Part shown: piece by piece, positions 1-64,000 of the stretch
Position numbering within the stretch: position 1 is the first letter of the stretch
How the letters are laid out: each line of letters starts with the position of its first letter
Assembly: GCA_017686895.1 (NCBI GenBank)
Contig: GCA_017686895.1_4521.1
Length of the DNA stretch: 64,000 nucleotides
Direction: 5' to 3' (one strand)
DNA from: a phage
Program-made: the position numbers and the translations under genes
The notes under the pieces: generated by a model
What the model was told of the DNA's origin: nothing
The model's input: only the letters and a program-made list of their open reading frames with translations
The model's database searches: none

Positions 1-1
1 T

Positions 2-322
2 AAAGACCCTGATTGTCGTTTGATACGCAGACCATTTGATTCAGCAGCTCAAGCATGGGCTTGGATTAAATCTAAATCGCCTGGTTATATGTTCTTTGAA
101 GTAGTCGATGACAATGGTATACTGCATCCAGAACCTACAGAAACTATTAATTTCCTTCTGTTTGCTGGTTATGACTGTTATCCTCTTGGTGGTATTGATG
201 ATCTTGTTGCTACAGGAAAAACTGTTGAAGCTCTTCGCGAAATTTATAAAAACGCAGAAGAAAATTTTGACTGGTACCATATTGTTGATGCTCATACCTT
301 TGAAGTGGTGGAACATTCATGA
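2..322 (+). CDS. hypothetical protein, probably 5'-truncated by window edge
   Basis: Track ORF 20..322 begins with TTG; frame stays open to position 2, so the real start is probably upstream of the window. Confidence 0.4.
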   Translation, partial: KDPDCRLIRRPFDSAAQAWAWIKSKSPGYMFFEVVDDNGILHPEPTETINFLLFAGYDCYPLGGIDDLVATGKTVEALREIYKNAEENFDWYHIVDAHTFEVVEHS

Positions 323-609
323 TTCTTTATGCTAAGGTAAAATCCGTTGAGAATGGATATGAAAGCGACCAACGTGCAGCTAAAGCACTAGTCGATGACT
401 ACGGTATTCTGACTAACTTTGAGGTTGAAAAGGTTTATATCGACCGTTCATCTTCACAGGTTAAATTACTCTGTGAAGACAATAAATTTAACACAGTTAA
501 TTTTGATTTCTTTATTGAAACTGAATCAGGCCCTCTTGAATACGATATTTTCAAGAACACTTTGAAATTACGTTGCATTGAATATAATTACATTAATATG
601 GTACGGTGA
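319..609 (+). CDS. hypothetical protein
   Basis: ORF with ATG overlapping upstream stop (ATGA coupling); no recognisable motif. Confidence 0.45.
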   Translation: MILYAKVKSVENGYESDQRAAKALVDDYGILTNFEVEKVYIDRSSSQVKLLCEDNKFNTVNFDFFIETESGPLEYDIFKNTLKLRCIEYNYINMVR

Positions 610-613
610 GTAA

Positions 614-1129
614 ATGAATATTTGTTTAGGCAGTACAATCCCTAAAGGTTACGTAATTGATGTCACTACTTCGGAAAATGACGGCGACAACTATAAAACC
701 AAAACATTATTTGGTGTAGAAGAGCATGAGCTCCAACAGTTTAAATATCTCTTGAAGAAATTTAAGAGTCGTCATTCTAGCACTAAAGCTGAACGTTACT
801 GTGGTAATACACCATTCAGTGATTGCTCGCTTATTATCTACGAATATCTGGTTGAAGGACTGTTCTCAGACCATCTTTATCCAGAATTCATTAAAAAGGT
901 CTTTGATATTGAAGTTGACCTCGGTAATAAATCTGAAGAAGACGAATCACGTGTATTTGACCTGTTCCGTGAGAATGGATATTTAGTATCAGAAGGTCTC
1001 ATTGATATTCTTGGCCATGCTTCCGAATATTATGATTATGATTTCTTGCGTGTAGTTGAATGTGTTGAATTTGCTTATATTGAAGAAGAAATCGTTTTGC
1101 CGACTGTTAAAATGATTGATTTGCTTTAA
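614..1129 (+). CDS. hypothetical protein
   Basis: 171-aa ORF, ATG start 4 nt after upstream stop; acidic C-terminal half; no motif recognised. Confidence 0.5.
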   Translation: MNICLGSTIPKGYVIDVTTSENDGDNYKTKTLFGVEEHELQQFKYLLKKFKSRHSSTKAERYCGNTPFSDCSLIIYEYLVEGLFSDHLYPEFIKKVFDIEVDLGNKSEEDESRVFDLFRENGYLVSEGLIDILGHASEYYDYDFLRVVECVEFAYIEEEIVLPTVKMIDLL

Positions 1130-1208
1130 GAATTATGTGTTATTATTAATTCATACCCTCTATTACCAAAGGTGCTCTAAAGTGCCTTTCATAATAGAAA
1201 GTTATTTA

Positions 1209-1282
1209 GGCCCTGTAGCTCAATGGTTAGCAGCAGTCCCCTCATAAGGGAAAGGTTACCAGTTCGAATCTGGTCCGGGTCA
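1209..1282 (+). tRNA. tRNA with CAU anticodon (Met or lysidine-type Ile)
   Basis: Hand-folded cloverleaf: acceptor GGCCCTG/CCGGGTC (one mismatch), anticodon loop CTCATAA, T-arm ACCAG-TTCGAAT-CTGGT; T4 also has a CAU tRNA next to tRNA-Arg. Confidence 0.7.
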
Positions 1283-1288
1283 TATATT

Positions 1289-1365
<77 letters not shown>

Positions 1366-1383
1366 ATTATAAGTGAGGAAAAT

Positions 1384-1728
1384 ATGAAAGGCAATATTTA
1401 TTTGGTAGTTCATGATTTAACGTTTTATTTTAATGAATATGATACAGTTATTTCTCATCGATTGATTAATTCACTTTATCAGCATGCCGATTACATCTAT
1501 GTTCAAAATGAATTCGGACATTGGAAGTTCATTAAAAACCGTTCAGGGTTAACTAGTTTTGAATACTTTGATCGTAAAGACCTTTTAAACGAAATCCCAT
1601 TGCAACATCGGTTTCAGAAACGTGAATCATTATATTATTGCCGTCATATACCAAACGCCGAATGTGTTAATGAAGCGATTAATCTATGGCGTCGGCGTCG
1701 AGAGCAAATTGATGATATGCCAAAATAA
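1384..1728 (+). CDS. hypothetical protein
   Basis: Track ORF 1336..1728 starts at TTG inside the tRNA; internal ATG at 1384 follows RBS GTGAGGAA. Confidence 0.5.
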   Translation: MKGNIYLVVHDLTFYFNEYDTVISHRLINSLYQHADYIYVQNEFGHWKFIKNRSGLTSFEYFDRKDLLNEIPLQHRFQKRESLYYCRHIPNAECVNEAINLWRRRREQIDDMPK

Positions 1729-2039
1729 GAAGCCGGGTCGCTACCGGTAAGTCGTCGGACTGATGTTCCCTGAGTAAGGACTGGTCTTAATAAATCTTTA
1801 TGATTCGTTAATATCCCCTTACATCACAGCAGAAACGGCGCACAGAATTATCGATTCGAGGAAATATCTTTGCCGTAAGCCGAGTAGCGTTTTTGACGGA
1901 ACGTTCGGATATGGTCGAGATATGGCCTTTTAAAAATATTGAGTAGCGTCAACTGCTTAATAACCGGGTTCGAATCCCGGCGTTTCGTACAAACACTTGC
2001 CTTAGCAGGTGGAACCCCGACAAGGTTACCGCAAGGCTT

Positions 2040-2068
2040 AGCCCCTTCCGAAAGGTTGGGGCTTTTTT
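2040..2068 (+). terminator. intrinsic terminator (GC hairpin + T6)
   Basis: AGCCCCTTCC-GAAA-GGTTGGGGCT followed by TTTTTT. Confidence 0.6.
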
Positions 2069-2112
2069 GCATAATAATAAATAGATAAGTTAATTAACTT
2101 AGGAAAAGTAAC

Positions 2113-2577
2113 ATGAAATCATATGCAGAATTTTTGACTGAACAATCTAGTTCAGATGTAAAAGCCGCTGCGATTGCAGCAATTCAAGCAGGTAAATATT
2201 CTTACAAAGACGCCTCTGATGAAGAACGTTTCCGTTTTATTAGAGATTTTAAAGCCGAAGGTTTTACTAATGCTAATACTGTTAGCCGAGTTTTTAAAAG
2301 CCTAGCTGCATCAGGTGAATTGTTCCAGAAAGCTACAGGTAAAGCACCAGCACCAAAAGCGGGCCCTAAAGCAGCTCAAGAAAAAAATATCGCCAAAGGA
2401 ATTATTTCTAAGTATGAAGCAATTCTTAAAGAACTTTTGGTAATCAAAACTGAAGGCCAGAAACTGGCACGAGCACATAGCTTCAAAGATAATCCTCACG
2501 CTCATAGCCTTGAGTATGTTGAAGATATCCAAAAACTTATTAAAGATCGCATTTGGTCTGCTAAACAAATCAAATAA
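2113..2577 (+). CDS. internal head protein (IP-like) with capsid-targeting leader
   Basis: N-terminus MKSYAEFLTE matches the T4 IPII/IPIII leader MKTYQEF..E cleaved by the prohead protease; own RBS and downstream terminator. Confidence 0.65.
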   Translation: MKSYAEFLTEQSSSDVKAAAIAAIQAGKYSYKDASDEERFRFIRDFKAEGFTNANTVSRVFKSLAASGELFQKATGKAPAPKAGPKAAQEKNIAKGIISKYEAILKELLVIKTEGQKLARAHSFKDNPHAHSLEYVEDIQKLIKDRIWSAKQIK

Positions 2578-2584
2578 CATTCTT

Positions 2585-2612
2585 AGCCCTAGCCAAAAGG
2601 TTGGGGCTTTTT
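2585..2612 (+). terminator. intrinsic terminator
   Basis: AGCCCTAGCC-AAAA-GGTTGGGGCT then TTTTT. Confidence 0.55.
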
Positions 2613-2702
2613 AGTTTGAATCTCTCAGAGAATGCTGTTACTGATAATACCAAAGTAATAAATAATTAATAACCAACCGATAAATTATTTCAAGGATTTT
2701 AA

Positions 2703-3266
2703 ATGAAAACCTACGCCGAATTTTTAACCGAAGCAGCAAAATTACCATCTGAAGCAGATCTTACTAAAGTATTCTTCCACTTGGATCCAAAAGACCGCGG
2801 CGATTTTCTTAAGTGGAAAGCTAAAGCTATTGAAATGTATAACATCGATACTAGTTCTTTTACGATGAGTCAAGAAAATAGTTTCAATAAAGCATTTTTC
2901 AAAATTTCTAAGAAACTGGCATCTGGCACACCGGTTCCTAAATCCGCCTTAGCTACTCCTGAACGTGCACCTGTTAAAATTTCTAAGAATATGTTTGACA
3001 CTAAAAAATACGTCAATGCTTTGAATAAAGCTCTTGATGCATTGGATGATGCAAAGAAGGCAGCCCGTGATCTTCAAGACGTGTACACTGATTTTGATCG
3101 TAAAACTAAAGGTTCTATTTCAAATAGCGAACGCAATAGTGTAAGTGTTTATTCTGATAGCCTTGATGTTCTTGGCGATGCGTATACTGAAATTAAAAAT
3201 CGTATTAACACTGCATCTAAGCTAAAAGCTGCTGCCGAAGCTATAATAACTAAACTAGGTAAATAA
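2703..3266 (+). CDS. internal head protein (IP-like) with capsid-targeting leader
   Basis: N-terminus MKTYAEFLTE; 187 aa; followed by terminator. Confidence 0.65.
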   Translation: MKTYAEFLTEAAKLPSEADLTKVFFHLDPKDRGDFLKWKAKAIEMYNIDTSSFTMSQENSFNKAFFKISKKLASGTPVPKSALATPERAPVKISKNMFDTKKYVNALNKALDALDDAKKAARDLQDVYTDFDRKTKGSISNSERNSVSVYSDSLDVLGDAYTEIKNRINTASKLKAAAEAIITKLGK

Positions 3267-3272
3267 TTTTAA

Positions 3273-3299
3273 AGCCCTATCTAAATGATAGGGCTTTTT
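3273..3299 (+). terminator. intrinsic terminator
   Basis: AGCCCTATC-TAAAT-GATAGGGCT then TTTTT. Confidence 0.6.
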
Positions 3300-3431
3300 G
3301 GTATCTAGGCCTTTCCCGGCCTCTCTAGGCATCATTTAGTTTCTGCCCTTTATAATATATTATCATATCCTTTGATTTCCCCTCCCTGCCCTAGAATTCC
3401 ACAAAACTTTTTAATTTTTTTTCACAAAACT

Positions 3432-3461
3432 GTTTACATCCCTGTTCTTCCGTGGTACTAT
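3432..3461 (+). promoter_or_regulatory. sigma70-type early promoter (approximate coordinates)
   Basis: GTTTAC -35, about 18 bp spacer, TGnTACTAT extended -10. Confidence 0.5.
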
Positions 3462-3503
3462 AAAACTATCAACTACCGATACAGAAAAACCTTGGAGAAT
3501 GAA

Positions 3504-3767
3504 ATGGATAATTACGGTGAACTGTTCAACTTCTTTATGAAATGCGTTCCAGACGATTTCGGACGTACGGTGAATGATATTAAAGTTATTGGACCTGACC
3601 ATCCGATGTTTGAAACTTACGCAGTAATGGGTAATGAAGACGGACAATGGTATACTGTAAAGGTTGTGATTAATATGTTCGCAGCAGAAGGTTATGTTAA
3701 ACTGTCTTCTAAAGTTTACCATGATAATGTCGAAATCGCTGAAGAATATTTCGATAATATGAAATAA
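3504..3767 (+). CDS. hypothetical protein
   Basis: Track ORF 3372..3767; internal ATG at 3504 preceded by GGAGA RBS. Confidence 0.45.
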   Translation: MDNYGELFNFFMKCVPDDFGRTVNDIKVIGPDHPMFETYAVMGNEDGQWYTVKVVINMFAAEGYVKLSSKVYHDNVEIAEEYFDNMK

Positions 3768-3824
3768 ATGCGTACATGGGCTTATGATTGAGATATTATG
3801 AGCCCTATTAATGAGGAGAATATT

Positions 3825-4130
3825 ATGAGTCTTTATACTGAACTGAATAAAAAATCTGAAGAATCTGCTGAAACCATTTTTAAAAACGTGCAAAAGCGTA
3901 TTTTAGAAAAGATGTATAACGCTGCATCTAAAGGTGAAAAATCTTGCCAGTTTCCGATGAGGTGTTCTTCAGATTTATGCGCAAATACTGTTGAATGGCT
4001 GGAAAGTGAAGGTCTTACGGTAGAGAAAAACCCGGCGTCTTCTATTGATGGCGAATCATATATTAGTATTTCTTGGGATAAACCACGTATGAATGAAGGA
4101 CACTACAAGTTGTTAAGTTGGAAAAATTAA
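3825..4130 (+). CDS. hypothetical protein
   Basis: ATG at 3825 preceded by GAGGAG RBS within track ORF 3798..4130. Confidence 0.45.
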   Translation: MSLYTELNKKSEESAETIFKNVQKRILEKMYNAASKGEKSCQFPMRCSSDLCANTVEWLESEGLTVEKNPASSIDGESYISISWDKPRMNEGHYKLLSWKN

Positions 4131-4198
4131 AAATAATGATGTACAAACACCAATGATGGTGATACTATAGGACTTATCAACTACAGAGGAGAAACAAA

Positions 4199-4426
4199 AT
4201 GGCTAAAGTTAGTATTGATGTCGTTGATTATGAATACACCGAAGAAGTTATTCGCAACCGACACCCTGAAGTTCGTATCGATTCAGCCCAAGATTCCAAG
4301 TTTTGGACAACTGAGCTTAATCTGAGTGGTCCTTATGAAGCTGTTAAGAAGTTCATGGTTGAAGAATACTGCGAAGGCATGCACCCAGAAGACGCCGAGT
4401 TTTATGTCAATTTGATTAAAAAATAA
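4199..4426 (+). CDS. hypothetical protein
   Basis: 75-aa ORF with AGAGGAGAA RBS. Confidence 0.5.
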   Translation: MAKVSIDVVDYEYTEEVIRNRHPEVRIDSAQDSKFWTTELNLSGPYEAVKKFMVEEYCEGMHPEDAEFYVNLIKK

Positions 4427-4474
4427 TTTACAAACTCTTGAGAGCAGAGTATAATGCTCTCGTTGGATAATAAA
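4427..4474 (+). repeat. promoter cassette copy 1 (approximate coordinates)
   Basis: ACAAACTCTTGAGAGCAGAGTATAATGCTCTCGTTGGATAATAAA; near-identical copy at about 33837..33882; palindrome GAGAGCA/TGCTCTC flanks the TATAAT. Confidence 0.6.
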
Positions 4475-4496
4475 CCACCAATTGAAAGGTAATAAT

Positions 4497-5090
4497 ATGA
4501 ACACACTGAAGAAACTTGTTGAATTCATCCGCACTAAACTGGGTACTGCTATGGCTAAAAATCTGACTGTCGAAGAACAGTATAACGCAGCCGCAGATAA
4601 GTTGATTACCCAAATCAAAGAACTAAAAACGGCTTCTGTTAAATCTATTAATGAAGAAAAACGTATTCGCGAACTTGTTAATGAAAAGAACAAGCAAGCC
4701 GCTTCTAAGGAACGTGAAATTCGTAAGCTCCTGGCTGAAGGACAAGATGTTACCATGCATGCTAAGCTTGGTCTTCTGTATCGTCGAACTGCCGAACAAC
4801 TTAATACAAAAGCTGACGGTTATGCCGCTATGCGAATTGAAATTGCTCGTAAGGTGGTTGAACTTGATGATGCTCGTCAGAATCTGGCAATCAAACTCGA
4901 ATACATTCGTGAAACTCGAGCAGCCAATGCCCTTGGTATCTCTACGGCTGATGATGTGATTGAAATTGCTGCACTGACTAAGGTTGATATCGAAGACACT
5001 CTGACTCGTGTTGAAACGTTCAATGGCACTCCAGCCGGTGTCGAAACCACTTCTGCTGATGTACAAGAATATATTAACTCTTTGAAATAA
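4497..5090 (+). CDS. hypothetical coiled-coil protein
   Basis: ATG at 4497 within track ORF 4482..5090; heptad-rich, charged sequence. Confidence 0.5.
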
Positions 5091-5098
5091 AATAATAC

Positions 5099-5120
5099 GG
5101 AGGACTCCGGTCCTCCTTTT
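5099..5120 (+). terminator. intrinsic terminator
   Basis: GGAGGAC-TCCG-GTCCTCC then TTTT. Confidence 0.65.
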
Positions 5121-5139
5121 GGATAATAAAGGAGTTAAC

Positions 5140-5736
5140 ATGCGAAACCAAAATAATGATATTGACTCAATGTTCGAAGAGTTCCGAGATAAGGTAAATC
5201 CACCTACGTCTTTAGTTGATTCATTACGATATGTTGCAACCGGACGTAAATGGTACTGGTCATCTTCTTATGAGACAACTGAATATGCAAATAACCGAAA
5301 ATCTTTATTAGCCCCAGGTATCATGATTAATGATATCGGAGCTATTGCTAAACTAGTTGCAGACCATGATATTAGATTCACTGATTTCGTTGCTCCTACG
5401 TGGTCTGTTTGTTGTTTAAACACTGAATGGGAATATATCAGCGAACGCTCTGAAGATTATTATGGTTTTAGAGATAAGCTTCTGAGGTCTAATATGTTTT
5501 ATATCGATACAGAAGTTCTAGTCGATAATAAAAAATACTACTTTACGTTAATCGTCGATTCTGAAACTATGTATGAAGGCAAGCCTTTGCTTAAGAGAGT
5601 TGATGCTTTAAGTGCTATTGATGCGCTTTATGAAACTATGGTTGTTAGTCCTAATTTCACTAACAATTTAATCCTTGAGCAATTTATTATGGAATGTAGA
5701 GAATATGTCAAAGCCAACCCTATACATGCCAAGTAA
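5140..5736 (+). CDS. hypothetical protein with EQFIMECRE motif near C-terminus
   Basis: ATG at 5140 after AAAGGAG RBS; C-terminal region carries the ExF(I/V)xECR tail shared with four downstream genes. Confidence 0.5.
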   Translation: MRNQNNDIDSMFEEFRDKVNPPTSLVDSLRYVATGRKWYWSSSYETTEYANNRKSLLAPGIMINDIGAIAKLVADHDIRFTDFVAPTWSVCCLNTEWEYISERSEDYYGFRDKLLRSNMFYIDTEVLVDNKKYYFTLIVDSETMYEGKPLLKRVDALSAIDALYETMVVSPNFTNNLILEQFIMECREYVKANPIHAK

Positions 5737-6100
5737 GCCCTGGGCGTATGAATACAAGCGTAAATTAATCCCAAATGAAGTACTATTTGGCCCTATTTTA
5801 GCTTTAGCATTTTTAATCTTTATGATTATAGGAGCCGTTTTAGATTCTAGTGAAGTTATATCGTCTGATGCAGCATTTTCATTAATGTTCGTCGCACCAC
5901 TTATTGTACCGTTTTTATTAATGCCTATTAACTGGATGGGATATTGGTACCAAGGACGTCATCACAGGGCCCGATTAAGAGAATGGAAAGTTCAGTGCGC
6001 AAAAGCCCAAGCTCAGTATGATGAAGCTGTTAAAAAGTATGAATATGAAGAAGCTATGGAATTCGTTAAGGAAATAAGATGCAAAAGCCTTAACTCTTAA
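5705..6100 (+). CDS. small membrane protein with EFVKEIRCK tail
   Basis: Two predicted TM helices (LFGPILALAFLIFMIIGAVL, FSLMFVAPLIVPFLLMPINW); start chosen at ATG 5705 (track start 5675 is TTG). Confidence 0.4.
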   Translation: MSKPTLYMPSKPWAYEYKRKLIPNEVLFGPILALAFLIFMIIGAVLDSSEVISSDAAFSLMFVAPLIVPFLLMPINWMGYWYQGRHHRARLREWKVQCAKAQAQYDEAVKKYEYEEAMEFVKEIRCKSLNS

Positions 6101-6141
6101 CCGTATGGCCTTCTCTTGGTGAGAACATTCTAATTTTTATT

Positions 6142-6438
6142 ATGAGTATTGGCATGGGATTTGCCTTTGGATTAGTTGGATTTATTATTGACGGCGTTGT
6201 GTTAGGATTTATAGGGAACACTGGTGGATTCACAGATCAATGGCAGGACTTACGGTATACCCAAGCCTTTGCATCCATCGCATCATTTTGTACTGTAGTC
6301 TATTTTTACTACAATTTTATAAACCATAACAAGAAAAATAAAAAAGTTTACGCTTCTCAAATGATTAGTTATAATGAACTCCTAGCTAGACGTGAAAATG
6401 AAACAATCGAAAACTTTATTAAGGAATGTAGAAAATGA
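6142..6438 (+). CDS. small membrane protein with ENFIKECRK tail
   Basis: Hydrophobic N-terminal half; ends ENFIKECRK. Confidence 0.5.
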   Translation: MSIGMGFAFGLVGFIIDGVVLGFIGNTGGFTDQWQDLRYTQAFASIASFCTVVYFYYNFINHNKKNKKVYASQMISYNELLARRENETIENFIKECRK

Positions 6439-6740
6439 GTAAGATTATTGAAATTAAAGTACCAGAGTTTAATGATGCCAAATCCGCTTCAGATGCAATT
6501 TATAAACTTCTGAATCAAGCTGAACGTATCGAAGAAGAAGCTACAAAGATTGCAGACCAATATGCAGTATCGTTTTCTGTAGGTGATTATGGTAGCGGTC
6601 GTACTTATTATCCTAAGGGTGAAATCGTATCCCAGTGGATGAAAGATGAAATTGAAAATAATGGCGGCGATGTTAAGCGTGAAGGTAATGGATACGTTAT
6701 TACTGAAGGTGCTTGGGTTTCATCTTCTGCGTTGTGCTAA
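6435..6740 (+). CDS. small protein, WVSSS-C tail family member 1
   Basis: Ends GAWVSSSALC; ATGA overlap with upstream gene. Confidence 0.5.
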   Translation: MSKIIEIKVPEFNDAKSASDAIYKLLNQAERIEEEATKIADQYAVSFSVGDYGSGRTYYPKGEIVSQWMKDEIENNGGDVKREGNGYVITEGAWVSSSALC

Positions 6741-6749
6741 GGAATCATT

Positions 6750-7022
6750 ATGTCTAAAGAACAAACCGAACTGGCTGAAGCTGTAGCAAAAATCTATGCA
6801 GTTATTGAGGCTGCCAAAGAAATTGCTGATAAACAAAACACAACATTCGACTTGTATCCAGCTTATGGTATGGGTGGAACGTATTATTCTCCTGGATTCT
6901 TGAAAAAAGAACTTGAGCATTATACCGAACAAGGCAATCCGAATTGGGCCACTGTCAACCAACACTCATATTACACCAGCCTCGAATCAGGTGGTTGGGT
7001 TGCATCTTCTATGGAATGCTAA
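6750..7022 (+). CDS. small protein, WVSSS-C tail family member 2
   Basis: Ends GGWVASSMEC; preceded by TAAGGAATCATTATG junction. Confidence 0.5.
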   Translation: MSKEQTELAEAVAKIYAVIEAAKEIADKQNTTFDLYPAYGMGGTYYSPGFLKKELEHYTEQGNPNWATVNQHSYYTSLESGGWVASSMEC

Positions 7023-7031
7023 GGAAATCAT

Positions 7032-7229
7032 ATGTCTCGTGAATTAGATTGTGCTGTACGTACGGCAGTAGCTGCTCTGGAAAACCTGTTCCAAATTGCA
7101 ACAGAAGAACGCGAAGAAGTTACATTATGGATTGAAGATAACGCAGGTCTGAATCTCCAGGACGCGATCTCATTATCCCACAATAGTATCACTGTTCAAG
7201 GCTGGGTATCATCTAGTTATTCTTGCTAA
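7032..7229 (+). CDS. small protein, WVSSS-C tail family member 3
   Basis: Ends QGWVSSSYSC; preceded by TAAGGAAATCATATG junction. Confidence 0.5.
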   Translation: MSRELDCAVRTAVAALENLFQIATEEREEVTLWIEDNAGLNLQDAISLSHNSITVQGWVSSSYSC

Positions 7230-7233
7230 AACA

Positions 7234-7263
7234 GTTTACAACAAGATAGGGCTATGTTATAGT
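7234..7263 (+). promoter_or_regulatory. early promoter inside a palindrome (approximate coordinates)
   Basis: GTTTAC, 18 bp spacer, TGTTATAGT; -10 flanked by ATAGGGCTA / TAGTCCTAT inverted repeat. Confidence 0.55.
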
Positions 7264-7291
7264 AGTCCTATCAAATTAAATGGAGACAACA

Positions 7292-7532
7292 ATGGTTTAT
7301 TACGAAAGTATCGGAACCGAAGTAGTTGCTAAAACTATTACTCGTGAAAAGTTTGCAAAGATATTCGATATGCGTTATAAAAAAATCTGAACACAAAGGC
7401 ATCCGATTCGAAGATGCGCACTGTACAATTTGCCCTTATAATGAAGACATAAACGGCACAATCGTTCCATTGGTAGAGGCTTCACATGACGACCTCTGGG
7501 ATGAATATAATATCGCATGTCGCGAAATTTAA
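7292..7532 (+). pseudogene. small Cys/His-containing protein gene interrupted by a frameshift at an A7 tract
   Basis: ATG 7292 with good RBS reads 31 codons into A7 run (7379..7385) then stops at 7388..7390; the +1 frame continues as track ORF 7326..7532 (SEHKGIRFEDAHCTICPYNEDINGT...). Confidence 0.4.
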
Positions 7533-7557
7533 GTAATCTAAATTCGAGGAAAATATT

Positions 7558-8514
7558 ATGATGTTAGTTATTGGTTCTCGTGCACTTCACTATCACGGTC
7601 TTATTGATTCTAGCGCTATCAAAAATAGTGATTGGGACTTTATTGCGGACCAATGTTCTTGGAATGCATTCAAAAATCAAATGATGGGTGTATATGTTCA
7701 CCAAGATAACCCTGGTGTCCAAGTTTTCAAATGTTTCCATAATGGACGCGAAACTCATTTTGAAGCATACATCGTTCCGGCTATCACTAACGTTCGCGAA
7801 CTAGTCGGTGAACTCACTCCTGAAGATTTCACGTCTTCTTATGACCTTTTAAAATACGCCAAGAAAAATTTGACTAAAGACCGTTTGAACGGGTTTTACT
7901 GGGCAACTCCTGAGATATGTCTTGCAATTAAGATGTCTCATCGTTTCAAGAAAAATAATCCATTCTTTTTAAAGACTATGAACCATATTCAGTATCTTCG
8001 TGGTAAAGGTGTTACACTGGACGATGAACTTACTGAAATTATGCTGAAACGCCAGAAAGAAACCTTGAACTATGCTCACCCAGTTCTTGACACTTCTAAA
8101 AGCGCATTCTTTAAAGATGACATCTATACGTATGACCATGATACTATTCACGAAGCCATTGCACTAACAGACCGTCCAGCGTATACATTTTATATGAAAG
8201 ATGGTTCTGAAGTCATGACCTCACGCGAGAAGTTCGAATCATTACCAGAAATGGTCAAATTAGCCGGCGTATACGAAGAATCATGTGTACTAGCGTTAGA
8301 ACGTTCTCAGATTCCTAATAACTTTGAAATCCATCCACGTGATAGTTTTATGATGGCATTAGAAAAAGTCTGTACTTCAATCACGTCAGGCTGGTTCCGT
8401 GAATACGCTTGGGAAAACTACAGCAAAGTTGTAAGTATGTACCAAAGCTTAGGACATGACGATTATGTAAAACGTTTTAAACAAAATTTCCATATGGTAA
8501 AACCTTTCAAATAA
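7558..8514 (+). CDS. hypothetical protein
   Basis: 318-aa ORF, ATG-ATG start after GAGGAAAA RBS; N-terminal IGSRALHYHG...DWDF weakly resembles a nucleotidyltransferase motif. Confidence 0.55.
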   Translation: MMLVIGSRALHYHGLIDSSAIKNSDWDFIADQCSWNAFKNQMMGVYVHQDNPGVQVFKCFHNGRETHFEAYIVPAITNVRELVGELTPEDFTSSYDLLKYAKKNLTKDRLNGFYWATPEICLAIKMSHRFKKNNPFFLKTMNHIQYLRGKGVTLDDELTEIMLKRQKETLNYAHPVLDTSKSAFFKDDIYTYDHDTIHEAIALTDRPAYTFYMKDGSEVMTSREKFESLPEMVKLAGVYEESCVLALERSQIPNNFEIHPRDSFMMALEKVCTSITSGWFREYAWENYSKVVSMYQSLGHDDYVKRFKQNFHMVKPFK

Positions 8515-8526
8515 TTTCGCAAAACT

Positions 8527-8556
8527 GTTTACACAATTATAGGACTATGTTATAGT
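8527..8556 (+). promoter_or_regulatory. early promoter inside a palindrome (approximate coordinates)
   Basis: GTTTAC, 18 bp, TGTTATAGT; flanked by ATAGGACTA / TAGTCCTAT. Confidence 0.55.
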
Positions 8557-8584
8557 AGTCCTATTAAAACATGAGGAGAATATT

Positions 8585-8890
8585 ATGAAATTAGGCGAAA
8601 CCAACCGAATTGGTCTTTTAACTATATTTGTATCACTTTTTTACGTAGCTCTTTCTGTTGCAGTATTACAAAAGGCTTACGATATGGATGGTGTTCCTGG
8701 TTTTGTATTCTTATCACCATTTTTATTATTCGTCGGGGCTTTGTTATTATATGCCACGACTAGTTTTGACCATAACGTCTGGGTTAATTATAAATGTAAA
8801 TTGTCTGAAGAAGAACACGCAGAAGCTCGTAAAAAAGCTATTGAATCTACCAATCTAGAAAATTTCATTAAAGAATGTCGAGGAAAATAA
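8585..8890 (+). CDS. small membrane protein with ENFIKECRGK tail
   Basis: Two hydrophobic segments; C-terminal LENFIKECRGK. Confidence 0.5.
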   Translation: MKLGETNRIGLLTIFVSLFYVALSVAVLQKAYDMDGVPGFVFLSPFLLFVGALLLYATTSFDHNVWVNYKCKLSEEEHAEARKKAIESTNLENFIKECRGK

Positions 8891-8891
8891 T

Positions 8892-9578
8892 ATGAATAGT
8901 TCTAAAGTGTTTAATAGTCAAGCTCGTGCAGTAGGTGGTTTTGCTCATAACGTACAAAATGACCAAATCAAAAATGAACCAATGTTCTTTAACTGTGATT
9001 TGAGTTTTGCTTGGGATAACGGCGGTCCTATTACTCGTAGCTTTATTGCCAATCTCCCAATTGATTGGACTAATCAACATGTTGTATTTGATTCTCGGGT
9101 TCATATGCTGATGCCTGGTTGGTATCCTGCTATTCCTGGATATCACCATGACGATGTTCCTCGCCCTGATATTCCAGTCGGCCAACACTTTATTACTGCA
9201 GGACAACCTGACTATGATAACCCTCGTTACCATTCTGAACATATTCTTGGTCTTGTTAACGCTGACGTGTGTCCTACTCATTTTGCAACAGGAACTGCAG
9301 AGTTCAGTCAGATTCCTGATGGCGAACTTATCTATCGCCAATGGCACAAAGAAGTCCTCGAAAAAATTGAAAAAGGTGAACTAGAGAAATGGGAAGCTCC
9401 AGACCGTACTCTTCTTCAGTTTGATTGGCAAACATGGCACACTGGTTCTCGTGCAATTAGTAATGGATGGCGTTGGTTCGGACGTGTATCTCGTAATACA
9501 GACCGAGTTAAAAAGATTACCAATGAAATTCGTGTCAATGCCCAAGTTTATCTGGAATTCCCTATGGAAGGCTGGTAA
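8892..9578 (+). CDS. putative Fe(II)/2-oxoglutarate-dependent oxygenase-like protein
   Basis: Candidate HxD (GYHHDD), distal His (WHTG) and RxS (RVS) in the spacing typical of the 2OG oxygenase fold; motif-level only. Confidence 0.4.
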   Translation: MNSSKVFNSQARAVGGFAHNVQNDQIKNEPMFFNCDLSFAWDNGGPITRSFIANLPIDWTNQHVVFDSRVHMLMPGWYPAIPGYHHDDVPRPDIPVGQHFITAGQPDYDNPRYHSEHILGLVNADVCPTHFATGTAEFSQIPDGELIYRQWHKEVLEKIEKGELEKWEAPDRTLLQFDWQTWHTGSRAISNGWRWFGRVSRNTDRVKKITNEIRVNAQVYLEFPMEGW

Positions 9579-10069
9579 TGATTAACAAAATATATTGGTC
9601 TAATATTGACGACGGCAATGAAGGTATTTCATACTATTCAGTAGATTGGACAGGATGTCCATCCTACTTAGTGAAACGTATTTGTCAAGAATTTAAAATC
9701 GACCAGCCAGCAGGTATTATCGTGAACAGATACATTAATGGATATCAACCTATCGATGAAGTAATACGAACAACTCAAGCTGATCTTGAAAAGTTTTTCA
9801 ATAAGTGTCAATGGATAACAGGATGGATTATATTTGTACCGTCGGTATGGTTTTTTAGTACTAAAGTAAGTGCCTTTGCCATACCAGATATTATCGCTAT
9901 CTTATTAGCATCTACTATCGTAAGTATTATTGGTGGTATTATTGGTGGAGGTACTATAGGCATCATTATTAATCTTGTTAAAAGTAGTTTACAGGAACGT
10001 AAAGACAAGATAAAGGCCAAGAATAATGAAGTTGAACGTTTTATTACCGAATGCAGGAATTTGAGATGA
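9578..10069 (+). CDS. membrane protein with ERFITECRNLR tail
   Basis: TAATG overlap start; Gly/Ile-rich TM segments; conserved tail. Confidence 0.5.
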   Translation: MINKIYWSNIDDGNEGISYYSVDWTGCPSYLVKRICQEFKIDQPAGIIVNRYINGYQPIDEVIRTTQADLEKFFNKCQWITGWIIFVPSVWFFSTKVSAFAIPDIIAILLASTIVSIIGGIIGGGTIGIIINLVKSSLQERKDKIKAKNNEVERFITECRNLR

Positions 10070-10302
10070 GTATAGCAATTTACATTAAATCAGAATCATG
10101 TGATAGTTATCTGTACACATATGATAAAGATGTGTCAGAAGAAAAAATCAAAGACGATCTTAATATGGACCTTGATTTGTTCAGTCCTATTGCAGATTAC
10201 AAACTTGCTGTCTCTAATAGTGAAAGTCCATCTAAAGAAACGCGTATTGAAGAATTTATGTCCGAATTAATGGCCAAATCATGGGACCGAGATGATGAGT
10301 AA
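10066..10302 (+). CDS. hypothetical acidic protein
   Basis: ATG 10066 overlapping upstream stop (ATGA). Confidence 0.45.
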   Translation: MSIAIYIKSESCDSYLYTYDKDVSEEKIKDDLNMDLDLFSPIADYKLAVSNSESPSKETRIEEFMSELMAKSWDRDDE

Positions 10303-10750
10303 GAAAAATAAAGTGAAAGAACTATCAGCCGGTATTATCTTCATGACAAAAGATAAAGAATTATTCATGGGTCGTGTAACTGGTTCTCGTCCTAAAGGTG
10401 CATTAGCTCATCGGTGGGATATTCCTAAAGGCCGTGTCGAACCTGGCGAATCTCCTATCGAAGCCGCTATTCGTGAATGCGAAGAAGAAACTGGGTTTAC
10501 ACAATATGACCCTGCCTTCCTGAAAGACCTAGGTGAACATCATTACTCAGACAATAAGAATATTCATCTGTTCCTATATACCATCCCTGTAGAGCACGAG
10601 CAATTCAGAAACAGTGTTTGTAATTCATATCATACATTCCCGGACGGACGACAGATTCCTGAATTTGATGCATTCGCTCTAATTAAACCTTCTCAATGGG
10701 AATATGTAATGGGCAAATCGTTATATAAGGTGCTCACTACCCTCCTATAA
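10292..10750 (+). CDS. nudE: Nudix hydrolase
   Basis: Nudix box GRVEPGESPIEAAIRECEEETGF; sits immediately upstream of lysozyme e. Confidence 0.85.
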   Translation: MMSKKNKVKELSAGIIFMTKDKELFMGRVTGSRPKGALAHRWDIPKGRVEPGESPIEAAIRECEEETGFTQYDPAFLKDLGEHHYSDNKNIHLFLYTIPVEHEQFRNSVCNSYHTFPDGRQIPEFDAFALIKPSQWEYVMGKSLYKVLTTLL

Positions 10751-10784
10751 GTAATAAATACCTCCTATAAACGTGGGAGGTATT

Positions 10785-11273
10785 ATGAATATATTTGAAA
10801 TGCTTCGTAATGACGAAGGTCTTAGACTGACTTTATACAAAGACACTGAAGGCTTTTGGACGATTGGTATAGGCCATTTAGTAACAAAGAACCCGTCTTT
10901 AGCCGTAGCTAAAGCTGAACTTGACAGAATGATCGGTCGTAAATGCAACGGTACAATTACCCTTGATGAGGCTGAAAAGCTATTTAATGAAGACGTTGAT
11001 AAAGCCGTTCGCGGAATCTTGGGTAATGCTAAACTTAAACCGGTATATGATTCTTTAGATGCGGTTCGTCGATGTGCATTGGTCAATATGGTCTTCCAAA
11101 TGGGTGTAGCAGGCGTTGCTGGTTTTACTAATTCTCTTCGTATGCTTCAACAGAAACGTTGGGATGAAGCGGCAGTAAATCTAGCTCAATCTAAATGGTA
11201 TCGTCAGACACCTAATCGCGCGAAACGCGTAATCTCAACATTTAAAACAGGAACTTGGAAAGCGTATATATGA
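10785..11273 (+). CDS. e: lysozyme (endolysin)
   Basis: [31 protein letters not shown]... nearly colinear with T4 lysozyme as I recall it; start at ATG 10785 after GGGAGG RBS. Confidence 0.95.
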
Positions 11274-11551
11274 AAACATATAGTGAATTTTTATCAGAAT
11301 CTATTCTTAACGAAGCTACTGACACATTTGCAACTAAGCTAGGTGCAGCTTTGGTTGAAGCTGAAAGTCTATTAGCACGTATTTCTGAACTTGCTAGTAA
11401 GATAGATATTCGCAAATTTGAACGTACCAGCGATATCGCTAAGCTTGAAGCCTTGTTGCGTATGTGCGATAAACCAGAGGAAATCGCTAAGAACGGCTCG
11501 CTGATGAAACAACGTCTTGAAAAATATATTTCAGGCGCTTCAGAAAAATAG
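11270..11551 (+). CDS. internal head protein (IP-like) with capsid-targeting leader
   Basis: Starts [10 protein letters not shown]; ATG overlaps lysozyme stop. Confidence 0.6.
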
Positions 11552-11609
11552 TGTTTACTTCCTCCAAGGGTTTTGATACTATACATTCATCAACTACTTG
11601 GAGGAAATT

Positions 11610-12023
11610 ATGACTCGTATCAATTTAACACTTGTTTCTGAACTGTCCGACCAACATCTTATGGCTGAGTATCGTGAATTACCACGCGTATTTGGTGCAG
11701 TCCGTAAACATGTTCAAAACGGTAAACGTGTAAAGGATTTTAAAATCTCTCCAACATTTATCTTAGGCACAGGTCACGTAACATTCTTTTACGACAAACT
11801 CGAATTTTTACGTTTACGTCAAATCGAGCTAATCGCTGAATGTTTGAAACGTGGTTTCAAAATCAAGGACACGACAGTCCAGGATATTTCCGACATCCCT
11901 GCCGAATTTCGTAATAATTATGTCCCGTCCGAAGCGTCCATTGCGATAAGTCAAGCACGCTTAGATGAAAAAATTGCTCAACGTCCGACTTGGTACAAAT
12001 ACTATGGTAAATCAATTTACTAA
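11610..12023 (+). CDS. denV: endonuclease V (pyrimidine-dimer DNA glycosylase)
   Basis: [34 protein letters not shown]... matches T4 EndoV along its length. Confidence 0.95.
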
Positions 12024-12030
12024 GGAAAAA

Positions 12031-12360
12031 ATGAAAACATATCAAGAGTTTATCACTGAAGTTACATTATCTGCGGAACAGAAAGCTGCTATCGAAGAAA
12101 GTAAAAATCCCAAAGTAACATATAAAGTAAATAGTAAAGGCGTTTTTGATGGCTTGGTTCAAGACCCTGAATTGAAAAAAGCTCTTTCTAAAACTAATGC
12201 GTACTTTGCTCCTAAATTTAACACAGCAGGTGTACTTATTGGATTGGATGTATTCAACTCTAAAGGTGTTCTATCTAATGCCTTTGGCTATGCCGCTAAC
12301 AAAATTACCAAAGCCGCATGGGAATCCAATACCAAACAAGCTCAAAAGCCTAGAGTATAA
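12031..12360 (+). CDS. internal head protein (IP-like) with capsid-targeting leader
   Basis: Starts MKTYQEFITE, the same leader as T4 IPII/IPIII. Confidence 0.6.
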   Translation: MKTYQEFITEVTLSAEQKAAIEESKNPKVTYKVNSKGVFDGLVQDPELKKALSKTNAYFAPKFNTAGVLIGLDVFNSKGVLSNAFGYAANKITKAAWESNTKQAQKPRV

Positions 12361-12532
12361 TTCTTGTCTAATAAAGGGAAACGCAACCTCTCCTTATGAA
12401 CGTCGAGTCCTCTGAGTGATGTACCTTTTCCAACCTGTAATAAGGTCGAGCGCAATGCGGTAATGGGTTTACATAGCGAGTCGAAGGACCTAACATGTGC
12501 CACGGAATGGCCCAAACCTTAAGAGAAATAAT

Positions 12533-13072
12533 ATGAGAACATTTTTAACTGGACCTTATCTATCCCTGATGAATGCTTTTACACACCATTCTGATGCTAG
12601 AGTAGAAGAAATTTGTAAGAACGGTTATATCCCACCATTTGAAGACGTACTCAAGCAGTACTGTACACTTCGTTTAGACGGCGGCAGACAATCAGGTAAA
12701 TCAATTGCTGTGACTAACTTTGCTGCTAATTGGCTGTATGATGGTGGAACAGTTATTGTTCTTTCTAATACTTCAGCTTATGCTAAAATTTCTGCTGGTA
12801 ACATTGAAAAAGAATTTTCTCGTTATTCTAGCGATGATATTCGATTCCGTTTGTTTACTGATTCTGTTCGTAGTTTTATTGGCAATGAAGGTTATAAATT
12901 CCGTGGATTAACGCTTTCTCGTATTCTGTATATAATTGACGAGCCTATTAAAGCTCCTGATATGGATAAGATTTACGACATCCATATTAAAACAGTCCAA
13001 CACTGTTGCAAAAGCAAATATTGCATCGGCGGTAATGCTCGTCCTCAATTTTTTGTGATTGGAATGCAATGA
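12533..13072 (+). CDS. hypothetical P-loop protein
   Basis: Walker A-like DGGRQSGKS; start at ATG 12533 after AGAGAAATAAT. Confidence 0.45.
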   Translation: MRTFLTGPYLSLMNAFTHHSDARVEEICKNGYIPPFEDVLKQYCTLRLDGGRQSGKSIAVTNFAANWLYDGGTVIVLSNTSAYAKISAGNIEKEFSRYSSDDIRFRLFTDSVRSFIGNEGYKFRGLTLSRILYIIDEPIKAPDMDKIYDIHIKTVQHCCKSKYCIGGNARPQFFVIGMQ

Positions 13073-13377
13073 TGACCGATATTGAAGTTTTTGAGTATTG
13101 TTATAACAGCCCAGTATGCAATAAAAGGGCCCTTGTAGAAAATTACGAGATTTACCATTTTAAACCTAAACGATATCGTTTGACTAAAGGTCCGTTCGCA
13201 GGGCAGCAAGTTCTTTGTACTGCTCCTAATGCACGGTTGATGACTAGTATTCCGCATTTCAAAATGGAATTTATTGATGGGCCATTTAAGGGATTAATCA
13301 CTCAAAGTTTAATGGCGTTTAATTCCGACCCATTTTTGATTAAAGAACAATCCTGGATAAATTTATTTTCTAATTGA
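13069..13377 (+). CDS. hypothetical protein
   Basis: 102-aa ORF overlapping upstream stop. Confidence 0.45.
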   Translation: MMTDIEVFEYCYNSPVCNKRALVENYEIYHFKPKRYRLTKGPFAGQQVLCTAPNARLMTSIPHFKMEFIDGPFKGLITQSLMAFNSDPFLIKEQSWINLFSN

Positions 13378-13383
13378 GGTTAT

Positions 13384-13746
13384 ATGAAAGCATATCAAAT
13401 TCTTGAAGGCACACACAAAGGCACTATTTATTTTGAAGACGGTACTCAAGCCCGGATTATTGTCTCTAAGACTTTTAAAGAAGACGCTATTGTAGACCCG
13501 GAAATTTTCTACGGTTTGAATGCCCGTGAAATTGAAATTGAACATCAACCTAAAGTTAAAATTGAAGGTGGTCAACACCTGAACGTTAATGTTCTGCGTC
13601 GTGAAACTCTGGAAGATGCAGTTAAGCATCCAGAAAAATATCCGCAGTTGACCATCCGTGTATCCGGTTATGCAGTTCGCTTTAACTCTCTGACTCCGGA
13701 ACAACAGCGCGACGTTATCGCTCGTACCTTTACTGAGAGTCTATAA
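13384..13746 (+). CDS. grcA: autonomous glycyl-radical cofactor (GrcA/YfiD-like)
   Basis: C-terminal ~60 aa ([60 protein letters not shown]) carry the RVSGY glycyl-radical motif and look near-identical to E. coli GrcA as I recall it. Confidence 0.85.
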
Positions 13747-13970
13747 TGGCTAAATTGATTATAGAAGGGTCTGAAGATGTTTTAAAATGTTTTGCCGCCT
13801 GGTTTAGTTGCTCAGGCGAGCAATCATTCATTGAAGCATTTAGAATGGGTGATATTACTGGAAACTATCCGGCAACTGATATCACTGTACGTGGATATGG
13901 TATTAATGAGCCTATCCAATTGGTCGAATATGACCTTGCCACCGATGAGGAAATTCCTTATGTCGATTGA
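13746..13970 (+). CDS. hypothetical protein
   Basis: 74-aa ORF, TAATG overlap start. Confidence 0.4.
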   Translation: MAKLIIEGSEDVLKCFAAWFSCSGEQSFIEAFRMGDITGNYPATDITVRGYGINEPIQLVEYDLATDEEIPYVD

Positions 13971-14226
13971 AGATATTAAAGGCTACAAGCCACATACCGA
14001 CGATAAAATCGGTAAAGTGAACGCTATTAAAGATGCAGAAGTCCGTCTTGGATTGTTGTTTGATGCTCTGATTGAAGAAGCATATATCTTGAAAGAAAAT
14101 GAAACAGAGCAACAAACCAAAGAAGATATGGATGCAGTACAGGCTCTTAAGTATGCTAAGCAACATCTAAAAGAAGCCAGCATGTGGGCCTGTCGTGCAG
14201 TATTTCGACCTGAGGAAAAATACTAA
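13960..14226 (+). CDS. hypothetical protein
   Basis: Internal ATG (MSIEDIKGY...) of track ORF 13792..14226, overlapping upstream stop. Confidence 0.4.
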
Positions 14227-14525
14227 TGGCTCAAATCCTATCAGGCTTTGGAACTCATTATGAAGCATCTAGACGCATAACTGAAAGCAATCCTTTTGGC
14301 CTTGTTCCGAAGCACAAGAAAATTCAAAGCCTTGATGACTTTGAGAACCGCCTATGGGCCCTCTTTAATGAGTACAAGGCATATCTGAAAGAAGACGCTG
14401 ACGATTGTCTTGAAGAAGATGAGATTGCGTATTACGAACAACGCCTTGAACAGCTCAAGAACTTCCATCAGGTTCGTGACGAAGTATCTAAAGCAGTTAA
14501 AAAGTTAATTCCTTTCAAAGAGTAG
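14226..14525 (+). CDS. hypothetical protein
   Basis: 99-aa acidic ORF, TAATG overlap. Confidence 0.45.
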
Positions 14526-14553
14526 TTTACTTCTCCTCTAGTTGTGTTACTAT
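14525..14553 (+). promoter_or_regulatory. early promoter inside a 12-bp perfect palindrome (approximate coordinates)
   Basis: GTTTAC, 17 bp, TGTTACTAT; CTCCTCTAGTTG ... CAACTAGAGGAG inverted repeat whose right arm contains the regB RBS GAGGAG. Confidence 0.55.
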
Positions 14554-14581
14554 AGTCTTGTCAACTAGAGGAGAAATCAAA

Positions 14582-15040
14582 ATGACTATCAATTCGGAAG
14601 TTTTTATCCGCCGTAATAAACTCCGTCGAATCTTTGAAACGGAGTTCCGCAAAATAAATGCCGGTATAAAAGATGCTGCAAAGTCTCTTGGACTACCAGG
14701 CTTTCATATCAAGTATTCTCAACATCTCTTAGATCGTGCCATCCAGAGAGAAATAGATGAGAATTACGTTTTTGAATTATTTCGTAAAGTAAAAAATCAT
14801 GTTAAAGAAGTTGCAGAATTTTTATCAATGCCGGCACGTCCAGATGTTGATGAAGATTTTGTCGAAGGTGTCGAATATCGCCCAGGCCGTTTAGAAATAA
14901 CTGATGGAAATCTTTGGTTAGGACTTACAGTCTGTCGCGAAAATCCAGCATTCAAAATGAAGACTCTTCAATGCAGAATGGCTATTATTAACAGTAAACG
15001 ACTACCAGGAAAAGCTTCTAAAGCAGTGATTAAAATCTAG
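14582..15040 (+). CDS. regB: site-specific endoribonuclease RegB
   Basis: MTINSEVFIRRNKLRR...YSQHLLDRAIQREIDENYVFELF... matches T4 RegB along its length as I recall it. Confidence 0.9.
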   Translation: MTINSEVFIRRNKLRRIFETEFRKINAGIKDAAKSLGLPGFHIKYSQHLLDRAIQREIDENYVFELFRKVKNHVKEVAEFLSMPARPDVDEDFVEGVEYRPGRLEITDGNLWLGLTVCRENPAFKMKTLQCRMAIINSKRLPGKASKAVIKI

Positions 15041-15048
15041 AGGTAAAC

Positions 15049-15591
15049 ATGAGAAAAGCACTACTCGCTGGTCTATTTGCTCTTTCGTTATCAGCACATA
15101 GCTCCGAGCATACTTTTAGTAATGTCCAACTCGATAACTTGAATTATGCTTATCAGTTTGGGGAACAGTTTTCTAAGGACGGAAAATTTAAAACGCATGA
15201 AAATATGCATAAGAAAGGACTTGGATACATAATGGCCGCAATACTATGGCAAGAATCATCCGCAGGTATTAATCTTAAAGATAAGAAAGGTCACCATGCG
15301 TATGGAATGTTCCAAAACTATCTACCAACAATGAGGGCAAGAATTAACCAGCTTGGTTATAATATGACTGATGCCCAAATTAAGAAAATGCTATCTAAGC
15401 GGTCTAATTCAGCAAGATGGGCTTATATCGAATTTTCTTATTGGTTAAATATACATAACGGGGATATAAGAAAAGCTATATCCTCATATAATGCGGGGTG
15501 GAAGACAAGTGCTGGAAGTAAATATGCTTCTGAAGTCCTAGAAAAGGCTAATTACCTTAAATCAAATAAACTACTGGAAATAAAAGAATGA
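15049..15591 (+). CDS. secreted lytic transglycosylase-like protein
   Basis: Signal peptide MRKALLAGLFALSLSAHS; SLT-like ILWQESS and AYGMFQ motifs. Confidence 0.5.
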   Translation: MRKALLAGLFALSLSAHSSEHTFSNVQLDNLNYAYQFGEQFSKDGKFKTHENMHKKGLGYIMAAILWQESSAGINLKDKKGHHAYGMFQNYLPTMRARINQLGYNMTDAQIKKMLSKRSNSARWAYIEFSYWLNIHNGDIRKAISSYNAGWKTSAGSKYASEVLEKANYLKSNKLLEIKE

Positions 15592-15935
15592 CCAAAATGT
15601 TAGCTTTAATAGTTGGCTTGGTTTCATTTAACGCTCTTGCTAATACTACATATACTGATGTAACGGAGTATACAAACAGAACGGCGTCTGATTATTGTGG
15701 TAAAAGTCAAGAGTGTAAAGTAGATTTTTCACAAAAATTGTTATACGCGTATAAAGACGGAGAAAAAGATGGGGCGTCTAGTAGGTTCAAGGCGTCTACC
15801 TTAATTAAAAGATACTATAAAAAATGGCAAATATTAGAATGCTCGGTGGCGGAACCTAAAGATAAGGCAGCATGCAATTCTATGGTGGACCGTCTAGTTG
15901 ACTCTTATACTAGAGGACTTGTAGCAAGTGATTAA
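15588..15935 (+). CDS. secreted hypothetical protein
   Basis: Signal peptide MTKMLALIVGLVSFNALA; Cys-containing mature region. Confidence 0.45.
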   Translation: MTKMLALIVGLVSFNALANTTYTDVTEYTNRTASDYCGKSQECKVDFSQKLLYAYKDGEKDGASSRFKASTLIKRYYKKWQILECSVAEPKDKAACNSMVDRLVDSYTRGLVASD

Positions 15936-16395
15936 AAACTATATCAAGGGCGATATTGTCGCCCTGTTTTCTAAAGGTAATAATATTGCTCATGGGTGCA
16001 ATTGTTTTCATACAATGGGCGCCGGTGTAGCAGGTCAATTAGCAAAGGCTTATCCAAAAATTTTAGAAGCCGATAAACTTCAAACCGAATTCGGAGACGA
16101 GTCTAAACTTGGGACTTATTCGGTTTATGAAAAATATTTTAAGACCCATAAAGCTTATTGCTTTAATCTTTATACACAGTTTGAGCCGGGACCTAATTTT
16201 GAGTACTCTGCTTTAATGAATTGTATAATAGAATTAAATGAATTCGGAAAAAATAAGATAACAAAGCCTGTAATTTATATGCCAAGAATTGGTGCAGGTA
16301 TTGGTGGTGGAAACTGGGATGTCATCGAAGAGATTTTAGATACGTATTCCACTAAACTAGAAATTGTGATTGTTGATTGGGAACCATTGTTATGA
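15928..16395 (+). CDS. macro-domain-like protein (ADP-ribose binding/hydrolase family, tentative)
   Basis: HGCNCFHTMGAGVAGQLAKAYP resembles the TARG1/MacroD-type glycine-rich loop; GTG start. Confidence 0.45.
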   Translation: MIKNYIKGDIVALFSKGNNIAHGCNCFHTMGAGVAGQLAKAYPKILEADKLQTEFGDESKLGTYSVYEKYFKTHKAYCFNLYTQFEPGPNFEYSALMNCIIELNEFGKNKITKPVIYMPRIGAGIGGGNWDVIEEILDTYSTKLEIVIVDWEPLL

Positions 16396-16598
16396 GCCAA
16401 ACAAAAATTCTTACAGGTGCTAAATGCGAAAAATGCGAATGGCCTGTAGTATTTGCTCTATGCAATGACGAAATGGCCTGTGATTTTGATTATTGGTGTT
16501 ACTGTTCGAACAAAGGTTGTAGCAATCATAAAGGTGAAGGGTTTTACTCAGGATTTTACCCTTACCCAGATTTCGTTAAAGAAGGTGAACCTAAATGA
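16392..16598 (+). CDS. small Cys-rich (zinc-binding) protein
   Basis: CEKCEW and CYCSNKGC pairs; ATGA overlap. Confidence 0.45.
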   Translation: MSQTKILTGAKCEKCEWPVVFALCNDEMACDFDYWCYCSNKGCSNHKGEGFYSGFYPYPDFVKEGEPK

Positions 16599-16777
16599 AA
16601 TTGACTAAAGAAGAGAAAACTAAACTGTTCGAACTTATCCATGACCTATTGGATGAGCAAGCAGCCACTAATGCGTACGATGAATATGCTCCTTTAACAG
16701 ACGAAGAATATCAAGCATTGATGGAATCATTTGACAGGAAAGAACAAGAACTCATTGACTACGTGAATTCACTATAA
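16595..16777 (+). CDS. hypothetical acidic protein
   Basis: 60-aa ORF, ATGA overlap. Confidence 0.45.
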   Translation: MKLTKEEKTKLFELIHDLLDEQAATNAYDEYAPLTDEEYQALMESFDRKEQELIDYVNSL

Positions 16778-16786
16778 GGGACTCTT

Positions 16787-17368
16787 ATGGCTAGTTTAAT
16801 TTTTACCTATGCCGCTATGAACGCTGGTAAGTCTGCTTCATTACTTACTGCCGCACATAACTATAAAGAACGTGGCATGGGTGTATTAGTTCTTAAACCG
16901 GCTATTGATACTCGCGATTCAAAAGGTGAAATAGTCTCCCGTATTGGTATTCGTCAGGATGCCAATATAATTACAAAAGACATGGATATCTTTGAATTTT
17001 ATAAATGGGCTGCAGCACAAAAGGATATTCACTGTGTATTTGTTGACGAAGCTCAGTTCTTAACTACTGAAAAGGTGTATCAACTTAGTCGTATTGTTGA
17101 CATATACAATGTGCCGGTAATGGCATACGGACTACGAACAGATTTTAAAGGTAATCTATTTGAAGGTTCTCAAGCATTAATGGCTATTGCCGATAAGCTT
17201 GTTGAACTTAAAGGTGTCTGTCATTGTGGTAAAAAGGCCACTATGGTAGCTAGAGTCACGGAAGATGGACTTCCAATTACAGATGGTGGACAAATTGAAA
17301 TTGGTGATACCGATAGATATGTGTCGTTATGCCGGAAGCATTGGAATGATTTGACAGGGTTGTTATAA
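16787..17368 (+). CDS. tk: thymidine kinase
   Basis: MASLIFTYAAMNAGKSASLL P-loop, zinc ribbon CHCGKKA...LCRKH; 193 aa, colinear with T4 Tk. Confidence 0.95.
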   Translation: MASLIFTYAAMNAGKSASLLTAAHNYKERGMGVLVLKPAIDTRDSKGEIVSRIGIRQDANIITKDMDIFEFYKWAAAQKDIHCVFVDEAQFLTTEKVYQLSRIVDIYNVPVMAYGLRTDFKGNLFEGSQALMAIADKLVELKGVCHCGKKATMVARVTEDGLPITDGGQIEIGDTDRYVSLCRKHWNDLTGLL

Positions 17369-17371
17369 ATA
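17364..17371 (+). promoter_or_regulatory. late promoter core TATAAATA
   Basis: Exact T4 late-promoter octamer about 25 bp upstream of the ORF at 17396. Confidence 0.5.
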
Positions 17372-17395
17372 CTAATATCTAACCAAGAGGTATAT

Positions 17396-17608
17396 ATGCA
17401 GCAATTAAACGAAAGACAACTTCGTAATCTTACTGTAACCCAATTGGATGAAATCCGAAGAGAATTAGGACATTCTATTTCTCATTTAAACGAGGATATC
17501 CGTCAAACTGGTTCTAAAGCTGATTATACACGCAAGCGCAAGCTGGAAAAATACCTCGAAGATGTTAAGGCCGTCCAAAGGCGAAAAATAAATACTGGCC
17601 AAAATTAA
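17396..17608 (+). CDS. hypothetical basic protein
   Basis: 70-aa ORF with AAGAGG RBS directly upstream of rI. Confidence 0.5.
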
Positions 17609-17620
17609 CAGGAGGCCTAT

Positions 17621-17923
17621 ATGGCCTTAAGAGCGATAGCCATTGTGGCGATGCTGGGGTTTTTTGCAGCAACGACTCCTATTGTTGGCACTGCATATGT
17701 TGACCCATACTTTGATAACTTTATGGAATCAGGGATTAAAAACGTATATACTTTGTTCGAAATTCAAAATGTTGAGAATTCTGAAAAATTTTATAAGTAT
17801 ATGGCAAAGCATTACAAAAATAGCCCCTGTGATGATGCATTTGAATGCCAGGAACAAGGCATAAAAACTGCCAGACAATTTGCTGAGTTCATGAAAATAA
17901 AATTAGAGCCTACATCTATCTAA
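17621..17923 (+). CDS. rI: lysis-inhibition regulator rI
   Basis: MALRAIAIVAMLGFFAA... then DPYFDNFMESGIKNVYTLFE...; resembles T4 RI in length and sequence. Confidence 0.9.
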   Translation: MALRAIAIVAMLGFFAATTPIVGTAYVDPYFDNFMESGIKNVYTLFEIQNVENSEKFYKYMAKHYKNSPCDDAFECQEQGIKTARQFAEFMKIKLEPTSI

Positions 17924-17929
17924 TTTACT

Positions 17930-17958
17930 AGCCCCTTCCTTATGGTTGGGGCTTTTTT
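17930..17958 (+). terminator. intrinsic terminator
   Basis: AGCCCCTTCC-TTAT-GGTTGGGGCT then TTTTTT. Confidence 0.6.
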
Positions 17959-17968
17959 GTATCTATCA

Positions 17969-17997
17969 GTTTACTTCTCCGCAGGTTGTGTTATAGT
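17969..17997 (+). promoter_or_regulatory. early promoter (approximate coordinates)
   Basis: GTTTAC, 17 bp, TGTTATAGT. Confidence 0.5.
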
Positions 17998-18024
17998 AGC
18001 CCTTACTTACTAGAGGAGAACGTT

Positions 18025-18204
18025 ATGACACGTAAAGAAAAGATTTCTAAGTTAATGTTTTTAATTGAAGAGTACGCTAATGCGGTATCTGATTGGGAAA
18101 ATGCTCATGGTTGCGAAGATGGAGACATCGACATTAACAGAGCTATGAAAAAGATGGCTGACGCCCACACCGAATTGCAAATGTATGTTAACGAGATTAT
18201 GTGA
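18025..18204 (+). CDS. hypothetical protein
   Basis: ATG 18025 after AGAGGAGAA RBS. Confidence 0.45.
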   Translation: MTRKEKISKLMFLIEEYANAVSDWENAHGCEDGDIDINRAMKKMADAHTELQMYVNEIM

Positions 18205-18211
18205 GGACATT

Positions 18212-18418
18212 ATGCTTTACGATTATACTGGAAAATCTGAAGACGGTGTACTTGAACTTTTACCTGAAAGCGCTGAAGATGATGATATGGTGGTGATGTT
18301 TTGTAAAAATGGCCCTGGGGATAAGGGATGGATTTATCTTCGTCAAGAAAATGACCTAATTGTTTTGGACCCTAAACAAGTTGAAGAACTTTATCAACAT
18401 TTAAAACACAATCGGTAG
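18212..18418 (+). CDS. hypothetical protein
   Basis: ATG 18212 after GTGAGGA RBS. Confidence 0.45.
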   Translation: MLYDYTGKSEDGVLELLPESAEDDDMVVMFCKNGPGDKGWIYLRQENDLIVLDPKQVEELYQHLKHNR

Positions 18419-18447
18419 TTTACATCTTGGTAGGACTATGATATAGT
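18418..18447 (+). promoter_or_regulatory. early promoter inside a palindrome (approximate coordinates)
   Basis: GTTTAC, 18 bp, TGATATAGT; TAGGACTA / TAGTCCTA inverted repeat. Confidence 0.5.
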
Positions 18448-18475
18448 AGTCCTATCAAAACGAACGGAGAACAAA

Positions 18476-18586
18476 ATGAAACTTTTGCTTATCGCTTATG
18501 TTGTAGTACAATACAATTATCCGATGTTTACTTATAACGTGGTAAACGGCATAGTGAATCTTATTGAAACGAGTATGGTAAAATGA
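18476..18586 (+). CDS. small hydrophobic ORF (36 aa)
   Basis: ATG after ACGGAGAA RBS; below the 60-aa track cut-off; hand-counted. Confidence 0.3.
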   Translation: MKLLLIAYVVVQYNYPMFTYNVVNGIVNLIETSMVK

Positions 18587-18762
18587 CCCGTGAACAAGCT
18601 AATAAATTGATGGACCTTATCCGTGATTTACGTGAAGCCGATTCAGATTTGAATGATGTAGCTTATCATGCAGTAAATGATAACGAAGACTTTTATGAAA
18701 AACAGGTTGATGCTTGTCTGAATGATTTGGTGAATTTTGTTGAAACTTTAATTGGTGAATAA
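18583..18762 (+). CDS. small acidic ORF (59 aa)
   Basis: ATGA overlap with preceding small ORF; ends 1 nt before next gene; hand-counted. Confidence 0.35.
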   Translation: MTREQANKLMDLIRDLREADSDLNDVAYHAVNDNEDFYEKQVDACLNDLVNFVETLIGE

Positions 18763-18763
18763 T

Positions 18764-19294
18764 ATGAAAATTGTAATTGAAACAACCGAGTTGTTTGGTG
18801 ATTTATGTATCGAAAAACGTGGTTATGTGTATGTTCTGACACAAGAAGATGATTCTGTTACTATTCTTCCTATGGAACTGGACAAGATTTTGAAACTCAA
18901 TCCGCCCGGCCATGCATCTGTAATTAACATCGATGAAGACCTTCAAGTTCGTTTTTATCACGGTCTTTATAGCGGGGTTAATATCGAAACAGAAGATGAA
19001 TGCCTTTCTATTAATAATTGGAAAACATTCGTCACTAAGGTGAAAGAATTAATGGAATCTGAAACAGCCAAAAAGGCCAAACTTCAATGGGCTAAATGCC
19101 GTAATGCTTTTATTACAAATCAGGACCGCCCTGACTATACAACAGTCCTAGGCGTTAATCCTTCTTATGAAGACGGTGATGTCGTAGTTATTCGCCAAAT
19201 TGATGACCTTCGTCAACATATCGTTACATTAGACAAAGATGAAGCAGTTGCTCTTAAAGCTTATCTTGATTCTATTATCCCAACTTTGAAATAA
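18764..19294 (+). CDS. hypothetical protein
   Basis: ATG 18764 within track ORF 18752..19294. Confidence 0.5.
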   Translation: MKIVIETTELFGDLCIEKRGYVYVLTQEDDSVTILPMELDKILKLNPPGHASVINIDEDLQVRFYHGLYSGVNIETEDECLSINNWKTFVTKVKELMESETAKKAKLQWAKCRNAFITNQDRPDYTTVLGVNPSYEDGDVVVIRQIDDLRQHIVTLDKDEAVALKAYLDSIIPTLK

Positions 19295-19303
19295 GGAATT
19301 ATT

Positions 19304-19777
19304 ATGATTATCAATGAAAACTCTTGGCACTTTAAAATTTATGCCGCGTTTAATAGTACATGGAATCGTCCGAAAACGTTGTGTGCTTATTTTTGGAAAA
19401 CGTTTCTCCCGGTATTGTTTGTTTCGATTATTGGATTTGCGATTTTAGCAGCGGCCACAATCGTTGGCCATGAAATTTTAACTAAATTCTTTGTCTTTAG
19501 TAGTTTATGGTCATTGGTTCCGGCCTCAATTGGTGTAGGTGTTTTATTCATTGCATTATGTGTTGGTATTTCTATAGTTTTAGTATTAGGCATACCGTGG
19601 CTAATCGACTTATATAGAGAGCGGAAGTATTATAAAGAAATTGAGCTCATTGCGCAAAACCAAGAACGAATTAAAAATGGACTTGAGCCTATTGAACGTA
19701 AGAAATCATTAATAGGTGAATACCTTAAAGCTCGTAAAGAAAAAGTCTGTCCTACTCTTGAATATAAGGCTAAATAA
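19304..19777 (+). CDS. membrane protein
   Basis: Three hydrophobic helices followed by a charged C-terminal tail. Confidence 0.5.
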   Translation: MIINENSWHFKIYAAFNSTWNRPKTLCAYFWKTFLPVLFVSIIGFAILAAATIVGHEILTKFFVFSSLWSLVPASIGVGVLFIALCVGISIVLVLGIPWLIDLYRERKYYKEIELIAQNQERIKNGLEPIERKKSLIGEYLKARKEKVCPTLEYKAK

Positions 19778-20763
19778 TGAAAACGATTGTTAAGGCTTAC
19801 TTTGGTAGCCACCTTTATGGAACGTCTACTCCTGAATCTGACGTTGATTTTAAAGAAATTTATGTCCCTCATGCTCGTGATATTTTGACCGGTAACGTTA
19901 AAGAACATATGAGCAAGAACACGAATAACACATCTTCTAAGAACACAAAAGACGACGTAGACCATGAGTTGTATAGTCTCAAATATTTCTTTAAACTAGC
20001 TGCAGATGGTGAAACCGTCGCATTAGATATGCTTCACACTCCACCGAGTCTAGTAGTTAAATCTGATTTGCCTGATGTATGGAAGTATATTCAAGATAAC
20101 AGATCTCGTTTCTATACCACTAACATGAAATCTTATTTAGGGTATGTCCGTAAGCAAGCTTCTAAATATGGCGTCAAGGGTTCTCGTCTGGCTGTTCTCC
20201 GCCAAGCCCTTAAACGTTCTAATGAATGGGGACAATACTTTGACAACGGTGCAGTAATTCGTTTATCACATATGAAGAATGTTCTGCCTATAGGTGAATT
20301 TGCTTCGTGGATTGAAACCGAAAACGAGAAAACAGGTAAGCAAACATTCTATAATCTGTTAGACCGTAAATTCCAAGACACGTTAACCAATAAAGAGTTC
20401 AATGCCATCCTGGTTAAACTGGAAGAGAACTATGGTGAACGTGCTCGTAAGGCAGAAGCTAACGAAGGTATTGATTGGAAAGCATTGAGTCATGCATGCC
20501 GTGGTGGACTTCAGCTCTTAGAAATTTACAAAACCGGCGACCTGGTTTACCCGCTTCAGGATGCTCCATTTATTCTCGATGTTAAGCTTGGTAAACATAC
20601 GTTTAAAACCGTACAGGAATTCTTAGAAGATATCGTTGACCAAGTTGAACATGCCGCAGAACAAGCCGCTAAGAACGGTATGCAGCAAAAAGTAGATATG
20701 AGTTTCTGGGATGACTTCCTTGAGCAAGTCTACTTAGAAAACCACAATTCATACTATAAATGA
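19777..20763 (+). CDS. nucleotidyltransferase-fold protein (pol-beta superfamily motif)
   Basis: GSHLYGTSTPESDVDF fits hG[GS]x9-13DhD; 328 aa. Confidence 0.5.
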   Translation: MKTIVKAYFGSHLYGTSTPESDVDFKEIYVPHARDILTGNVKEHMSKNTNNTSSKNTKDDVDHELYSLKYFFKLAADGETVALDMLHTPPSLVVKSDLPDVWKYIQDNRSRFYTTNMKSYLGYVRKQASKYGVKGSRLAVLRQALKRSNEWGQYFDNGAVIRLSHMKNVLPIGEFASWIETENEKTGKQTFYNLLDRKFQDTLTNKEFNAILVKLEENYGERARKAEANEGIDWKALSHACRGGLQLLEIYKTGDLVYPLQDAPFILDVKLGKHTFKTVQEFLEDIVDQVEHAAEQAAKNGMQQKVDMSFWDDFLEQVYLENHNSYYK

Positions 20764-20765
20764 TA

Positions 20766-20783
20766 AGGGCCTTCGGGCCCTTT
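20766..20783 (+). terminator. intrinsic terminator
   Basis: AGGGCC-TTCG-GGCCCT then TT. Confidence 0.6.
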
Positions 20784-20870
20784 AGGGGGTCAAAATATTT
20801 TTAAAAAGTAGTGTACATGCTTTTAGGATATGTTATTATAGGACCTATCAAAACAAGAGGAGAAAACAAA

Positions 20871-21089
20871 ATGAAAACCAAAATGTTAGAAATGATTCGT
20901 GAAGCTGGTGATAAAGGTCTTATGGTTAACACTCGTAATGCAGACCAACGTCAAGCATTCGGTGAACTGAAATCTAAAGGTCTGGTTAAAGCATCCTTGG
21001 GAATCGGTAATGCATTACGAGTCACTTTGACTCCTGCCGGTAAAGCAGTGTTCTTTCAACCTCTTACCAAAAAATCTCGTCGCAAATAA
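20871..21089 (+). CDS. hypothetical small basic protein
   Basis: ATG 20871 after AAGAGGAGAA RBS. Confidence 0.45.
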   Translation: MKTKMLEMIREAGDKGLMVNTRNADQRQAFGELKSKGLVKASLGIGNALRVTLTPAGKAVFFQPLTKKSRRK

Positions 21090-21159
21090 TTGTTTACTTT
21101 TGCTTTAAACATGTTATTATAGACCTATCGAAACGAAATGAGTAAATTTGGAGAATAAA

Positions 21160-22140
21160 ATGTTCAACGTTCAAATCAAAAAAGGTATCTATCGTAATAA
21201 CGAAATCTCTGGTTCTTATGTTGCCACAAAGACATGGTTCCCGGCAAAGCTTAATCCTGAATGTTCCCACTTAGGTGACGGTAAAATTTTCGTTATGATT
21301 GATGGTTCTGAACGTGGAGTATGGGTCTTCAAATCAGACATCGTAATGGAAGGAGTTGAGACGTCACCAGTTGCAGTTGTTGAAAGCACTGAAGATATGA
21401 AAACTCGTATCAACAAACGCTTTAAAGTAATGAACATGATGACGAATGGCATTATTGATGGCAAAATTCGTTCACTCATTATTTCAGGTGCAGCTGGTAT
21501 TGGTAAGACGTATTCTCTGGATAAAGCACTTAATAATGCTAATGATAATGGTTTCATCAAATACAAAAGCATTAATGGTAAAATCTCCAGTATTGGCCTT
21601 TACGAACAACTTTGGCTCAACCGTGATGAAGACAGCGTTCTCTTAATCGATGACGTTGACGTATTCTCAGATATGGACATCCTGAACCTTCTTAAAGCAG
21701 CATTAGATACCGGAGATAAACGCAAAGTTTGTTGGAGCACTGCGTCATCTTATCTCGAGGATAAGGGTATTGATAAAGAATTTGAGTTTGAAGGTACTAT
21801 CGTTTTCATTACAAACGTTGATATCGATAAAGAGTTAGAACGGGGTTCGAAACTTGCTCCACACCTTCAAGCTTTAGTATCTCGTTCAGTGTATCTCGAC
21901 CTTGGAGTACACTCTAATGAAGAGATTATGGTTCGAGTTGAAGATGTAATATTATCTACTGATATGATGCAGAAACGTGGCTTGACTGATGCTGAAACGT
22001 ATAAAGCATTGTCCTGGATGAAGGCTAATGTATCTCGTCTTCGCAATGTATCATTACGTACGGCTCTTTATGTAGCAGATTTTATTTCAACTGATAAAGA
22101 TGGTTGGGAGGAAATCTCTGAAGTAACTTTATTGAAATAA
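21160..22140 (+). CDS. P-loop ATPase
   Basis: Walker A GAAGIGKT and Walker B LLIDDVD. Confidence 0.5.
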   Translation: MFNVQIKKGIYRNNEISGSYVATKTWFPAKLNPECSHLGDGKIFVMIDGSERGVWVFKSDIVMEGVETSPVAVVESTEDMKTRINKRFKVMNMMTNGIIDGKIRSLIISGAAGIGKTYSLDKALNNANDNGFIKYKSINGKISSIGLYEQLWLNRDEDSVLLIDDVDVFSDMDILNLLKAALDTGDKRKVCWSTASSYLEDKGIDKEFEFEGTIVFITNVDIDKELERGSKLAPHLQALVSRSVYLDLGVHSNEEIMVRVEDVILSTDMMQKRGLTDAETYKALSWMKANVSRLRNVSLRTALYVADFISTDKDGWEEISEVTLLK

Positions 22141-22278
22141 GCTTACAGGAAGTTCTGAGGTAACAAAAGCCATAAAGATGAATAATCATATGGCTTACCT
22201 CAAAGAAGGACACCAGGAACCTACTGAGGGCATAGAAATATTTAAAAATAATGATGTACAAATCAAAGAGGATATGTT

Positions 22279-22566
22279 ATGGATTTTATGCAAAAAATTA
22301 AAGCCGCAGTCGAACTCTATGCCCATCGTATGGTTAGTTCTACAATGCAATATAGCGAGGAGGTTCGCCAGGACTCTTCCTTGAAAGGAAAAACTAAAGC
22401 CTTAATTACCTTAGATCATTTGCAAAAGAGTGCCATAGAGATGCTCCAGTACGACAAGGATGCGTATAAGAAAGAACAGGAAGAGAAACTTAAATCTGAA
22501 AAATTACAAAAAATCCCGAAGTCGGTTTGGTTCAGTGGAAAAAATACCGAAAAAAGTTTCTTTTAG
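22279..22566 (+). CDS. hypothetical protein
   Basis: 95-aa ORF; weak RBS. Confidence 0.4.
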   Translation: MDFMQKIKAAVELYAHRMVSSTMQYSEEVRQDSSLKGKTKALITLDHLQKSAIEMLQYDKDAYKKEQEEKLKSEKLQKIPKSVWFSGKNTEKSFF

Positions 22567-22568
22567 TT

Positions 22569-22597
22569 GTTTACAAGGTCTATGATTATGTTATTAT
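22569..22597 (+). promoter_or_regulatory. early promoter inside a palindrome (approximate coordinates)
   Basis: GTTTAC, 17 bp, TGTTATTAT; AGGTCTAT / ATAGACCT inverted repeat. Confidence 0.55.
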
Positions 22598-22624
22598 AGA
22601 CCTATCAACTACTGGAGGTAAAAC

Positions 22625-23152
22625 ATGAACGCTAAAGATATTTTCAACCTGGTAAATTATAACGACGGTAAATTTAAATCTGAAGCACAAAGCAAGTTCT
22701 TTAATGACGTTGCTTATGGTAACGAGATTACCGTAGACGGAGGTCAGATTTTCAAATCTCGCTGGAATTGGATTGTTATCATCGATTCAGTTGGAATTGT
22801 GGAAGTCTACAAAAACACTAACAAAAAACGTACATTATTCTGGTCTCGTGAAACTAACGAGCAGTACAAAAAGGATAAAGCATCTCGTTTATCCAAAGTA
22901 ACCCAGGAAGATATCGACTTCATTAAGAAAGATATCGAGATGTACGAAAATTTAATCGCTGAAGACCAGGCAGTACTCGATAAGTTTGATGAAATTAAAG
23001 CTTCTCGTGAAATCCCTGACTTCATGAAAGAAACAGTAAACGAACGATACGCTCTCACTTCAGAACGTATTGCAAACTATACAAAACAGAAAGCAGAACG
23101 TATTAGTACTCTTCGGAAATTTGAAGAACGTTTAAAGACGGTTCACGCATAA
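22625..23152 (+). CDS. hypothetical protein
   Basis: 175-aa ORF after CTGGAGG RBS. Confidence 0.5.
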   Translation: MNAKDIFNLVNYNDGKFKSEAQSKFFNDVAYGNEITVDGGQIFKSRWNWIVIIDSVGIVEVYKNTNKKRTLFWSRETNEQYKKDKASRLSKVTQEDIDFIKKDIEMYENLIAEDQAVLDKFDEIKASREIPDFMKETVNERYALTSERIANYTKQKAERISTLRKFEERLKTVHA

Positions 23153-23154
23153 AC

Positions 23155-23179
23155 GCTTTACCCAAGGACGGGTTATAAT
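23155..23179 (+). promoter_or_regulatory. candidate MotA-type middle promoter (approximate coordinates)
   Basis: GCTTTA box, 12-13 bp, TATAAT. Confidence 0.4.
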
Positions 23180-23214
23180 GGTTTTGAGTTCCAATTCAAT
23201 CTGAGGAAATAGTT

Positions 23215-24210
23215 ATGAGCATTACATCTGATGCGGTAAAACATGAAATTAACGGTTTATGTGCTTCACAGATTAAAGTGTGGTTTAAAGACCATAACGA
23301 TCGCAGAGCACTTAATTATGAGCAAATTGCTATCCAAGTTCATCAATTACTGACTAGTAAATTTGATTTTCATATGCCGTCTGAAATCTATACTAATCTG
23401 CCGCGAGCACTTATTAAAGCGTGTAAAGGTTATGGAAAATCAATGGCTGACGGAATCTTCAGCGCGCTGAATAAACTTAACGTTCTGTCAATGATTAACT
23501 CTAACAACATCCTGCGTAATCTAGGACGTACTGATTTGTTCGGTCGTGAACAGTGTAAAATGCCTTTGAAATGGATTGTTGCTCATCTTAACGAGAACCA
23601 AACACGTTTTATGGCCGTAACAGCACGTTTACAAATGGGCCTAGATCGTCAGATGAACTTTAAAACTCATCCACGTTATTCAGGTTCAACTGACTTTTAT
23701 AAATGTGAGCTTCAAAAGGTCGGTGGCAAAACCGTCTTAGTAGTTCGTGTAACGTTTGAAGGACGACGTCAAGGATATTTTGACATAATCGGCTCCGGTC
23801 TTAAACATTGTGGATTTATCGACGAAGTTAATATCAAGCGAGACGGCATTGGATACCGTATTGGGTATGTTTGTACTCTTAAAGAAGAGATTTCAGGACC
23901 AGCACCAGGACTAAAAGACGTTAGATATAAAGACGAGCTCGTTGAAGAAATAAAAGAAGTTGAATATGATATCAACCAAGAAGATGCTCTTAAAGACCTT
24001 ATTGACGAACTAAACCAAGACGTTATTCCGGTTCAGAAATTTGAATCAAAACATGCTGAGCAAATCAAATACTTTGAAGCTTTGATTAATGAACTTAATG
24101 TAACTATTCAACAGACTGACGATGAAATCTCACGATTAGCAGGCTTAAATGGTAAAAATAAAACAGAACGAGCTAATCTTATTCAGGTAGTAAAACTTCT
24201 TAAGGAATGA
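23215..24210 (+). CDS. hypothetical protein with C-terminal coiled coil
   Basis: 331-aa ORF. Confidence 0.5.
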   Translation: MSITSDAVKHEINGLCASQIKVWFKDHNDRRALNYEQIAIQVHQLLTSKFDFHMPSEIYTNLPRALIKACKGYGKSMADGIFSALNKLNVLSMINSNNILRNLGRTDLFGREQCKMPLKWIVAHLNENQTRFMAVTARLQMGLDRQMNFKTHPRYSGSTDFYKCELQKVGGKTVLVVRVTFEGRRQGYFDIIGSGLKHCGFIDEVNIKRDGIGYRIGYVCTLKEEISGPAPGLKDVRYKDELVEEIKEVEYDINQEDALKDLIDELNQDVIPVQKFESKHAEQIKYFEALINELNVTIQQTDDEISRLAGLNGKNKTERANLIQVVKLLKE

Positions 24211-24239
24211 TGTACAACCAAGGATGGTTGGAGTATAAT
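24211..24239 (+). repeat. promoter cassette TACAACCAAGGATGGTTGGAGTATAAT, copy 1 (approximate coordinates)
   Basis: Identical copy at about 25231..25259; hairpin CAACCA-AGGA-TGGTTG directly upstream of TATAAT. Confidence 0.6.
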
Positions 24240-24265
24240 AAATTTTTCAACATGAGGAATATAAA

Positions 24266-25225
24266 ATGGCTTTTATTACACGTAGAGAACTTATCAAAGA
24301 ATTTACCTCGAACGCATATACTCCAGGACCTAATCCTATCCGTATGCCTGTAAAGACTCCTGAAGAGATTGAGGAAATCTGTTCATATTATGGGATTACT
24401 TCTCGTATGTTTACCCAATTTGAATGCGTTACTAACACACCCGTTAAAGAGTTCATTAAAAATGGTGAGTTCAGCCGTTTATTGGCCAAACAGAAACTTC
24501 GTAATTTTTGTATTGGCGGTGAAGGTCAATATTTCGCTAAGCAGTTCCGGAATAACCTTAACAATCTGATGGCCATTGCTTCTCGTATTCGTCCTCAAGC
24601 AATTAACATGAAACATTTGAAATATACTTACGATAAGTTAGAAATCATGGTTATCAGTGAGAATGAGTTCACTCTTACGTATAAACCTAAGAATGATAAC
24701 GTTGCTCGTGTATTCCACCAAGCGTTGGAAGTGTTAGGTGATAATATCCACCAGATTAAAGCAATTTATTCTCGTGAGCTTAATATTATCGACCCTATCA
24801 AGAATAAGGGCCATATCGCTATCCAGGCTCGTGTATCTATTGGTAAAAAGGTTCCTGCGCCATGGTGGCACAAAGACTCCGAATATTATCAAAATCTTAA
24901 AAAGGAAAATGCATTGTTTGAAGCATCGCTTACTGGGACCCCAATTGAACAGGCCGAAGTCCTAAGTGCTTATTCTACTTCGGGTAAATCAATGTTTAAA
25001 GGTTTGCCAAATGTGTGCAAACTGTCTGCAGTAAAACTAAATGTTTCTAATGACCTTCTTCCGGTCGAAGATTACCATTACAATCAAATCAAGGCCACTA
25101 TGGACCAACTGTCTGTTGAACTTGACAAAGCACAAGCTAAGCTTCGTGATGCTCAAAGTGTTGTAACGAATCTCCAGTTGCAGTATTCTAAACTTTTTAA
25201 CGCAATGAATGCATTAAAATCATAA
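24266..25225 (+). CDS. hypothetical protein with C-terminal coiled coil
   Basis: 319-aa ORF. Confidence 0.5.
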   Translation: MAFITRRELIKEFTSNAYTPGPNPIRMPVKTPEEIEEICSYYGITSRMFTQFECVTNTPVKEFIKNGEFSRLLAKQKLRNFCIGGEGQYFAKQFRNNLNNLMAIASRIRPQAINMKHLKYTYDKLEIMVISENEFTLTYKPKNDNVARVFHQALEVLGDNIHQIKAIYSRELNIIDPIKNKGHIAIQARVSIGKKVPAPWWHKDSEYYQNLKKENALFEASLTGTPIEQAEVLSAYSTSGKSMFKGLPNVCKLSAVKLNVSNDLLPVEDYHYNQIKATMDQLSVELDKAQAKLRDAQSVVTNLQLQYSKLFNAMNALKS

Positions 25226-25230
25226 AATAG

Positions 25231-25259
25231 TTTACAACCAAGGATGGTTGGAGTATAAT
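25231..25259 (+). repeat. promoter cassette TACAACCAAGGATGGTTGGAGTATAAT, copy 2 (approximate coordinates)
   Basis: Same 27-bp sequence as at about 24211..24239. Confidence 0.6.
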
Positions 25260-25287
25260 GAATCTATCTTAACGAGAGGAAAATATT

Positions 25288-26238
25288 ATGACACGTTCAC
25301 ATTACATTGAATACTTTGCAGGTCTTATCGCTAACGTTCATGCCCAACGTGCTTCTGGTGCACTAGGATTTGATGTTCCACACCGAGATGTAGTAAGTGG
25401 TATTCTTCGCGATTTTGGTACATACATAGGCCAAGAAAATCATATCTGTAAAGATACTCAGAATGCGTATTCTCATTCATTAGGGACACTGCTTCAATGG
25501 TTCAAACGTTCTCGTTTATTATCTTCTACTGTAGCTCGCGATAACATTAAAAACTTTATGAAACCGAGCTTTATTAAATCTGTGACATCTAAAACTGATT
25601 TGGTTGAATTCACTATTGTTAATGATGTTAAAAAGACTCATTTGGCTGATTGGTTATCTACCATTCCTGAAACTAAATTCGCTGATAAATTTGCTTGTGA
25701 ATTCAATAACCAAGTGAATATGCTTTTTAAACATTCTCGTAAATTATTCACGGGCGGTGATGGTCGTACAAATAAAGTTCATGTTAAAGATTGGGTTACT
25801 GCAGTATTCAAACCGACCGGTAATGGTAACGCATCATTATCAATTGATATCCAGGTTCCTTATTACTACTCACGTAATCTCGGTACCATGAAAGCTGAAG
25901 AAATTAATAAGCATAACAAAACCGTTCGTTCATTGTCTTATAAACTTATTACATTGTTAGAGACTATGGATGTTGTTGAAACGTTCGACGAATCCGAAGA
26001 TAACGGTTCAATGTTATACAGTTCTCGCACCCGAATTAAGCTGAAGAACCCTAACGAGTATAAACTTAAGACTATTAAAGAACCTAAAGTAGAAAAAGTT
26101 GACAACTTGAGCGAAGAACGTGAATATCTCAAATCTCGTCTGAAAGAAGTCGAAGCCCAGATTAAAGAACAGACTAAATCGTTAAAAGCTCTGAATGCGA
26201 AAGCGGACGGTTTACGAAATGCCATTGAGTTGTTATAA
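25288..26238 (+). CDS. hypothetical protein with C-terminal coiled coil
   Basis: 316-aa ORF. Confidence 0.5.
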   Translation: MTRSHYIEYFAGLIANVHAQRASGALGFDVPHRDVVSGILRDFGTYIGQENHICKDTQNAYSHSLGTLLQWFKRSRLLSSTVARDNIKNFMKPSFIKSVTSKTDLVEFTIVNDVKKTHLADWLSTIPETKFADKFACEFNNQVNMLFKHSRKLFTGGDGRTNKVHVKDWVTAVFKPTGNGNASLSIDIQVPYYYSRNLGTMKAEEINKHNKTVRSLSYKLITLLETMDVVETFDESEDNGSMLYSSRTRIKLKNPNEYKLKTIKEPKVEKVDNLSEEREYLKSRLKEVEAQIKEQTKSLKALNAKADGLRNAIELL

Positions 26239-26543
26239 TGAAACTACGTCTTTTAGAGGATATTGATATGAGCACTAATCATGGCTTGGTTAAGTTTATT
26301 GACGATAGTTCAAAGATTGAATTTGTTCAGCGAGATAAAATCCACGGTGAAGAAGAGTTCGTTCCTCCAGCATGGAACGAAATAATGAAAATGGTTGAAC
26401 GACGTGAAAATGCTGCCAAATCGGCAGCAAAACATCCATGTCCGGAATGTGGAACTATCCAAGTCCAACTGGTTAACTGGACCACTGATAACTTGAAATT
26501 GAAATGCCGTAAATGCTTCCACAAATTTGAGAGAATATTATAA
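26238..26543 (+). CDS. zinc-ribbon protein
   Basis: CPECG ... CRKC pairs; TAATG overlap. Confidence 0.45.
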   Translation: MKLRLLEDIDMSTNHGLVKFIDDSSKIEFVQRDKIHGEEEFVPPAWNEIMKMVERRENAAKSAAKHPCPECGTIQVQLVNWTTDNLKLKCRKCFHKFERIL

Positions 26544-26956
26544 TGAGATATAGCCTTCGTTGTTTTATCGCAGCTTTAGTTTTTTCCGTTATTCCATTCA
26601 TTTGGAACAGTCAGAATACTTACATGGAAACTAAAGTAATTCCTGTGGAGGTAGTGGAATTAATCTCAGGCCAATCTACAGGAAAATATTCTAAATTAGA
26701 ATTTATTGCAGTCTATAAAGATGAGCAAGGACGAGTTTTTGACAGGCGTGTATCACCGTCGTTTTATACGCTTCTGAATAAAGGTGATACGATAGCTATA
26801 GAAATTCGTGAGATGGATATCAAACAAACTACTAAAGATAACTTGATTTGGTTCTTTGGTACAGTGTTGTTGGTTTCTATCTGTATCACAGGTTTTATTA
26901 CATGTATTGTATTTGGCATTGCATATTTAATCGATGAAAGGAAAAATAATGTTTAA
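26543..26956 (+). CDS. membrane protein
   Basis: N-terminal and C-terminal hydrophobic helices. Confidence 0.45.
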   Translation: MRYSLRCFIAALVFSVIPFIWNSQNTYMETKVIPVEVVELISGQSTGKYSKLEFIAVYKDEQGRVFDRRVSPSFYTLLNKGDTIAIEIREMDIKQTTKDNLIWFFGTVLLVSICITGFITCIVFGIAYLIDERKNNV

Positions 26957-27212
26957 AGTGTACGGGTATGACTCTACTATTCATAAATGCATTTATTGTG
27001 ATAATGCGAAACGATTGCTGACTGTTAAGAAACAGCCATTCGAATTCATTAATGTTATGCCAGAGAAAGGTGTATTTGATGAAGAAAAAATTGACGAGCT
27101 TCTGAATAAACTAGGACGTGAATCACAAGTTGGATTGACTATGCCTCAAGTATTTGCTCCTGATGGAAGTCATATTGGTGGATTTGACCAACTGCGAGAA
27201 TATTTTAAATGA
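26949..27212 (+). CDS. nrdC: glutaredoxin/thioredoxin NrdC
   Basis: MFKVYGYDSTIHKCIYCDNAKRLL ... CxxC redox motif; colinear with T4 NrdC as I recall it. Confidence 0.9.
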   Translation: MFKVYGYDSTIHKCIYCDNAKRLLTVKKQPFEFINVMPEKGVFDEEKIDELLNKLGRESQVGLTMPQVFAPDGSHIGGFDQLREYFK

Positions 27213-27505
27213 GTATTGATTTAATTTTCCCGGGCCCTTATGATCAGGGCGAATTAGAAGCTTTGTTATATCAAGAAATGTGTTCTAGTGCTAAGAACGA
27301 TATCCAATATGCTATCGATAATCCATGGGGTGAATTTCGTATATTAATGGGTAATCGAATCATAGGTGTTCAATGGCGATTCGTTGGTCTTGAACCTGAA
27401 GACTACGAAGAAAACGAGCACGGTGACTGGATTCCTGTTGGTGAATATCACTGGGAATACGGTGGTCCTGATTTCGAAGTTTCCTGTGCCTGGGTAGAAC
27501 AATAA
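27209..27505 (+). CDS. hypothetical protein
   Basis: 98-aa ORF, ATGA overlap. Confidence 0.45.
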   Translation: MSIDLIFPGPYDQGELEALLYQEMCSSAKNDIQYAIDNPWGEFRILMGNRIIGVQWRFVGLEPEDYEENEHGDWIPVGEYHWEYGGPDFEVSCAWVEQ

Positions 27506-27523
27506 ACTGCGAGAATATTTTAA

Positions 27524-27859
27524 ATGAACGATATTGATTTCGCCAAAGCATATAAATTTGTAGCAACTCTTCTCGGTCCTGACGCTCCTACTAAGCTTGA
27601 AGTTTTAAATTCTATTCCGACTTCATTGGTTCGAGATGCTGAAATATGGACATGGGACGACCCGGCTGTTTGTGAAGATCTGTACATTCTGATGAATGAC
27701 ATGATGGTTAAAAAGCCTGAAACAATGGTTACTATTACTGTTGAAGAATATAATCGCCTGCAAGCCATTGAAGAGCTTCTGTGGAACATTGAATGTGACC
27801 TGCCGTCAGGGCTAGAATCCTGGATTGATTATGAAGAGCTCAATAAACTCCGGGGTTAA
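27524..27859 (+). CDS. hypothetical protein
   Basis: 111-aa ORF. Confidence 0.45.
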   Translation: MNDIDFAKAYKFVATLLGPDAPTKLEVLNSIPTSLVRDAEIWTWDDPAVCEDLYILMNDMMVKKPETMVTITVEEYNRLQAIEELLWNIECDLPSGLESWIDYEELNKLRG

Positions 27860-27987
27860 ACCGTGGTATTCTGCTCGATGGGAGACTGTCGAGCCAGACG
27901 TCGAAACAGTTTACAACGACGAAGAAACATGTTATGATGAACCTACAGTAAACGATATGATTGATTTAGAAATGGGAAGAGATTATT

Positions 27988-28158
27988 ATGCAAGTTAAAT
28001 TATTGTACCGTTTATTAAAAAATGGCAAGCACGATTGGTATTTGCTTATTAAAACCGATCCAAATTTTTTCTCCGGACAACCATTTACGGTTCGTCCTAC
28101 TAAACGTCAGCTTCGCAAAGCTAAACGTTCTCATCGTAACTTTTATAGAGAATATTGA
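27988..28158 (+). CDS. small basic protein with VRPTKRQLR tail (56 aa)
   Basis: Hand-identified below track cut-off; tail shared with the ORF at 57032. Confidence 0.3.
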   Translation: MQVKLLYRLLKNGKHDWYLLIKTDPNFFSGQPFTVRPTKRQLRKAKRSHRNFYREY

Positions 28159-28159
28159 T

Positions 28160-28573
28160 ATGAATATTTCTGAAACTCGCGGTAAATGGTTCAAGATTGT
28201 TAAAGAAGACGAAGAACTACAAGTCAAGTTTCCTGAATTAAAGAAAGGAACAATCCTCAAGGTAATTGGTACTACTACCGAAGATGGTTATGGCGACCAT
28301 GGCATTATCGAAGTGATGTTGAACACAGGTGAGAAACTTTGCATCTATGACCGTGATACTTCTCTTTGGTGCTTCTGGGAATCCCATTCAATAGATGAAC
28401 TCGAAGAAATTGACCAAGTAGTTTGTGATGGTGGACTTGGTGAATTCGAAGGTGAACGTATTTCTTATGCTTTAGCTAAATTAGCTGGTCAAGAAAATAA
28501 TGACGGTTATGAAGGTAATCTGATGCAAGCCGCCGCGGAATACATTGAATATTTAGAACGACGTTTAAGTTAA
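28160..28573 (+). CDS. hypothetical protein
   Basis: ATG 28160 (MNISETRGKW...) inside track ORF 28022..28573, whose N-terminal extension looks non-protein-like. Confidence 0.45.
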   Translation: MNISETRGKWFKIVKEDEELQVKFPELKKGTILKVIGTTTEDGYGDHGIIEVMLNTGEKLCIYDRDTSLWCFWESHSIDELEEIDQVVCDGGLGEFEGERISYALAKLAGQENNDGYEGNLMQAAAEYIEYLERRLS

Positions 28574-28608
28574 TAAATACCCTTATCTATTTAAGGTAAG
28601 GGTTTATT

Positions 28609-29082
28609 ATGTTATTATCTGGCAAATTATACAAAGAAGAAAAACAAAAATTTTATGATGCACAGAACGGTAAGTGTCCTATTTGCCACCGTGAATTAGA
28701 CCCTGATGTTCAAGGTAACCATCTTGACCACAACCACGAGTTAAACGGGCCAAAAGCCGGTAGAGTTCGTGGATTACTCTGTAATCTGTGCAACGCAGCA
28801 GAAGGCCAAATGAAGCATAAGTTCAACCGTTCTGGTCTTAAAGGTCAAAACGTTGATTACCTCGAATGGCTTGAAGCTCTTCTTGCTTATTTGAAACAAG
28901 ATTATTCTGATAATAATATCCATCCTAATTTTGTTCCAGACAAAACTAAAGAGTTCTCAAGACTAGGTAAAGAGGAAATGATGGCTGAGATGCTTCAAAG
29001 AGGATTTGAATATACTGAATCTGATACTAAAACACAATTAATAGCTTCATTCAAAAAGCAGCTTAGAAAGAGTTTAAAATGA
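28609..29082 (+). CDS. 49: endonuclease VII (Holliday junction resolvase)
   Basis: GKCPICHRELDPDVQGNHLDHNHELNGPKAGRVRGLLCNLCN ... colinear with T4 gp49, 157 aa. Confidence 0.95.
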   Translation: MLLSGKLYKEEKQKFYDAQNGKCPICHRELDPDVQGNHLDHNHELNGPKAGRVRGLLCNLCNAAEGQMKHKFNRSGLKGQNVDYLEWLEALLAYLKQDYSDNNIHPNFVPDKTKEFSRLGKEEMMAEMLQRGFEYTESDTKTQLIASFKKQLRKSLK

Positions 29083-30896
29083 AAATTGAAAAAGAAATTG
29101 AAGGATTAATTTATAAAACTAATAAAGATCTTTTGAACGAGAATGCTAATAAAGATTCTCGTGTTTTTCCAACTCAACGGGACCTTATGGCTGGTATTGT
29201 GTCTAAGCACATTGCCAAAAATATGGTCCCGTCTTTTATTATGAATGCGCATGAAAGTGGAATTATCCACATGCATGATATTGATTATTCTCCTGCTCTT
29301 CCGTTTACTAATTGTTGTTTAGTCGATTTAAAGGGGATGCTTGAGAACGGATTTAAATTAGGCAATGCTCAAATTGAAACGCCTAAATCGATTGGTGTTG
29401 CTACTGCAATTATGGCACAAATTACTGCACAAGTTGCTTCACATCAGTATGGCGGAACTACATTTGCGAATGTCGATAAAGTTCTTTCTCCTTATGTTAA
29501 ACGTACATACGCTAAACATGTTGAAGATGCAGAAAAATGGCAAATCGCTGATGCGTTGAATTATGCTCAATCCAAAACAGAAAAAGATGTATACGATGCA
29601 TTCCAAGCTTATGAATATGAAGTAAATACTCTCTTTAGTTCAAACGGACAAACGCCTTTTGTAACAATTACATTTGGTACGGGAACCGATTGGACTGAAC
29701 GAATGATTCAGAAAGCAATTCTTAAAAATCGTATTAAAGGTCTCGGTCGTGACGGAATAACTCCTATTTTTCCTAAACTTGTTATGTTTGTTGAAGAAGG
29801 TGTTAATCTTTATAAAGATGATCCAAACTATGATATTAAACAACTTGCGTTAGAATGTGCAAGCAAAAGAATGTATCCTGACATTATTTCGGTTAAGAAT
29901 AATAAAGCTATTACTGGTTCTTCAGTTCCGGTTTCTCCAATGGGCTGCCGTAGTTTCTTGAGCGTATGGAAAGATTCGACTGGTAATGAAATTCTTGATG
30001 GACGTAATAATCTCGGTGTTGTAACACTGAATCTTCCTCGCATCGCATTAGATTCTTATATTGGAACACAGTTCAATGAACAGAAATTTGTTGAATTATT
30101 CAATGAACGAATGGATTTATGTTTTGAAGCTTTGATGTGTAGAATTAGTTCCTTAAAAGGAGTTAAAGCGACTGTTGCTCCTATTCTTTACCAAGAAGGT
30201 GCATTCGGGGTTCGTCTTAAACCTGATGACGATATAATTGAGTTATTTAAAAACGGTAGAAGTTCAGTGTCTTTAGGATACATCGGTATTCATGAATTGA
30301 ATATTCTTGTTGGTCGTGATATTGGACAAGAAATTTTAACTAAAATGAATGCTCATCTTAAACAGTGGACCGAAAGAACTGGATTTGCTTTTAGTTTATA
30401 TTCTACTCCTGCTGAAAACTTGTGTTATCGTTTCTGTAAACTTGATACAGAAAAATATGGAAGCGTAAAAGATGTTACCGATAAAGGCTGGTACACTAAT
30501 AGTTTCCACGTTTCAGTAGAAGAAAATATTACTCCGTTTGAAAAGATTTCTCGTGAAGCGCCATATCATTTCATTGCGACAGGTGGTCACATTTCTTATG
30601 TTGAACTTCCTGATATGAAAAATAACCTAAAAGGTCTTGAGGCCGTGTGGGATTATGCTGCACAACATTTAGATTATTTTGGTGTTAATATGCCAGTAGA
30701 TAAATGTTTTACATGCGGAAGTACTCATGAAATGACTCCTACTGAAAACGGATTTGTTTGTTCAGTTTGTGGAGAAACTGATCCTAAAAAGATGAACACT
30801 ATAAGAAGGACATGCGGTTATTTGGGAAATCCGAACGAACGCGGATTTAATCTCGGTAAAAATAAAGAAATCATGCATAGGGTTAAACACCAATGA
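29079..30896 (+). CDS. nrdD: anaerobic ribonucleoside-triphosphate reductase
   Basis: 605 aa; C-terminal zinc ribbon CFTCGSTHE..CSVCGE and glycyl-radical motif RTCGYLG; uninterrupted, no intron. Confidence 0.95.
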   Translation: MKIEKEIEGLIYKTNKDLLNENANKDSRVFPTQRDLMAGIVSKHIAKNMVPSFIMNAHESGIIHMHDIDYSPALPFTNCCLVDLKGMLENGFKLGNAQIETPKSIGVATAIMAQITAQVASHQYGGTTFANVDKVLSPYVKRTYAKHVEDAEKWQIADALNYAQSKTEKDVYDAFQAYEYEVNTLFSSNGQTPFVTITFGTGTDWTERMIQKAILKNRIKGLGRDGITPIFPKLVMFVEEGVNLYKDDPNYDIKQLALECASKRMYPDIISVKNNKAITGSSVPVSPMGCRSFLSVWKDSTGNEILDGRNNLGVVTLNLPRIALDSYIGTQFNEQKFVELFNERMDLCFEALMCRISSLKGVKATVAPILYQEGAFGVRLKPDDDIIELFKNGRSSVSLGYIGIHELNILVGRDIGQEILTKMNAHLKQWTERTGFAFSLYSTPAENLCYRFCKLDTEKYGSVKDVTDKGWYTNSFHVSVEENITPFEKISREAPYHFIATGGHISYVELPDMKNNLKGLEAVWDYAAQHLDYFGVNMPVDKCFTCGSTHEMTPTENGFVCSVCGETDPKKMNTIRRTCGYLGNPNERGFNLGKNKEIMHRVKHQ

Positions 30897-31363
30897 ATTA
30901 TGATAGATTTTATCCTTGCGATTTTGTTAATGGCCCTGGTTGCAGGGTCGTTCTTTTCGTTACAGGTTGTTTGCATAAATGCGAAGGGTGTTATAATAAA
31001 TCAACATGGAACGCTAGAAATGGTGCTCCATTCACTGGAGAGACACTAGAACAATTAATTGAATGTTTGAATAATGATTATATAGAAGGATTAACTATAA
31101 CCGGAGGAGACCCTCTCTATCCTGATAACCGAGATGTTATTCACTCTGTAGTTCAAACTATTAAAAATCTTTATCCCAATAAAAGCATTTGGTTGTGGAC
31201 AGGATATAAGTTTGAAGATATTAAACAGCTAGAAATGCTTAAATATGTTGATGTTATTATTGATGGGAAGTATGAGAAAAATCTTCCGACCAAAAAGTTG
31301 TGGCGAGGATCAGATAATCAGCGACTTTGGTCAAATACCGATGGGGTGTGGAAACATGATTAA
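30893..31363 (+). CDS. nrdG: anaerobic RNR activating enzyme (radical SAM)
   Basis: CLHKCEGC radical SAM cysteine motif; ATGA overlap with nrdD. Confidence 0.9.
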   Translation: MNYDRFYPCDFVNGPGCRVVLFVTGCLHKCEGCYNKSTWNARNGAPFTGETLEQLIECLNNDYIEGLTITGGDPLYPDNRDVIHSVVQTIKNLYPNKSIWLWTGYKFEDIKQLEMLKYVDVIIDGKYEKNLPTKKLWRGSDNQRLWSNTDGVWKHD

Positions 31364-31474
31364 ATTGAATTACATTATGGATACTATAAATGATATGATT
31401 TTTCATTTTGGTCCAGAATTTTATTCGCAATATGGTTTGCTTATCAACGCTTGGTTAATTAATTAAGGGTAAAT

Positions 31475-31690
31475 ATGTATAAATTTCGTAAAGGTTTAGC
31501 TGATTTTCTTACAACTGTAACATTCTTTCTGTTTATGGCAGTTGGAGCTATTTTTCTTATTCCTTTTACTGGTGTATTTTTCGTGATTAGTTTAATTTCT
31601 CCAGAAAAGGGCTTATCTTCTAATGAGTTCAATGAGCGTCTGGATAAAATTACTAACAAACTGAATTCTGTTCTTGATAAAAAGGCTTAA
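31475..31690 (+). CDS. small membrane protein
   Basis: Two hydrophobic helices. Confidence 0.4.
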   Translation: MYKFRKGLADFLTTVTFFLFMAVGAIFLIPFTGVFFVISLISPEKGLSSNEFNERLDKITNKLNSVLDKKA

Positions 31691-31692
31691 TT

Positions 31693-32010
31693 ATGATTAG
31701 TTTTGAGCGGTATGTGGTAGAGAGTTGGAAGGGGTTTGATATGTTCGGTAATGACTATTATTTTTACGAATGTAATCTAAATCCTAGTTTTTGGGCTGGA
31801 CGTGAACGAGATCTCGAAGAAATTAATGCTCGTGCCGAATTGTTAGGTGAACTGCCTACAGTTTATTTTACATTTGATGAATCCGGCTTCGTTATCCAGG
31901 TTTATTTTCCTGAAGAAAACTCGGGTGAGGATTCGGTTAATCCTCCTTATTGGGCTTACCAAGGAATTATTTCTCGTGGAACAAAACTCGAACTTAAAGA
32001 ACAAGATTGA
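31693..32010 (+). CDS. hypothetical protein
   Basis: 105-aa ORF. Confidence 0.45.
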   Translation: MISFERYVVESWKGFDMFGNDYYFYECNLNPSFWAGRERDLEEINARAELLGELPTVYFTFDESGFVIQVYFPEENSGEDSVNPPYWAYQGIISRGTKLELKEQD

Positions 32011-32299
32011 AATTTATGGCATCCCTGAAGAAGTTGGACGTTGTCCAGGATGTTATACTGTTACAAAACTTTTAAAGGAGCTCAATGCTCCTTATACATT
32101 TTATAAAGTCCTCACTAATAATGGTAAGATTGAATATGACCGTCCTTTAATCGTATCTCTTGCTAAACGTGCAGGATTCACTTCACTTAATATTCGTTAT
32201 CCTGTCATATTTTTAAATGATAAGAAACAAAAGAATATTGCAGAGTTTAAAAAGTCCTTGATTTCATTAGGATACGACTCTGATATCATAGAAGATTGA
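31976..32299 (+). CDS. nrdH: glutaredoxin-like protein (NrdH-like), start uncertain
   Basis: IEIYGIPEEVGRCPGCYTVTKLL thioredoxin-fold CxxC; by T4 synteny nrdH lies next to nrdG; no in-frame ATG near the domain, GTG at 31976 assumed. Confidence 0.5.
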   Translation: MEQNSNLKNKIEIYGIPEEVGRCPGCYTVTKLLKELNAPYTFYKVLTNNGKIEYDRPLIVSLAKRAGFTSLNIRYPVIFLNDKKQKNIAEFKKSLISLGYDSDIIED

Positions 32300-32322
32300 C
32301 CAGGTGCCGCCTGGTCTTCTTT
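32298..32322 (+). terminator. candidate intrinsic terminator
   Basis: GACCAGG-TGCCG-CCTGGTC then T-rich tract. Confidence 0.5.
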
Positions 32323-32464
32323 ATCCTATTTCTAATATAATCCATTAGAATCTTCACTTCACTATCTCCTTGTGCCCCTCTCAAATCAAAAATATTTTCA
32401 TAAACCAGTTTACATCCTCGATAGATATGTTAAGATTAAACCATCTGCTATAGAGGAAAACAAA

Positions 32465-32647
32465 ATGACAATTGAAGATAAAGAAATTAAGGTTGACCAG
32501 TATTATTCTGTCAATGGTAATGCAGTACGGATAACCAGAGTTTCAAGCCTGGATGTTTGGTACCGTTCAATCAAATATCCAGAAATTGGTGAAATGCTTT
32601 GTGACCGTAGTATCTTCTGTTCAATTGCGAAGGAAATTAAGCCATGA
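32465..32647 (+). CDS. hypothetical protein
   Basis: ATG 32465 after GAGGAAAA RBS. Confidence 0.4.
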   Translation: MTIEDKEIKVDQYYSVNGNAVRITRVSSLDVWYRSIKYPEIGEMLCDRSIFCSIAKEIKP

Positions 32648-32892
32648 TTAGTTTAGATTCAAAGAAGGTTGTTCTAACCCTTAAAGTTAATGACGAGCAT
32701 CCGGTATTCATTACCATTTCAGATTTGCATGTTGAAATTGCTAATGGCGTTCGTACTTATCAAGCAAATAAAACTCATTGGGATTATATCCCGATGTTGA
32801 CGCTTACTCAGCGTTTAGAATCAATCGGTCTTAAAGACCTTTCAGTAAGTGAAGTGAATTTTATCAAACGTGTCGTATCAATCAACCTCTGA
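32644..32892 (+). CDS. hypothetical protein
   Basis: 82-aa ORF, ATGA overlap. Confidence 0.45.
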   Translation: MISLDSKKVVLTLKVNDEHPVFITISDLHVEIANGVRTYQANKTHWDYIPMLTLTQRLESIGLKDLSVSEVNFIKRVVSINL

Positions 32893-32899
32893 GGTACTT

Positions 32900-33193
32900 A
32901 TGGGTAAAACATATCGTCGTAAAGATTTGAAAGTTCGCGATTATGACTATTTTGGTAAGCGTAAAGCTCCTGACGGTGTTAGCCACAAAGACATGGTTGA
33001 AAACATTTTCCGCTCAGATAAATGGAAACGTATGAAAGGAGTTGATTCTGAAGTCAAGAATGAAATGAATCGACAACTCCGCAAAGAGGTTCGTAAGTTG
33101 AAAAAAGATGTTTACAGTAAAGAAGAGTATGATTATAATACTTCTCATACTGAAGCCAAACGTAAAGCTAACGAATGTTATCGTTACAGTTGA
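32900..33193 (+). CDS. hypothetical basic protein
   Basis: ATG 32900 within track ORF 32870..33193. Confidence 0.45.
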   Translation: MGKTYRRKDLKVRDYDYFGKRKAPDGVSHKDMVENIFRSDKWKRMKGVDSEVKNEMNRQLRKEVRKLKKDVYSKEEYDYNTSHTEAKRKANECYRYS

Positions 33194-33200
33194 GGAAATT

Positions 33201-33335
33201 ATGAATATTAAACGAATGCTTTTTAAGCAAGGATTATATACTTTAAATGTTAATCCAAAGGGTGATACAACTAAATGGTCTGTAAATGACTGGATTAAGT
33301 TCATCGATGAAAATGGGGCGTGGAATACAAAATGA
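33201..33335 (+). CDS. small hypothetical protein (44 aa)
   Basis: ATG 33201 after GAGGAAATT RBS. Confidence 0.35.
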   Translation: MNIKRMLFKQGLYTLNVNPKGDTTKWSVNDWIKFIDENGAWNTK

Positions 33336-33532
33336 ATCCTGAATCTATGTTATCGCAAAAGCTTCGTGAAGAACGTGCCGAATTCTTTGCCAATATGAAA
33401 CTCAACGGCGTTGAGGATGAAGACTTCTTACGCTGGTTCTGGATTTACAAATACAAAGAATGCCAGCACGCTGTACTATTGACTTGTGCAGCTATGTACG
33501 AAGGCTGGAAAGGCGCTAAAAAGTTCGGTTAA
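33332..33532 (+). CDS. hypothetical protein
   Basis: ATGA overlap start. Confidence 0.45.
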   Translation: MNPESMLSQKLREERAEFFANMKLNGVEDEDFLRWFWIYKYKECQHAVLLTCAAMYEGWKGAKKFG

Positions 33533-33595
33533 TAATGTACAACGATAGGACGACATGTTATTATCTTCCTATCGTCTTAAAATGAGGAAAATATC

Positions 33596-33835
33596 ATGGC
33601 CCAAGAATTAGATTTTATCAAATTCAAAAAACACCTCGACGTTAAAATTGGGGATTCAATTGTTAGGATTGAGTATGACATTTTAACAGATGCTATTACT
33701 GTTAGTTGTGATGGAAATAGTTTCAGCTTCGATACAACCGAAAACAAATACCCAATCTATAAAGGCATCTTTGATATGGGTGTTGATATTACTCCACGTG
33801 ATACAAATTACTTACTTTTCATGCTTAAAAAATAA
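33596..33835 (+). CDS. hypothetical protein
   Basis: 79-aa ORF after GAGGAAAA RBS. Confidence 0.45.
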   Translation: MAQELDFIKFKKHLDVKIGDSIVRIEYDILTDAITVSCDGNSFSFDTTENKYPIYKGIFDMGVDITPRDTNYLLFMLKK

Positions 33836-33836
33836 T

Positions 33837-33882
33837 ATACAACTCTTGAGAGATGAGTATAATTCTCTCGTTGGATAATAAA
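33837..33882 (+). repeat. promoter cassette copy 2 (approximate coordinates)
   Basis: ATACAACTCTTGAGAGATGAGTATAATTCTCTCGTTGGATAATAAA; palindrome GAGAGA/TCTCTC flanks TATAAT; copy of the element at about 4427..4474. Confidence 0.6.
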
Positions 33883-33900
33883 ATAACCGAGGAAAATAAT

Positions 33901-34233
33901 ATGTCTACTAAAATCAAAAACGTAGTTAATTCTTTCGCTTTCGATAAAGTTGTTGCTCTTCTGGAATCCGGCAATATTGTTACTCCTCAAGTTCTTGACG
34001 CGTGGGAATTCCGTCTTTATGAAATCATGCAAAAACACGACCAGAAAATTGGACGTAATTCTATTCGCGAAATTCTAGTGCAATATATTCTTTCTGAATT
34101 TGACGTTGCTGCATTTGGTGTTGAATCTAAAGCTTATCAGAAACATGAAATCTCTGAAAAGACTATCCGTCGTATGAAAAATCAACGTAAGAAAAAATTC
34201 GTTGACCTTAAAATTGTTAAGGCGGTAAAATGA
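33901..34233 (+). CDS. hypothetical protein
   Basis: ATG 33901 after CCGAGGAAAA RBS. Confidence 0.5.
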   Translation: MSTKIKNVVNSFAFDKVVALLESGNIVTPQVLDAWEFRLYEIMQKHDQKIGRNSIREILVQYILSEFDVAAFGVESKAYQKHEISEKTIRRMKNQRKKKFVDLKIVKAVK

Positions 34234-34457
34234 GCGTATTAACAGAAACTTTGATTAATGACCTGCGTCTAGCTGGTTACGAAGTTGGTACAAATAGCCT
34301 AGGTCTTCCTCAGATTGAAGGTCCTGGATTTATTCTAGAATACGAATTCAAACAATGGTGGTTATATGCTACGGTTGATGATGCATTGAATATTGATTTC
34401 GTCGACCAATTTGATTCATTGGATGCTGCTTTATTTGCCGCAAAGGAAATAGAATGA
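34230..34457 (+). CDS. hypothetical acidic protein
   Basis: 75-aa ORF, ATGA overlap. Confidence 0.45.
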   Translation: MSVLTETLINDLRLAGYEVGTNSLGLPQIEGPGFILEYEFKQWWLYATVDDALNIDFVDQFDSLDAALFAAKEIE

Positions 34458-34546
34458 AACTATCTCGAATCGCTATAACCGAAGAAAAGTATGGTGAATT
34501 TTAAGTCGACAACTTTATGAAAGTTACGTATCTTTGATAGTATCTC

Positions 34547-34581
34547 GTGCTTTAAGATAGGTCTCTAAATATTATGATATA
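34547..34581 (+). promoter_or_regulatory. promoter upstream of gene 55: MotA-like box plus extended -10 in a palindrome (approximate coordinates)
   Basis: TGCTTTA box, then TGATATAAT flanked by ATAGGTCT / AGACCTAT. Confidence 0.4.
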
Positions 34582-34612
34582 ATAGACCTATGAATTGAGC
34601 TAAGAGGTACTT

Positions 34613-35170
34613 ATGACTGAACAAAAACCTAAAAATAACTATGTGAATAATAAAGAGCTTCTCGCCGCTATAATCGAGTGGAAAAAGGAGCTCTTAAATA
34701 ATAAAGACCCAAACAAAATTATTCGTCAGAATGATACCATCGGTTTAGCAATTATGCTTATCGCCGAAGGCCTGTCCAAACGTTTCAACTTTTCAGGATA
34801 TACCCAGTCTTGGAAGCAGGAGATGATTGCAGATGGGATTGAAGCCTCTATTAAGGGACTTCATAATTTCGACGAAACTAAGTACAATAACCCACATGCA
34901 TACATAACTCGAGCTTGTTTTAATGCTTTTGTCCAACGTATCAAAAAAGAACGTAAGGAAGTTGCAAAGAAATATAGTTACTTCGTTCATAATGTCTACG
35001 ACAGTCATGACGATGATATGGTAGCGTTGGTAGATGAAACGTTTATTCAAGACATCTACGATAAAATGACGCATTATGAAGAATCCGCTTATAAAGCTCC
35101 TGGGGCTGAAAAGAAGGAAGTTGTTAGCGATTCGCCTAGTTTGGATTTTTTATATGAGGATGACAATTGA
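34613..35170 (+). CDS. 55: late-transcription sigma factor gp55
   Basis: 185 aa; [28 protein letters not shown] ... matches T4 gp55 nearly throughout as I recall it. Confidence 0.95.
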
Positions 35171-35369
35171 CATCTCTAACTACTTAGAAGAACCTTTTGA
35201 CGAAGCAATCCCTTATTTGGTAAAACTGTTGGGTCGTGAATTTAAAATTAATTTTGACATCGACCCTTTGAACCCACATGACGTGTCATTTTCAATAAAT
35301 GGGACTCCAGTTGAGTACGAGTTCTGTATTGAAGAGGATGGACGTTTTTATTTTAATTTAATGAGATAA
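35160..35369 (+). CDS. hypothetical protein
   Basis: Internal ATG of track ORF 35076..35369, overlapping the end of gene 55. Confidence 0.35.
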
Positions 35370-35370
35370 T

Positions 35371-35694
35371 ATGACTACCGATATTATTGAAAATAAAGAA
35401 GCAGAAGATGCAGTAGCTAAAATGCTACAAGAAATCCAAAAGAAAAATGAAGCTGAAGCACGTAAAAAATCCGAAAAGATTCTTAAAAAGAATCGTTTTG
35501 AACTAAACCGTCTTTATGCACATGCTCAAGAAGCAGCAATTCAAAACAACTTCGAAGCTTACGAATATGCTATTAAGAAATCTCGGGATATTCTACGACA
35601 ACCATATAATGACAAGTTAATTAAAATCCAGTGGATTACTACTCGTCAGGCTATTGAGGACATCATTAATGGCGCTAGTTCAAACAAAGTTTAA
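35371..35694 (+). CDS. hypothetical protein
   Basis: 107-aa ORF. Confidence 0.45.
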   Translation: MTTDIIENKEAEDAVAKMLQEIQKKNEAEARKKSEKILKKNRFELNRLYAHAQEAAIQNNFEAYEYAIKKSRDILRQPYNDKLIKIQWITTRQAIEDIINGASSNKV

Positions 35695-35875
35695 ACGTCT
35701 GAAGCTGAACGCAGGGTTCACCCTTAAATTGGGAGGTCCTCTTTGTGTTAAAATTTCTGAAAAGGAATATCACGACGGTTCTATTACAGAAATTTGTCCG
35801 CCTATTGTAAAGGCGGACCCAAAACAACTCGTGTGGGTCGATTCATTTCAAGTTAAGAAATGGTGGAAACGATGA
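35669..35875 (+). CDS. hypothetical protein
   Basis: ATG 35669 after GAGGA RBS within track ORF 35654..35875. Confidence 0.4.
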   Translation: MALVQTKFKRLKLNAGFTLKLGGPLCVKISEKEYHDGSITEICPPIVKADPKQLVWVDSFQVKKWWKR

Positions 35876-35914
35876 GAGAAATCGATTTAGGTATTTTCTG
35901 AGAGGTGCTTATGC

Positions 35915-36088
35915 GTGACGAACATCCCGACTTCTGAAAATTTCGATAAAATCCGTAAAGGCAAAGCAGAAAGAACGAGACGTTTTAAAGAGTCTTATGA
36001 TAAAGCTAAAGCCGAAGGAACTATTACATACAAGCCCATTCGATTTAAAAGTTCAAATGAGCCTCTGTACGGTGTACTATGTGGATAG
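35915..36088 (+). CDS. possible small basic ORF (57 aa, GTG start)
   Basis: Hand-identified; ends at the hairpin terminator; weak support. Confidence 0.25.
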   Translation: MTNIPTSENFDKIRKGKAERTRRFKESYDKAKAEGTITYKPIRFKSSNEPLYGVLCG

Positions 36089-36111
36089 GAACTCTTCGGA
36101 GTTCCTTTTTT
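36088..36111 (+). terminator. intrinsic terminator
   Basis: GGAACTC-TTCG-GAGTTCC then TTTTTT. Confidence 0.65.
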
Positions 36112-36157
36112 GCTTTATAAACGGATGATAGAATGAATTAACTAATGAGGAAATAAT

Positions 36158-37177
36158 ATGAAAATTTTGCACTTAGGCGACTTCCATATCGGAGTCAAAC
36201 AAGACGACCCATGGGTTCAAGATATTCAACGTGATGGTATTCGACAAGCAATTGAATACTCTAAGAAACACGGGATTAAAACTTGGATTCAGTACGGTGA
36301 TTGGTTTGACGTCCGTAAAGCAATAACACATCGTACAATGGAATTCAATCGTGAAATCGTTGATATGATTTCTAAAGCAGGCATTCACGTTCATGTCACG
36401 ATAGGAAACCATGACATGGCGTTTAAGAATACAATAACACCTAACACTGTTTCTGAATTGTTAACTCAATTTGAAAACTTTACTATTTACGAGCATCCAA
36501 CTACTGTAGATTTTGACGGATGTCTGATTGATATCGTTCCATGGATGTGTGAAGAAAATACAGGTGAAATCTTAGAGCACATCAAGACTTCTTCTGCTGC
36601 GTATTGTGTTGGTCACTGGGAACTGAACGGCTTTTATTTCTATAAAGGAATGAAGTCCCATGGGCTTGAACCTGATTTCTTAAAGACTTATAAACAAGTC
36701 TGGTCCGGCCACTTCCACACAATCTCTGAAGCTGCTAACGTCAAATATATTGGGACACCATGGACCCTTACTGCAGGTGATGAGAATGATCCTCGCGGAT
36801 TCTGGGTATTTGACACTGACGTTGAACGTATGGAATTTATTCCTAATGAAACAACATGGCATCGACGAATCACTTATCCATTTAAAGGCAAAATCAATTA
36901 TTCTGATTATACTAATCTAGCCGTACGTGTTATAGTATCAGAAATTGATTCAGAGTTGACTAAGTTTGAATCTGAACTTGAAAAAGTAGTTCACTCTCTT
37001 CGTATGGTTTCTAAAGTTGATAACAGTGTTGAATCTGATGACGACCAGGAAATCGAGATTAAATCACTTCAAGATATCATTAAAGAATATATTGACGCGA
37101 TTCCAGATATCTCAGACGAAGACAGAGAAGCGCTGGTCAAATATTCCAACGAACTTTATATTGAGGCAACACAATGA
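36158..37177 (+). CDS. 47: recombination nuclease subunit gp47 (Mre11/SbcD-like)
   Basis: MKILHLGDFHIG phosphoesterase motif I, GNHD motif; 339 aa as in T4. Confidence 0.95.
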   Translation: MKILHLGDFHIGVKQDDPWVQDIQRDGIRQAIEYSKKHGIKTWIQYGDWFDVRKAITHRTMEFNREIVDMISKAGIHVHVTIGNHDMAFKNTITPNTVSELLTQFENFTIYEHPTTVDFDGCLIDIVPWMCEENTGEILEHIKTSSAAYCVGHWELNGFYFYKGMKSHGLEPDFLKTYKQVWSGHFHTISEAANVKYIGTPWTLTAGDENDPRGFWVFDTDVERMEFIPNETTWHRRITYPFKGKINYSDYTNLAVRVIVSEIDSELTKFESELEKVVHSLRMVSKVDNSVESDDDQEIEIKSLQDIIKEYIDAIPDISDEDREALVKYSNELYIEATQ

Positions 37178-37431
37178 CTTTAGATGAATTTAATAATGCT
37201 GGGCTCGGGCTTGAAGTTGAAATAGACGTTAAAGATGATGATGGATTCGAGAACACTATCAAGTATTGGATTGAGCCATTACGCGTTGAAGGCAATGAAG
37301 TTAAAGCAGTTCATGTCTGCACCGACTGGGCTATTGAATTTAGCTTTAATATAATGGACAACGATACTCCTGGCTCTATTCTTAAAATGGCTGAAGCGTG
37401 TATTGAGGATGCGTATAATGACGAAGACTGA
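37174..37431 (+). CDS. hypothetical acidic protein
   Basis: ATGA overlap with gene 47. Confidence 0.5.
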   Translation: MTLDEFNNAGLGLEVEIDVKDDDGFENTIKYWIEPLRVEGNEVKAVHVCTDWAIEFSFNIMDNDTPGSILKMAEACIEDAYNDED

Positions 37432-37657
37432 CTATGAAATCCATCGTCACGAATTTAGTATTGGTGACGGTTATATTGGTATCGTTGAATGGACTGAGAA
37501 TTACGAGGAATCAACTCCTCGTTTCTTTGGAACAATGTATGTTACCTGTGAGTACGCACCAGGTGTTGTTATGTATGCAGAACTAGATGAATATTTTGCT
37601 GATAGGGATGACATGTTAAAATATGTAGAGGACTTCACTCGAAGAGAATACATATGA
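37418..37657 (+). CDS. hypothetical protein
   Basis: ATG 37418 after GAGGA RBS. Confidence 0.45.
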   Translation: MTKTDYEIHRHEFSIGDGYIGIVEWTENYEESTPRFFGTMYVTCEYAPGVVMYAELDEYFADRDDMLKYVEDFTRREYI

Positions 37658-39342
37658 AATCATTTAAATTAAATCGTGTTCGTTATCAAAACATCATGTC
37701 GGTAGGTGGGAATCCTATTGATATCCAATTAGATAAAGTCCAAAAGACATTAATCACTGGTAAAAATGGTGGTGGTAAATCTACGATGTTAGAAGCCATT
37801 ACTTTCGGACTTTTCGGTAAACCATTTCGTGATGTTAAGAAAGGACAAATCATTAATAGCACGAACAAGAAAGAGCTCTTAGTTGAGCTTTGGATGGAAT
37901 TCGATGATAAAAAATACTTCATTAAACGAGGCCAAAAGCCCAATATTTTCGAAATCTCCGTTGACGGTGTTCGTCTTGATGAATCTGCCAGCAGTCGTGA
38001 CTTCCAAGAAGAATTTGAACGTAGCATCGGAATGTCATACGCGTCTTTTAAACAGATCGTTGTGCTTGGGACGGCAGGGTATACCCCTTTCATGGCTCTT
38101 AGCACCCCTGCTCGCAGAAAGCTTGTTGAAGACTTATTAGAAGTTGGAACACTAGCTGAAATGGATAAAATCAATAAGTCTCAAGTTCGAGAACTTAATT
38201 CCCAGGGACAAGTTCTCGATGCCAAGAAAGATGGTATTATCCAACAAATTAAGATTTATAACGAGAATATCGAGCGTCAAAAGAAATTATCTGGCGATAA
38301 TGTAGCGCGTCTACAGAATATGTATGACGACCTAGCCAAAGAAGCTCGTTCATTAAAGGCTGAAATCGAAGAAGCTAATGAGCGTCTACTTAATATCGTT
38401 CTTGACGAAGACCCTACTGAGGCATTCAACAAGATCGGACAAGAAGCATTCTTGATTAAATCTAAAATTGACTCATATAACAAAGTTATTAAGATGTATC
38501 ATGATGGCGGTACATGTCCTACTTGTGCATCACAGTTGCACCAGGGTGATCCTATTGTCTCTAAGATTACCGATAAGCTTCATGAATGTAATCACTCATT
38601 CGAGCAACTTACCTGCCACAGAGATAATCTGAGTGTCCTAGTGGACGAATATAGAGCTAATGTTAAGACTAAGCAGGACCTTGCATCTGATATTCGTACC
38701 AAGAAACAAGCAATGATTGCCACTATTGATAAAGCTAAGAAAGTTAAAGCTGCAATAGAACAAGCCTCGGCGGAATTTATCGACCATGCCGATGAGATAG
38801 CTTTGCTTCAAAAAGAACTTGATAAAATCATTAAAACAAAATCGGATATCGTTCTTGAAAAATACCATCGTGGTATTATCACAGATATGTTAAAAGATTC
38901 TGGTATTAAAGGTGCTATCATTAAAAAATATGTGCCTCTGTTCAACAAGCAGATTAACCATTACCTTAAAATCATGGAAGCTGATTACGTGTTTTCTATT
39001 GACGAAGAATTCAATGAATCTATAAAATCACGTGGCCGTGAAGAGTTCAGTTATGCTTCATTTAGTCAAGGCGAAAAAGCGCGTATCGATATCGCATTGT
39101 TGTTTACATGGCGAGATATTGCTGAAAAGGTCTCTGGTGTTAGAATCAATACATTAATTATGGACGAAGTCATGGATTCCGCGACTGATTCTGAAGGTAT
39201 TAAAGCTATTTCAACAATTCTTAACTCTCTAACCGATGCAAACGTGTTTATAATTAGTCACAGAGACCATGACCCACAAGCTTATGGACAACATCTTCAA
39301 ATGAGCAAAGTTGGACGATTTACTGTAATGACTGTTTCATAA
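37654..39342 (+). CDS. 46: recombination nuclease subunit gp46 (Rad50/SbcC-like ATPase)
   Basis: Walker A GKNGGGKST, zinc hook CPTCAS, C-terminal signature and D-loop region; 562 aa. Confidence 0.95.
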   Translation: MKSFKLNRVRYQNIMSVGGNPIDIQLDKVQKTLITGKNGGGKSTMLEAITFGLFGKPFRDVKKGQIINSTNKKELLVELWMEFDDKKYFIKRGQKPNIFEISVDGVRLDESASSRDFQEEFERSIGMSYASFKQIVVLGTAGYTPFMALSTPARRKLVEDLLEVGTLAEMDKINKSQVRELNSQGQVLDAKKDGIIQQIKIYNENIERQKKLSGDNVARLQNMYDDLAKEARSLKAEIEEANERLLNIVLDEDPTEAFNKIGQEAFLIKSKIDSYNKVIKMYHDGGTCPTCASQLHQGDPIVSKITDKLHECNHSFEQLTCHRDNLSVLVDEYRANVKTKQDLASDIRTKKQAMIATIDKAKKVKAAIEQASAEFIDHADEIALLQKELDKIIKTKSDIVLEKYHRGIITDMLKDSGIKGAIIKKYVPLFNKQINHYLKIMEADYVFSIDEEFNESIKSRGREEFSYASFSQGEKARIDIALLFTWRDIAEKVSGVRINTLIMDEVMDSATDSEGIKAISTILNSLTDANVFIISHRDHDPQAYGQHLQMSKVGRFTVMTVS

Positions 39343-39344
39343 AC

Positions 39345-39368
39345 GCTTTAACATGATGTGGTTATAAT
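39345..39368 (+). promoter_or_regulatory. promoter with GCTTTA box and TATAAT inside a palindrome (approximate coordinates)
   Basis: GCTTTA, 12 bp, TATAAT flanked by GATGTGGT / ACCACATC. Confidence 0.4.
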
Positions 39369-39396
39369 GACCACATCAAATTAAATGGAGAACAAC

Positions 39397-39585
39397 ATGG
39401 AGTATTCAACCGGACAACATCTTCTTGTTGTCCCTGAAATTAAAAAATATGTTTTGACCAATATGTTTTCAGGTGAAGAACATATTGTTACTGAACAAAT
39501 GCTCAAATCTGCTTTTAAAGATGAGTATAATAAAATAATGTCTAATCGCAATTCCGCATGGACAGTTACCGACTTCTACGAATAA
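39397..39585 (+). CDS. hypothetical small protein
   Basis: ATG 39397 after ATGGAGAA RBS. Confidence 0.45.
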   Translation: MEYSTGQHLLVVPEIKKYVLTNMFSGEEHIVTEQMLKSAFKDEYNKIMSNRNSAWTVTDFYE

Positions 39586-39597
39586 GAGAGAAATAAT

Positions 39598-40014
39598 ATG
39601 TTTACTACTGCTAAAGGTTTTACCGCTGCTGATCTGAAAGTTACTTCTATCCGTACTGACGCTAACCCGCATAACCATAATCGTGTTCGTAAAGCATGGG
39701 TCCTGCATTGTGATGACGCAAGTGCTAAAAAGCTTCAATCTTTGCCACAAGAAACTCGTTTTATGATTTATGGTTTTATTGATAACGATGTATCTGATAT
39801 GTGGATTCATCTGATGCGTAAGCACTATAAAGATTCTATTGAAGCAGGTGGAAAAATCGTTCTTGATAAAGATGGTTCTGAGCGCCTGGAAGATTTCTAC
39901 TGTGTTGATGCCGACGAACAATTAATTGCAGCTGGCGAAATTGTTGCTTCTAAAATTCCAGAATATATTGAATCACTGCCTGAAGCTATTAAAAAGCAGA
40001 TGGTCGCTGCTTGA
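39598..40014 (+). CDS. rpbA: RNA polymerase-binding protein (assigned by position)
   Basis: 138-aa ORF between 46 and 45, where T4 has rpbA; sequence identity not verified. Confidence 0.5.
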   Translation: MFTTAKGFTAADLKVTSIRTDANPHNHNRVRKAWVLHCDDASAKKLQSLPQETRFMIYGFIDNDVSDMWIHLMRKHYKDSIEAGGKIVLDKDGSERLEDFYCVDADEQLIAAGEIVASKIPEYIESLPEAIKKQMVAA

Positions 40015-40019
40015 TAATT

Positions 40020-40910
40020 ATGAATTTAATATATCTTATAACCTTTTATAATCGTGAGATTAAAAATGAATACCCGTGTTATTATATAGGTTCTAAAGTT
40101 TCGTGTCATTTTAATGGAAAGGATATTATTGAAGATTCTACCGGTAAAATATATACCGGTAGTGTTAATTCCTCGTATTCTCCTTTATATAACAGATTAA
40201 TAGACCAAGGCGAATATTCTGTAAAAATTTTAGGCGAAACCACATTAGACCCTAGAAGAATAGAAAGACTATTCCAACTCAATGTTAAAGCCGTTTCAAA
40301 TGAAAAATATTTTAATAAGGCTTATGCTAACGAGAAGTCTAGAATATCAGCTAAAGGATATGCACCGTATAAAAATTTAAAAACAGGCAAAATAGTAAAA
40401 CTTTCTAAAAACGAAATAAACGAAGATTACGTCGGTGTTAGAAAAAATTGCAAATTGTCGGAGAATCATTTAAACGCAATTAGAGAATTTCAAAAAACAT
40501 ATTGGACCAAAGAACGAAGAGAGAAAGTTTCTATTCGTTCTAAAAAAATGTTTAACGATAGAGATTTTGCTTTAAAATTTAAAGATATAATGAATTCTCC
40601 TAATGTTAAAGATAAAATAAAAATATCTAAAACATTGTATTGGTCTAAACCTGAAAATAGAGCAAAGGCCTCTATCGCAGCTTCGAAAAGAAATGCAACC
40701 AAAGAATTTAAGGATAAATTCAGAAAATCTAAAGCTAGAGGTACATGGATATTTCATGAACAAAAATTAAAGGAATTGTGGATTGCTTTAGGAAAACCAA
40801 GTTATATTACATTTAGAAAACATGCAATTCAGCATGGTTTTAATGATGAATCATACCAAGGTGCTATCCGGTCTTGGACAAATTATTATGCTAATAGGAA
40901 ACCTAAATGA
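40020..40910 (+). mobile_element. free-standing GIY-YIG homing endonuclease gene (seg-like)
   Basis: N-terminus MNLIYLITFYNREIKNEYPCYYIGS gives the GIY-(10 aa)-YIG spacing; Lys-rich C-terminal DNA-binding region; markedly AT-rich; inserted between rpbA and 45. Confidence 0.6.
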
Positions 40911-41593
40911 AACTTAGCCGTGAAACCGTAAATATTCTGAAAAACTTCGCTTCTATTAACTCTGGCATTCTGCTGAGTCAAGGTAAATTTATTATGACTC
41001 GTGCAGTTAATGGCACCACTTATGCGGAAGCAAATATCTCTGATGAAATTGATTTTGACGTAGCACTTTATGATTTGAATAGCTTCTTAAGCATTTTGAG
41101 TCTAGTGTCTGACGATGCTGAAATTTCAATGCACACTGATGGTAATATTAAAATTGCAGACACACGTTCCACAGTTTATTGGCCTGCCGCTGACAAGAGC
41201 ACCATTGTTTTTCCTAATAAGCCAATTCAATTCCCAGTGGCTTCTGTGATTACTGAAATTAAAGCCGAAGACCTTCAACAATTGCTTCGAGTTTCACGTG
41301 GTCTTCAAATTGATACAATTGCTATTACAAATAAAGATGGTAAAATTGTTATCAATGGCTATAATAAAGTTGAAGATTCTGGACTAACTCGTCCTAAGTA
41401 TTCTTTGACTCTTACCGATTATGATGGTTCTAACAACTTTAACTTCGTAATCAATATGGCTAATATGAAAATCCAGCCAGGTAACTATAAAGTAATGTTG
41501 TGGGGAGCTGGTGATAAAGTTGCAGCCAAGTTTGAAAGCTCTCAAGTAAGTTATGTTATTGCAATGGAAGCCGATTCTACTCACGACTTCTAA
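40907..41593 (+). CDS. 45: sliding clamp gp45
   Basis: 228 aa; MKLSRETVNILKNFASINSGILL ... matches T4 gp45. Confidence 0.95.
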   Translation: MKLSRETVNILKNFASINSGILLSQGKFIMTRAVNGTTYAEANISDEIDFDVALYDLNSFLSILSLVSDDAEISMHTDGNIKIADTRSTVYWPAADKSTIVFPNKPIQFPVASVITEIKAEDLQQLLRVSRGLQIDTIAITNKDGKIVINGYNKVEDSGLTRPKYSLTLTDYDGSNNFNFVINMANMKIQPGNYKVMLWGAGDKVAAKFESSQVSYVIAMEADSTHDF

Positions 41594-41668
41594 GTCAAAG
41601 CTTTACGTTTAATGTAGTACGATTATGGAGGAGAAATCCTCCAGATTAATGATAATGAGGAAAATTAC

Positions 41669-42631
41669 ATGATTACTATCAATTCCAAAGAACACATTCT
41701 AGAACAGAAATATCGTCCTTCTTCCATTGACGAATGTATTCTGCCTGCGTATGACCATGAAACATTCAAGTCTTTAGTATCTAAAGGAAAACTTCCTCAT
41801 ATTATTTTGCACTCTCCTTCTCCTGGTACCGGTAAAACAACCGTAGCAAAAGCATTATGTAATGATATCAATGCCGAAATGATGTTCGTCAACGGCTCTG
41901 ATTGTAAGATTGATTTTGTGCGTGGTCCGTTAACTGCATTCGCTCGTTCAGTCTCAATGGAAGGCAAGCCTAAAGTTATTGTTATTGATGAATTCGACCG
42001 TAGTGGTCTCGCCGAATCACAACGTCACCTTCGTACGTTTATGGAAGAATTCTCTAGTAACTGCTCTATTGTTATTACTGCTAACAACATCGATGGAATT
42101 ATTGAACCATTACGTAGTCGTTGTCGAGTTATCGAATTCGGACGTCCAACCGAAGAAGATAAAATCTCGATGATGAAGAAAATGATTCATCGTATGGTTG
42201 AAATCTGTAAGAACGAAAATATCGAAATCGCTGATATGAAAGTTGTTGCAGCTCTGGTTAAAAAGAACTTCCCGGACTTTCGTCGCACAATCGGCCAATT
42301 AGACCAGTACTCGTCTAAAGGTGTTCTTGATGCAGGTATTCTGTCTATCGTAACTAATGATCGTGGCACAGTCTCTGATGTTATTGAAGCAATGAAGAAC
42401 AAAGATATCAAACAACTTCGTGCATTAGCTCCAAAATATGCTGCAGATTATTCATGGTTCATCGATAAATTAGTTTCAGAATGTTACGACCAAGTTGCAC
42501 CTGGTAAAAGTATTATTTCGCTTTACGAAATTGCAGGCGAAAATAATAAGTTTCATGGACTAGCAAGTAATATTGAATTACATGTTATGTATATGCTTCT
42601 TCAACTGACCTGTGAACTGACTTGGAAATAA
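41669..42631 (+). CDS. 44: clamp loader large subunit gp44
   Basis: Walker [11 protein letters not shown], Walker [12 protein letters not shown] motif LRSRC. Confidence 0.95.
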
Positions 42632-42632
42632 T

Positions 42633-43196
42633 ATGAACTTATTCGATGATGACGTCCAGCTTAACGAGCACCAAATTGCATGGAAGTCTAATGACGCTGA
42701 TGCGATTCAAAAATGTGCTGATATGTTTAAAGAAAAACCTGAGAATGAATTCTTTAAAATCATTAATGCTATTAATGAAAAGAAATCTATGTCAATTGCT
42801 CAGGTCGACTACTCAAAATTTATGGTTGAGAACTCATTATCCCAGTTTCCAGAATGTATGCCAGCTGTTTACATGATGAACTTAGTCGGTTCTGAATTAA
42901 GCGATGAAGCGCACTTCAACTATATGATGGCGGCAATTCCGCGTGGTCGTCGATTCTCTAAATGGGCTAAACTAGTCGAAGACACTTCAGAGTTACTAGT
43001 TATCAAACTGTTGATGAAACATTACACAATCAACATGAATGACGCCACTGAGTATAAGCGGCTCCTTGAAAAAAATAACAAGTTGCCAATAGTCCTTAAA
43101 GAACTGAAGGCCATGGTCACTGATGAATTTCTCAAAGAAGTTACCAAAAACGTGAAAGAACAAAAACAATTTAAAAAATTAGCATTGGAATGGTAA
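42633..43196 (+). CDS. 62: clamp loader small subunit gp62
   Basis: 187 aa; [19 protein letters not shown]... resembles T4 gp62. Confidence 0.9.
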
Positions 43197-43198
43197 AA

Positions 43199-43567
43199 AT
43201 GATTGAAATTAAATTGAAGAACCCCGAAGATTTTCTGAAAGTCAAAGAGACTTTGACCCGTATGGGCATCGCTAATAACAAGGATAAAGTCCTTTACCAG
43301 TCTTGTCATATCCTCCAAAAGCAAGGTAAATATTACATCGTCCACTTTAAAGAAATGCTGCGTATGGACGGACGTCAGGTTGATATTGATGGTGAAGACT
43401 ATCAGCGACGTGATTCGATTGCTCAGTTGCTTGAAGACTGGGGCTTGATTGTTATTGAAGACTCTGCTCGTGAAGATCTATTTAGCCTGACTAATAACTT
43501 CCGAGTTATCTCTTTTAAACAGAAAGATGACTGGACTTTGAAAGCAAAATATACAATTGGTAATTAA
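43199..43567 (+). CDS. regA: translational repressor RegA
   Basis: MIEIKLKNPEDFLKVKETLTRMGIANNKDKVLYQSCHILQK...; 122 aa; start at ATG 43199 (track start 43190 is GTG). Confidence 0.9.
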   Translation: MIEIKLKNPEDFLKVKETLTRMGIANNKDKVLYQSCHILQKQGKYYIVHFKEMLRMDGRQVDIDGEDYQRRDSIAQLLEDWGLIVIEDSAREDLFSLTNNFRVISFKQKDDWTLKAKYTIGN

Positions 43568-43572
43568 AGCAA

Positions 43573-43591
43573 TGGGACTTCGGTCCCATTT
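43573..43591 (+). terminator. intrinsic terminator
   Basis: TGGGAC-TTCG-GTCCCA then TTT; a TATAAT follows at about 43596. Confidence 0.65.
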
Positions 43592-43648
43592 GGAGTATAA
43601 TGAGTTCATCAACAAACAAAAGACAATAACTCGTCTAAAGGAAATTAA

Positions 43649-46360
43649 ATGAAAGAATTTTACTTAACGGTTGAACAGATTGGTGATTCAATTTTTGAAC
43701 GTTACATCGATTCTAATGGCCGTGAACGTACTCGTGAAGTAGAATATAAACCATCACTGTTTGCTCATTGTCCAGAAAGTCAGGCTACGAAATATTTCGA
43801 TATCTACGGTAAGCCGTGTACTCGTAAGTTGTTCGCTAATATGCGTGATGCCTCCCAATGGATTAAACGCATGGAAGATATCGGACTTGAAGCACTTGGC
43901 ATGGACGATTTCAAATTGGCGTATTTGTCTGACACTTATAACTATGAAATCAAATACGACCATACAAAAATTCGTGTGGCTAACTTCGACATCGAAGTAA
44001 CATCTCCGGATGGGTTCCCTGAGCCGTCACAAGCAAAACATCCAATTGATGCTATCACCCATTATGACTCAATTGATGACAGGTTCTACGTATTTGATCT
44101 ATTGAATTCTCCATATGGTAATGTAGAAGAATGGTCTATTGAAATCGCTGCTAAGCTTCAAGAACAAGGTGGTGATGAAGTTCCATCTGAAATTATCGAT
44201 AAAATCATTTATATGCCATTCGATAATGAAAAAGAATTGTTGATGGAATATCTCAACTTCTGGCAACAGAAAACTCCTGTCATTTTGACTGGATGGAACG
44301 TTGAGTCATTTGATATTCCATATGTGTATAACCGAATCAAGAATATTTTTGGCGAATCTACTGCGAAACGTTTATCACCACATCGTAAAACTCGTGTTAA
44401 AGTTATCGAAAACATGTATGGTTCTCGTGAAATCATTACATTGTTCGGTATCTCTGTTCTTGATTATATCGACCTTTACAAAAAATTCTCTTTCACAAAC
44501 CAACCGTCGTATTCTCTGGATTACATTTCAGAATTTGAATTGAATGTCGGTAAACTGAAATATGACGGTCCTATTTCTAAACTTCGTGAAAGTAATCACC
44601 AACGATATATTTCTTATAACATTATCGACGTGTATCGTGTATTGCAAATTGATGCTAAACGCCAGTTCATCAACTTGAGTTTGGACATGGGTTATTATGC
44701 TAAGATACAGATTCAATCTGTGTTTAGCCCAATTAAAACATGGGATGCTATTATTTTTAATAGCCTTAAAGAGCAGAACAAGGTGATTCCACAAGGTCGT
44801 TCTCACCCGGTTCAACCTTATCCTGGCGCTTTTGTTAAGGAACCTATTCCAAATCGATACAAATATGTAATGAGTTTCGACCTTACATCTCTGTATCCAA
44901 GTATTATTCGCCAAGTGAATATTAGCCCAGAAACAATAGCAGGAACGTTTAAAGTAGCTCCATTGCATGATTATATTAACGCAATCGCTGAACGTCCTTC
45001 AGATGTGTACAGTTGCTCTCCTAACGGCATGATGTATTATAAAGACCGTGACGGTGTAGTTCCAACCGAAATCACCAAGGTCTTTAATCAACGTAAAGAA
45101 CATAAAGGTTATATGCTTGCTGCTCAACGTAACGGTGAAATAATTAAAGAGGCATTGCATAATCCTAATCTTTCTGTTGATGAACCATTAGATGTTGATT
45201 ATCGTTTCGACTTCACTGACGAGATTAAAGAAAAGATTAAAAAGTTGTCTGCTAAATCTCTTAATGAAATGTTGTTTAGAGCTCAACGTACTGAAGTTGC
45301 AGGTATGACTGCCCAAATTAACCGTAAATTGCTCATCAACTCGCTTTATGGTGCACTTGGCAACGTTTGGTTCCGTTATTACGATTTGCGTAATGCTACT
45401 GCAATCACAACATTTGGTCAAATGGCTTTACAATGGATTGAACGTAAAGTTAATGAATATCTGAATGAAGTTTGTGGTACAGAAGGTGAAGCTTTCGTTC
45501 TTTATGGTGATACAGACTCTATTTACGTATCTGCTGATAAAATTATCGATAAGGTTGGTGAATCTAAATTCCGTGATACCAACCATTGGGTAGACTTCTT
45601 AGATAAGTTCGCACGTGAACGTATGGAACCAGCTATTGATAAAGGTTTCCGTGAAATGTGTGAATACATGAACAATAAACAACACTTAATGTTCATGGAC
45701 CGAGAAGCTATCGCTGGTCCTCCGCTTGGTTCTAAAGGTATTGGTGGATTCTGGACTGGTAAGAAACGTTATGCATTAAACGTGTGGGATATGGAAGGAA
45801 CTAGATACGCTGAGCCTAAACTCAAAATCATGGGTCTAGAGACTCAGAAATCTTCGACCCCTAAAGCAGTACAGAAAGCTCTTAAAGAATGTATTCGTCG
45901 TATGCTTCAAGAAGGTGAAGAATCATTACAAGAATATTTTAAAGAGTTTGAAAAAGAATTCCGTCAATTGAATTATATTAGCATCGCGTCGGTATCTTCT
46001 GCGAATAACATTGCTAAATATGATGTAGGTGGATTCCCTGGTCCTAAATGTCCGTTCCATATTCGTGGAATTCTGACATATAACCGAGCTATCAAAGGTA
46101 ATATTGATGCTCCACAAGTTGTAGAAGGTGAAAAAGTATATGTTCTGCCTTTACGTGAAGGAAACCCATTCGGTGATAAATGTATCGCATGGCCTTCTGG
46201 TACTGAAATCACAGATTTAATTAAAGACGACGTACTTCATTGGATGGACTACACTGTTCTCCTTGAGAAGACATTTATTAAACCACTTGAAGGATTCACA
46301 TCAGCAGCGAAACTCGATTACGAGAAGAAAGCATCTCTGTTCGATATGTTCGATTTTTGA
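43649..46360 (+). CDS. 43: DNA polymerase gp43 (family B, 3'-5' exonuclease)
   Basis: 903 aa; exo motifs FDIE and YNIIDV, polymerase motifs DxxSLYPS, KILINSLYG, YGDTDS. Confidence 0.97.
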   Translation: MKEFYLTVEQIGDSIFERYIDSNGRERTREVEYKPSLFAHCPESQATKYFDIYGKPCTRKLFANMRDASQWIKRMEDIGLEALGMDDFKLAYLSDTYNYEIKYDHTKIRVANFDIEVTSPDGFPEPSQAKHPIDAITHYDSIDDRFYVFDLLNSPYGNVEEWSIEIAAKLQEQGGDEVPSEIIDKIIYMPFDNEKELLMEYLNFWQQKTPVILTGWNVESFDIPYVYNRIKNIFGESTAKRLSPHRKTRVKVIENMYGSREIITLFGISVLDYIDLYKKFSFTNQPSYSLDYISEFELNVGKLKYDGPISKLRESNHQRYISYNIIDVYRVLQIDAKRQFINLSLDMGYYAKIQIQSVFSPIKTWDAIIFNSLKEQNKVIPQGRSHPVQPYPGAFVKEPIPNRYKYVMSFDLTSLYPSIIRQVNISPETIAGTFKVAPLHDYINAIAERPSDVYSCSPNGMMYYKDRDGVVPTEITKVFNQRKEHKGYMLAAQRNGEIIKEALHNPNLSVDEPLDVDYRFDFTDEIKEKIKKLSAKSLNEMLFRAQRTEVAGMTAQINRKLLINSLYGALGNVWFRYYDLRNATAITTFGQMALQWIERKVNEYLNEVCGTEGEAFVLYGDTDSIYVSADKIIDKVGESKFRDTNHWVDFLDKFARERMEPAIDKGFREMCEYMNNKQHLMFMDREAIAGPPLGSKGIGGFWTGKKRYALNVWDMEGTRYAEPKLKIMGLETQKSSTPKAVQKALKECIRRMLQEGEESLQEYFKEFEKEFRQLNYISIASVSSANNIAKYDVGGFPGPKCPFHIRGILTYNRAIKGNIDAPQVVEGEKVYVLPLREGNPFGDKCIAWPSGTEITDLIKDDVLHWMDYTVLLEKTFIKPLEGFTSAAKLDYEKKASLFDMFDF

Positions 46361-46400
46361 TATAATACCATGGACGGTAAACTAATTAAATGAGAGAAAT

Positions 46401-47036
46401 ATGAAAACTACACCAATCACTATCGCTATTGACGCAATCGTAAAACAAGCTTCTTCTTTGGCTACTATGGCCAAAGTAATTAGTCAAAACCCTGCTCGTT
46501 ATAATGCTATTCTAGAAACTCTTCGACGCCCTGGACTGAGTAATTATGAAAGCCGAGTAATTATTACAGGTGTTGGTAAGAACGCTAATATCGCAACTAA
46601 AGCTTCCGAGACTTTTGCTTCACTAGGTATTCCTAGCATGTATTTGAACACCGGGCATTATTCTCATGGCGACGCAGGGTTTATTGCACCTAATGATGTA
46701 TTAGTTCACATCAGTCGTTCTGGTAAGACTGAAGAAATGATAGGTGTTGCTAAACATCTTCGTATGATTCGTCCTCAGGTTAAACAGATTCTGTTACATT
46801 GTAACCCTGACATTCCGCAAGAATACGAAGCTCTTTTTGATTATACGTTCTGTACAGGCATCGCGGTAGAGGTTGATGAGAATTCTCTGGCTCCGACCAT
46901 GTCCACTACATTGTTGTTAGCGCTTATCGATACGTTTGCTATCAACCTTTCGTCTGAACGTGGATTTACCTCTAATGACTTCCTTAAGTTCCACCCTGGT
47001 GGTGCACTAGGTGCCATGTTACGAGGCGAACAATGA
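46401..47036 (+). CDS. SIS-domain phosphosugar isomerase (KdsD/GutQ-like arabinose-5-phosphate isomerase without CBS domains)
   Basis: RVIITGVGKNANIATK, HISRSGKTEE and C-terminal FLKFHPGGALGAMLRG match the KdsD-type SIS domain as I recall it; 211 aa. Confidence 0.8.
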   Translation: MKTTPITIAIDAIVKQASSLATMAKVISQNPARYNAILETLRRPGLSNYESRVIITGVGKNANIATKASETFASLGIPSMYLNTGHYSHGDAGFIAPNDVLVHISRSGKTEEMIGVAKHLRMIRPQVKQILLHCNPDIPQEYEALFDYTFCTGIAVEVDENSLAPTMSTTLLLALIDTFAINLSSERGFTSNDFLKFHPGGALGAMLRGEQ

Positions 47037-47176
47037 AAGCAATAACAATAGGACTTTTACTATTGATGCTTGTCATGACTATCTACTGGAGCTTAACGGC
47101 TCCAGTAATGATTCCGACTCTTATAATCGGATGGATTATGATTGGACTACAAACAAAGTATGAATGCTTTAACTAG
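47033..47176 (+). CDS. small two-helix membrane protein (47 aa)
   Basis: MKAITIGLLLLMLVMTIYWSLTAPVMIPTLIIGWIMIGLQTKYECFN; ATGA overlap with SIS gene; hand-identified. Confidence 0.35.
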   Translation: MKAITIGLLLLMLVMTIYWSLTAPVMIPTLIIGWIMIGLQTKYECFN

Positions 47177-47189
47177 AATAGTGTACAAT
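47165..47189 (+). promoter_or_regulatory. candidate MotA-type middle promoter
   Basis: TGCTTTA box, 12 bp, TACAAT, about 28 bp upstream of ATG 47218. Confidence 0.45.
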
Positions 47190-47217
47190 ACACCTACTTA
47201 CCAATGAGGACCACAAC

Positions 47218-48903
47218 ATGAAAAAAGCTGTTATTCTTGGTGCTGGACTGGCAACTCGTTTGTATCCAATAACGCACCATATTCCTAAGGTGCTTGTTAA
47301 CTATAAACAAGACACTATTCTGAGCAATTTGTATACAATTTATTCTGACCTTGGTGCAGATGAAATTATTGTAGTAGTTCATTCAAAATTTGTTGAAACT
47401 GTTCGAGCTTATTGTGAGCAAGAAGGGTTCAATGTGACTATTCGTACAGTTGATGAAGCGTATGGTTCTGCTTATGCTCTTGCTAAATTATACAAAGATT
47501 TAGATGGCCATAACGTAATTGTTAACTGGTGTGATATTATTCCTGATTTTGGTTCATGGTCTTGGAATGTTAACGCAATCTATGTTAAGGGTGATGAATG
47601 TCGATATAATTTCGATGGTGAAAATATCACTAACGTAGGTTCAACAGGCGGTAATGTTGTAGGAATTTATCAGTTCAAAGACTGGGAATTCTATATGGGT
47701 TCTACTGATGAGGAAATTCATGAATACTGCAAAGGGCGTGATTTCGTAGAATTCCTTTACGGCAGTGCATTCAATAAATCAGAGCTTATGAATCTAATTG
47801 ATTTAGGTGATATGCCTAAACTTGAAAAAGCTCATGAAGTTCGTGAACTTAATCGTAGTTTTAATGCAGTTGAAATTGGTGAAGAAACTGTAACTAAATT
47901 CGCATTAACCGAACAGGGACGAGCTCTTCAGAAAGATGAGATTTCGTGGTATCTTAAAGTGAAATCAGATTCAGTTCCTCAGTTAGTTTCTGTTAATGAA
48001 AATAACTTTGAAATGGAACGCATTAAAGGTAAGCCAGCATTTGAATATATTAAATCCAAATCAAGTCTTGCTCGTCCACAAATTGTTGATGCAATTTTAG
48101 ATGCACTGAAATTCAGCACAGACACTTATTTTGTAAGTCCTGAAACTGTTCGTCGTGATTTCACTAAAGAATTCTATACGAAAGTTATTGATCGTTGTGA
48201 AAGCATTCAACCATTGATTGATTCATTTGGTAAAATCACACATGTGAACTACACTAAGATTGGACGTCTGAAGCCAATGCTGAAACAAGCTTTAGAACAC
48301 CTTATTCGTTATCATAACCGTTCTCAGGGACAGTACTCTGTTATTCATGGTGACCCGAACTTCAGTAATACTATGATTACTGATAACGGCGAAGTCAAGT
48401 TTATCGACCCTCGTGGATATTTTGGCGAAACCAAGATTTACGGGCCAAAATTGTACGATGAAGCTAAAGTGCTTTATGCTGTTTCAGGTTATGATGAATT
48501 CAATGCTAATCCGACCTGGGGACAGTTTACTATTGATGAAACAACTTGTAATGTGACTATTAACATCAATCCATTAATTTACAAATATGGAAAGATGAGT
48601 TCGTTTAACGAGTATCATCATTTGGCGGTGGCAATTATCTGGATTGCATTAGGTGGTTATTTCAAGAATAATCCACTTAAAGCGGTAGCCGCATATTATA
48701 AAGGTATGGAACTTCTGACTAAGCAATTACGCAACATGGGCCGTGTACTTCAAGACGGCTCTATTAGTTATGACGTAGCAGAACCTGTAACGGCTACTCT
48801 GATTACAAAAAATCCTGGTAAATGGGTACTAACTGATAAAGAAACTGGTGTTTCCTATCGTCCAATCGGTGGCGATATCACTCATCAATGGGAACGAATC
48901 TAA
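47218..48903 (+). CDS. bifunctional sugar-phosphate nucleotidyltransferase / APH-ChoK-fold kinase
   Basis: N-terminal AVILGAGLATRLYPITHHIPKVLV (sugar nucleotidyltransferase G-x-G-x-R-L-x-P-x-T motif); C-terminal VIHGDPNFSNTMI and FIDPRGYFG (aminoglycoside/choline kinase Brenner and DxE-like motifs). Confidence 0.75.
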   Translation: MKKAVILGAGLATRLYPITHHIPKVLVNYKQDTILSNLYTIYSDLGADEIIVVVHSKFVETVRAYCEQEGFNVTIRTVDEAYGSAYALAKLYKDLDGHNVIVNWCDIIPDFGSWSWNVNAIYVKGDECRYNFDGENITNVGSTGGNVVGIYQFKDWEFYMGSTDEEIHEYCKGRDFVEFLYGSAFNKSELMNLIDLGDMPKLEKAHEVRELNRSFNAVEIGEETVTKFALTEQGRALQKDEISWYLKVKSDSVPQLVSVNENNFEMERIKGKPAFEYIKSKSSLARPQIVDAILDALKFSTDTYFVSPETVRRDFTKEFYTKVIDRCESIQPLIDSFGKITHVNYTKIGRLKPMLKQALEHLIRYHNRSQGQYSVIHGDPNFSNTMITDNGEVKFIDPRGYFGETKIYGPKLYDEAKVLYAVSGYDEFNANPTWGQFTIDETTCNVTININPLIYKYGKMSSFNEYHHLAVAIIWIALGGYFKNNPLKAVAAYYKGMELLTKQLRNMGRVLQDGSISYDVAEPVTATLITKNPGKWVLTDKETGVSYRPIGGDITHQWERI

Positions 48904-49289
48904 TGCACCGTGTAGAAAACATGCTTAATCTTTGTTTTGATGTCGATGATTGTATAACAGAGTGGAATAACAATCGTGATTACGTGAACTTCAAACCAGA
49001 CGTCGAAATGGTGTCTGCCATTAATGCCCTGTATGATGCAGGGCATACCATAACGCTTTACACTGCTCGTGGTATGAAGTCAGTAGGTCCTGGTCGTATA
49101 GCAATTGACATTCTCCCAAGTCTGATTCAGAACTTGGCAAACATTGGCTTGAAGTACCATAATTTGCTAACACATAAACCAGTATATGATTGGATTATCG
49201 ACGACAAAGCTATGCGTCCTGACGAATTCAAAGCTCTTATGAATAAAGGCGAATTCGAAACATTTAAATCATATAAACCGAATCTATAA
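48903..49289 (+). CDS. HAD-superfamily phosphatase
   Basis: Motif I FDVDDCIT (DxDxT), motif III-like K-x-DWIIDDK; TAATG overlap with upstream gene. Confidence 0.65.
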   Translation: MHRVENMLNLCFDVDDCITEWNNNRDYVNFKPDVEMVSAINALYDAGHTITLYTARGMKSVGPGRIAIDILPSLIQNLANIGLKYHNLLTHKPVYDWIIDDKAMRPDEFKALMNKGEFETFKSYKPNL

Positions 49290-49335
49290 TAATTTAAGTA
49301 AGACCTGCAAAAACCATCGCATCAATTAACGCGAG

Positions 49336-50505
49336 ATGCAAAAAATGAATACTTTTAAAATCGGAACGAATTTTGATTTAGCTCTTCTTGATAAAATCGT
49401 AGAGCTCAATAAAACCTATCCTAATAGCTTGATAAACGAAGTATATGGCTCTACAAGAGAAATGGCTTTTGTAGCAGCCAGACCTGATTTTAGGCTTCCT
49501 GACGTTGACAAAAAGATGTTAGAAGATTACGTTAAACGTTGTAACGAATTAGGTATTTGCTTTAACTATACACTCAACACGATAAATCCTGGTTCAAAAA
49601 GAGAACTAGTTGAGTGGAAGAAGAAAGCTATTCAGGATTATGTTCAGTATCTTTGGTCAATAGGCGTATGGCGTATTACTATCGCTAACCCTGTTGTTAT
49701 GGAAATTGTTCGTGAAGTCAATAAAGATATTGAGATTGAAGTTTCAACAATTCTACATGTCGATGCGGTAACTCAAATCAAATACTTACATGACCAATAT
49801 AACATCAAAAAGGTCTGTTGCGGAATTCATAAGAACCGTTCAGTTTCTTTCCTGAAGCGTGCAGCAGAGTTTTGCAATAAGAACAATATAATATTTGAAG
49901 TTCTTGTAAATGAGTTCTGTTCTAATGCTGGTAAAGGGTATACAACACATTGTAGTTATCGTGACTCTTGCTATATTTTCCATAGTACTGATGTTACAGC
50001 TGATGATGCTAAATCCTTAAATGGATATCCAATGCAACACTGCATTAAAGCTCGTGATACAGACCCATTTAACTGGTTGAGAACTCGTTTTGTTCGTCCT
50101 CAAGATTTGAAACTTTATAATGATATTGGTATCACTCAATTCAAAGTTTCAGGACGTACAGGTAGCACAGACTACATTTTGAAAGTTCTTGAAGCATACG
50201 CTTCTGAAAAGTTTGAAGGTAATTTGTTAGAACTGTGGAAGCCTTTAGAGACTATTTTCACTCTTGAAAATGAGACTGAGTTTTCACATACAGTAAATAT
50301 TGAAACCTCTTTGTTAGATGGCTTTTTAGAAAAAAGGTGGTTCAGACATCCAGATTTTGATTGTGCTAATGAAATCTGTGGGTCAACGTGTACATATTGT
50401 GAAAGGTATTATAAACGTCAATTATCTAAAAACGGGTTAGCAGAAAACTCCATATCTATTATTGATATAACTAACTCTGATGACGCTTTGAGGTACCCGG
50501 AATGA
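49336..50505 (+). CDS. Cys-rich protein with peptidase-U32-like features (tentative)
   Basis: EVLVNEFCSNAGKGYTTHCSYRDSC resembles the U32 signature region; many cysteines including C-terminal CGSTCTYC (Cx3Cx2C); family not confirmed. Confidence 0.3.
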   Translation: MQKMNTFKIGTNFDLALLDKIVELNKTYPNSLINEVYGSTREMAFVAARPDFRLPDVDKKMLEDYVKRCNELGICFNYTLNTINPGSKRELVEWKKKAIQDYVQYLWSIGVWRITIANPVVMEIVREVNKDIEIEVSTILHVDAVTQIKYLHDQYNIKKVCCGIHKNRSVSFLKRAAEFCNKNNIIFEVLVNEFCSNAGKGYTTHCSYRDSCYIFHSTDVTADDAKSLNGYPMQHCIKARDTDPFNWLRTRFVRPQDLKLYNDIGITQFKVSGRTGSTDYILKVLEAYASEKFEGNLLELWKPLETIFTLENETEFSHTVNIETSLLDGFLEKRWFRHPDFDCANEICGSTCTYCERYYKRQLSKNGLAENSISIIDITNSDDALRYPE

Positions 50506-50741
50506 TTTCTAGAAAAAGTTTTAATTATAAACTTAACGAAGAGATTTTGACTATGAAACTGAACACTAACGAACAAATTCTTAAAAAGGCCCTTATGGGC
50601 CTGTTTGAAACCAAAGCGGCTAAAGTGATTAAAGAACCTGTTCAATTGGAATACTACACTGATGCATTCCTTCATAGTGTTCTTGGAAGTATAGATTCTG
50701 AAGCTTTACGTTATATCAACATTGTCAAGAAATTCAAATAA
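50502..50741 (+). CDS. hypothetical protein
   Basis: 79-aa ORF, ATGA overlap. Confidence 0.4.
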   Translation: MISRKSFNYKLNEEILTMKLNTNEQILKKALMGLFETKAAKVIKEPVQLEYYTDAFLHSVLGSIDSEALRYINIVKKFK

Positions 50742-50764
50742 GCTTTATGAATTGAGTATATAAT
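50742..50764 (+). promoter_or_regulatory. candidate middle promoter (approximate coordinates)
   Basis: GCTTTA box, 11 bp, TATAAT, about 20 bp upstream of ATG 50784. Confidence 0.4.
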
Positions 50765-50783
50765 AAATTGTATTGAGGTAAAT

Positions 50784-51500
50784 ATGGGAAAACATAACAC
50801 AATGAAATATATCAAAGCCGCAGATTTTCAAACCGCATTTAAAGCAGTCAATCGTGAAATTTTAGAAAACCCCGAATTCGTAACTGATTCTCGTATTGGA
50901 CGTTGTAATGAAATTGGGTCTATGACAGTAGTTGTTGACACTCCATCATCATTCAAAATGACCGACCCACGTATTAACCGCATCTCTTATGAATATGCCG
51001 AAGACTTCTGGAAGTTTATGATTTCTGGTGGTACCAACGCAGAAGAAGCGTTTAAGGCATATCCTAATGTCGCTAAATTTATTTCTAAACCAAAATCAGA
51101 TGTTTTGCCGGCGAACTTCAACACTTTCTATGGTCCTCGCATTGCGGCCCAATTACCAACTCTTCTAAAAGAACTTAAAGAAAAACCTAACTCTCGAAGA
51201 GTTGTGTTCCAAATTCTAGAAAGTTCTGATCAGGCTTTGCTTGATTCGGACGAAACACTTGAATATCCATGTACTGACTCAGTAACTTATTATATTCGTG
51301 ATGGTAAGCTTTATACCCACTGTCATATGCGTTCTCAGAACTGTGCTGTTGTTATGCAGTTGGATTTTTATCTCCAAGGAAAATTACTTCATTATATCGC
51401 TAACGAATGCGGTGTAGAAGTTGGTGATTATACTCATACCATGGTAAGTGCCCATGTGTTTGAACGTGATTTTGATTATGTTAAAGGATTCCTTGACTAA
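50784..51500 (+). CDS. 42: thymidylate-synthase-fold pyrimidine hydroxymethylase (dCMP hydroxymethylase-like, divergent)
   Basis: PNSRRVVFQI, catalytic-Cys region YPCTDSVTYYIRDGKLYTHCHMRSQN and VSAHVFERDF align to the PDSRRGIMIY / MCTNTVQYLIRD..NMRSND / GSLHVYSRHF blocks of T4 gp42 as I recall them. Confidence 0.65.
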   Translation: MGKHNTMKYIKAADFQTAFKAVNREILENPEFVTDSRIGRCNEIGSMTVVVDTPSSFKMTDPRINRISYEYAEDFWKFMISGGTNAEEAFKAYPNVAKFISKPKSDVLPANFNTFYGPRIAAQLPTLLKELKEKPNSRRVVFQILESSDQALLDSDETLEYPCTDSVTYYIRDGKLYTHCHMRSQNCAVVMQLDFYLQGKLLHYIANECGVEVGDYTHTMVSAHVFERDFDYVKGFLD

Positions 51501-52399
51501 TGGCTATTTTCCGCGTACCAATCTTGAGTATGCGGTCTTATGAAACTGGACAGTATGCTATCCTTAAGGATGGCAACTTCCAACTTCATTTGCACCGTGC
51601 TAATCCAGGTGATGTGATTACATATCCACGTAATGCATCTGATATTAAAGAATGCGAACGTCTTTTCCCAGAATTTAAGTTTGTTCCATTATGGTATAAA
51701 GATAACGCGTATAACACTCGTAAATATTTCTGGTCTGAAAATGAATTTGTGGTTGATTCATTAATTGCTTATTATGATTGTGATTTTCTAATCACAGATA
51801 TCACCGGATATGACGGCGCTTTTGATGTGGAATTCAATTTCAATATCACTGCAGACCCTAATAAACCACGTTTTTATATTGACGAATTCTTAAAAACTGA
51901 TATGTTGTCGGTTAATCGTTCACTTCAAACTACTGTGTTGAATGAACGTCAAAAAGAAGTGCTGGTTAACGCAGGTGCAGATGGTAATAAGATTATCGTA
52001 ACGCAGAAAGTTATACGTCCTTCCATCATGCAGCGTCTTGTAGGTGATTTGGCTCCTATTCATCTAGATGGTATTTTTCATCCATTTCGAATTAGTGACC
52101 CGTGCTATCGTTTTGAACAAGTGGTTGAATGTGCAATTCAATTAGGCCAACCGCTTTATATAACCGATCCAAATAATAGCTTCGACAGAAATAAGTATCC
52201 TGAAGAAGCATTGATTCGAATTTTTAAACCAACTAAAACTGAGTACTATCAAATTCTTAAAGGACGTCCGAAGATTCAATATTTCGAAAATCCTGAAGAA
52301 GTATTCCATCCAGGTCTTGGTGAGTTCATCTACTTTAATGCTTTAATTTCTTCGCCGTATAATATACCTAAATATGAAGATGTCGTAATCGAGGAATAA
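51500..52399 (+). CDS. hypothetical protein at the beta-gt position
   Basis: 299-aa ORF with no recognised motif; TAATG overlap with hydroxymethylase; occupies the slot of T4 beta-glucosyltransferase. Confidence 0.3.
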   Translation: MAIFRVPILSMRSYETGQYAILKDGNFQLHLHRANPGDVITYPRNASDIKECERLFPEFKFVPLWYKDNAYNTRKYFWSENEFVVDSLIAYYDCDFLITDITGYDGAFDVEFNFNITADPNKPRFYIDEFLKTDMLSVNRSLQTTVLNERQKEVLVNAGADGNKIIVTQKVIRPSIMQRLVGDLAPIHLDGIFHPFRISDPCYRFEQVVECAIQLGQPLYITDPNNSFDRNKYPEEALIRIFKPTKTEYYQILKGRPKIQYFENPEEVFHPGLGEFIYFNALISSPYNIPKYEDVVIEE

Positions 52400-52400
52400 A

Positions 52401-52949
52401 ATGGCTAAAATTATTTTAGTAGATGGCCCGGATAATGCTGGTAAAACAACTTTCATTAATGACATAATGGAAATTAGTGAAAGATATGTAAAGATTGATT
52501 TCCCTAAACGAACAGTTGATGGACGTTTCGATGTTAAGTCTCGAAATGAAGTTGGCTGTTTCGAAACTATGTTGAATTATTTAGACCCTACTAAGATTTA
52601 TCTATTAGACCGTGGATATATTAGTAACTGGGTTTATGGACGTATTCGACAAGATGCGGACTCGGTTCTTGACGTTTATGAACAGGATTATGTTCGTCTT
52701 TGCCAAAACCATGATGTGTTCACAATTATTTTAACACGTAACGAAATGACTGAAAGTTTTGAAGACGACCTTATTACTTTGTCTTCATTCGGTTTTAATA
52801 CAGTAATTTCACATTTTGAAGAGTTTGCAATTCATAACGAAATCCAAACGTATCAATTACTTAATCATGATGGTGCTAACAAAGTTATAGGATTTAATGC
52901 AAGCGAACGTAATAATTTGATTACAGAAATCATCAAATGGGCTCGTTAA
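52401..52949 (+). CDS. thymidylate-kinase-like P-loop nucleotide kinase
   Basis: Walker A ILVDGPDNAGKTT and DRGYISNWVYG (Tmk DR-Y-like motif). Confidence 0.6.
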   Translation: MAKIILVDGPDNAGKTTFINDIMEISERYVKIDFPKRTVDGRFDVKSRNEVGCFETMLNYLDPTKIYLLDRGYISNWVYGRIRQDADSVLDVYEQDYVRLCQNHDVFTIILTRNEMTESFEDDLITLSSFGFNTVISHFEEFAIHNEIQTYQLLNHDGANKVIGFNASERNNLITEIIKWAR

Positions 52950-53047
52950 GAGCCATTTAAAGTTTTAAATGCTGTATAACCCTTAGTATATAATCATCTT
53001 ATCTTTTAAACATGAGTAAAATATAATGATGCCTATGGAAAAATACA

Positions 53048-54220
53048 ATGTCTGATTTAAAATCTCGTCTGATTAAAGCTTCTACTTCTAAAATGACTGC
53101 AGACTTGACTAAGTCTAAGCTGTTTAATAATCGTGATGAAGTCCCTACTCGTATTCCAATGTTGAATATTGCACTAGGTGGTGCACTGAATGCAGGGTTG
53201 CAATCAGGCTTAACTATTTTTGCTGCTCCTTCTAAACATTTTAAAACGTTGTTTGGGCTGACCATGGTTGCAGCATATATGAAGAAATATAAAGATGCAA
53301 TCTGTTTGTTTTATGACTCAGAATTCGGTGCTTCAGAATCTTACTTCCGTTCGATGGGTGTTGATTTAGACCGTGTAGTTCATACTCCGATTCAATCCGT
53401 CGAACAACTTAAAGTTGATATGACTAATCAGCTTGACGCGATTGAACGCGGCGATAAAGTTATTATCTTTATCGATTCAATCGGTAATACTGCATCTAAG
53501 AAAGAAACCGAAGATGCGTTGAACGAGAAAGTTGTAGGTGATATGTCTCGTGCTAAGGCACTTAAATCTCTTTTCCGTATTGTGACTCCTTATCTGACTA
53601 TTAAAGATATTCCGTGTGTTGCAATTAACCATACTGCAATGGAAATTGGCGGATTGTATCCTAAAGAGATTATGGGCGGTGGTACAGGTATTCTTTATTC
53701 CGCCAACACGGTATTTTTTATCTCTAAACGTCAGGTTAAAGAAGGTACAGAATTGACCGGTTATGACTTCACGTTGAAAGCAGAAAAATCTCGTACAGTT
53801 AAAGAGAAATCTACTTTCCCGATCACGGTTAATTTCGACGGTGGTATCGACCCATTCAGTGGCTTGTTAGAAATGGCAACTGAAATCGGTTTTGTGGTTA
53901 AGCCTAAAGCTGGTTGGTATGCTCGCGAATTCCTTGACGAAGAAACAGGTGAAATGATTCGTGAAGAAAAATCATGGCGTGCTAAAGCTACTGATTGTGT
54001 AGAATTCTGGGGACCTTTGTTTAAACATAAGCCTTTCCGTGACGCAATTGAAACTAAATATAAACTAGGTGCTATCTCTTCTATTAAAGAAGTTGATGAC
54101 GCTGTTAACGACCTTATTAATTGCAAAGCAACAACTAAAGTTCCGGTTAAAACTTCTAATGCTCCGTCTGCAGCAGATATAGAAAACGACCTTGACGAAA
54201 TGGAAGATTTCGATGAATAA
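53048..54220 (+). CDS. uvsX: RecA-like recombinase UvsX
   Basis: MSDLKSRLIKASTSKMTADLTKSKLFNN ... Walker A and L1/L2 regions; 390 aa, colinear with T4 UvsX. Confidence 0.97.
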   Translation: MSDLKSRLIKASTSKMTADLTKSKLFNNRDEVPTRIPMLNIALGGALNAGLQSGLTIFAAPSKHFKTLFGLTMVAAYMKKYKDAICLFYDSEFGASESYFRSMGVDLDRVVHTPIQSVEQLKVDMTNQLDAIERGDKVIIFIDSIGNTASKKETEDALNEKVVGDMSRAKALKSLFRIVTPYLTIKDIPCVAINHTAMEIGGLYPKEIMGGGTGILYSANTVFFISKRQVKEGTELTGYDFTLKAEKSRTVKEKSTFPITVNFDGGIDPFSGLLEMATEIGFVVKPKAGWYAREFLDEETGEMIREEKSWRAKATDCVEFWGPLFKHKPFRDAIETKYKLGAISSIKEVDDAVNDLINCKATTKVPVKTSNAPSAADIENDLDEMEDFDE

Positions 54221-54554
54221 TCTCGATGATTTAAATCTAGAAATCGTTGATGAATCCCCTTCTTCGGAAGGGGAGGACATTCGCAAAGAACGAGTGTTTA
54301 ATGAATCTCTTAAAATTATCCGTTCAGCAATGGAAAATGTCATTCAAGAGATTCTGATTACACTTGAAGACGGTTCCCATCATATAGTCTATATTACAAA
54401 ACTAGACTGGGTTGATGGTAAAATCGTAATGGACTTTGCAGTTCTTGACCAGGACAGAAAAGCAGAACTTGCACCACACGTTGAAAAATGTGTTACAATG
54501 CAAGTACAACAAGCTTTTAATGAACGAACCAAGAAAAAATTTAAATTCTTTTAA
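54213..54554 (+). CDS. 40: head vertex assembly chaperone gp40 (by synteny)
   Basis: ATG 54213 overlapping uvsX end; lies between uvsX and 41 as in T4. Confidence 0.7.
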   Translation: MNNLDDLNLEIVDESPSSEGEDIRKERVFNESLKIIRSAMENVIQEILITLEDGSHHIVYITKLDWVDGKIVMDFAVLDQDRKAELAPHVEKCVTMQVQQAFNERTKKKFKFF

Positions 54555-54563
54555 GGAGTTATC

Positions 54564-56006
54564 GTGGTAGAAATTATTTTGTCTCATCTAGTATACGACC
54601 AGGCTTATTTTTCTAAGGTCTGGCCTTATATGGATTCTGACTATTTTGAGCGTGGACCGGCAAAAAATGTCTTTAAAATTATAAAGAGCCACGTTAACGA
54701 ATATAATGCAATGCCATCTATCAATGCGTTAAAGGTGGCTTTAGATAACAGTTCTTTAACTGAAGCCGAATATAAAGGAACTTCAGACCTAATTGAAAAA
54801 TTGGCTGATACTCCTGAAGACCATGAATGGTTGGTTAAAGAAACTGAGAAATATATCCAGCAAAAAGCGATGTATAATGCTACATCCAAAATCATTGAGA
54901 TTCAGTCTAATGCTGAACTACCTCCGGAACAACGTAACAAGAAAATGCCTGACGTAGGAGCTATTCCTGATATTATGCGTCAAGCACTTTCAATTTCGTT
55001 CGATAGTTATGTTGGGCATGACTGGATGGAAGACTATGAAGCACGTTGGCTTTCTTATCTAAATAAAGCACGTAAGGTCCCGTTCAAATTAAACATTTTG
55101 AATAAAATCACCAAAGGCGGCGCAGAAACAGGTACACTAAACGTTTTAATGGCTGGTGTTAACGTCGGTAAATCTTTAGGCCTTTGTTCACTTGCTGCAG
55201 ATTATCTTCAAACAGGTCATAATGTTCTTTATATTTCCATGGAAATGGCTGAAGAAGTTTGTGCTAAGCGTATAGATGCAAACATGCTTGACGTATCACT
55301 CGATGATATCGATGATGGTAACATATCTTATGCTGAATATAAAGCCAAGATGGAAAAATGGCGTTCAAAAACAACATTAGGACGTTTAGTAGTTAAACAG
55401 TATCCTACTGGCGGAGCTAATGCTAATACATTCCGTGCATTGCTTAATGAGTTAAAACTTAAGAAGAACTTTGTGCCATCTGTAATCATGGTTGATTACT
55501 TAGGTATTTGTGGGTCTTGTCGTATCAGAGTTTACACTGAAAATAGCTACACATTAGTTAAAGCTATCGCAGAAGAACTTCGTGCATTAGCAGTAGAATC
55601 TGAAACAGTTCTATGGACTGCAGCTCAAGTAGGACGTGCAGCATGGGATGCTTCAGACATGAACATGAGTGATATCGCAGAATCAGCAGGTTTACCAGCA
55701 ACGGCAGATTTCATGTTGGCTGTAATTGAAACCGAAGAACTTGCACAAGCTGAACAACAACTTATCAAACAAATCAAATCACGATACGGCGATAAGAATA
55801 AGTGGAATAAATTCCTGATGGGTGTACGTAAAGGCAATCAGAAATGGGTTGAGATTGAGCAAGAAGGCATGAACACACCTAACACAGTAAATGAAAACGC
55901 AGGTGCTCAGATGCGTCAGGCAGAGGTGAATCGTACGGAACGCGTAGGTAAAGCCAAAGCAACACGTGCTGACCTAGATAGCTTAGCCAATGAGTTAAAA
56001 TTTTAA
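54564..56006 (+). CDS. 41: replicative DNA helicase gp41
   Basis: GTG start after AAGGAG RBS; VEIILSHLVYDQAYFSKVWPYMDS ... Walker A GVNVGKS; 480 aa. Confidence 0.95.
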   Translation: MVEIILSHLVYDQAYFSKVWPYMDSDYFERGPAKNVFKIIKSHVNEYNAMPSINALKVALDNSSLTEAEYKGTSDLIEKLADTPEDHEWLVKETEKYIQQKAMYNATSKIIEIQSNAELPPEQRNKKMPDVGAIPDIMRQALSISFDSYVGHDWMEDYEARWLSYLNKARKVPFKLNILNKITKGGAETGTLNVLMAGVNVGKSLGLCSLAADYLQTGHNVLYISMEMAEEVCAKRIDANMLDVSLDDIDDGNISYAEYKAKMEKWRSKTTLGRLVVKQYPTGGANANTFRALLNELKLKKNFVPSVIMVDYLGICGSCRIRVYTENSYTLVKAIAEELRALAVESETVLWTAAQVGRAAWDASDMNMSDIAESAGLPATADFMLAVIETEELAQAEQQLIKQIKSRYGDKNKWNKFLMGVRKGNQKWVEIEQEGMNTPNTVNENAGAQMRQAEVNRTERVGKAKATRADLDSLANELKF

Positions 56007-56012
56007 TAAAAA

Positions 56013-56031
56013 GGAGACTTCGGTCTCCTTT
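56013..56031 (+). terminator. intrinsic terminator
   Basis: GGAGAC-TTCG-GTCTCC then TTT. Confidence 0.65.
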
Positions 56032-56035
56032 CGGG

Positions 56036-56065
56036 GTTTACATCTTCCTCTAGGCATGATATGAT
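56036..56065 (+). promoter_or_regulatory. early promoter (approximate coordinates)
   Basis: GTTTAC, 18 bp, TGATATGAT. Confidence 0.5.
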
Positions 56066-56094
56066 GTACTTACACAAACCAAGAGGAAAACATT

Positions 56095-56469
56095 ATGAAT
56101 ATGTCTCAAGCAATTTTTACTGCAATCACCGAAAACACAACTGTTGAAGTAGTTTCTCCGCTGGCAACCTACGTTATTCTTGCTCCTAAAACTATTGTAT
56201 CTCGTATGGAAAACACAGGCAAACGTATCGTACAAATAGTTGGAGCTGGAAATCAAAAACTTGATTATCTACGAACCATCAAAGCTTACGAACATTTCCA
56301 ACTCGAAAAAGGTTCTCCTATCCAGGTAGAACTCGTAAATGGTGATATCGTTCGAGCAATGTTCCATCATTTCTATGCATTGAATGACCCATCTAAAGCG
56401 GTTCGTTTAATTGCATATGACGCAAACCAAAACGAAATCAACGCAGATATATCTAAATTACATTTTTAA
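56095..56469 (+). CDS. hypothetical protein
   Basis: 124-aa ORF after AGAGGAAAA RBS. Confidence 0.5.
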   Translation: MNMSQAIFTAITENTTVEVVSPLATYVILAPKTIVSRMENTGKRIVQIVGAGNQKLDYLRTIKAYEHFQLEKGSPIQVELVNGDIVRAMFHHFYALNDPSKAVRLIAYDANQNEINADISKLHF

Positions 56470-56498
56470 GTTTACTTCTCCAGTAGTTGTGTTATTAT
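56470..56498 (+). promoter_or_regulatory. early promoter inside a 12-bp perfect palindrome (approximate coordinates)
   Basis: GTTTAC, 17 bp, TGTTATTAT; CTCCAGTAGTTG ... CAACTACTGGAG inverted repeat with RBS in the right arm. Confidence 0.55.
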
Positions 56499-56524
56499 AG
56501 ACCTATCAACTACTGGAGAACAAA

Positions 56525-56842
56525 ATGAAAACCATCGATTGTAAAGCAGAATTTAAGATTTTTTATCACGGTTCAAGTAGTTCAGCTAACATCGAAAACA
56601 TGCTTTGTCCTCCTGAAGAAACAGGAGTTCTGTCTGAAACTGGACGTAAGAAAAACTTGGATCGTGTATTCTTTACTGAAGATATCGGTTTAGCAAAGAT
56701 TTATGCAGGACGAGCAGCACGCTCTTATGGAGGTGAACCACGTCTCTATCGAGTAATTTCTCCGGTAGATGTAGTTCAAATGAATGATACTAAAGGCGCT
56801 ACAGTTTATCACGCTGAATGGGCATTTTGCGAGGAAATATGA
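56525..56842 (+). CDS. hypothetical protein
   Basis: 105-aa ORF. Confidence 0.5.
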   Translation: MKTIDCKAEFKIFYHGSSSSANIENMLCPPEETGVLSETGRKKNLDRVFFTEDIGLAKIYAGRAARSYGGEPRLYRVISPVDVVQMNDTKGATVYHAEWAFCEEI

Positions 56843-57030
56843 GCAAATTAACTAAAGTTACTTTTATCGGTTGGTTTAAAAGCGGTGAGATGTTCACTAA
56901 AGATATCATGTTATCAGGTGATCGCGAAGAAATCGAGTGGGTTACGGTACAACTTGCTGAAGTGAACAATGCATTAGTTAAAGCATTTATTAATGACGAG
57001 AAAGTTTTTGAAGCTGATTTCAGAGGATAA
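56839..57030 (+). CDS. hypothetical protein
   Basis: ATGA overlap start within track ORF 56818..57030. Confidence 0.45.
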   Translation: MSKLTKVTFIGWFKSGEMFTKDIMLSGDREEIEWVTVQLAEVNNALVKAFINDEKVFEADFRG

Positions 57031-57031
57031 T

Positions 57032-57244
57032 ATGTATTCAACTGTGTTTAAACCATCAACATACGAATTTGCATCAACTACACAATGGAAAGCTCTTATT
57101 CTGGAAGGATGGGAACTAATGATGGACTGCGAAGCATCTGAAAAGTTTCCACACGGCAAAGTGGACTTCGTTAAATTTGCTGTACGTCCGACTAAACGAC
57201 AGATTCGTCAAGAAAAACGCAAATTTCGAAAAAGTTTAAAATAG
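57032..57244 (+). CDS. small basic protein with VRPTKRQIR tail
   Basis: ATG 57032 within track ORF 56993..57244; tail resembles the ORF at 27988. Confidence 0.45.
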   Translation: MYSTVFKPSTYEFASTTQWKALILEGWELMMDCEASEKFPHGKVDFVKFAVRPTKRQIRQEKRKFRKSLK

Positions 57245-57246
57245 CT

Positions 57247-57276
57247 GTTTACAAGCACCACATACTGTGTTACTAT
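57247..57276 (+). promoter_or_regulatory. early promoter (approximate coordinates)
   Basis: GTTTAC, 18 bp, TGTTACTAT. Confidence 0.5.
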
Positions 57277-57304
57277 CTTTCTATCAACTACAGAGGAAAT
57301 TGAA

Positions 57305-57673
57305 ATGAAAAAATTAATCGCTTTAGCAATGGTATTTGGATTAACCGGATGTGGTGCCCATGGCTTTATCCCTAATAACGTCGGCCAATTGATTTACAAT
57401 CCGAATGTTAAACAGTACGACCAACCTAAAGTTGAAGTGGAAGACCCGGTTACTGTAGGTAATCGAATGATTCAAGCTGATGCCCATGCTCAACGTTATC
57501 GTGACTCTGATACCGTAGCATTGTCAAAAGAACAACGCGTTAAAGAACATTGTCTACAGGCTACTGAAATCGCATTCATTCGCTATGTTGAAACAACTGG
57601 TAAAGAGCCTACCCAGAAACAAATCGCGAATAACTACGTCCAGTGTATTGAACGTTTAAACAAATTTAATTAA
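57305..57673 (+). CDS. lipoprotein
   Basis: Signal peptide with lipobox LTGC (MKKLIALAMVFGLTGCGA). Confidence 0.55.
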   Translation: MKKLIALAMVFGLTGCGAHGFIPNNVGQLIYNPNVKQYDQPKVEVEDPVTVGNRMIQADAHAQRYRDSDTVALSKEQRVKEHCLQATEIAFIRYVETTGKEPTQKQIANNYVQCIERLNKFN

Positions 57674-57676
57674 TTG

Positions 57677-57706
57677 GTTTACACCAAAGTTAAAATAAGA
57701 TACTAT
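57677..57706 (+). promoter_or_regulatory. early promoter (approximate coordinates)
   Basis: GTTTAC, 18 bp, TACTAT. Confidence 0.5.
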
Positions 57707-57734
57707 AAACATAACAAATCAAGAGGAAATTAAC

Positions 57735-57983
57735 ATGGAATTATTCGTAGCTAGTTCAGTAGCAGTTTTAATCGCAGGTATTGGTTCAATCATCATTTAC
57801 ATGTTGCCTTGGGTAATCGCACTTATTCGTGGCACAAAAAGCACAACAGCAATCTTCTTTGTATCTTTACTCTTTAACTGGACGATGGTTGGTTGGATTG
57901 GAACTTTAATTTGGTCTATCGTTGCCGAAAAGAAATCTGCTCAGCAGCCTCAACAAGTAATTATTATTCGCGAAAAAGAATAA
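57735..57983 (+). CDS. superinfection immunity (Imm)-family membrane protein
   Basis: YMLPWVIALIRG ... FNWTMVGWIGTLIWSIV resembles the Imm family pattern as I recall it; two TM helices. Confidence 0.5.
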   Translation: MELFVASSVAVLIAGIGSIIIYMLPWVIALIRGTKSTTAIFFVSLLFNWTMVGWIGTLIWSIVAEKKSAQQPQQVIIIREKE

Positions 57984-58046
57984 ACTTGTTTACATTATAG
58001 ATGGACTATAGTATAGTAGTCCTATCAAATTAACTAAGGAGTTAAA

Positions 58047-58340
58047 ATGAAAAAGTTATCATTGGCAGCAATCTTACTTGCAGTATCATGTGCACCGGCT
58101 CCAGTTACGGCAGGTTATGATAAAGACCTCTGTGAGTGGTCAATGACTGCAAATCAAGAAGATGTTGAACAACAAATCTTCTCTGATATCATGAACATCA
58201 CTAAACGAGACCGTCCTAATATGGTTAATAAAGTTGTTGAACAACTTAAGTCTGGCGGTATCATGCAGTACAATTATGTTTTGTATTGTGACCCTAATTT
58301 CGATAACAAAGATATCGTAACCGAAATCACAGGTGAATAA
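58047..58340 (+). CDS. sp: spackle periplasmic protein
   Basis: Signal peptide then AGYDKDLCEWSMTANQEDVEQQI ... SGGIMQYNYVLYCD, matching T4 Sp as I recall it. Confidence 0.85.
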   Translation: MKKLSLAAILLAVSCAPAPVTAGYDKDLCEWSMTANQEDVEQQIFSDIMNITKRDRPNMVNKVVEQLKSGGIMQYNYVLYCDPNFDNKDIVTEITGE

Positions 58341-58341
58341 T

Positions 58342-58992
58342 ATGATTTATTACATGCACAAAAACGCACCATTTAAATATGGTAAATTTCCTAATGCACA
58401 ATGTTATAATATAACGCCGAACGAAAATAATAACGGATATCATATTGGTGTAATTTTTGTAATTGTTAAAGATAACGAAATCGTTGCCTGGGCCGATTTT
58501 AAAGGTACAACATATGATGTTAATCCTGTGCCTTTCACATATTACAATATAATGGATTTGGCATATGATTATAATTGGTTTAATCATGACGCGTTGGCTC
58601 ATATTGAAGGTGTAGGATTTGACATCTCTTATTCTAGCTATTCATTATGTCCTATGAGCAGGGCTCATGGTAAAGATGCATCATATCTTTCATTTCGGAA
58701 ACGTGTAAACTTCAAACGTAGTACAGAGTATGTTGGCGGACTCTTTGTTAAAGATAATAAAATAACCCGTATTAGTTATCCTTTAAGTGTAGGTCAAAAA
58801 GATGTTGATGTTGATTTAGACTTAACTGAAAATAACATTAATCGTATTGCTTCTGTATATTTTGATATCGATGAAAAAATTGTAGTGTGTGGATACGAAT
58901 TACCACCTGAAGAAAAGGCTGAAGCAGTTGAAGTCGAATTAGAAATTTCTGTTGATGACCAAATATTTAATGCATTTATGAATCGAGGTTAA
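58342..58992 (+). CDS. hypothetical protein
   Basis: ATG 58342 two nt after sp stop. Confidence 0.5.
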   Translation: MIYYMHKNAPFKYGKFPNAQCYNITPNENNNGYHIGVIFVIVKDNEIVAWADFKGTTYDVNPVPFTYYNIMDLAYDYNWFNHDALAHIEGVGFDISYSSYSLCPMSRAHGKDASYLSFRKRVNFKRSTEYVGGLFVKDNKITRISYPLSVGQKDVDVDLDLTENNINRIASVYFDIDEKIVVCGYELPPEEKAEAVEVELEISVDDQIFNAFMNRG

Positions 58993-58993
58993 A

Positions 58994-59191
58994 ATGACTA
59001 CTGCAATTTGCACTGGTTCTAAAATTAGTGTTTTTACAAGTTTTGAAGATTATGAAGTTGTTTCAAAACACCAACGCCATATTAGCGTAAAAGCTAATGA
59101 CGGTGTAATTTGGAATATTCCACAGTATGAAGGCACTACATATGAAGTCACAGATATAAATGGTGACAAAGCAATCTTTGTAATTGATTAA
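58994..59191 (+). CDS. hypothetical protein
   Basis: 65-aa ORF. Confidence 0.45.
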   Translation: MTTAICTGSKISVFTSFEDYEVVSKHQRHISVKANDGVIWNIPQYEGTTYEVTDINGDKAIFVID

Positions 59192-59210
59192 ATATACTCA
59201 GGAGGTACCT

Positions 59211-59678
59211 ATGGGTATTATTAACACTGCAATAGATTCTGTTTACGCATATAAGTTTATTCGACTAATGCAAAAACCTTTTACTGAATGGAAAGCGTAT
59301 GAAGCCAAAATCATCGATGAACGTGGGAGTGTTCTTAAACGCCCTTCCACTCCTGAAGAGAAAGCGGCTTATACACCTTTTCATGCTTCAGTTCGTTCAA
59401 TGAAGCGAATGATGAGCACTGTTCCAGGTCTTAATGGAATGGCCTCAATGATGTCTGCCTGGAGTGCTGTAGCTTCACGCTATAACATTACGGAAGAACA
59501 ACAGAAAGAAATATTTAAAGAACTCCCTTTATTTGAGGATATGGTTGCTGGTGATTCAGGTGGCAGCCCTCAAGCTATTGCATCAGGAACAACTACAGGT
59601 GCAGTAGTAAATAAAGGTCCAGAACAAATTCCTTCCAAGAAAAGAAAGCGAATTAAAGTAAATATTAATAAGTTGTGA
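59211..59678 (+). CDS. hypothetical protein
   Basis: ATG 59211 after CAGGAGG RBS. Confidence 0.45.
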   Translation: MGIINTAIDSVYAYKFIRLMQKPFTEWKAYEAKIIDERGSVLKRPSTPEEKAAYTPFHASVRSMKRMMSTVPGLNGMASMMSAWSAVASRYNITEEQQKEIFKELPLFEDMVAGDSGGSPQAIASGTTTGAVVNKGPEQIPSKKRKRIKVNINKL

Positions 59679-59717
59679 TATGATGGCCTTATTAATTTAA
59701 GGCCTCTGGAGAATACT

Positions 59718-60740
59718 ATGGCTGAATGGATAGATAATGAATTTGCTTATCGTGCGTTTTCTCACCTACCTCGTTTTAGACAAATCAATAATTCAAGCAC
59801 ATTTAAATTAACATTTCGATGTCCAGTTTGTGGCGACTCCCAGACAGATGCAATGAAAGCTCGCGGATGGTATTATGGTGGAACTCCAGGTAATGTGCAT
59901 TGCTATAACTGTCAATATCATAATACAATTTCCGGATACTTAAAAGAGTATGATGAAGAGCTTTATCGCGAATATCTAATGGAAGTTCGTAAAGAAAAAG
60001 CTAGAATGGAACCAAAGATTGAAAAGGTTCCTGAAGCTAAGCCGGAACCAGAGAAAAAGACTATAAATTCTTTGCCGTCTTGTTCTCGTCTGGACAAGCT
60101 GCCCGAAGAGCATCCTATTGTGAAATATGTTAAGTCTCGGTGTATTCCTAAAGAATCATGGAACAGATTATGGTTCACATTAGAATGGCCTAAATTGGTC
60201 AACAAGATTCAACCTGGTACGTATAAGAAAGAGATTCCCGAACCACGTTTAGTGATTCCTATTTTTAATAAAGATGGGAAGGCCGAGTCATTCCAAGGAC
60301 GTGCACTTCGTAAAGATGCTCCTCAGAAATATATCACTATTAAAGCGTTTGAGTCTGCAACAAAAATTTATGGTGTTGAACGTGTTAAGGAAGGGGACGT
60401 CTGGGTAATGGAAGGCCCTATTGATAGTTTATTCATACCCAATGCAATCGCTATTACAGGCGGCTCGATAGATTTAGATGTGGTACCATTTAAAGAACGT
60501 CGGGTATGGGTAATGGATAATGAACCTAGGCATCCGGATACTATAGCTCGTATGAAGCGATTAGTTGATGCAGGCGAACGTGTCATGTTCTGGGACCGAG
60601 CTCCATGGAGATCAAAGGATGTGAATGATATGGTAATGAAAGAAAATGCAACACCACAAGAAATTTTAGAATATATGAAACAGAATATTTCAAGTGGGTT
60701 GCATGCTAAAATGAGATTATCTCGTTATTCGAAGATTTAA
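59718..60740 (+). CDS. 61: DNA primase gp61
   Basis: Zinc ribbon CPVCGDS..CYNC, TOPRIM-like VMEGPIDSLF; 340 aa. Confidence 0.93.
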   Translation: MAEWIDNEFAYRAFSHLPRFRQINNSSTFKLTFRCPVCGDSQTDAMKARGWYYGGTPGNVHCYNCQYHNTISGYLKEYDEELYREYLMEVRKEKARMEPKIEKVPEAKPEPEKKTINSLPSCSRLDKLPEEHPIVKYVKSRCIPKESWNRLWFTLEWPKLVNKIQPGTYKKEIPEPRLVIPIFNKDGKAESFQGRALRKDAPQKYITIKAFESATKIYGVERVKEGDVWVMEGPIDSLFIPNAIAITGGSIDLDVVPFKERRVWVMDNEPRHPDTIARMKRLVDAGERVMFWDRAPWRSKDVNDMVMKENATPQEILEYMKQNISSGLHAKMRLSRYSKI

Positions 60741-60934
60741 ACAAGCCCTATAATAGCAAAGGCCAAATCAACTACAGTATCCAATGGAACAGAAGGAACT
60801 ATAATACCATGGGCAACTAACAATGGTGCAATCCCGAAGTTCCATGAAATAATGCCACCTACAACTATTGCAGCGATGGCAGTTTTCTTTTTATTGCCTT
60901 TAATAGCGTTGATTAACGACGGAAGTTTAAACAT
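60737..60934 (-). CDS. small membrane protein encoded on the minus strand
   Basis: Minus-strand ORF with strong RBS (AAGGAG 6 nt before ATG on the reverse complement); two hydrophobic segments; convergent with gene 61. Confidence 0.45.
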   Translation of the reverse strand: MFKLPSLINAIKGNKKKTAIAAIVVGGIISWNFGIAPLLVAHGIIVPSVPLDTVVDLAFAIIGLV

Positions 60935-61022
60935 AATATCTCCTTAGTTACCTATTATTTATTACGCTTTATAAAATTAATGTTAGAATTAACTCTCTTA
61001 TACTGAATTGAAAGGAAAAATA

Positions 61023-61544
61023 ATGGCGCACTTTAATGAATGTTCACAACTTATTTCTGGTGTTGATAAAGCAGAAGAAGTTTATTTTAATGCTCTGATT
61101 CACGAAGATAAAGACCCACTTCAGGTAATGCTTGATATGCAGAAATCTTTACAGGTTCGTCTGGCAAATGACAAGCCTGAACATAACAAACATCCTGATG
61201 AATTGGCTACTGCTGGTGATGTTGTTGATTGGCTGCGTAATCAGAAAGATTATATTGATGATGAATTCCGTGAACTGTTGACTTCACTTGGTGGTATGAG
61301 CAATGGTGAAAAAGCCGCCAGCAGTGTATGGAAGCCTTGGAAAGCACAACATGCTGAATATCGAAATCGTCGTATCGATGAACTGTCTCCTGAAGACCAG
61401 CTTGAAATTAAATTTGAGATGATTGATATTCTTCATTTCGTTCTGAATATGTTCCAAGGTCTGGGTCTTTCTGCTGAAGAAATCTTTAAACTTTACTACT
61501 TGAAAAACCAACACAACTTTGAACGTCAGGATAATGGTTACTAA
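61023..61544 (+). CDS. 56: dCTP pyrophosphatase gp56 (MazG-like)
   Basis: MAHFNECSQLISGVDKAEE ... ETAGDVVDWLRNQKDYIDDEFRELLTSLG resembles T4 gp56 throughout. Confidence 0.9.
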   Translation: MAHFNECSQLISGVDKAEEVYFNALIHEDKDPLQVMLDMQKSLQVRLANDKPEHNKHPDELATAGDVVDWLRNQKDYIDDEFRELLTSLGGMSNGEKAASSVWKPWKAQHAEYRNRRIDELSPEDQLEIKFEMIDILHFVLNMFQGLGLSAEEIFKLYYLKNQHNFERQDNGY

Positions 61545-61550
61545 TTAAGT

Positions 61551-61558
61551 TATAAATA
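61551..61558 (+). promoter_or_regulatory. late promoter core TATAAATA upstream of soc
   Basis: Exact octamer about 32 bp before the soc ATG; soc is a late gene in T4. Confidence 0.55.
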
Positions 61559-61589
61559 CACCTGTAATTAAACAACAAAGGAGTTAATT

Positions 61590-61826
61590 ATGGGTGGTTA
61601 TGTAAACATCAAAACCTTTACGCATCCTGCTGGTGAAGGCAAAGAAGTTAAAGGTATGGAAGTTTCTGTTCCGTTTGAGATTTATTCAAACGAACATCGG
61701 ATTGCAGATTCTCATTACCAAATCTTTCCATCAGAAAAGGCAGCTTATTCTACTGTAGTTTCTAATGCAGCTGACTGGAAAACTAAGAACGCTGAAATGT
61801 TTACCCCTACACCAGTAAGTGGTTAA
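61590..61826 (+). CDS. soc: small outer capsid protein Soc
   Basis: GYVNIKTF ... HYQIFPSEKAAYSTV resembles T4 Soc; 78 aa. Confidence 0.85.
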   Translation: MGGYVNIKTFTHPAGEGKEVKGMEVSVPFEIYSNEHRIADSHYQIFPSEKAAYSTVVSNAADWKTKNAEMFTPTPVSG

Positions 61827-61835
61827 ATAATTTAA

Positions 61836-61859
61836 GGAATCCTTCGGGATTCCTTTTTT
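61836..61859 (+). terminator. intrinsic terminator
   Basis: GGAATCC-TTCG-GGATTCC then TTTTTT. Confidence 0.65.
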
Positions 61860-61869
61860 CGTTTCTAGA

Positions 61870-61899
61870 GTTTACATCCACTAAAAACTATGTTAAGAT
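61870..61899 (+). promoter_or_regulatory. early promoter (approximate coordinates)
   Basis: GTTTAC, 18 bp, TGTTAAGAT. Confidence 0.5.
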
Positions 61900-61927
61900 A
61901 TTCTTACTTACTCAAGAGGAGAACATT

Positions 61928-62155
61928 ATGTTAAATCGTTGGATTAAACCTAATAACACATTAGGTGCTTTGATTGCTCAAGAAGTTTCGTTGAAATACG
62001 GCCTTGGATATTATGATGACGTAGTCGTACACTCATTCATGATGGATGGTGAAGACGTCAAATTTAATGCCGAAATCCGTTGGGATGATGGTGGTGTTCG
62101 TTTTGTTCGAGGAACAATTAATGCTTACGATGCTGAAGAAGTTATTTGTTGTTAA
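61928..62155 (+). CDS. hypothetical protein
   Basis: 75-aa ORF after CAAGAGGAGAA RBS. Confidence 0.45.
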   Translation: MLNRWIKPNNTLGALIAQEVSLKYGLGYYDDVVVHSFMMDGEDVKFNAEIRWDDGGVRFVRGTINAYDAEEVICC

Positions 62156-62168
62156 ACCAGGCGAAGGT

Positions 62169-62357
62169 ATGATGCCTATTCCTGATACACATGAAAAAAG
62201 TTGGGAATATATTGGTGACGGCATGATGGAAGAAGTTATTCGTCCTAAGTCTGCTTCAAGCTCTTCAAGTTATAATCATTCTTACGTATCATCCTGGTCT
62301 GGAGATTCTGGTTCAAGTTATTCTGATTGTAGTTCGGACTCAGGGAGCTGCGAATGA
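62169..62357 (+). CDS. small protein with Ser/Cys-rich low-complexity tail
   Basis: ATG-ATG start; tail SASSSSSYNHSYVSSWSGDSGSSYSDCSSDSGSCE. Confidence 0.4.
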   Translation: MMPIPDTHEKSWEYIGDGMMEEVIRPKSASSSSSYNHSYVSSWSGDSGSSYSDCSSDSGSCE

Positions 62358-62533
62358 ACAGAATAGTAAAATGGTTTAAAAGCTGGAATGATGGAGTCGG
62401 ACCAGAAGATTGGTTAGATGCTCTTGAAGAGAATATGGCTAAAGAATTCCAGAAACATGAAGAAAAACTCGTCGAAGATGAAGGCGAACGTATTGTAAAA
62501 CTTTATATGGGTGAACCATCGAGGAAATTATAA
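62354..62533 (+). CDS. small acidic ORF (59 aa)
   Basis: ATGA overlap upstream and TAATG overlap downstream; hand-identified below track cut-off. Confidence 0.3.
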   Translation: MNRIVKWFKSWNDGVGPEDWLDALEENMAKEFQKHEEKLVEDEGERIVKLYMGEPSRKL

Positions 62534-62997
62534 TGGATGCTATGTTATTTAAAATGTATTTGCTTGAAGCCAAGTCATTTAAACATATACCAGTAGAAGA
62601 TAAGACTCCACTAGAAATAGCTATTCTCATTAACAAAAGTCTAAATAATCCGCAATATATCGTAGAAGAATTCTGCAAATTGCAGATTCCTAAAGGTTAC
62701 AAAATTCGTGTAGAGCGAGTTGGAGCTATTACTCATTCTAAAAATTCTCCGTTTAGTCTTGAAGAAGGCATAAAGGACTTAGGGTATGAATCTACAGAAA
62801 ATGCTGTTTATGTGAATCCTGAAAAGCGTTTAGACCTGTTTGAAAAGCGAGACCATACGTATTTTGCCAAAAAATACTTTATTACATCATTAGCAGATTT
62901 AATCCATTTGCAACGAGCTATTTGGAAATTTTTTAAGACAAAAGGTGTAGCACTAGAAACATTCTCTGAACCTGCTAGTTTTTATTTAGGTGAATAA
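62533..62997 (+). CDS. hypothetical protein
   Basis: 154-aa ORF. Confidence 0.5.
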   Translation: MDAMLFKMYLLEAKSFKHIPVEDKTPLEIAILINKSLNNPQYIVEEFCKLQIPKGYKIRVERVGAITHSKNSPFSLEEGIKDLGYESTENAVYVNPEKRLDLFEKRDHTYFAKKYFITSLADLIHLQRAIWKFFKTKGVALETFSEPASFYLGE

Positions 62998-62998
62998 T

Positions 62999-63178
62999 AT
63001 GGACCTTATGAGTATGTTTGACGAGCCTGAAGTTGAGGCTCCTAAAGTGCATCGTAGTGAACTTGTTGATGAACTAGATAGTATTATACAACGACACGGC
63101 TTTAGTTTACCATTAGATGTCCTGAAAGACCTCGCCTCTTATTATGATGACCCTCCACCATGGAGTCCTTGGAAATGA
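62999..63178 (+). CDS. hypothetical acidic protein
   Basis: ATG 62999 within track ORF 62990..63178. Confidence 0.45.
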   Translation: MDLMSMFDEPEVEAPKVHRSELVDELDSIIQRHGFSLPLDVLKDLASYYDDPPPWSPWK

Positions 63179-63339
63179 AAGAGAAATTGAAAGAGAAATT
63201 CTTACTAGAAATCAAGGAAAAAGACTTTGAGACATGGTATCGAATGGTGAAAGGGTTGACATTGCTTTTTAAAGCATCGTTATTCGTGTTAGAACAACCT
63301 GGCCCTGATGGACCTTTAGTAGGAAAGCTTAAAAAGTAG
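63175..63339 (+). CDS. small ORF (54 aa)
   Basis: ATGA overlap; hand-identified below track cut-off. Confidence 0.3.
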   Translation: MKEKLKEKFLLEIKEKDFETWYRMVKGLTLLFKASLFVLEQPGPDGPLVGKLKK

Positions 63340-63367
63340 TTTACATTCCCTCCTCTCGTGTTATGAT
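63339..63367 (+). promoter_or_regulatory. early promoter (approximate coordinates)
   Basis: GTTTAC, 17 bp, TGTTATGAT. Confidence 0.5.
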
Positions 63368-63394
63368 AGGCTTATCTTTAAATGGAGGTCTATC

Positions 63395-63976
63395 ATGACA
63401 TGTCAATCTGAACTTCAAGAACGCGAATATCTCGCAGCACTAATTGATGATAAATTCACTAAACAAGAACAAAACATTCTCTGGGCTTGCACTGATTATA
63501 AGGAAGACCCGGATTTCCACTATGAATTAGACCATCTTGTTCGTAAGCATATGACTTCTACAGTACCAGTAGAACTCTACCGTGGTGTAACTCCAGAAGA
63601 AGTAGAACGTCTTTCCCTTCTTTCTGTTGGATGTCATTGGTCTCCCGGACGAGTAACATCGTTTACAACAGACTTTGGTACGGCCAGACAGTTCTCTGGG
63701 AGTTGGGAATATCAAACGTACACTATTCTTAGTCTCAGGAATGCTCCGTTCATTTTCGATTACTACCAAAACATGGTTAACATTGTACTCGCCGGAAAGA
63801 ACCCTAAGCATGTTATGGAAGAAAAACGTGTTGACGTCCTAGATATGATTGAATCTGAACAAGAATACATGGTCTCAGGTATCTCTAGATTTGAGATTGT
63901 AGAAATTGAAGACTTAGAATATGACCCTTTATCTCGGTTATACAAAATCATTCATTTGAAAATGTTGAATTTTTAG
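63395..63976 (+). CDS. ADP-ribosyltransferase (ModA/ModB-like)
   Basis: Candidate R-S-E triad: LYRG, SFTTD, EQEYMVSG; 193 aa; sits where T4 has modA/modB relative to soc and 56. Confidence 0.55.
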   Translation: MTCQSELQEREYLAALIDDKFTKQEQNILWACTDYKEDPDFHYELDHLVRKHMTSTVPVELYRGVTPEEVERLSLLSVGCHWSPGRVTSFTTDFGTARQFSGSWEYQTYTILSLRNAPFIFDYYQNMVNIVLAGKNPKHVMEEKRVDVLDMIESEQEYMVSGISRFEIVEIEDLEYDPLSRLYKIIHLKMLNF

Positions 63977-64000
63977 TGTACAAACTCTTCCGATGATGAT

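What the first reader, a model, noticed from the sequence alone, without database searches (positions are those of the whole stretch)
6435..7229. Tandem array of three small paralog-like genes ending in G-x-W-V-S-S-S-x-x-C
Three consecutive genes (101, 90 and 65 aa) end GAWVSSSALC, GGWVASSMEC and QGWVSSSYSC, with the terminal residue always Cys, and each is followed by the same TAAGGAA-TCAT-ATG junction. Codon differences within the tail (gtt/gta, tct/agt) again point to protein-level conservation. The bodies of the proteins differ. I do not recognise this tail from any described phage system.
Basis: seen in the sequence. Interest (0 to 1): 0.55.

Follow-up and report, generated by a model that had tools for sequence, protein, structure and literature searches.

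The report
Cysteine-tailed small proteins paired with nucleotidyltransferase
The three small genes belong to a large, undescribed family of acidic phage proteins that all end in Trp-x-x-Ser-Ser-(0-3 residues)-Cys and that almost always sit just upstream of one conserved MenT-like nucleotidyltransferase gene. They therefore look like the multi-copy half of a new two-part phage module whose function is still unknown.

Summary
ORFs 6435-6740, 6750-7022 and 7032-7229 end in GAWVSSSALC, GGWVASSMEC and QGWVSSSYSC. Only the first two are followed by the TAAGGAA..ATG junction.

The window is an RB69-like T4-type phage (Mosigvirus). The tail is conserved at protein level: 202 distinct DNA contexts use all six Ser codons and both Cys codons. 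I collected 321 distinct small acidic proteins (median pI 4.3) ending W-x-x-S-[S/N]-(0-3 aa)-Cys from many large phages. None has a name, a Pfam family or a known fold.

The new result is genetic linkage.
- In 72 of 80 viral loci that encode a relative of the 318-aa protein at 7558-8514, 1-5 tail genes lie upstream on the same strand.
- The motif occurs in 205/1061 upstream ORFs, against 0/866 downstream and 0/1386 on the opposite strand.
- In the reverse test, 35 of 36 loci seeded with a tail protein carry that gene downstream.

Best reading: the tail is the shared docking or acceptor element for this enzyme. Whether the small proteins are substrates or regulators is unresolved.

The parts
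6435..6740 (+). Tail protein 1 (101 aa, subfamily A: long helix, ..IAD.., GDYGSGRTYYPKG, ..GAWVSSSALC). Homologue of RB69 ORF139c, phrog_899.
6750..7022 (+). Tail protein 2 (90 aa, subfamily B: YGMGGTYYSPG, ..GGWVASSMEC). Paralogue of protein 1, phrog_899.
   Evidence: BLASTP against ORF1 gives E 5e-7 over 76 aa. Orthologues occur in JS98, Merlin and a Klebsiella phage.
7032..7229 (+). Tail protein 3 (65 aa, subfamily C: MSRELDCA.., ..QGWVSSSYSC), phrog_4882. Only the tail is significantly shared with the main family.
   Evidence: Orthologues occur in JS98 and a Klebsiella phage.
6708..6737 (+). C-terminal tail of protein 1 (G-A-W-V-S-S-S-A-L-C). Family-invariant residues are W94, S97, S98 and C101.
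   Evidence: Alignments A1, A2, A4 and codon analysis.
6990..7019 (+). C-terminal tail of protein 2 (G-G-W-V-A-S-S-M-E-C).
7197..7226 (+). C-terminal tail of protein 3 (Q-G-W-V-S-S-S-Y-S-C).
6738..6752 (+). Junction 1: stop TAA overlapping a Shine-Dalgarno AAGGA, then the ATG of gene 2 (translational coupling).
   Evidence: It is part of the 49-nt direct repeat 6707-6755 / 6989-7037.
7020..7034 (+). Junction 2: TAAGGAAATCATATG, with the same arrangement before gene 3.
7235..7263 (+). T4-early-type promoter-like site (G)TTTACA-N17-TG-TATAGT between the array and the downstream genes. There is no junction after gene 3.
   Evidence: This is a consensus match only.
7280..7532 (+). RB69 ORF135c-like small gene lying between the array and the enzyme. 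Here it is split into 36-aa and 68-aa ORFs by one extra A in an A-run. It is not a universal part of the module.
   Evidence: (alignment with JK42).
7558..8514 (+). Partner enzyme (318 aa, DUF7277+DUF7275, homologue of RB69 ORF134c, phrog_2141). It has an N-terminal MenT/AbiEii/ANT-type Pol-beta nucleotidyltransferase core (G6 S7, D25 x D27, E69) and a very conserved C-terminal helical domain (K125, S127, H128, H194 D195 H198, E240 E241, E248 R249; clade-specific Y172, H174, C272).
5099..5116 (+). Intrinsic-terminator-like hairpin upstream. With it, genes 5119-7229 (including the three tail genes) look like one transcription unit.
   Evidence: This is a consensus match, so the transcription unit is an inference.

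Best explanation
The three genes are members of a large, unnamed family of small (about 50-150 aa), strongly acidic, probably early-expressed phage proteins. These proteins have a long N-terminal helix packed on a small beta-meander, and every one ends in W-x-x-S-[S/N]-(0-3 residues)-Cys-COOH.

They are the multi-copy, upstream half of a conserved two-part module. The single-copy half is the 318-aa protein at 7558-8514, a MenT/AbiEii-like nucleotidyltransferase fused to a highly conserved helical domain.

The most likely mechanism is that the tail is the common element through which each small protein docks into this enzyme. One enzyme would then serve 1-5 diverged 'client' proteins. My favoured version has three parts.
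- The acidic body occupies the enzyme's nucleic-acid-binding cleft.
- The tail enters the catalytic or clade-specific pocket.
- The invariant Ser (W+3) acts as acceptor or pseudo-substrate for nucleotidyl or phosphoryl transfer, with the terminal Cys (thiol plus free carboxylate) as the anchoring residue.

What is shown: the family exists, the tail is conserved at protein level, the tail genes are tightly and directionally linked to the enzyme gene, and the enzyme has this predicted fold and a conserved catalytic triad.

What is inferred: physical contact between the two, the acceptor role of Ser, early expression, and any effect on the host.
For: Family and tail:
- 321 distinct proteins were collected. 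280 of them are joined by BLAST single linkage.
- W, S and the terminal C are invariant.
- All six Ser codons and both Cys codons are used in 202 distinct DNA contexts, and only 103 of 202 have an SD-like sequence after the stop.

Linkage:
- 72 of 80 enzyme-seeded viral loci (40-97% identity) have 1-5 tail ORFs. All are on the same strand and upstream, with a median gap of 374 nt.
- The motif is found in 205/1061 upstream ORFs, against 0/866 downstream and 0/1386 on the opposite strand.
- 35 of 36 loci seeded with a tail protein have the enzyme 0.3-2.3 kb downstream. The one exception is a contig that ends.
- The pair stays together although the flanking genes differ: the tRNA/nudE region in Tevenvirinae, nrdD/nrdC.2 in Aeromonas phages, and a phosphatase/DprA region in Phapecoctavirus.

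Enzyme:
- G6, S7, D25 and D27 are invariant even in 26-33% identical homologues.
- Y172, H174, C272, S277, F280 and R281 are invariant only in the tail-associated clade.

Many clients, one enzyme:
- Subfamilies A-E are each conserved across genera.
- The tail is attached to bodies with no detectable mutual similarity.

Precedents for protein-directed transfer by this kind of enzyme:
- MntA oligoAMPylates a Tyr of HepT (PMC13000451).
- MenT1 phosphorylates its own T39 (PMC11375011).

Charge: the small proteins are acidic, with median pI 4.3 and median net charge -9. This fits binding in an RNA-binding cleft.
Against: - No direct evidence of contact or modification exists. No complex prediction was possible.
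- AF2 places W94-S96 as a confident beta-strand inside the small protein's own fold. The tail is therefore not a free peptide, and only the last 4-5 residues look accessible.
- 106 of 303 family members also carry an internal copy of the motif (W-x-x-S-x-C). This weakens the idea that the free carboxylate is essential.
- The enzyme is retained intact without tail genes in several phages (L034, the L057 group, L084) and throughout distant clades. Its core activity therefore does not depend on the small proteins, and they cannot be its only substrate.
- The residues correlated with tail presence are a clade-level correlation only.
Confidence: 0.4

Rival explanations
1. The small proteins are regulators of the nucleotidyltransferase and are not modified by it. 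They would be antitoxin-like inhibitors or specificity switches, as the 68-aa MenA1 is for MenT1. They would bind across the active site through the helix and tail, blocking it, inducing auto-phosphorylation, or changing nucleotide or RNA preference. Different paralogues would tune the enzyme differently.
For: - The gene order is small gene(s) upstream, enzyme downstream, as in MenAT and AbiE. The best structural match is MenT1.
- MenA1 is a 68-aa upstream-encoded protein that blocks MenT1 active sites, induces T39 auto-phosphorylation through its N-terminal helix, and alters nucleotide specificity (PMC10435456, PMC11375011).
- The phage proteins have a conserved long N-terminal helix with an invariant Asp and are acidic.
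- Dependence is asymmetric: tail genes are never found without the enzyme, but the enzyme occurs without tails.
Against: - One inhibitor would be enough. Here up to five diverged paralogues are each conserved across genera.
- All tail genes have been lost with an intact enzyme retained at least three times. That is unexpected if the proteins neutralise a harmful enzyme.
- The invariance of a Ser and a terminal Cys is more than a binding interface usually requires.
Confidence: 0.25
2. The tail is the working site of the small proteins themselves, and the link to the enzyme is at pathway level rather than a direct tail-enzyme contact. One example is a Cys-based carrier or metal-binding site on a C-terminal arm, as in DsrC/TusE or SoxY sulfur carriers. 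Another is a Zn- or disulfide-mediated oligomerisation site.
For: - The terminal Cys is invariant. 206 of 303 members have two or more Cys, and 106 of 303 have a second internal W-x-x-S-x-C, which suggests paired thiols.
- D41, Y58, S97, S98 and C101 are invariant together in the A/B subfamilies, as expected for a small functional site.
- AF2 builds the tail into the fold.
- Several small paralogues with one conserved Cys recall sulfur-relay proteins. This parallel comes from my own knowledge of the Tus/Dsr systems, not from a test.
Against: - No fold similarity to DsrC/TusE, TusA, SoxY or any metal-binding domain.
- No sulfurtransferase, cysteine desulfurase or redox enzyme was recognised among the neighbours I scanned.
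- Two of the three window proteins have a single Cys.
- It does not explain why the enzyme clade that has tails also has its own extra invariant residues.
Confidence: 0.2
3. The tail is a C-terminal sorting or degradation signal read by a host factor (a protease, chaperone or secretion/packaging machinery). It would time the life span or set the location of a set of early proteins.
For: - The motif is always at the extreme C-terminus and is attached to partly unrelated bodies, as for degrons.
- The genes are probably early (sigma-70/T4-early-like promoters).
Against: - It does not explain the near-obligate, directional linkage to one phage gene across very different hosts: Escherichia, Aeromonas, Acinetobacter, Pseudomonas and marine jumbo phages.
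- The tail is predicted to be largely structured.
- An internal copy is present in a third of members.
- I know of no degron of this form (own knowledge).
Confidence: 0.05
4. The tail is an artefact of translational coupling or recent tandem duplication. DNA-level conservation of stop, SD and start would drag along the last codons, with no function for the peptide.
For: - Genes 1 and 2 share a 49-nt DNA repeat covering tail, stop, SD and ATGTCT at 78% identity.
- About half of all tails are followed by an SD-like sequence.
Against: - Gene 3 has the tail without the junction.
- 202 distinct DNA contexts use TCN and AGY Ser codons and both Cys codons, and the other half have no SD after the stop.
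- The tail is conserved between phages whose proteins are below 30% identical.
- The motif scores 0 of 2252 control ORFs.
Confidence: 0.01

Closest known systems
MenT/MenA and AbiEii/AbiEi nucleotidyltransferase toxin-antitoxin modules (DUF1814 family; type IV/VII TA)
   Same: - Small gene(s) lie immediately upstream on the same strand.
- MenA1 is likewise a small (68 aa) protein that acts on the enzyme's active site (PMC10435456, PMC11375011).
   Different: - No sequence match to DUF1814 (Pfam gives only DUF7277/DUF7275).
- The enzyme has an extra, very conserved C-terminal domain with no PDB relative.
- The module is essentially confined to virulent large phages, with only 5 MAG contigs among 185,579 species genomes. 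It is not a bacterial chromosomal TA locus.
- There are 1-5 upstream genes rather than one. They have a different fold and an invariant W-x-x-S-S-..-Cys end that no MenA or AbiEi has.
- Toxicity and tRNA modification are untested.
HepT/MntA (HEPN-MNT) type VII toxin-antitoxin systems
   Same: A minimal Pol-beta nucleotidyltransferase covalently oligoAMPylates a hydroxyl side chain (Tyr) of its small, co-encoded partner protein (PMC13000451). This is the precedent for the 'tail Ser as acceptor' version.
   Different: - The partner in HepT/MntA is a HEPN RNase with an R-x4-6-H motif. The phage proteins have no HEPN features, and the candidate acceptor is a Ser in a C-terminal tail.
- The enzyme here is 318 aa with a second domain.
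- The phage module has several partners per enzyme.
RlaP (PF10127) RNA-ligase-associated nucleotidyltransferases, e.g. T4 NrdC.11
   Same: - These are phage- and bacteria-encoded Pol-beta enzymes that add 1-2 NMP to RNA 3' ends for RNA repair (PMC12776372).
- Distant homologues of the enzyme studied here lie next to RNA ligase, Pnk or tRNA genes in Streptomyces, Roseobacter and Gordonia phages.
   Different: - No Pfam PF10127 match.
- No profile similarity to T4 NrdC.11 (hhalign E 0.77).
- RlaP has no associated small Cys-tailed proteins.
- tRNA genes lie within 5 kb in only 7 of 48 diverse loci.
One tailoring enzyme serving several tandem precursor genes (RiPP-like logic, e.g. prochlorosins; C-terminal Ser/Cys chemistry of lanthipeptides)
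   Same: - Several tandem small genes with a shared Ser/Cys-containing end sit beside a single conserved enzyme gene.
- Activation of Ser by phosphorylation or nucleotidylation followed by Cys addition is known chemistry in class III/IV lanthipeptides (own knowledge).
   Different: - The small proteins are confidently predicted to be folded, with the tail partly inside the fold.
- The Ser-to-Cys spacing varies from 0 to 3, which is incompatible with one fixed ring.
- No LanB/LanM/LanKC, YcaO or radical-SAM enzyme, protease or exporter was recognised nearby.
- There is no leader/core division.

Membership tests
PHROG families phrog_899 / phrog_4882 (unknown function) | Significant match to the family profile. 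| tested here: met
   ORF1 1.3e-22 and ORF2 1.4e-18 to phrog_899. ORF3 7.7e-37 to phrog_4882.
MenT/AbiEii (DUF1814) nucleotidyltransferases - for the partner at 7558-8514 | Pol-beta nucleotidyltransferase fold with motif I (hG[GS]) and motif II ([DE]x[DE]). | tested here: met
   [not shown]
MenT/AbiEii (DUF1814) nucleotidyltransferases | Sequence membership of DUF1814 (Pfam) including the family-specific C-terminal motif IV. | tested here: not met
   Pfam at E<=1 returns only DUF7275 and DUF7277. PDB sequence and profile searches find no MenT. A K125-x-S-H-R..K139-T stretch resembles motif IV only loosely, by eye.
MenT/AbiEii (DUF1814) nucleotidyltransferases | Cognate antitoxin of a known family (COG5340 MenA3/MenA4/AbiEi, or MenA1) encoded upstream. 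| tested here: not met
   [not shown]
MenT/AbiEii (DUF1814) nucleotidyltransferases | Growth-inhibiting addition of nucleotides to tRNA 3' ends, neutralised by the partner. | not testable with these tools
   This needs toxicity assays and in vitro tRNA labelling.
HepT/MntA type VII TA | Partner is a HEPN RNase with R-x4-6-H, and the acceptor Tyr lies next to that motif. | tested here: not met
   No HEPN Pfam match in ORF1-3. Their fold is a helix plus beta-meander, not a 4-helix HEPN bundle. The only HEPN-like signal is a sub-threshold hit of the enzyme itself to the RNase L KEN region (E 0.09).
RlaP (PF10127) | Match to PF10127, or similarity to T4 NrdC.11. | tested here: not met
   No PF10127 hit. 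hhalign of A3 against T4 NrdC.11 gives E 0.77.
RiPP / lanthipeptide-type precursor arrays | A recognised tailoring enzyme (LanB/M/KC/L, YcaO, rSAM, MNIO) in the cluster, and a disordered precursor with leader and core. | tested here: not met
   Neighbouring ORFs across 5119-10069 have no such Pfam domains. ORF1 is predicted to be folded, with pLDDT 92.6.
DsrC/TusE- or SoxY-type sulfur carriers with a C-terminal Cys arm | DsrC/TusE or SoxY fold and family match. | tested here: not met
   [not shown]
Known anti-defence or defence proteins (PADLOC-DB) | Significant profile match. | tested here: not met
   Only E about 0.01 chance-level hits.

The most novel reading that the evidence does not exclude
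The module is a new kind of phage-encoded protein-tagging system. A MenT-like nucleotidyltransferase would covalently nucleotidylate (or otherwise activate) the invariant Ser/Cys end of a set of small acidic carrier proteins. This would create nucleotide-bearing, RNA-mimicking proteins that the phage uses early in infection against host tRNA- or nucleotide-directed defences or for host take-over. The C-terminal W-x-x-S-S-..-Cys would then be a previously unknown genetically encoded modification tag, present in hundreds of phage genomes including the model phage RB69.
Probability: 0.2. Interest if true: 0.85.

Novelty: new variant of a known kind. Interest (0 to 1): 0.62.

Why it matters
Both halves of the module are annotated as 'hypothetical protein' almost everywhere they occur. 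The enzyme is found in 734 sequenced phages and 2221 protein clusters. At least 321 distinct tail proteins were collected. The hosts include well-studied and therapeutic phages of E. coli, Klebsiella, Enterobacter, Acinetobacter, Aeromonas and Pseudomonas.

The analysis turns three anonymous ORFs into a testable two-component system with a defined motif, defined candidate catalytic residues, and a clear closest relative: MenT-type enzymes that act on tRNA ends.

If the small proteins are substrates, this would be a new protein modification and a new way for phages to use a toxin-type nucleotidyltransferase. If they are regulators, it would be the first MenAT-like module dedicated to virulent phages, with an unusual multi-regulator design.

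Either way, it gives a function-oriented handle on part of the 'hyperplastic' early regions of T4-like genomes.

Tried and rejected
- **Chance or coupling artefact.** Rejected by codon usage and by the control ORFs.
- **Literature.** No paper mentions DUF7275/DUF7277, PF23940/PF23942, RB69ORF134c/139c or the PHROG ids. Keyword searches on a C-terminal cysteine with nucleotidyltransferase found nothing relevant. The jumbo-phage survey by the Aravind group does not mention the family.
- **T4 itself.** No tail ORF was seen in T4 itself: phages of T4's own genus are missing from the sampled tblastn rows for ORF1, though the e.2-e.8 locus L002 was never actually scanned (could not read it). T4 nrdC.3 and nrdC.11 are unrelated to the enzyme.
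- **tRNA link.** tRNA genes lie within 5 kb in only 7 of 48 diverse loci, so I treat this as weak. In L034, however, seven tRNA genes replace the array.
- **A Cys243/Cys272 pair in the enzyme as partner of the tail Cys.** C243 is Tyr in several tail-bearing loci, so only C272 remains a candidate.
- **Bacterial homologues.** The genome-contig scan gave 5 MAG contigs only.
- **Searches that could not run.**
  - The search for related loci failed with the broad tail alignments because no stretch was conserved enough. A narrower alignment worked.
  - The afdb50 library was unavailable.
- **RNA elements and repeats in 5000-9000.** No Rfam hit. The only repeat is the tail/junction repeat.
Full report
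**What is in the window.** The region 6435-7229 holds three consecutive + strand ORFs: 6435-6740 (101 aa), 6750-7022 (90 aa) and 7032-7229 (65 aa). They end in GAWVSSSALC, GGWVASSMEC and QGWVSSSYSC, with Cys as the last residue each time. A six-frame scan of all 64 kb finds this kind of end only in these three ORFs.

The stop/Shine-Dalgarno/start junction TAAGGAA(A)TCAT(T)ATG follows genes 1 and 2 only. Gene 3 is followed by TAAAACAGTTTACA.., a T4-early-type promoter-like site at 7235-7263. Tail plus junction of genes 1 and 2 form a 49-nt direct DNA repeat at 78% identity.

The window is an RB69-like T4-type phage (Mosigvirus), 96.7% identical to Shigella phage Shf125875 over 3 kb. The genes lie in the variable early region between the tRNA/ipI genes and nudE/e. 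T4 itself appears to have no homologue: phages of T4's own genus are absent from the rows of the tblastn search for ORF1 that I saw. I never scanned the corresponding T4 e.2-e.8 region (L002) for the tail, because could not read that locus. No RNA family and no other repeat is present in the region.

**Are they paralogues, and is the tail a protein-level feature?**
- ORF1 and ORF2 are detectable paralogues over 76 residues (E 5e-7), and both match phrog_899.
- ORF3 (phrog_4882) shares only the tail at a significant level: hhalign gives 10 columns at E 5e-6, and nothing significant once the tail is trimmed.
- Homologues occur in tandem sets of 1-5 in many other phages: Dhakavirus (five in JS98), Karamvirus, Moonvirus, Winklervirus, Klebsiella, Aeromonas, Acinetobacter and Pseudomonas phages, Phapecoctavirus, and jumbo phages of about 350 kb.
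- I collected 321 distinct proteins. 280 of them join in one BLAST single-linkage cluster.
- The consensus is a long N-terminal helix (..A..I..L....A..IAD), a YG-x-GG-x-TYYP-x-G segment, an internal Trp, and the end G-x-W-x-x-S-[S/N]-(0-3 aa)-C. W, the Ser at W+3 and the terminal Cys are invariant.
- In 202 distinct DNA contexts the invariant Ser positions use all six codons (both TCN and AGY), and Cys uses both codons. Only 103 tails are followed by an SD-like sequence.

That criterion is clearly not met.

One third of the proteins (106 of 303, against 1 expected from shuffles) also carry an internal copy of the motif, typically DW[LQ]NSSCYGE. The proteins are strongly acidic, with median pI 4.3 and median net charge -9 for 78 residues.

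**What is known about the family.** Nothing is known.
- There is no Pfam, NCBIfam or PADLOC match, and the PHROGs are 'unknown function'.
- Searches of 5.8 billion clustered proteins and of 1.84 billion representatives return only unnamed phage and metagenome proteins.
- AF2 gives a confident model of ORF1 (pLDDT 92.6). It has helix 15-43 and a beta-meander in which W94-S96 form the last strand and S97-C101 a terminal turn.
- No paper mentions the relevant identifiers.

**The main new finding: a conserved partner.** In every locus I first inspected, the array was followed by a gene of about 300-320 aa. In the window this is 7558-8514 (318 aa, Pfam DUF7277+DUF7275, phrog_2141, homologue of RB69 ORF134c).

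I tested the linkage in both directions.
- **Seeding with the enzyme.** In 80 viral contigs (40-97% identity), 72 have 1-5 ORFs with the tail motif. All are on the same strand and upstream, and the median distance from the last tail gene to the enzyme is 374 nt. One of the eight 'negative' loci has a 172-aa tail protein that my length cut-off excluded, and another has no upstream sequence.
- **Controls.** The motif is present in 205 of 1061 same-strand upstream ORFs. It is present in 0 of 866 same-strand downstream ORFs and in 0 of 1386 opposite-strand ORFs.
- **Seeding with subfamily-A tail proteins.** 35 of 36 loci have the enzyme 0.3-2.3 kb downstream, and the exception is a contig that ends there.

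The pair stays together although the surrounding genes differ. It sits in the tRNA/nudE region in Tevenvirinae, between nrdD and nrdC.2 in Aeromonas phages, and next to a Ser/Thr phosphatase and a DprA-like gene in Phapecoctavirus. This argues for functional coupling rather than inherited gene order.

The dependence is asymmetric. I found no tail genes without the enzyme. The enzyme, however, is retained intact without tail genes in L034 (where seven tRNA genes occupy the place of the array), in the L057 group and in L084. The same holds in all distant homologues (26-33% identity) in Gordonia, Streptomyces, Vibrio and Roseobacter phages.

The enzyme clade is essentially phage-only. It occurs in 734 phage records and 2221 protein clusters, but in only 5 MAG contigs among 185,579 species genomes.

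**What the partner is.**
- AF2 gives a confident model (pLDDT 92.1).
- G6-S7, D25-x-D27 and E69 form the usual catalytic set. G6, S7, D25 and D27 are invariant even in the most distant homologues.
- The C-terminal domain (DUF7275) is more conserved than the catalytic core. Its invariant residues are K125, S127, H128, F184, F185, H194, D195, H198, K225, E240, E241, E248 and R249. It has no relative in the PDB by sequence, with only sub-threshold hits to the RNase L KEN region and the HisJ family.
- It is not a DUF1814 member by sequence. It is unrelated to the RlaP enzyme of T4, NrdC.11, and to T4 nrdC.3.
- Y172, H174, C272, S277, F280 and R281 are invariant in the tail-associated clade and differ in most of the distant tail-less homologues (C272, S277, F280 and R281 persist in DSS3_VP1). 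They are candidates for a tail pocket, but this is clade-level correlation only.

**How it most likely works.** MenT toxins add nucleotides to tRNA 3' ends. MenT1 is controlled by MenA1, a 68-aa protein encoded upstream that blocks the active sites and induces auto-phosphorylation of T39 (PMC10435456, PMC11375011). MntA nucleotidyltransferases oligoAMPylate a Tyr of their small partner HepT (PMC13000451). Both a regulator role and a substrate role therefore have precedents in this enzyme class.

I favour a 'client' model at 0.4. The tail is the shared docking and acceptor element, the acidic body sits in the RNA-binding cleft, and the invariant Ser is an acceptor or pseudo-substrate. My reasons:
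- Up to five diverged paralogues are each conserved across genera.
- The same tail is attached to bodies without detectable similarity.
- An invariant Ser and an invariant terminal Cys are more than a binding interface usually needs.
- All tail genes have been lost with the enzyme retained, which argues against essential antitoxins.

Against it:
- The tail is largely built into the small protein's own fold.
- A third of members have an internal copy of the motif.
- The enzyme clearly has a tail-independent activity.

The rival explanations are as follows.
- A pure regulator role, like MenA1 (0.25).
- An intrinsic Cys-based carrier or metal site, with only a pathway-level link to the enzyme (0.2).
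- A degron or sorting signal (0.05).
- A coupling artefact (0.01).

The family, the motif, the linkage and the enzyme fold are shown. Contact, chemistry and biological role are inferred.

**Context that did not settle the matter.** Distant enzyme homologues lie near RNA ligase, Pnk, tRNA clusters or NamPRT. The window's copy is about 6 kb from two tRNA genes. However, tRNA genes lie within 5 kb in only 7 of 48 diverse loci. An RNA-end activity of the enzyme is plausible by analogy with MenT and RlaP (PMC12776372), but nothing here demonstrates it.

The finding is best described as a new, phage-specific variant of the small-protein-plus-nucleotidyltransferase module. Its distinguishing features are an unprecedented invariant C-terminal W-x-x-S-S-..-Cys motif and several partners per enzyme. 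It is widespread, includes a model phage, and can be tested directly with simple biochemistry.

Noticed in passing
window 5119-5736, 6142-6438, 8585-8890, 9578-10069 (+): Four ORFs, three of them small membrane proteins, end with a second recurrent C-terminal motif, F-[IVL]-x-E-C-[RK]..EQFIMECREY....NFIKECRK..NFIKECRGK..RFITECRNLR. In 6142-6438 the AAG GAA codons of K-E also serve as the Shine-Dalgarno of ORF1, whose ATG overlaps the stop (ATGA). The same motif occurs in JS98 and PG7 homologues.
   Followed up: partly
window 7280-7532 (+): The RB69 ORF135c-like gene (79 aa in phage JK42) is split into 36-aa and 68-aa ORFs by one extra A in an A-run (A7 against A6, about 7375-7381). This may be a pseudogene, a sequencing error or a slippery site.
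   Followed up: partly
L034 3615-4567 (IMGVR_UViG_650627040_000001): In one Karamvirus-like phage, seven tRNA genes occupy the place of the tail-gene array, directly upstream of an intact enzyme gene.
   Followed up: partly
L094-L098 (Gordonia phage Miskis, Streptomyces phage Wakanda, Vibrio phages K406 and VH7D, DSS3_VP1): Distant enzyme homologues (26-33% identity, about 250-300 aa) keep the G-S / D-x-D and H-D..H / E-E..E-R residues but have no tail genes. Their neighbours are tRNA clusters, polynucleotide kinase, RNA ligase and nicotinamide phosphoribosyltransferase.
   Followed up: partly
Family-wide, e.g. L003 4010-4234 (JS98): A 72-77-aa subfamily that is absent from this window carries the motif twice: internally as DW[LQ]NSSCYGE and terminally as ..W-x-x-S-S-C. 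106 of 303 family members have such an internal copy.
   Followed up: partly
window 7235-7263 and 8528-8556 (+); 5099-5116: Two near-identical T4-early-type promoter-like sites, (G)TTTACA-N17-TG-TATAGT, flank the enzyme gene's transcription unit. A strong terminator-like hairpin precedes the unit that contains the tail genes.
   Followed up: no
RB69 ORF139c (protein P0002): The RB69 reference annotation of the ORF1 homologue is a 71-aa protein covering only 67% of ORF1. In the model phage, the gene is either truncated or mis-annotated.
   Followed up: no
window 7558-8514 (+), residues 216-313 and 68-150: There are two sub-threshold similarities of the enzyme's C-terminal part: to the HisJ/PHP phosphatase family (E 0.007, far below cut-off) and to the KEN (HEPN-like) region of RNase L (E 0.09). 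Neither is evidence on its own.
   Followed up: no

Follow-up and report, generated by a model that had tools for sequence, protein, structure and literature searches.

At which level do the palindromes act that are embedded in the early promoters of this T4-like coliphage? The window, that is the whole stretch of 64 kb that was analysed, is 97–98% identical to published Tequatrovirus genomes and runs in reverse-complement orientation to the T4 map. The initial annotation had reasoned that only the right arm of each palindrome is transcribed and that the structure must therefore work in DNA. This premise overlooks transcripts that started upstream and read through the cassette. We suggest that the cassettes are probably T4-type immediate-early promoter modules of the published promoter-early stem–loop (PeSL) class with hairpins acting in read-through RNA, and that the embedded palindromes most likely function not in DNA but in RNA that originates at upstream promoters and extends across the cassette.

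Early promoter cassettes of the window

The window contains ∼23 compact cassettes, without exception on the + strand, in which GTTTAC, a spacer of 16–18 nt, TGnTAnnnT, ∼30 nt, a Shine–Dalgarno (SD) sequence and ATG follow each other. The proposed module of ∼60 bp would comprise an A-rich upstream stretch, GTTTAC, the 16–18 nt spacer, TGnTAnnnT, a leader of ∼23 nt, the SD and the ATG. More than twenty such sites had been claimed, which is true of the relaxed definition behind the count of ∼23, admitting variants such as GTGTAC or an absent TG, but not of stricter ones: GTTTAC together with TGnTAnnnT is present in 17 cassettes, and a search of the window for the literal motif GTTTAC-N11-15-TGNTATNNT gave 11 matches, all on the + strand, versus 0.08 expected. 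The assignment to T4-type early promoters agrees with the literature, as the regB promoter at 14526 has been called “a typical early promoter” in the review by Uzan and Miller (PMC3014915). The cassettes and their palindromes are the following:

3432..63397 (envelope), + strand, other cassettes, palindrome weak or absent, by TTTAC start: 3433, 20812, 21093, 24211, 25231, 26211, 27910, 57248, 57678, 61871, 63340
4426..4499, + strand, cassette with GAGAGCA/TGCTCTC round the −10, repeat family D18
7234..7294, + strand, paralogous cassette of repeat family D1, GATAGGGCTA (7245–7254) with TAGTCCTATC (7263–7272), one G-T pair
8527..8587, + strand, early promoter cassette with tight palindrome round the −10, ATAGGACTA (8539–8547) and TAGTCCTAT (8556–8564), SD outside, fold z = −3.0
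10757..10787, + strand, leader hairpin of gene e (lysozyme), AATACCTCC...GGAGGTATT followed by ATG, hairpin 10757–10784
11553..11612, + strand, denV early promoter cassette, left arm TTCCTCCAAG (11559–11568), right arm CTTGGAGGAA (11597–11606) with the SD inside, ATG 11610
14525..14584, + strand, regB early promoter cassette, −35 GTTTAC 14525–14530, TGT+TACTAT 14545–14553, left arm TTCTCCTCTAGTTG (14531–14544), right arm CAACTAGAGGAGAA (14562–14575) with SD GGAG inside, 14 bp, ATG 14582
17969..18027, + strand, cassette with short anti-SD helix TTCTCC/GGAGAA (6 bp), families D5 and D8
18418..18478, + strand, paralogous cassette, TTGGTAGGACTA (18427–18438) with TAGTCCTATCAA (18447–18458), one G-T pair
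22569..22627, + strand, cassette sharing a 29-nt core with 56471 but with another left arm, z = −4.47
32408..32467, + strand, cassette with imperfect anti-SD helix TCCTCGATAG/CTATAGAGGA, one G-A mismatch
33537..33598, + strand, variant early cassette with −35 ATGTAC, arms ACGATAGGA (33542–33550) and TCCTATCGT (33567–33575) pairing across the −10
56036..56097, + strand, cassette with weak anti-SD helix TTCCTCT/AGAGGAA, fold z = 0.09
56470..56527, + strand, early promoter cassette before a 105-aa ORF (56525), left arm TTCTCCAGTAGTTG (56476–56489), right arm CAACTACTGGAGAA (56507–56520) with the SD inside, fold z = −5.04
57988..58049, + strand, paralogous cassette with degraded palindrome GGACTA/TAGTCC, 6 bp

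Cassettes thus also lie beyond 7234–58020 (3433, 4427, 61871 and 63340), and the core replication block at ∼34–56 kb is devoid of the listed cassettes with weak or no palindrome. The palindromes cited in the initial annotation are all present, at the given positions or 2–3 nt away, and the regB helix of 14 bp is longer than had been noticed. In 8 of 22 cassettes the spacer can form a perfect helix of 7 bp or more with the downstream region, whereas 500 spacer shuffles yielded a mean of 0.57 and a maximum of 3 such cassettes. In addition, both of the longest perfect hairpins of the window, with 14 bp apiece, belong to cassettes. The regB cassette has an RNA fold of −22.9 kcal/mol (z = −3.75).

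That the right arm includes the ribosome binding site (RBS) is correct for only ∼5–7 cassettes, and not for the ATAGGACTA/TAGTCCTAT type, where the RBS is untouched. The arms of the 56470 cassette differ from those of regB by three compensatory base-pair changes, and a paralogous copy of the 4426 cassette (33841–33882) reads GAGAGA/TCTCTC, so that a C-G pair is replaced by A-T in a compensatory manner. The 29-nt core from −10 to SD, TGTTATTATAGACCTATCAACTACTGGAG, is indeed the same at 22589 and 56490 and is combined with differing left arms. In the 22569 cassette AGGTCTAT (22576–22583) pairs with ATAGACCT (22596–22603), and a predicted outer helix, U-G pairs included, extends to the SD.

Co-variation of the arms in related phages

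Among 43 related loci the regB orthologs have ∼10 unrelated arm sequences, and matched arms pair with −16.2 kcal/mol versus −10.4 kcal/mol for cross-lineage combinations (permutation p ≤ 1e-4). Matched arms also pair better than cross-lineage arms at denV (p ≤ 1e-4), a small ORF (p = 0.001) and the promoter of an nrdC.8-like gene (p = 0.002), all these p-values counting related sequences as independent. The arms thus co-vary at regB, denV and two further promoters. The T4 ortholog of the 18418 cassette has a 14-bp palindrome of unrelated sequence.

Predicted hairpins in read-through RNA

The left arm of the inverted repeat would precede the transcription start site (TSS) of the cassette itself. 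The predicted TSS, ∼7 nt past the −10, sits 1–3 nt ahead of the right arm at regB (∼14560) and at 56471. A transcript from the cassette's own promoter would therefore contain the right arm only and leave the SD free, whereas transcripts reading through from upstream promoters would hold both arms and form the hairpin. In one subset, regB, denV, the 56525 ORF and the T4 nrdC.8-like gene, the SD itself forms the right arm. Here the hairpin should confine translation to promoter-proximal, that is immediate-early, transcripts, and should probably confine cleavage by RegB at GGAG likewise. The tight hairpins bracketing the −10 (ATAGGACTA/TAGTCCTAT type) would leave the SD unmasked; in read-through RNA they could attenuate transcription or serve as a 3′ stabiliser after downstream cleavage.

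Folding predictions agree with such a role for the subset. The predicted probability that the regB SD is unpaired is 0.00 in read-through RNA, 0.65 in RNA from its own TSS and 0.38 when the upstream sequence is shuffled; the corresponding values for the denV leaders are 0.02, 0.43 and 0.33. Pairing of the SD is predicted for every one of the 28 distinct denV leaders, but in read-through RNA only. Masking of the SD above the shuffled-upstream control is limited to 3 of 21 cassettes (11554, 14526 and 56471), with no SD effect for the 8527 cassette, and over all 21 cassettes of the window it is not significant (p = 0.08). Of 21 spacers, 7 contain an anti-SD tetramer, versus a background of 7%. 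In some denV lineages the anti-SD, GTCCTCC, is found in the discriminator past the −10 and not in the spacer; what is conserved is thus the pairing of the SD with sequence on the other side of the TSS, not a looped −10.

Few + strand terminators are present between the cassettes. When non-redundant cassettes were compared, those with an intrinsic terminator at most 160 nt upstream had a helix score of 5.5, which is at chance level (null 5.3), versus 7.1 for the other cassettes (p = 0.004; p = 0.013 excluding distant loci). A terminator-like hairpin (17929–17962) is located immediately upstream of the 17969 cassette, and a UUCG terminator-like hairpin (56010–56031) precedes the 56036 cassette. 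The leader hairpin of gene e, with a late-promoter-like TATAAA in its loop, provided a positive control, internal to the window, for masking of the SD in transcripts that read through. The scarcity of terminators, the gene e precedent, the lack of palindromes in terminator-preceded cassettes and the retained SD pairing at denV together argue for a role at the RNA level.

It is doubtful that the hairpins are purely terminators or attenuators of upstream transcription with no part in translation or RegB cleavage. This function has already been proposed for the PeSL stem–loops, and the stem–loop of PeSL211/210 (RB49/phi1-type) lowered lacZ expression to the same degree as did rrnB T1 (PMC2839356). 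Redundancy with a terminator would equally well account for the depletion of palindromes past an upstream terminator. Yet no cassette hairpin has the appearance of an intrinsic terminator, and between 7000 and 26900 none precedes a T-run or was classed as terminator-like. The SD-containing hairpins consist of AT-rich stems with loops of 17–28 nt followed by A-rich sequence, whereas the RB49 stem–loops that were assayed have stems of G-runs and C-runs. Termination also leaves unexplained why the SD is so frequently the right arm and why the SD of denV is paired through three geometries.

In sense-strand RNA structures an excess of G-U over A-C mismatches is expected. After removal of redundancy the counts are 7 versus 5, or 7 versus 3, which is not significant, and the sense and antisense folding energies of the cassettes do not differ. 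Most stems are perfect Watson–Crick palindromes and equally compatible with an origin at the DNA level. These counts and the perfection of most stems would also suit a non-functional by-product of templated quasi-palindrome correction or of gene conversion among cassettes, set in the recombination-dependent replication of T4, with palindromes carried along by cassette duplication. Quasi-palindrome-templated mutation was classically demonstrated in T4 rIIB, and many of the copies are paralogous repeats (families D1–D4). We consider such a by-product improbable, as orthologous promoters stay complementary despite unrelated arms between lineages, the presence of a palindrome is tied to the absence of an upstream terminator and the SD is the preferred pairing partner.

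Cassettes as probable recombination junctions

The cassettes form the largest direct-repeat families of the window, and compared with near-identical relatives 4–5 of ∼14 homology breakpoints fall inside cassettes (8538, 14521, 18438 and 57224), that at 18438 in the 18418 cassette in comparison with relative L002. Both observations fit the modular shuffling proposed in the initial annotation. The cassettes probably also act as junctions for homologous recombination, because they provide repeated homology of ∼60 bp at gene boundaries.

These breakpoints could be taken as a sign of a DNA element, a cruciform or single-strand DNA hairpin that regulates the promoter or moves the cassettes by recombination. 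Mini-circle crossovers were mapped within PeSLs, one of them in the stem–loop (Arbiol 2010, PMC2839356), and the mechanism by which T4 early promoters are shut off is still unexplained (PMC2988021). The mostly perfect palindromes, folding equally on either strand, and the mismatch counts and energies given above are in line with this possibility. Nevertheless, we regard it as unlikely. Repeated homology suffices for recombination of the cassettes, so that a palindrome is not needed, and the many unrelated arm families argue against a sequence-specific dimeric DNA-binding protein. A DNA element would not predict the absence of palindromes where an upstream terminator blocks read-through, and anti-SD motifs are specifically enriched in the spacers. 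In addition, the −10 is not always looped, as the left arm of denV moves from spacer to discriminator with SD pairing kept.

Relation to promoter-early stem–loops

PeSLs were described for RB49 and phi1 (Arbiol 2010, PMC2839356) and later extended to the pair T4/PST (Comeau 2014, PMC4122927). The likeness noticed in the initial annotation therefore amounts to membership in the class, but its restriction to RB49-like phages does not stand. Like the cassettes of the window, PeSLs are repeated intergenic modules of AT-rich region, sigma-70-type −35 and −10, stem–loop, SD and ATG, and lie in hyperplastic regions beside small ORFs with indels between close relatives. In RB49 and phi1, similarly, most stem–loops are situated between the two promoter elements or partly coincide with the −10. 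The PST/T4 consensus TTTACW-N17-TAYWAT with stem AGNA-loop-TCNT matches the ATAGGACTA...TAGTCCTAT family, although in the figure legend for PST the stems immediately precede the promoter, unlike in the window. The longest hairpins of the window (regB, denV and 56471) differ in that they span −10 and TSS with loops of 17–28 nt and use the SD as right arm. The PeSL papers take the stem–loop for a terminator or attenuator, and pairing with the SD is not described in them.

Relation to translational control and RegB in T4

Hairpins split by a promoter at the RBS are established for the T4 genes e, soc, 49 and I-TevI with late promoters; in gene e the promoter within the hairpin yields translatable RNA, whereas the SD is masked in read-through RNA (PMC3014915). 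The proposed scheme shares with them that SD and/or AUG are sequestered only in upstream-started transcripts and that a start site between the arms gives translatable RNA. In the documented cases the internal promoters are late ones (gp55), and translation is put off until the late stage of infection. The cassettes, by contrast, have an immediate-early sigma-70 promoter in this position and the predicted timing is opposite, with translation only in the early-promoter burst; for early-promoter split hairpins we found no experiment in the literature consulted.

The T4 early promoter consensus (UP, −35, TGn and −10) has the same −35 GTTTAC, extended −10 and A-rich upstream region as the cassettes, and reviews record “additional regions of consensus” outside the elements contacted by RNA polymerase (Hinton 2010, PMC2988021; Nolan 2006, PMC1524935). 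They ascribe this extra conservation to RNA polymerase contacts and mention neither inverted repeats nor SD pairing.

The sites targeted by RegB together with S1 are SDs of early genes in which an A-rich tract comes after GGAG, and the regB mRNA is cut within its own SD (PMC3014915, PMC1702504). SDs of the cassettes, for example GGAGAACAAAATG and GGAGAAATCAAAATG, resemble this target. As RNA secondary structure shields GGAG from RegB cleavage (PMC3014915), the promoter-embedded hairpin may be linked to protection from RegB.

Early promoter cassettes of the window

A 10-kb slice of the window is 97–98% identical to published Tequatrovirus genomes, such as those of Escherichia phage CCU7 and Shigella phage Shf125875. 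The genes follow the order of the reverse-complemented T4 map (two tRNAs, e, denV, regB, tk, the nrdC region, 43, uvsX, 41, 61) and therefore essentially all genes are found on the + strand. Of tRNA genes, the window has only Met-CAT and Arg-TCT (1209–1365); the tRNA cluster of T4 comprises eight genes. The interval between the helicase gene 41 and the primase gene 61 (56006–59718) measures 3.7 kb as compared to 1.6 kb in T4 (dmd to 61.1) and holds ∼9 small ORFs along with five early cassettes.

Searching the literal motif GTTTAC-N11-15-TGNTATNNT yielded 11 matches in the window, all on the + strand, against an expectation of 0.08. The number of cassettes rises to 17 when TACTAT or TAAGAT is accepted as −10 and to ∼23, with spacers of 16–18 nt, when GTGTAC/ATGTAC or the absence of TG is accepted as well. 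The initial annotation had counted more than twenty such regions, a number that is reached with the relaxed motif but not with the literal one; the sequences it quoted are all present where it had placed them. Of the two patterns scanned only the T4-specific consensus is enriched, and a generic sigma-70 promoter scan did not exceed the shuffled sequences (70 vs 65). No Rfam family matched at any cassette.

In most cassettes the distance from the −10 to the ATG is ∼29–32 nt, and the module ends in the Shine–Dalgarno sequence (SD) and the start codon. The 30 nt upstream are only mildly enriched in A+T (71% vs 63% window-wide). The cassettes occupy 3.4–33.6 kb and 56–63.4 kb, hyperplastic regions in which they flank small variable ORFs, and none is located in the core replication block (34–56 kb). 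They make up the largest direct-repeat families of the window and share halves as a mosaic, as exemplified by the 29-nt core at 22589 and 56490, which is indeed common to both cassettes. The 5′ leaders of many cassettes, here and in T4, share a conserved element, CTATCAACTAC, which surrounds the predicted start site (e.g., 3468–3480, 11589–11596, 22604–22615, 57283–57294).

Two types of palindromes

Inverted repeats were scored per cassette by matching the spacer against its own downstream region, with shuffled spacers as null (500 trials). Perfect helices of 7 bp or more are found in 8 of the 22 window cassettes, compared with 0.57 in the shuffles (maximum 3 in 500 trials), and about half of the cassettes have no stem. 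Across the related loci a helix score of at least 7 is reached by 46% of 156 non-redundant cassettes (null 9%). The whole window holds 70 perfect hairpins (stem at least 8 bp, loop at most 35 nt) vs 39.7 ± 6.3 in shuffles; seven of them, including both 14-bp stems, lie inside cassettes, which make up ∼2% of the sequence. The initial annotation was thus largely correct in what it observed, which is well above chance. Of its inverted repeat with the RBS in the right arm, the palindrome stands, but the RBS is included in a minority of the cassettes only.

Two types can be distinguished. In type A an anti-SD (CTCC or CCTC) just 3′ of the −35 pairs with the SD 30–45 nt downstream; such tetramers occur in 7 of 21 spacers (background 7%). 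In type B a tight stem surrounds the −10 and stops short of the SD.

Palindromes at early cassettes (named by start position) and at related sites of the window
11554, + strand, type A, clear, denV
14526, + strand, type A, clear, regB
56471, + strand, type A, clear, upstream of a 105-aa ORF
17970, 32409, 56037, 63340, + strand, type A, weaker
7235, 8528, 18419, 57989, + strand, type B, arms ATAGGACTA/TAGTCCTAT
22570, + strand, type B, arms AGGTCTAT/ATAGACCT
4427, + strand, type B, arms GAGAGCA/TGCTCTC
33542–33575, hairpin with the −10 in the loop, variant early promoter
39354–39378, hairpin bracketing a −10, site without GTTTAC, resembles a middle promoter
59664–59696, hairpin bracketing a −10, site without GTTTAC, resembles a middle promoter, upstream of primase gene 61
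34557–34591, hairpin bracketing a −10, site without GTTTAC

Two of the three palindromes at sites without GTTTAC have a GCTTTA/TGCTTTA (MotA-box-like) element upstream, and −10 palindromes of this kind might represent the middle-promoter counterpart of the early cassettes. The paralogous cassette pair 4433–4474 and 33841–33882 is 93% identical, and the two palindromes differ by one compensatory pair (GAGAGC/GCTCTC vs GAGAGA/TCTCTC).

Conservation of arm pairing in related phages

With RegB as anchor, 43 related loci were fetched from IMG/VR, each with at most 10 kb of flank on either side and with RegB identities from 99% to 40%; gp61 as a second anchor gave two loci only. At the regB promoter the helix between spacer and SD is kept in 21 of 23 distinct sequences, while the arm sequences vary by lineage (CTCTAGTTG/CAACTAGAG, CTCTTTATG/CATAAAGAG, CTGTAAG/CTTACAG, CTTTTAGT/ACTAAAAG, CTCATTTG/CAAATGAG and CTCTTG/CAAGAG). 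The arms of T4 regB, CTCTTGACTG/CAGTTAAGAG, include two G-U pairs.

As the helices are out of register between lineages, the MAFFT alignment of the regB promoters was unusable for column-based covariation, and the duplex energies of matched and cross-lineage arms were compared in its place. Matched regB arms reach −16.2 kcal/mol and cross-lineage arms −10.4 kcal/mol (permutation p ≤ 1e-4, relatedness ignored). Three other promoters also test positive, those of denV (p ≤ 1e-4), of a small ORF (p = 0.001) and of a nrdC.8-like gene (p = 0.002), again with relatedness ignored, and for this reason the count of unrelated arm families is more robust evidence than the p-values. At all four promoters unrelated arms stay complementary, in line with the compensation across related genomes that the initial annotation had called for. 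A site for a sequence-specific dimeric repressor was rejected, as the arms comprise many unrelated sequence families.

DNA or RNA as the site of action

The initial annotation had argued that only the right arm is transcribed and that the palindromes consequently act at the DNA level. This reasoning holds only for transcripts from the cassette's own promoter; RNA that was begun at an upstream promoter and crosses the cassette carries both arms. Such read-through is plausible, because between 7000 and 26900 no cassette hairpin is followed by a T-run and none is terminator-like by sequence, and because few + strand terminators stand between the cassettes.

The two levels differ in what is expected downstream of a terminator. 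Non-redundant cassettes with an intrinsic-terminator-like hairpin at most 160 nt upstream have a mean helix score of 5.5 (null 5.3) and 17–20% of them score at least 7, whereas the remaining non-redundant cassettes have a mean of 7.1 with 46–48% scoring at least 7 (Mann–Whitney p = 0.004; 0.013 without the most distant loci). Loss of the palindrome after a terminator fits a structure that matters in read-through RNA only; a role at the DNA level predicts no such pattern.

In the most distant RegB loci (40–43% identity; L017:9900–9960, L044–L046) a strong intrinsic terminator, GGGCTC...GAGCCCATTTT, directly precedes the regB promoter, and these regB promoters have no embedded palindrome. The window itself contains a family of terminator-like hairpins, D5, and, at gene ends, five perfect hairpins with stems of 8–9 bp and the tetraloop TTCG (UUCG), the latter being probably terminators or RNA stabilisers.

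Hairpins of these two kinds in the window
2039–2072, 2584–2617, 3271–3304, 17929–17962, family D5, TAGCCCC...GGGGCTTTTTT
36087–36106, 43571–43590, 54255–54274, 56010–56031, 61834–61855, UUCG hairpins

Two D5 copies lie 3′ of internal-protein-like genes and one directly upstream of the 17970 cassette. In the cassettes 56037 and 61871, each located directly after a UUCG hairpin, the palindrome is weak or absent.

Counting against a clean verdict for the RNA level are the loss of the G-U excess, the equal folding of both strands, an SD masking that is clear in three window cassettes only and the few indications of function for the type B hairpins. With 16 loci, G-U pairs outnumbered A-C mismatches in the stems of non-identical cassettes by 19 vs 4, and by 6 vs 1 once duplicates and promoter-constrained positions had been removed; with 43 loci the counts are 7 vs 5 (85% non-redundant) and 7 vs 3 (75%), which is not significant. 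The folding energies of sense and antisense strands of 69 non-redundant cassettes do not differ (p = 0.12–0.33). For the type B hairpins, co-variation and the dependence on upstream terminators are the only positive indications of a putative function. On the comparative evidence, RNA that reads through from upstream promoters is a more likely site of action than DNA. The inference of the initial annotation that the palindromes act at the DNA level is not supported; that they act at the RNA level in read-through transcripts is the better explanation, and we consider it moderately probable.

Masking of the Shine–Dalgarno sequence

For the cassettes 11554, 14526 and 56471 the predicted unpaired probability of the SD in read-through RNA is 0.00, below every one of 40 shuffled-upstream controls. 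In most other window cassettes such predicted SD pairing in upstream-started RNA was not found. The window-wide means are 0.30 for read-through RNA, 0.53 for RNA from the own start site and 0.35 for shuffled upstream sequence (p = 0.08), and given the last value the effect is mostly one of length. For 28 distinct denV leaders the predicted values are 0.02 in read-through RNA, 0.43 from the predicted start and 0.33 with shuffled upstream sequence.

In the consensus geometry the predicted start lies ∼7 nt 3′ of the −10, just ahead of the right arm. In denV of the related loci L028, L032 and L037–L042 the SD partner GTCCTCC directly follows the −10, which is then outside the loop. As this partner is still split from the SD by the predicted start, it is the pairing of the SD with something upstream of the start that is conserved and not the −10 palindrome. 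At the denV promoters L028:7288, L032:6826, L037:7962 and L040:7423 the anti-SD, GTCCTCC or GTCTTCC, stands right after the −10 and not in the spacer, and pairs with GGAGGAC as a short leader hairpin with the predicted start between the arms.

Promoter-split masking of the SD has been documented with late promoters at T4 e, soc, 49 and I-TevI (PMC3014915). There, a late gp55 internal promoter delays translation, whereas the internal promoters of the SD hairpins described here are of the sigma-70 early type (GTTTAC/TGn/−10). The sole late-type promoter-split case in the window is gene e (10757–10784):

10757–10787, gene e (lysozyme) leader hairpin, AATACCTCC-tataaacgtg-GGAGGTATT-ATG

This hairpin has late-promoter-like TATAA motifs before and in the loop, and gene e is the classical T4 example of SD masking in RNA that reads through early in infection (PMC3014915). 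It is also known that RNA structure protects GGAG from RegB, an enzyme that cleaves its own mRNA in the SD (PMC3014915).

We suggest, giving the proposal about an even chance, that early-promoter-split, SD-sequestering hairpins are a conserved T-even regulatory device of regB, denV and a few further immediate-early genes. Translation of such a gene would be confined to the short transcript from its own promoter, as polycistronic read-through RNA would conceal the same GGAG both from ribosomes and from RegB; the device would have been upheld while the arms took on about ten unrelated sequences and the hairpin two to three geometries (anti-SD in the spacer or in the discriminator). If the masking is true for regB and denV, their synthesis would be limited to the first minutes after infection, the resistance of some GGAG sites to RegB would have a clear reason, and a strategy known from late genes of T4 would be shared by immediate-early genes. 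That the spacer or discriminator of an early promoter often encodes an anti-SD, which at regB and denV yields a conserved promoter-split hairpin predicted to mask the SD, is not stated in the literature compared here, namely the papers on promoter-early stem–loops (PeSLs; PMC2839356, PMC4122927) and the T4 reviews PMC3014915, PMC2988021 and PMC1524935, but may already be in print.

Relation to promoter-early stem–loops and shuffling

The PeSLs of RB49 and phi1 consist of an AT-rich region, a sigma-70 promoter, a stem–loop, an SD and an ATG; the position of the stem–loop varies and is most commonly between the boxes or overlapping the −10, mini-circle formation has been shown and a role as terminator or attenuator has been proposed (Arbiol 2010, PMC2839356). 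The same class was reported for the T4/PST pair (Comeau 2014, PMC4122927), and the type B family of the window agrees with the consensus given there, TTTACW-N17-TAYWAT, and with the stem motif AGNA-loop-TCNT. Promoter, stem–loop, 3′ SD/ATG, hyperplastic location and junctions at cassettes are all found in the window, and the initial annotation had chosen the right class, one already published with T4 and PST included. The finding is a re-discovery of the T4 early promoters and of the PeSL class in one more Tequatrovirus; as both are published, it adds little by itself as stated, and the useful correction is where the palindromes act.

The proposed modular shuffling agrees with the comparison of the window to three near-identical relatives (L002, L003, L019). 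In this small sample 4–5 of ∼14 breakpoints map to positions −30 to +60 relative to a cassette (∼4% of the compared sequence), which fits the PeSL recombination model; viable junctions at gene boundaries are expected anyway. Homology breaks inside cassettes at 8538, 14521, 18438 and 57224, and the breakpoint at 6346 abuts a promoter-like TTTAC. In place of the 290-bp ORF 14232–14520, both L002 and L003 have unrelated sequence, and the replacement stops 5 nt before the regB −35. In two further loci (L010, L011) divergence begins immediately upstream of the regB −35.

Another breakpoint, at 12015–12061 (vs L002 and L003), lies inside the 12031 copy of the conserved internal-protein 5′ coding repeat, family D7. 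The 5′ coding box ATGAAAACATAT..GAATTTTT is repeated at 2113, 2703, 11270 and 12031 and encodes MKTY.EF, which resembles the N-terminus by which the products of internal-protein genes are targeted to the capsid.

Follow-up and report, generated by a model that had tools for sequence, protein, structure and literature searches.

The locus described here lies on the plus strand of a 64,000-nucleotide stretch of phage DNA, referred to below as the window, and consists of a short gene whose reading frame is interrupted at a run of seven adenines. The 5' part of the gene (7292..7390) begins at an ATG at 7292, which is preceded at a distance of 6 nt by a Shine-Dalgarno sequence, GGAG (7282..7285, by direct reading), and encodes MVYYESIGTEVVAKTITREKFAKIFDMRYKKI before it is terminated by a TGA at 7388-7390. 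The first-pass annotation had described this ORF as well initiated and as stopping after 31 codons just past the A7 run; the start, the ribosome-binding site and the position of the stop were as described, but the length was not, as there are 32 sense codons, of which codons 1-31 are those of the intact protein and codon 32 (ATC), like the stop, is the out-of-frame result of the extra A. An in-frame ATG is also present upstream at 7280, from which the list of open reading frames gives an ORF of 36 aa. The A7 run itself (7379..7385) comprises the codons for Lys30 and Lys31 plus one extra A, and is flanked by T7378 and T7386. The 3' part of the gene (7386..7532) is, as had been proposed, in the +1 frame, where 48 codons corresponding to Ser32 to Ile79 of the intact protein (SEHKGIRFEDAHCTICPYNEDING...ACREI) stay open to a TAA at 7530-7532. 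The +1 frame is already open 5' of the tract, reading ...SEHKGIRFEDAHCTICPYNEDINGTIVPLVEASHDDLWDEYNIACREI on its way to the same TAA. Deletion of one A from the A7 run fuses the two frames into a protein of 79 aa, and this prediction of the first-pass annotation is borne out by the identity of the fused protein to a database entry described below. Separate expression of the 3' part was rejected: the sole upstream start in its frame is a TTG at 7326, which has no Shine-Dalgarno sequence and directly follows a TAG, and initiation there would add 19 junk residues to a product that is missing the N-terminal strands.

The AT-rich window contains four A7, 47 A6, 14 T6 and one T8 run, and an A7 run is by itself unremarkable in it. 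The split-gene pattern, however, is more than chance: once fused, the protein aligns with relatives along its entire length of 79 residues, in one frame and at 100% identity (tblastn E=1e-47). Single-frame matches to the fused protein were found by tblastn in 229 phage records, and it is 100% identical to AIM50711.1 of Shigella phage Shf125875 and 96% identical to RB69ORF135c (AAP76037.1). It also matched phrog_3723, a family with an unknown function, over residues 1-79 (E=1.1e-36), and no Pfam family was matched by it. We identify the gene from its sequence as the RB69ORF135c orthologue, which encodes an early accessory protein of 79 aa with no known function. Members of this family are encoded by a single uninterrupted frame of about 76-89 codons, and since the frame in the window breaks at 7385, the locus would be a disrupted allele, or pseudogene, of the RB69ORF135c/phrog_3723 family. 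The earlier proposal of a gene split by a frameshift at A7 is thus upheld, with an in-frame A6 in the relatives.

The window comes from a T-even phage of the RB69 type (genus Mosigvirus), and its first 25 kb shares 98.0% identity with Escherichia phage CCU7 and 96.2% with RB69. Several segments of the window had no megablast alignment to CCU7, its closest catalogued relative (6096-6345, 12062-12493, 28148-28565, 35876-36156, 40018-40932 and 57021-57223); they presumably reflect the mosaic replacements or insertions that are usual in accessory regions of T-even phages. The variable accessory cluster to which the frameshifted gene belongs lies between e.3 and e.2 in RB69. The gene has an ORF136c orthologue upstream and an ORF134c orthologue downstream, an order that is common to Shf125875, RB69 and CCU7. 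The RB69ORF134c orthologue (7558..8514, plus strand) encodes an intact 318-aa protein with DUF7277 and DUF7275 from a GAGG ribosome-binding site of its own, probably on a transcript shared with the frameshifted gene. An exact copy of this 318-aa protein is recorded as EHH5496226.1 (locus tag J7D59_002162) from an assembly labelled Escherichia coli. Exact copies of window proteins, this one among them, occur on contigs of about 168-172 kb in isolate assemblies labelled Escherichia coli and Shigella sonnei, indicating that such bacterial assemblies include complete genomes of lytic T4-like phages. The window itself probably stems from a phage contig in an assembly of this kind. The collection of complete E. 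coli genomes gave no match.

A putative early-type sigma-70 promoter on the plus strand (7235..7263; TTTACA, a 17-nt spacer, TATAGT and an upstream TG) was identified just before the gene by a consensus scan, with matches at 10 of 12 positions. Near-identical early-type sequences (TTTAC[GA], 17 nt, TATA[AG]T) recur across the accessory cluster, at 6347-6375, at 7235-7263 and at 8528-8556, and their distribution suggests that the cluster may be divided into several short early transcription units. Immediately upstream of the frameshifted gene, at 6435-7229, are three small genes in tandem (101, 90 and 65 aa) with a common C-terminal motif, G(A/G)WV(S/A)SS..C, which look like a local paralogue family. 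The 101-aa and 90-aa proteins match phrog_899 and the 65-aa protein matches phrog_4882, both of unknown function. The first of these genes is one intact 101-aa gene in the window, Shf125875 and CCU7, while the corresponding segment of RB69 (AY303349, 2203-2509, equivalent to window 6435-6740) is annotated as two short ORFs, ORF139c and ORF138c, and was split over two frames in a tblastn alignment. The RB69 pair is a second frame break in the accessory cluster, in this instance in the reference genome.

The gene to which the two fragments belong is real, and its intact alleles are under purifying selection, with a pooled pN/pS of 0.08 over 12 distinct alleles. The family is a small one: phmmer, run exhaustively against 1.84 billion representative proteins, returned only 13 clusters, of which two were spurious repeat matches, two were truncated frameshift variants of an RB69ORF135c-type gene and the rest were proteins of 76-89 aa. 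The spurious matches, to proteins of 5774 aa and 238 aa, were due to a repeat of the NESLHGTINPV type and were discarded. The family clusters have conserved residues on both sides of the tract, and most of the conserved ones (F39, C44, P48, P59 and I79) are in the 3' part. An AlphaFold2 model of the intact protein (pLDDT 90.9) has one compact domain spanning residues 1-79, predicted to be a small alpha/beta domain of four strands and three helices with an orphan fold. Since truncation at 32 residues would cost the predicted domain two of its four strands and two of its three helices, we infer from the model that the A7 allele is a null allele.

To determine how the tract length of the window relates to that of other phages, we compared it with a broad set of relatives. 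In alignments of the window with Shf125875 and RB69, A7 was present only in the window and A6 in the other two, and all five relatives that were compared for homopolymer length also have A6. When an 81-nt query containing A7 was searched against INPHARED, none of the 145 matching records was identical to it, while 103 of the 148 records matched by the equivalent 80-nt query with A6 were 100% identical. The A6 query was spanned by all 148, and the remaining matches, among those examined in an evenly spaced listing, differed by substitutions only and had no indel in the aligned part. A6 is likewise present in all of a further 16 contigs retrieved for their intact copy of the gene; these came from NCBI, Logan, JGI metagenomes and IMG/VR (four of them metagenome or IMG/VR contigs). 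A scan of IMG/VR with long flanks found nothing, and with shorter flanks found one contig, also with A6. The orthologues with an intact frame are thus a single 79-aa gene at this position rather than two separate genes, and the window differs from all comparable relatives by a gain of exactly one unit within the mononucleotide run, with identical flanks. Furthermore, once one A is removed, no nucleotide separates the window allele from those in GCA_033759635.1 and Logan SRR24392125. These comparisons show A6 to be the ancestral state and the insertion of an A to be the only change in the window allele, and the lack of any other difference marks the insertion as a recent event.

The first-pass annotation had offered three causes for the interruption, namely a sequencing error, a recent inactivation or slippage-dependent expression. 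The main rival to a real mutation is the first of these, in which A6 and an intact 79-aa gene are present in the phage itself and the extra A is a miscall in the reads or the consensus. Homopolymers are the classic site of indel miscalls, and A7 has been seen in one sample only. In addition, the phage record ECCR664 has A5 at this same tract, but four genes in it (this one and three others) are frame-broken within 3.3 kb, which makes that record unreliable and its A5 an apparent length error. Against a miscall, one database entry, Logan contig SRR14069075_699, has a gene for exactly the 32-aa truncated product, and its 2,334 bp are 100% identical to window 6711-9044 with A7 included. The A7 run has thus been reproduced by an independent k-mer assembly from raw reads. 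It is important to note that the reads behind this contig may also be those from which the source of the window was assembled, in which case an artefact of the assembler or of polishing would be ruled out, but a systematic read error would not. The contig is also short (2.3 kb), which means that coverage may be modest, and no contig from run SRR14069075 has the complete 2.7-kb DNA polymerase gene; together these observations hint at modest coverage or a mixed population. No A6/A7 mixture was evident in that run, as none of its contigs was among the 10 places listed (of 14 contigs read) with the intact 79-aa product, although this is weak evidence. Repeats within the window did not explain the ends of SRR14069075_699.

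The remainder of the window was used to judge how error-prone its assembly is. In a census of homopolymers (A or T of at least 5, G or C of at least 4) for which a comparison was possible with two or more of the five relatives, 223 of 230 runs were the same length in all, six were polymorphic with the window length shared by another phage, and a single run, the one at 7379-7385, had a length unique to the window. Since this was the only window-unique run among 230, the assembly is not prone to homopolymer errors, and the 229 runs without a unique length include the other three A7 and the 47 A6 runs. A second scan compared the plus-strand stop-to-stop ORFs of at least 60 aa in the 64 kb with CCU7 for frame breaks. 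The sole annotated gene found to be broken was the RB69ORF135c orthologue; the second ORF flagged reflected an intergenic 1-nt indel near 32395, and the other 1-nt indels in the DNA alignment to CCU7 were intergenic or were compensated alignment noise. With 47 A6, 14 T6, four A7 and one T8 runs in the window, several errors of this kind would be likely from an error-prone platform. In view of these results, we consider a miscalled A to be unlikely, if still the most serious competing explanation, and A7 to be probably a real mutation that is present in the DNA and not just in the reads. The recent inactivation that was among the three causes first offered is accordingly the favored one, based on an allele that is otherwise nucleotide-identical to intact alleles, on the recurrence of A7 in a second assembly and on the census, in which every other homopolymer length is shared with a relative.

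Two other sets of A runs also differ in length between relatives. The runs at 49309-49313 and 49340-49345 vary widely in length among relatives, from A5 to A7 and from A6 to A8, respectively. They are upstream of or at the start of a 389-aa ORF (49336-50505; peptidase U32-like in the CCU7 annotation), in its leader and in the spacer between the Shine-Dalgarno sequence and the ATG, and variable A runs near 49336 could modulate translation initiation. In phage TH12 (MT446390, marked UNVERIFIED), the A runs equivalent to window 4418-4423 and 22244-22248 are one base shorter than in the window and the other four relatives, which may reflect errors in the TH12 record.

Other lesions were found in the RB69ORF135c orthologue. 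A5 is present at the tract in ENA ERZ12298799 (a SPAdes metagenome node; 930-1170) and in Logan SRR11805607 (439-679), on a different allele background, and in both the part of the downstream gene that lies on the contig is intact. An 11-bp deletion (AAAGGCATCCG) lies just 3' of the tract in ERZ28634654 (an ENA scaffold; 326-556), where the neighboring genes are all intact. The known tract-length variants therefore amount to A7 once and A5 in one metagenomic lineage and one unreliable record, with A6 in about 150 genomes. These sequences demonstrate natural loss of the gene, which is dispensable in at least some settings, and it is plausible that the A6 tract is a mutational hot spot, in keeping with the behavior of mononucleotide runs in T-even phages.

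The occurrence of three apparently independent lesions in otherwise clean contigs, two of them at the tract (A7 and A5) and one an 11-bp deletion, also raises the question of whether loss of the gene is selected, with the tract acting as a hypermutable on/off contingency site and loss of ORF135c being advantageous on some hosts. We regard this as very unlikely in view of the retention of A6 in the approximately 150 catalogued genomes and the strong purifying selection on intact alleles noted above. Moreover, A6 is short for a contingency tract, and lesions this infrequent could be neutral mutational noise at a hot spot of a known kind. ORF135c was mentioned in no paper of the literature searched, and no phenotype or link to defence has been reported for it. 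A more specific form of this idea, that the Lys-Lys A6 tract is a recurrent mutational switch in Mosigvirus, with loss selected where a host defence senses or is triggered by the protein and reversible via the same tract, is speculative and in our judgement very unlikely indeed.

The third cause that had been offered, slippage-dependent expression, supposes that the A7 allele still yields the 79-aa protein, either by +1 ribosomal frameshifting or by RNA polymerase dropping one A, as a programmed event or as useful leakiness. Re-pairing of tRNA-Lys from AAA 7382-7384 to AAA 7383-7385 would be perfect and would restore the exact ancestral sequence, and with some E. coli reporters non-programmed frameshift suppression reaches a reported 1-10% (PMC10861913). 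However, the requirement for a frameshift is not conserved among the orthologues: none of the 145 records matching the A7 query has that sequence, and all other relatives with a trustworthy assembly encode the protein in one frame. The Lys-Lys pair is itself replaced in distant homologues (YSEY, YKLF and YSEF), which argues that the tract is not a selected element, and a -1 shift leads into the wrong frame. When the sequence at AAA-AAA-A was read by eye for stimulators, no Shine-Dalgarno-like element was found upstream, and the A-site codon, AUC, is neither a stop nor a rare codon. There was also no local RNA structure at the tract (z=+1.42; 189 of 200 shuffles fold at least as well). T-even phages transcribe with the host RNA polymerase. 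By the thresholds published for E. coli reporters, a run of A7 is too short for transcriptional slippage, which was undetectable with E. coli RNA polymerase below T7 or A8 and gave no deletions on the poly(A) runs tested (PMC6260861). Slippage-dependent expression is accordingly unsupported and, we believe, extremely improbable, and although this background suppression means that a trace of full-length product may be made, it would represent leakiness rather than a mechanism.

Taken together, the interruption is probably the result of a recent A6-to-A7 replication-slippage mutation that inactivated a dispensable early accessory gene. We propose that slipped-strand mispairing in DNA replication added one A to the Lys-Lys tract AAAAAA, an origin that we infer from the form of the change, that translation would as a result end after 32 residues, and that the partial alpha/beta domain so produced would amount to a null allele; the gene would evidently be dispensable for growth of the isolate. 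For annotation, the short ORFs at 7292-7390 and 7326-7532 are best described as one frameshifted pseudogene of the RB69ORF135c family, being neither two genes nor a recoding site. That a conserved small early protein with an orphan predicted fold can be dispensed with gives work on T-even accessory genes a modest lead. The event itself is of an ordinary, well-known kind and opens no new mechanistic question.

The closest known counterparts of the locus are RB69ORF135c and its orthologues in Mosigvirus (such as AIM50711.1) in phrog_3723, which have the same gene, neighbors, upstream early promoter and ribosome-binding site as the window; they differ from it in having A6, whereas the A7 of the window allele limits its product to 32 residues. 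The locus also resembles programmed slippage and frameshift sites, such as those of dnaX, prfB and IS elements and the potyvirus GA6 site (PMC5009743), in having an A run at the junction of two overlapping frames that jointly encode one protein. Unlike those sites, its frameshift is not conserved, it has no stimulators, its run is below the threshold of E. coli RNA polymerase and an in-frame A6 is the norm among its relatives. With respect to the mutation, the relevant precedent is a classical one. Frameshifts at mononucleotide runs in T-even phages, such as those at the A-run hot spots of T4 rII and lysozyme, are explained by the slipped-strand model of Streisinger. Those mutants were genetically selected, whereas the window allele is a natural variant of an uncharacterised accessory gene that is known as a sequence record and whose origin in replication is deduced from its sequence. 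Common to both is a one-unit gain in an A run, in a genome of the T4 family with a gp43-type polymerase, that would produce a simple frameshift null.
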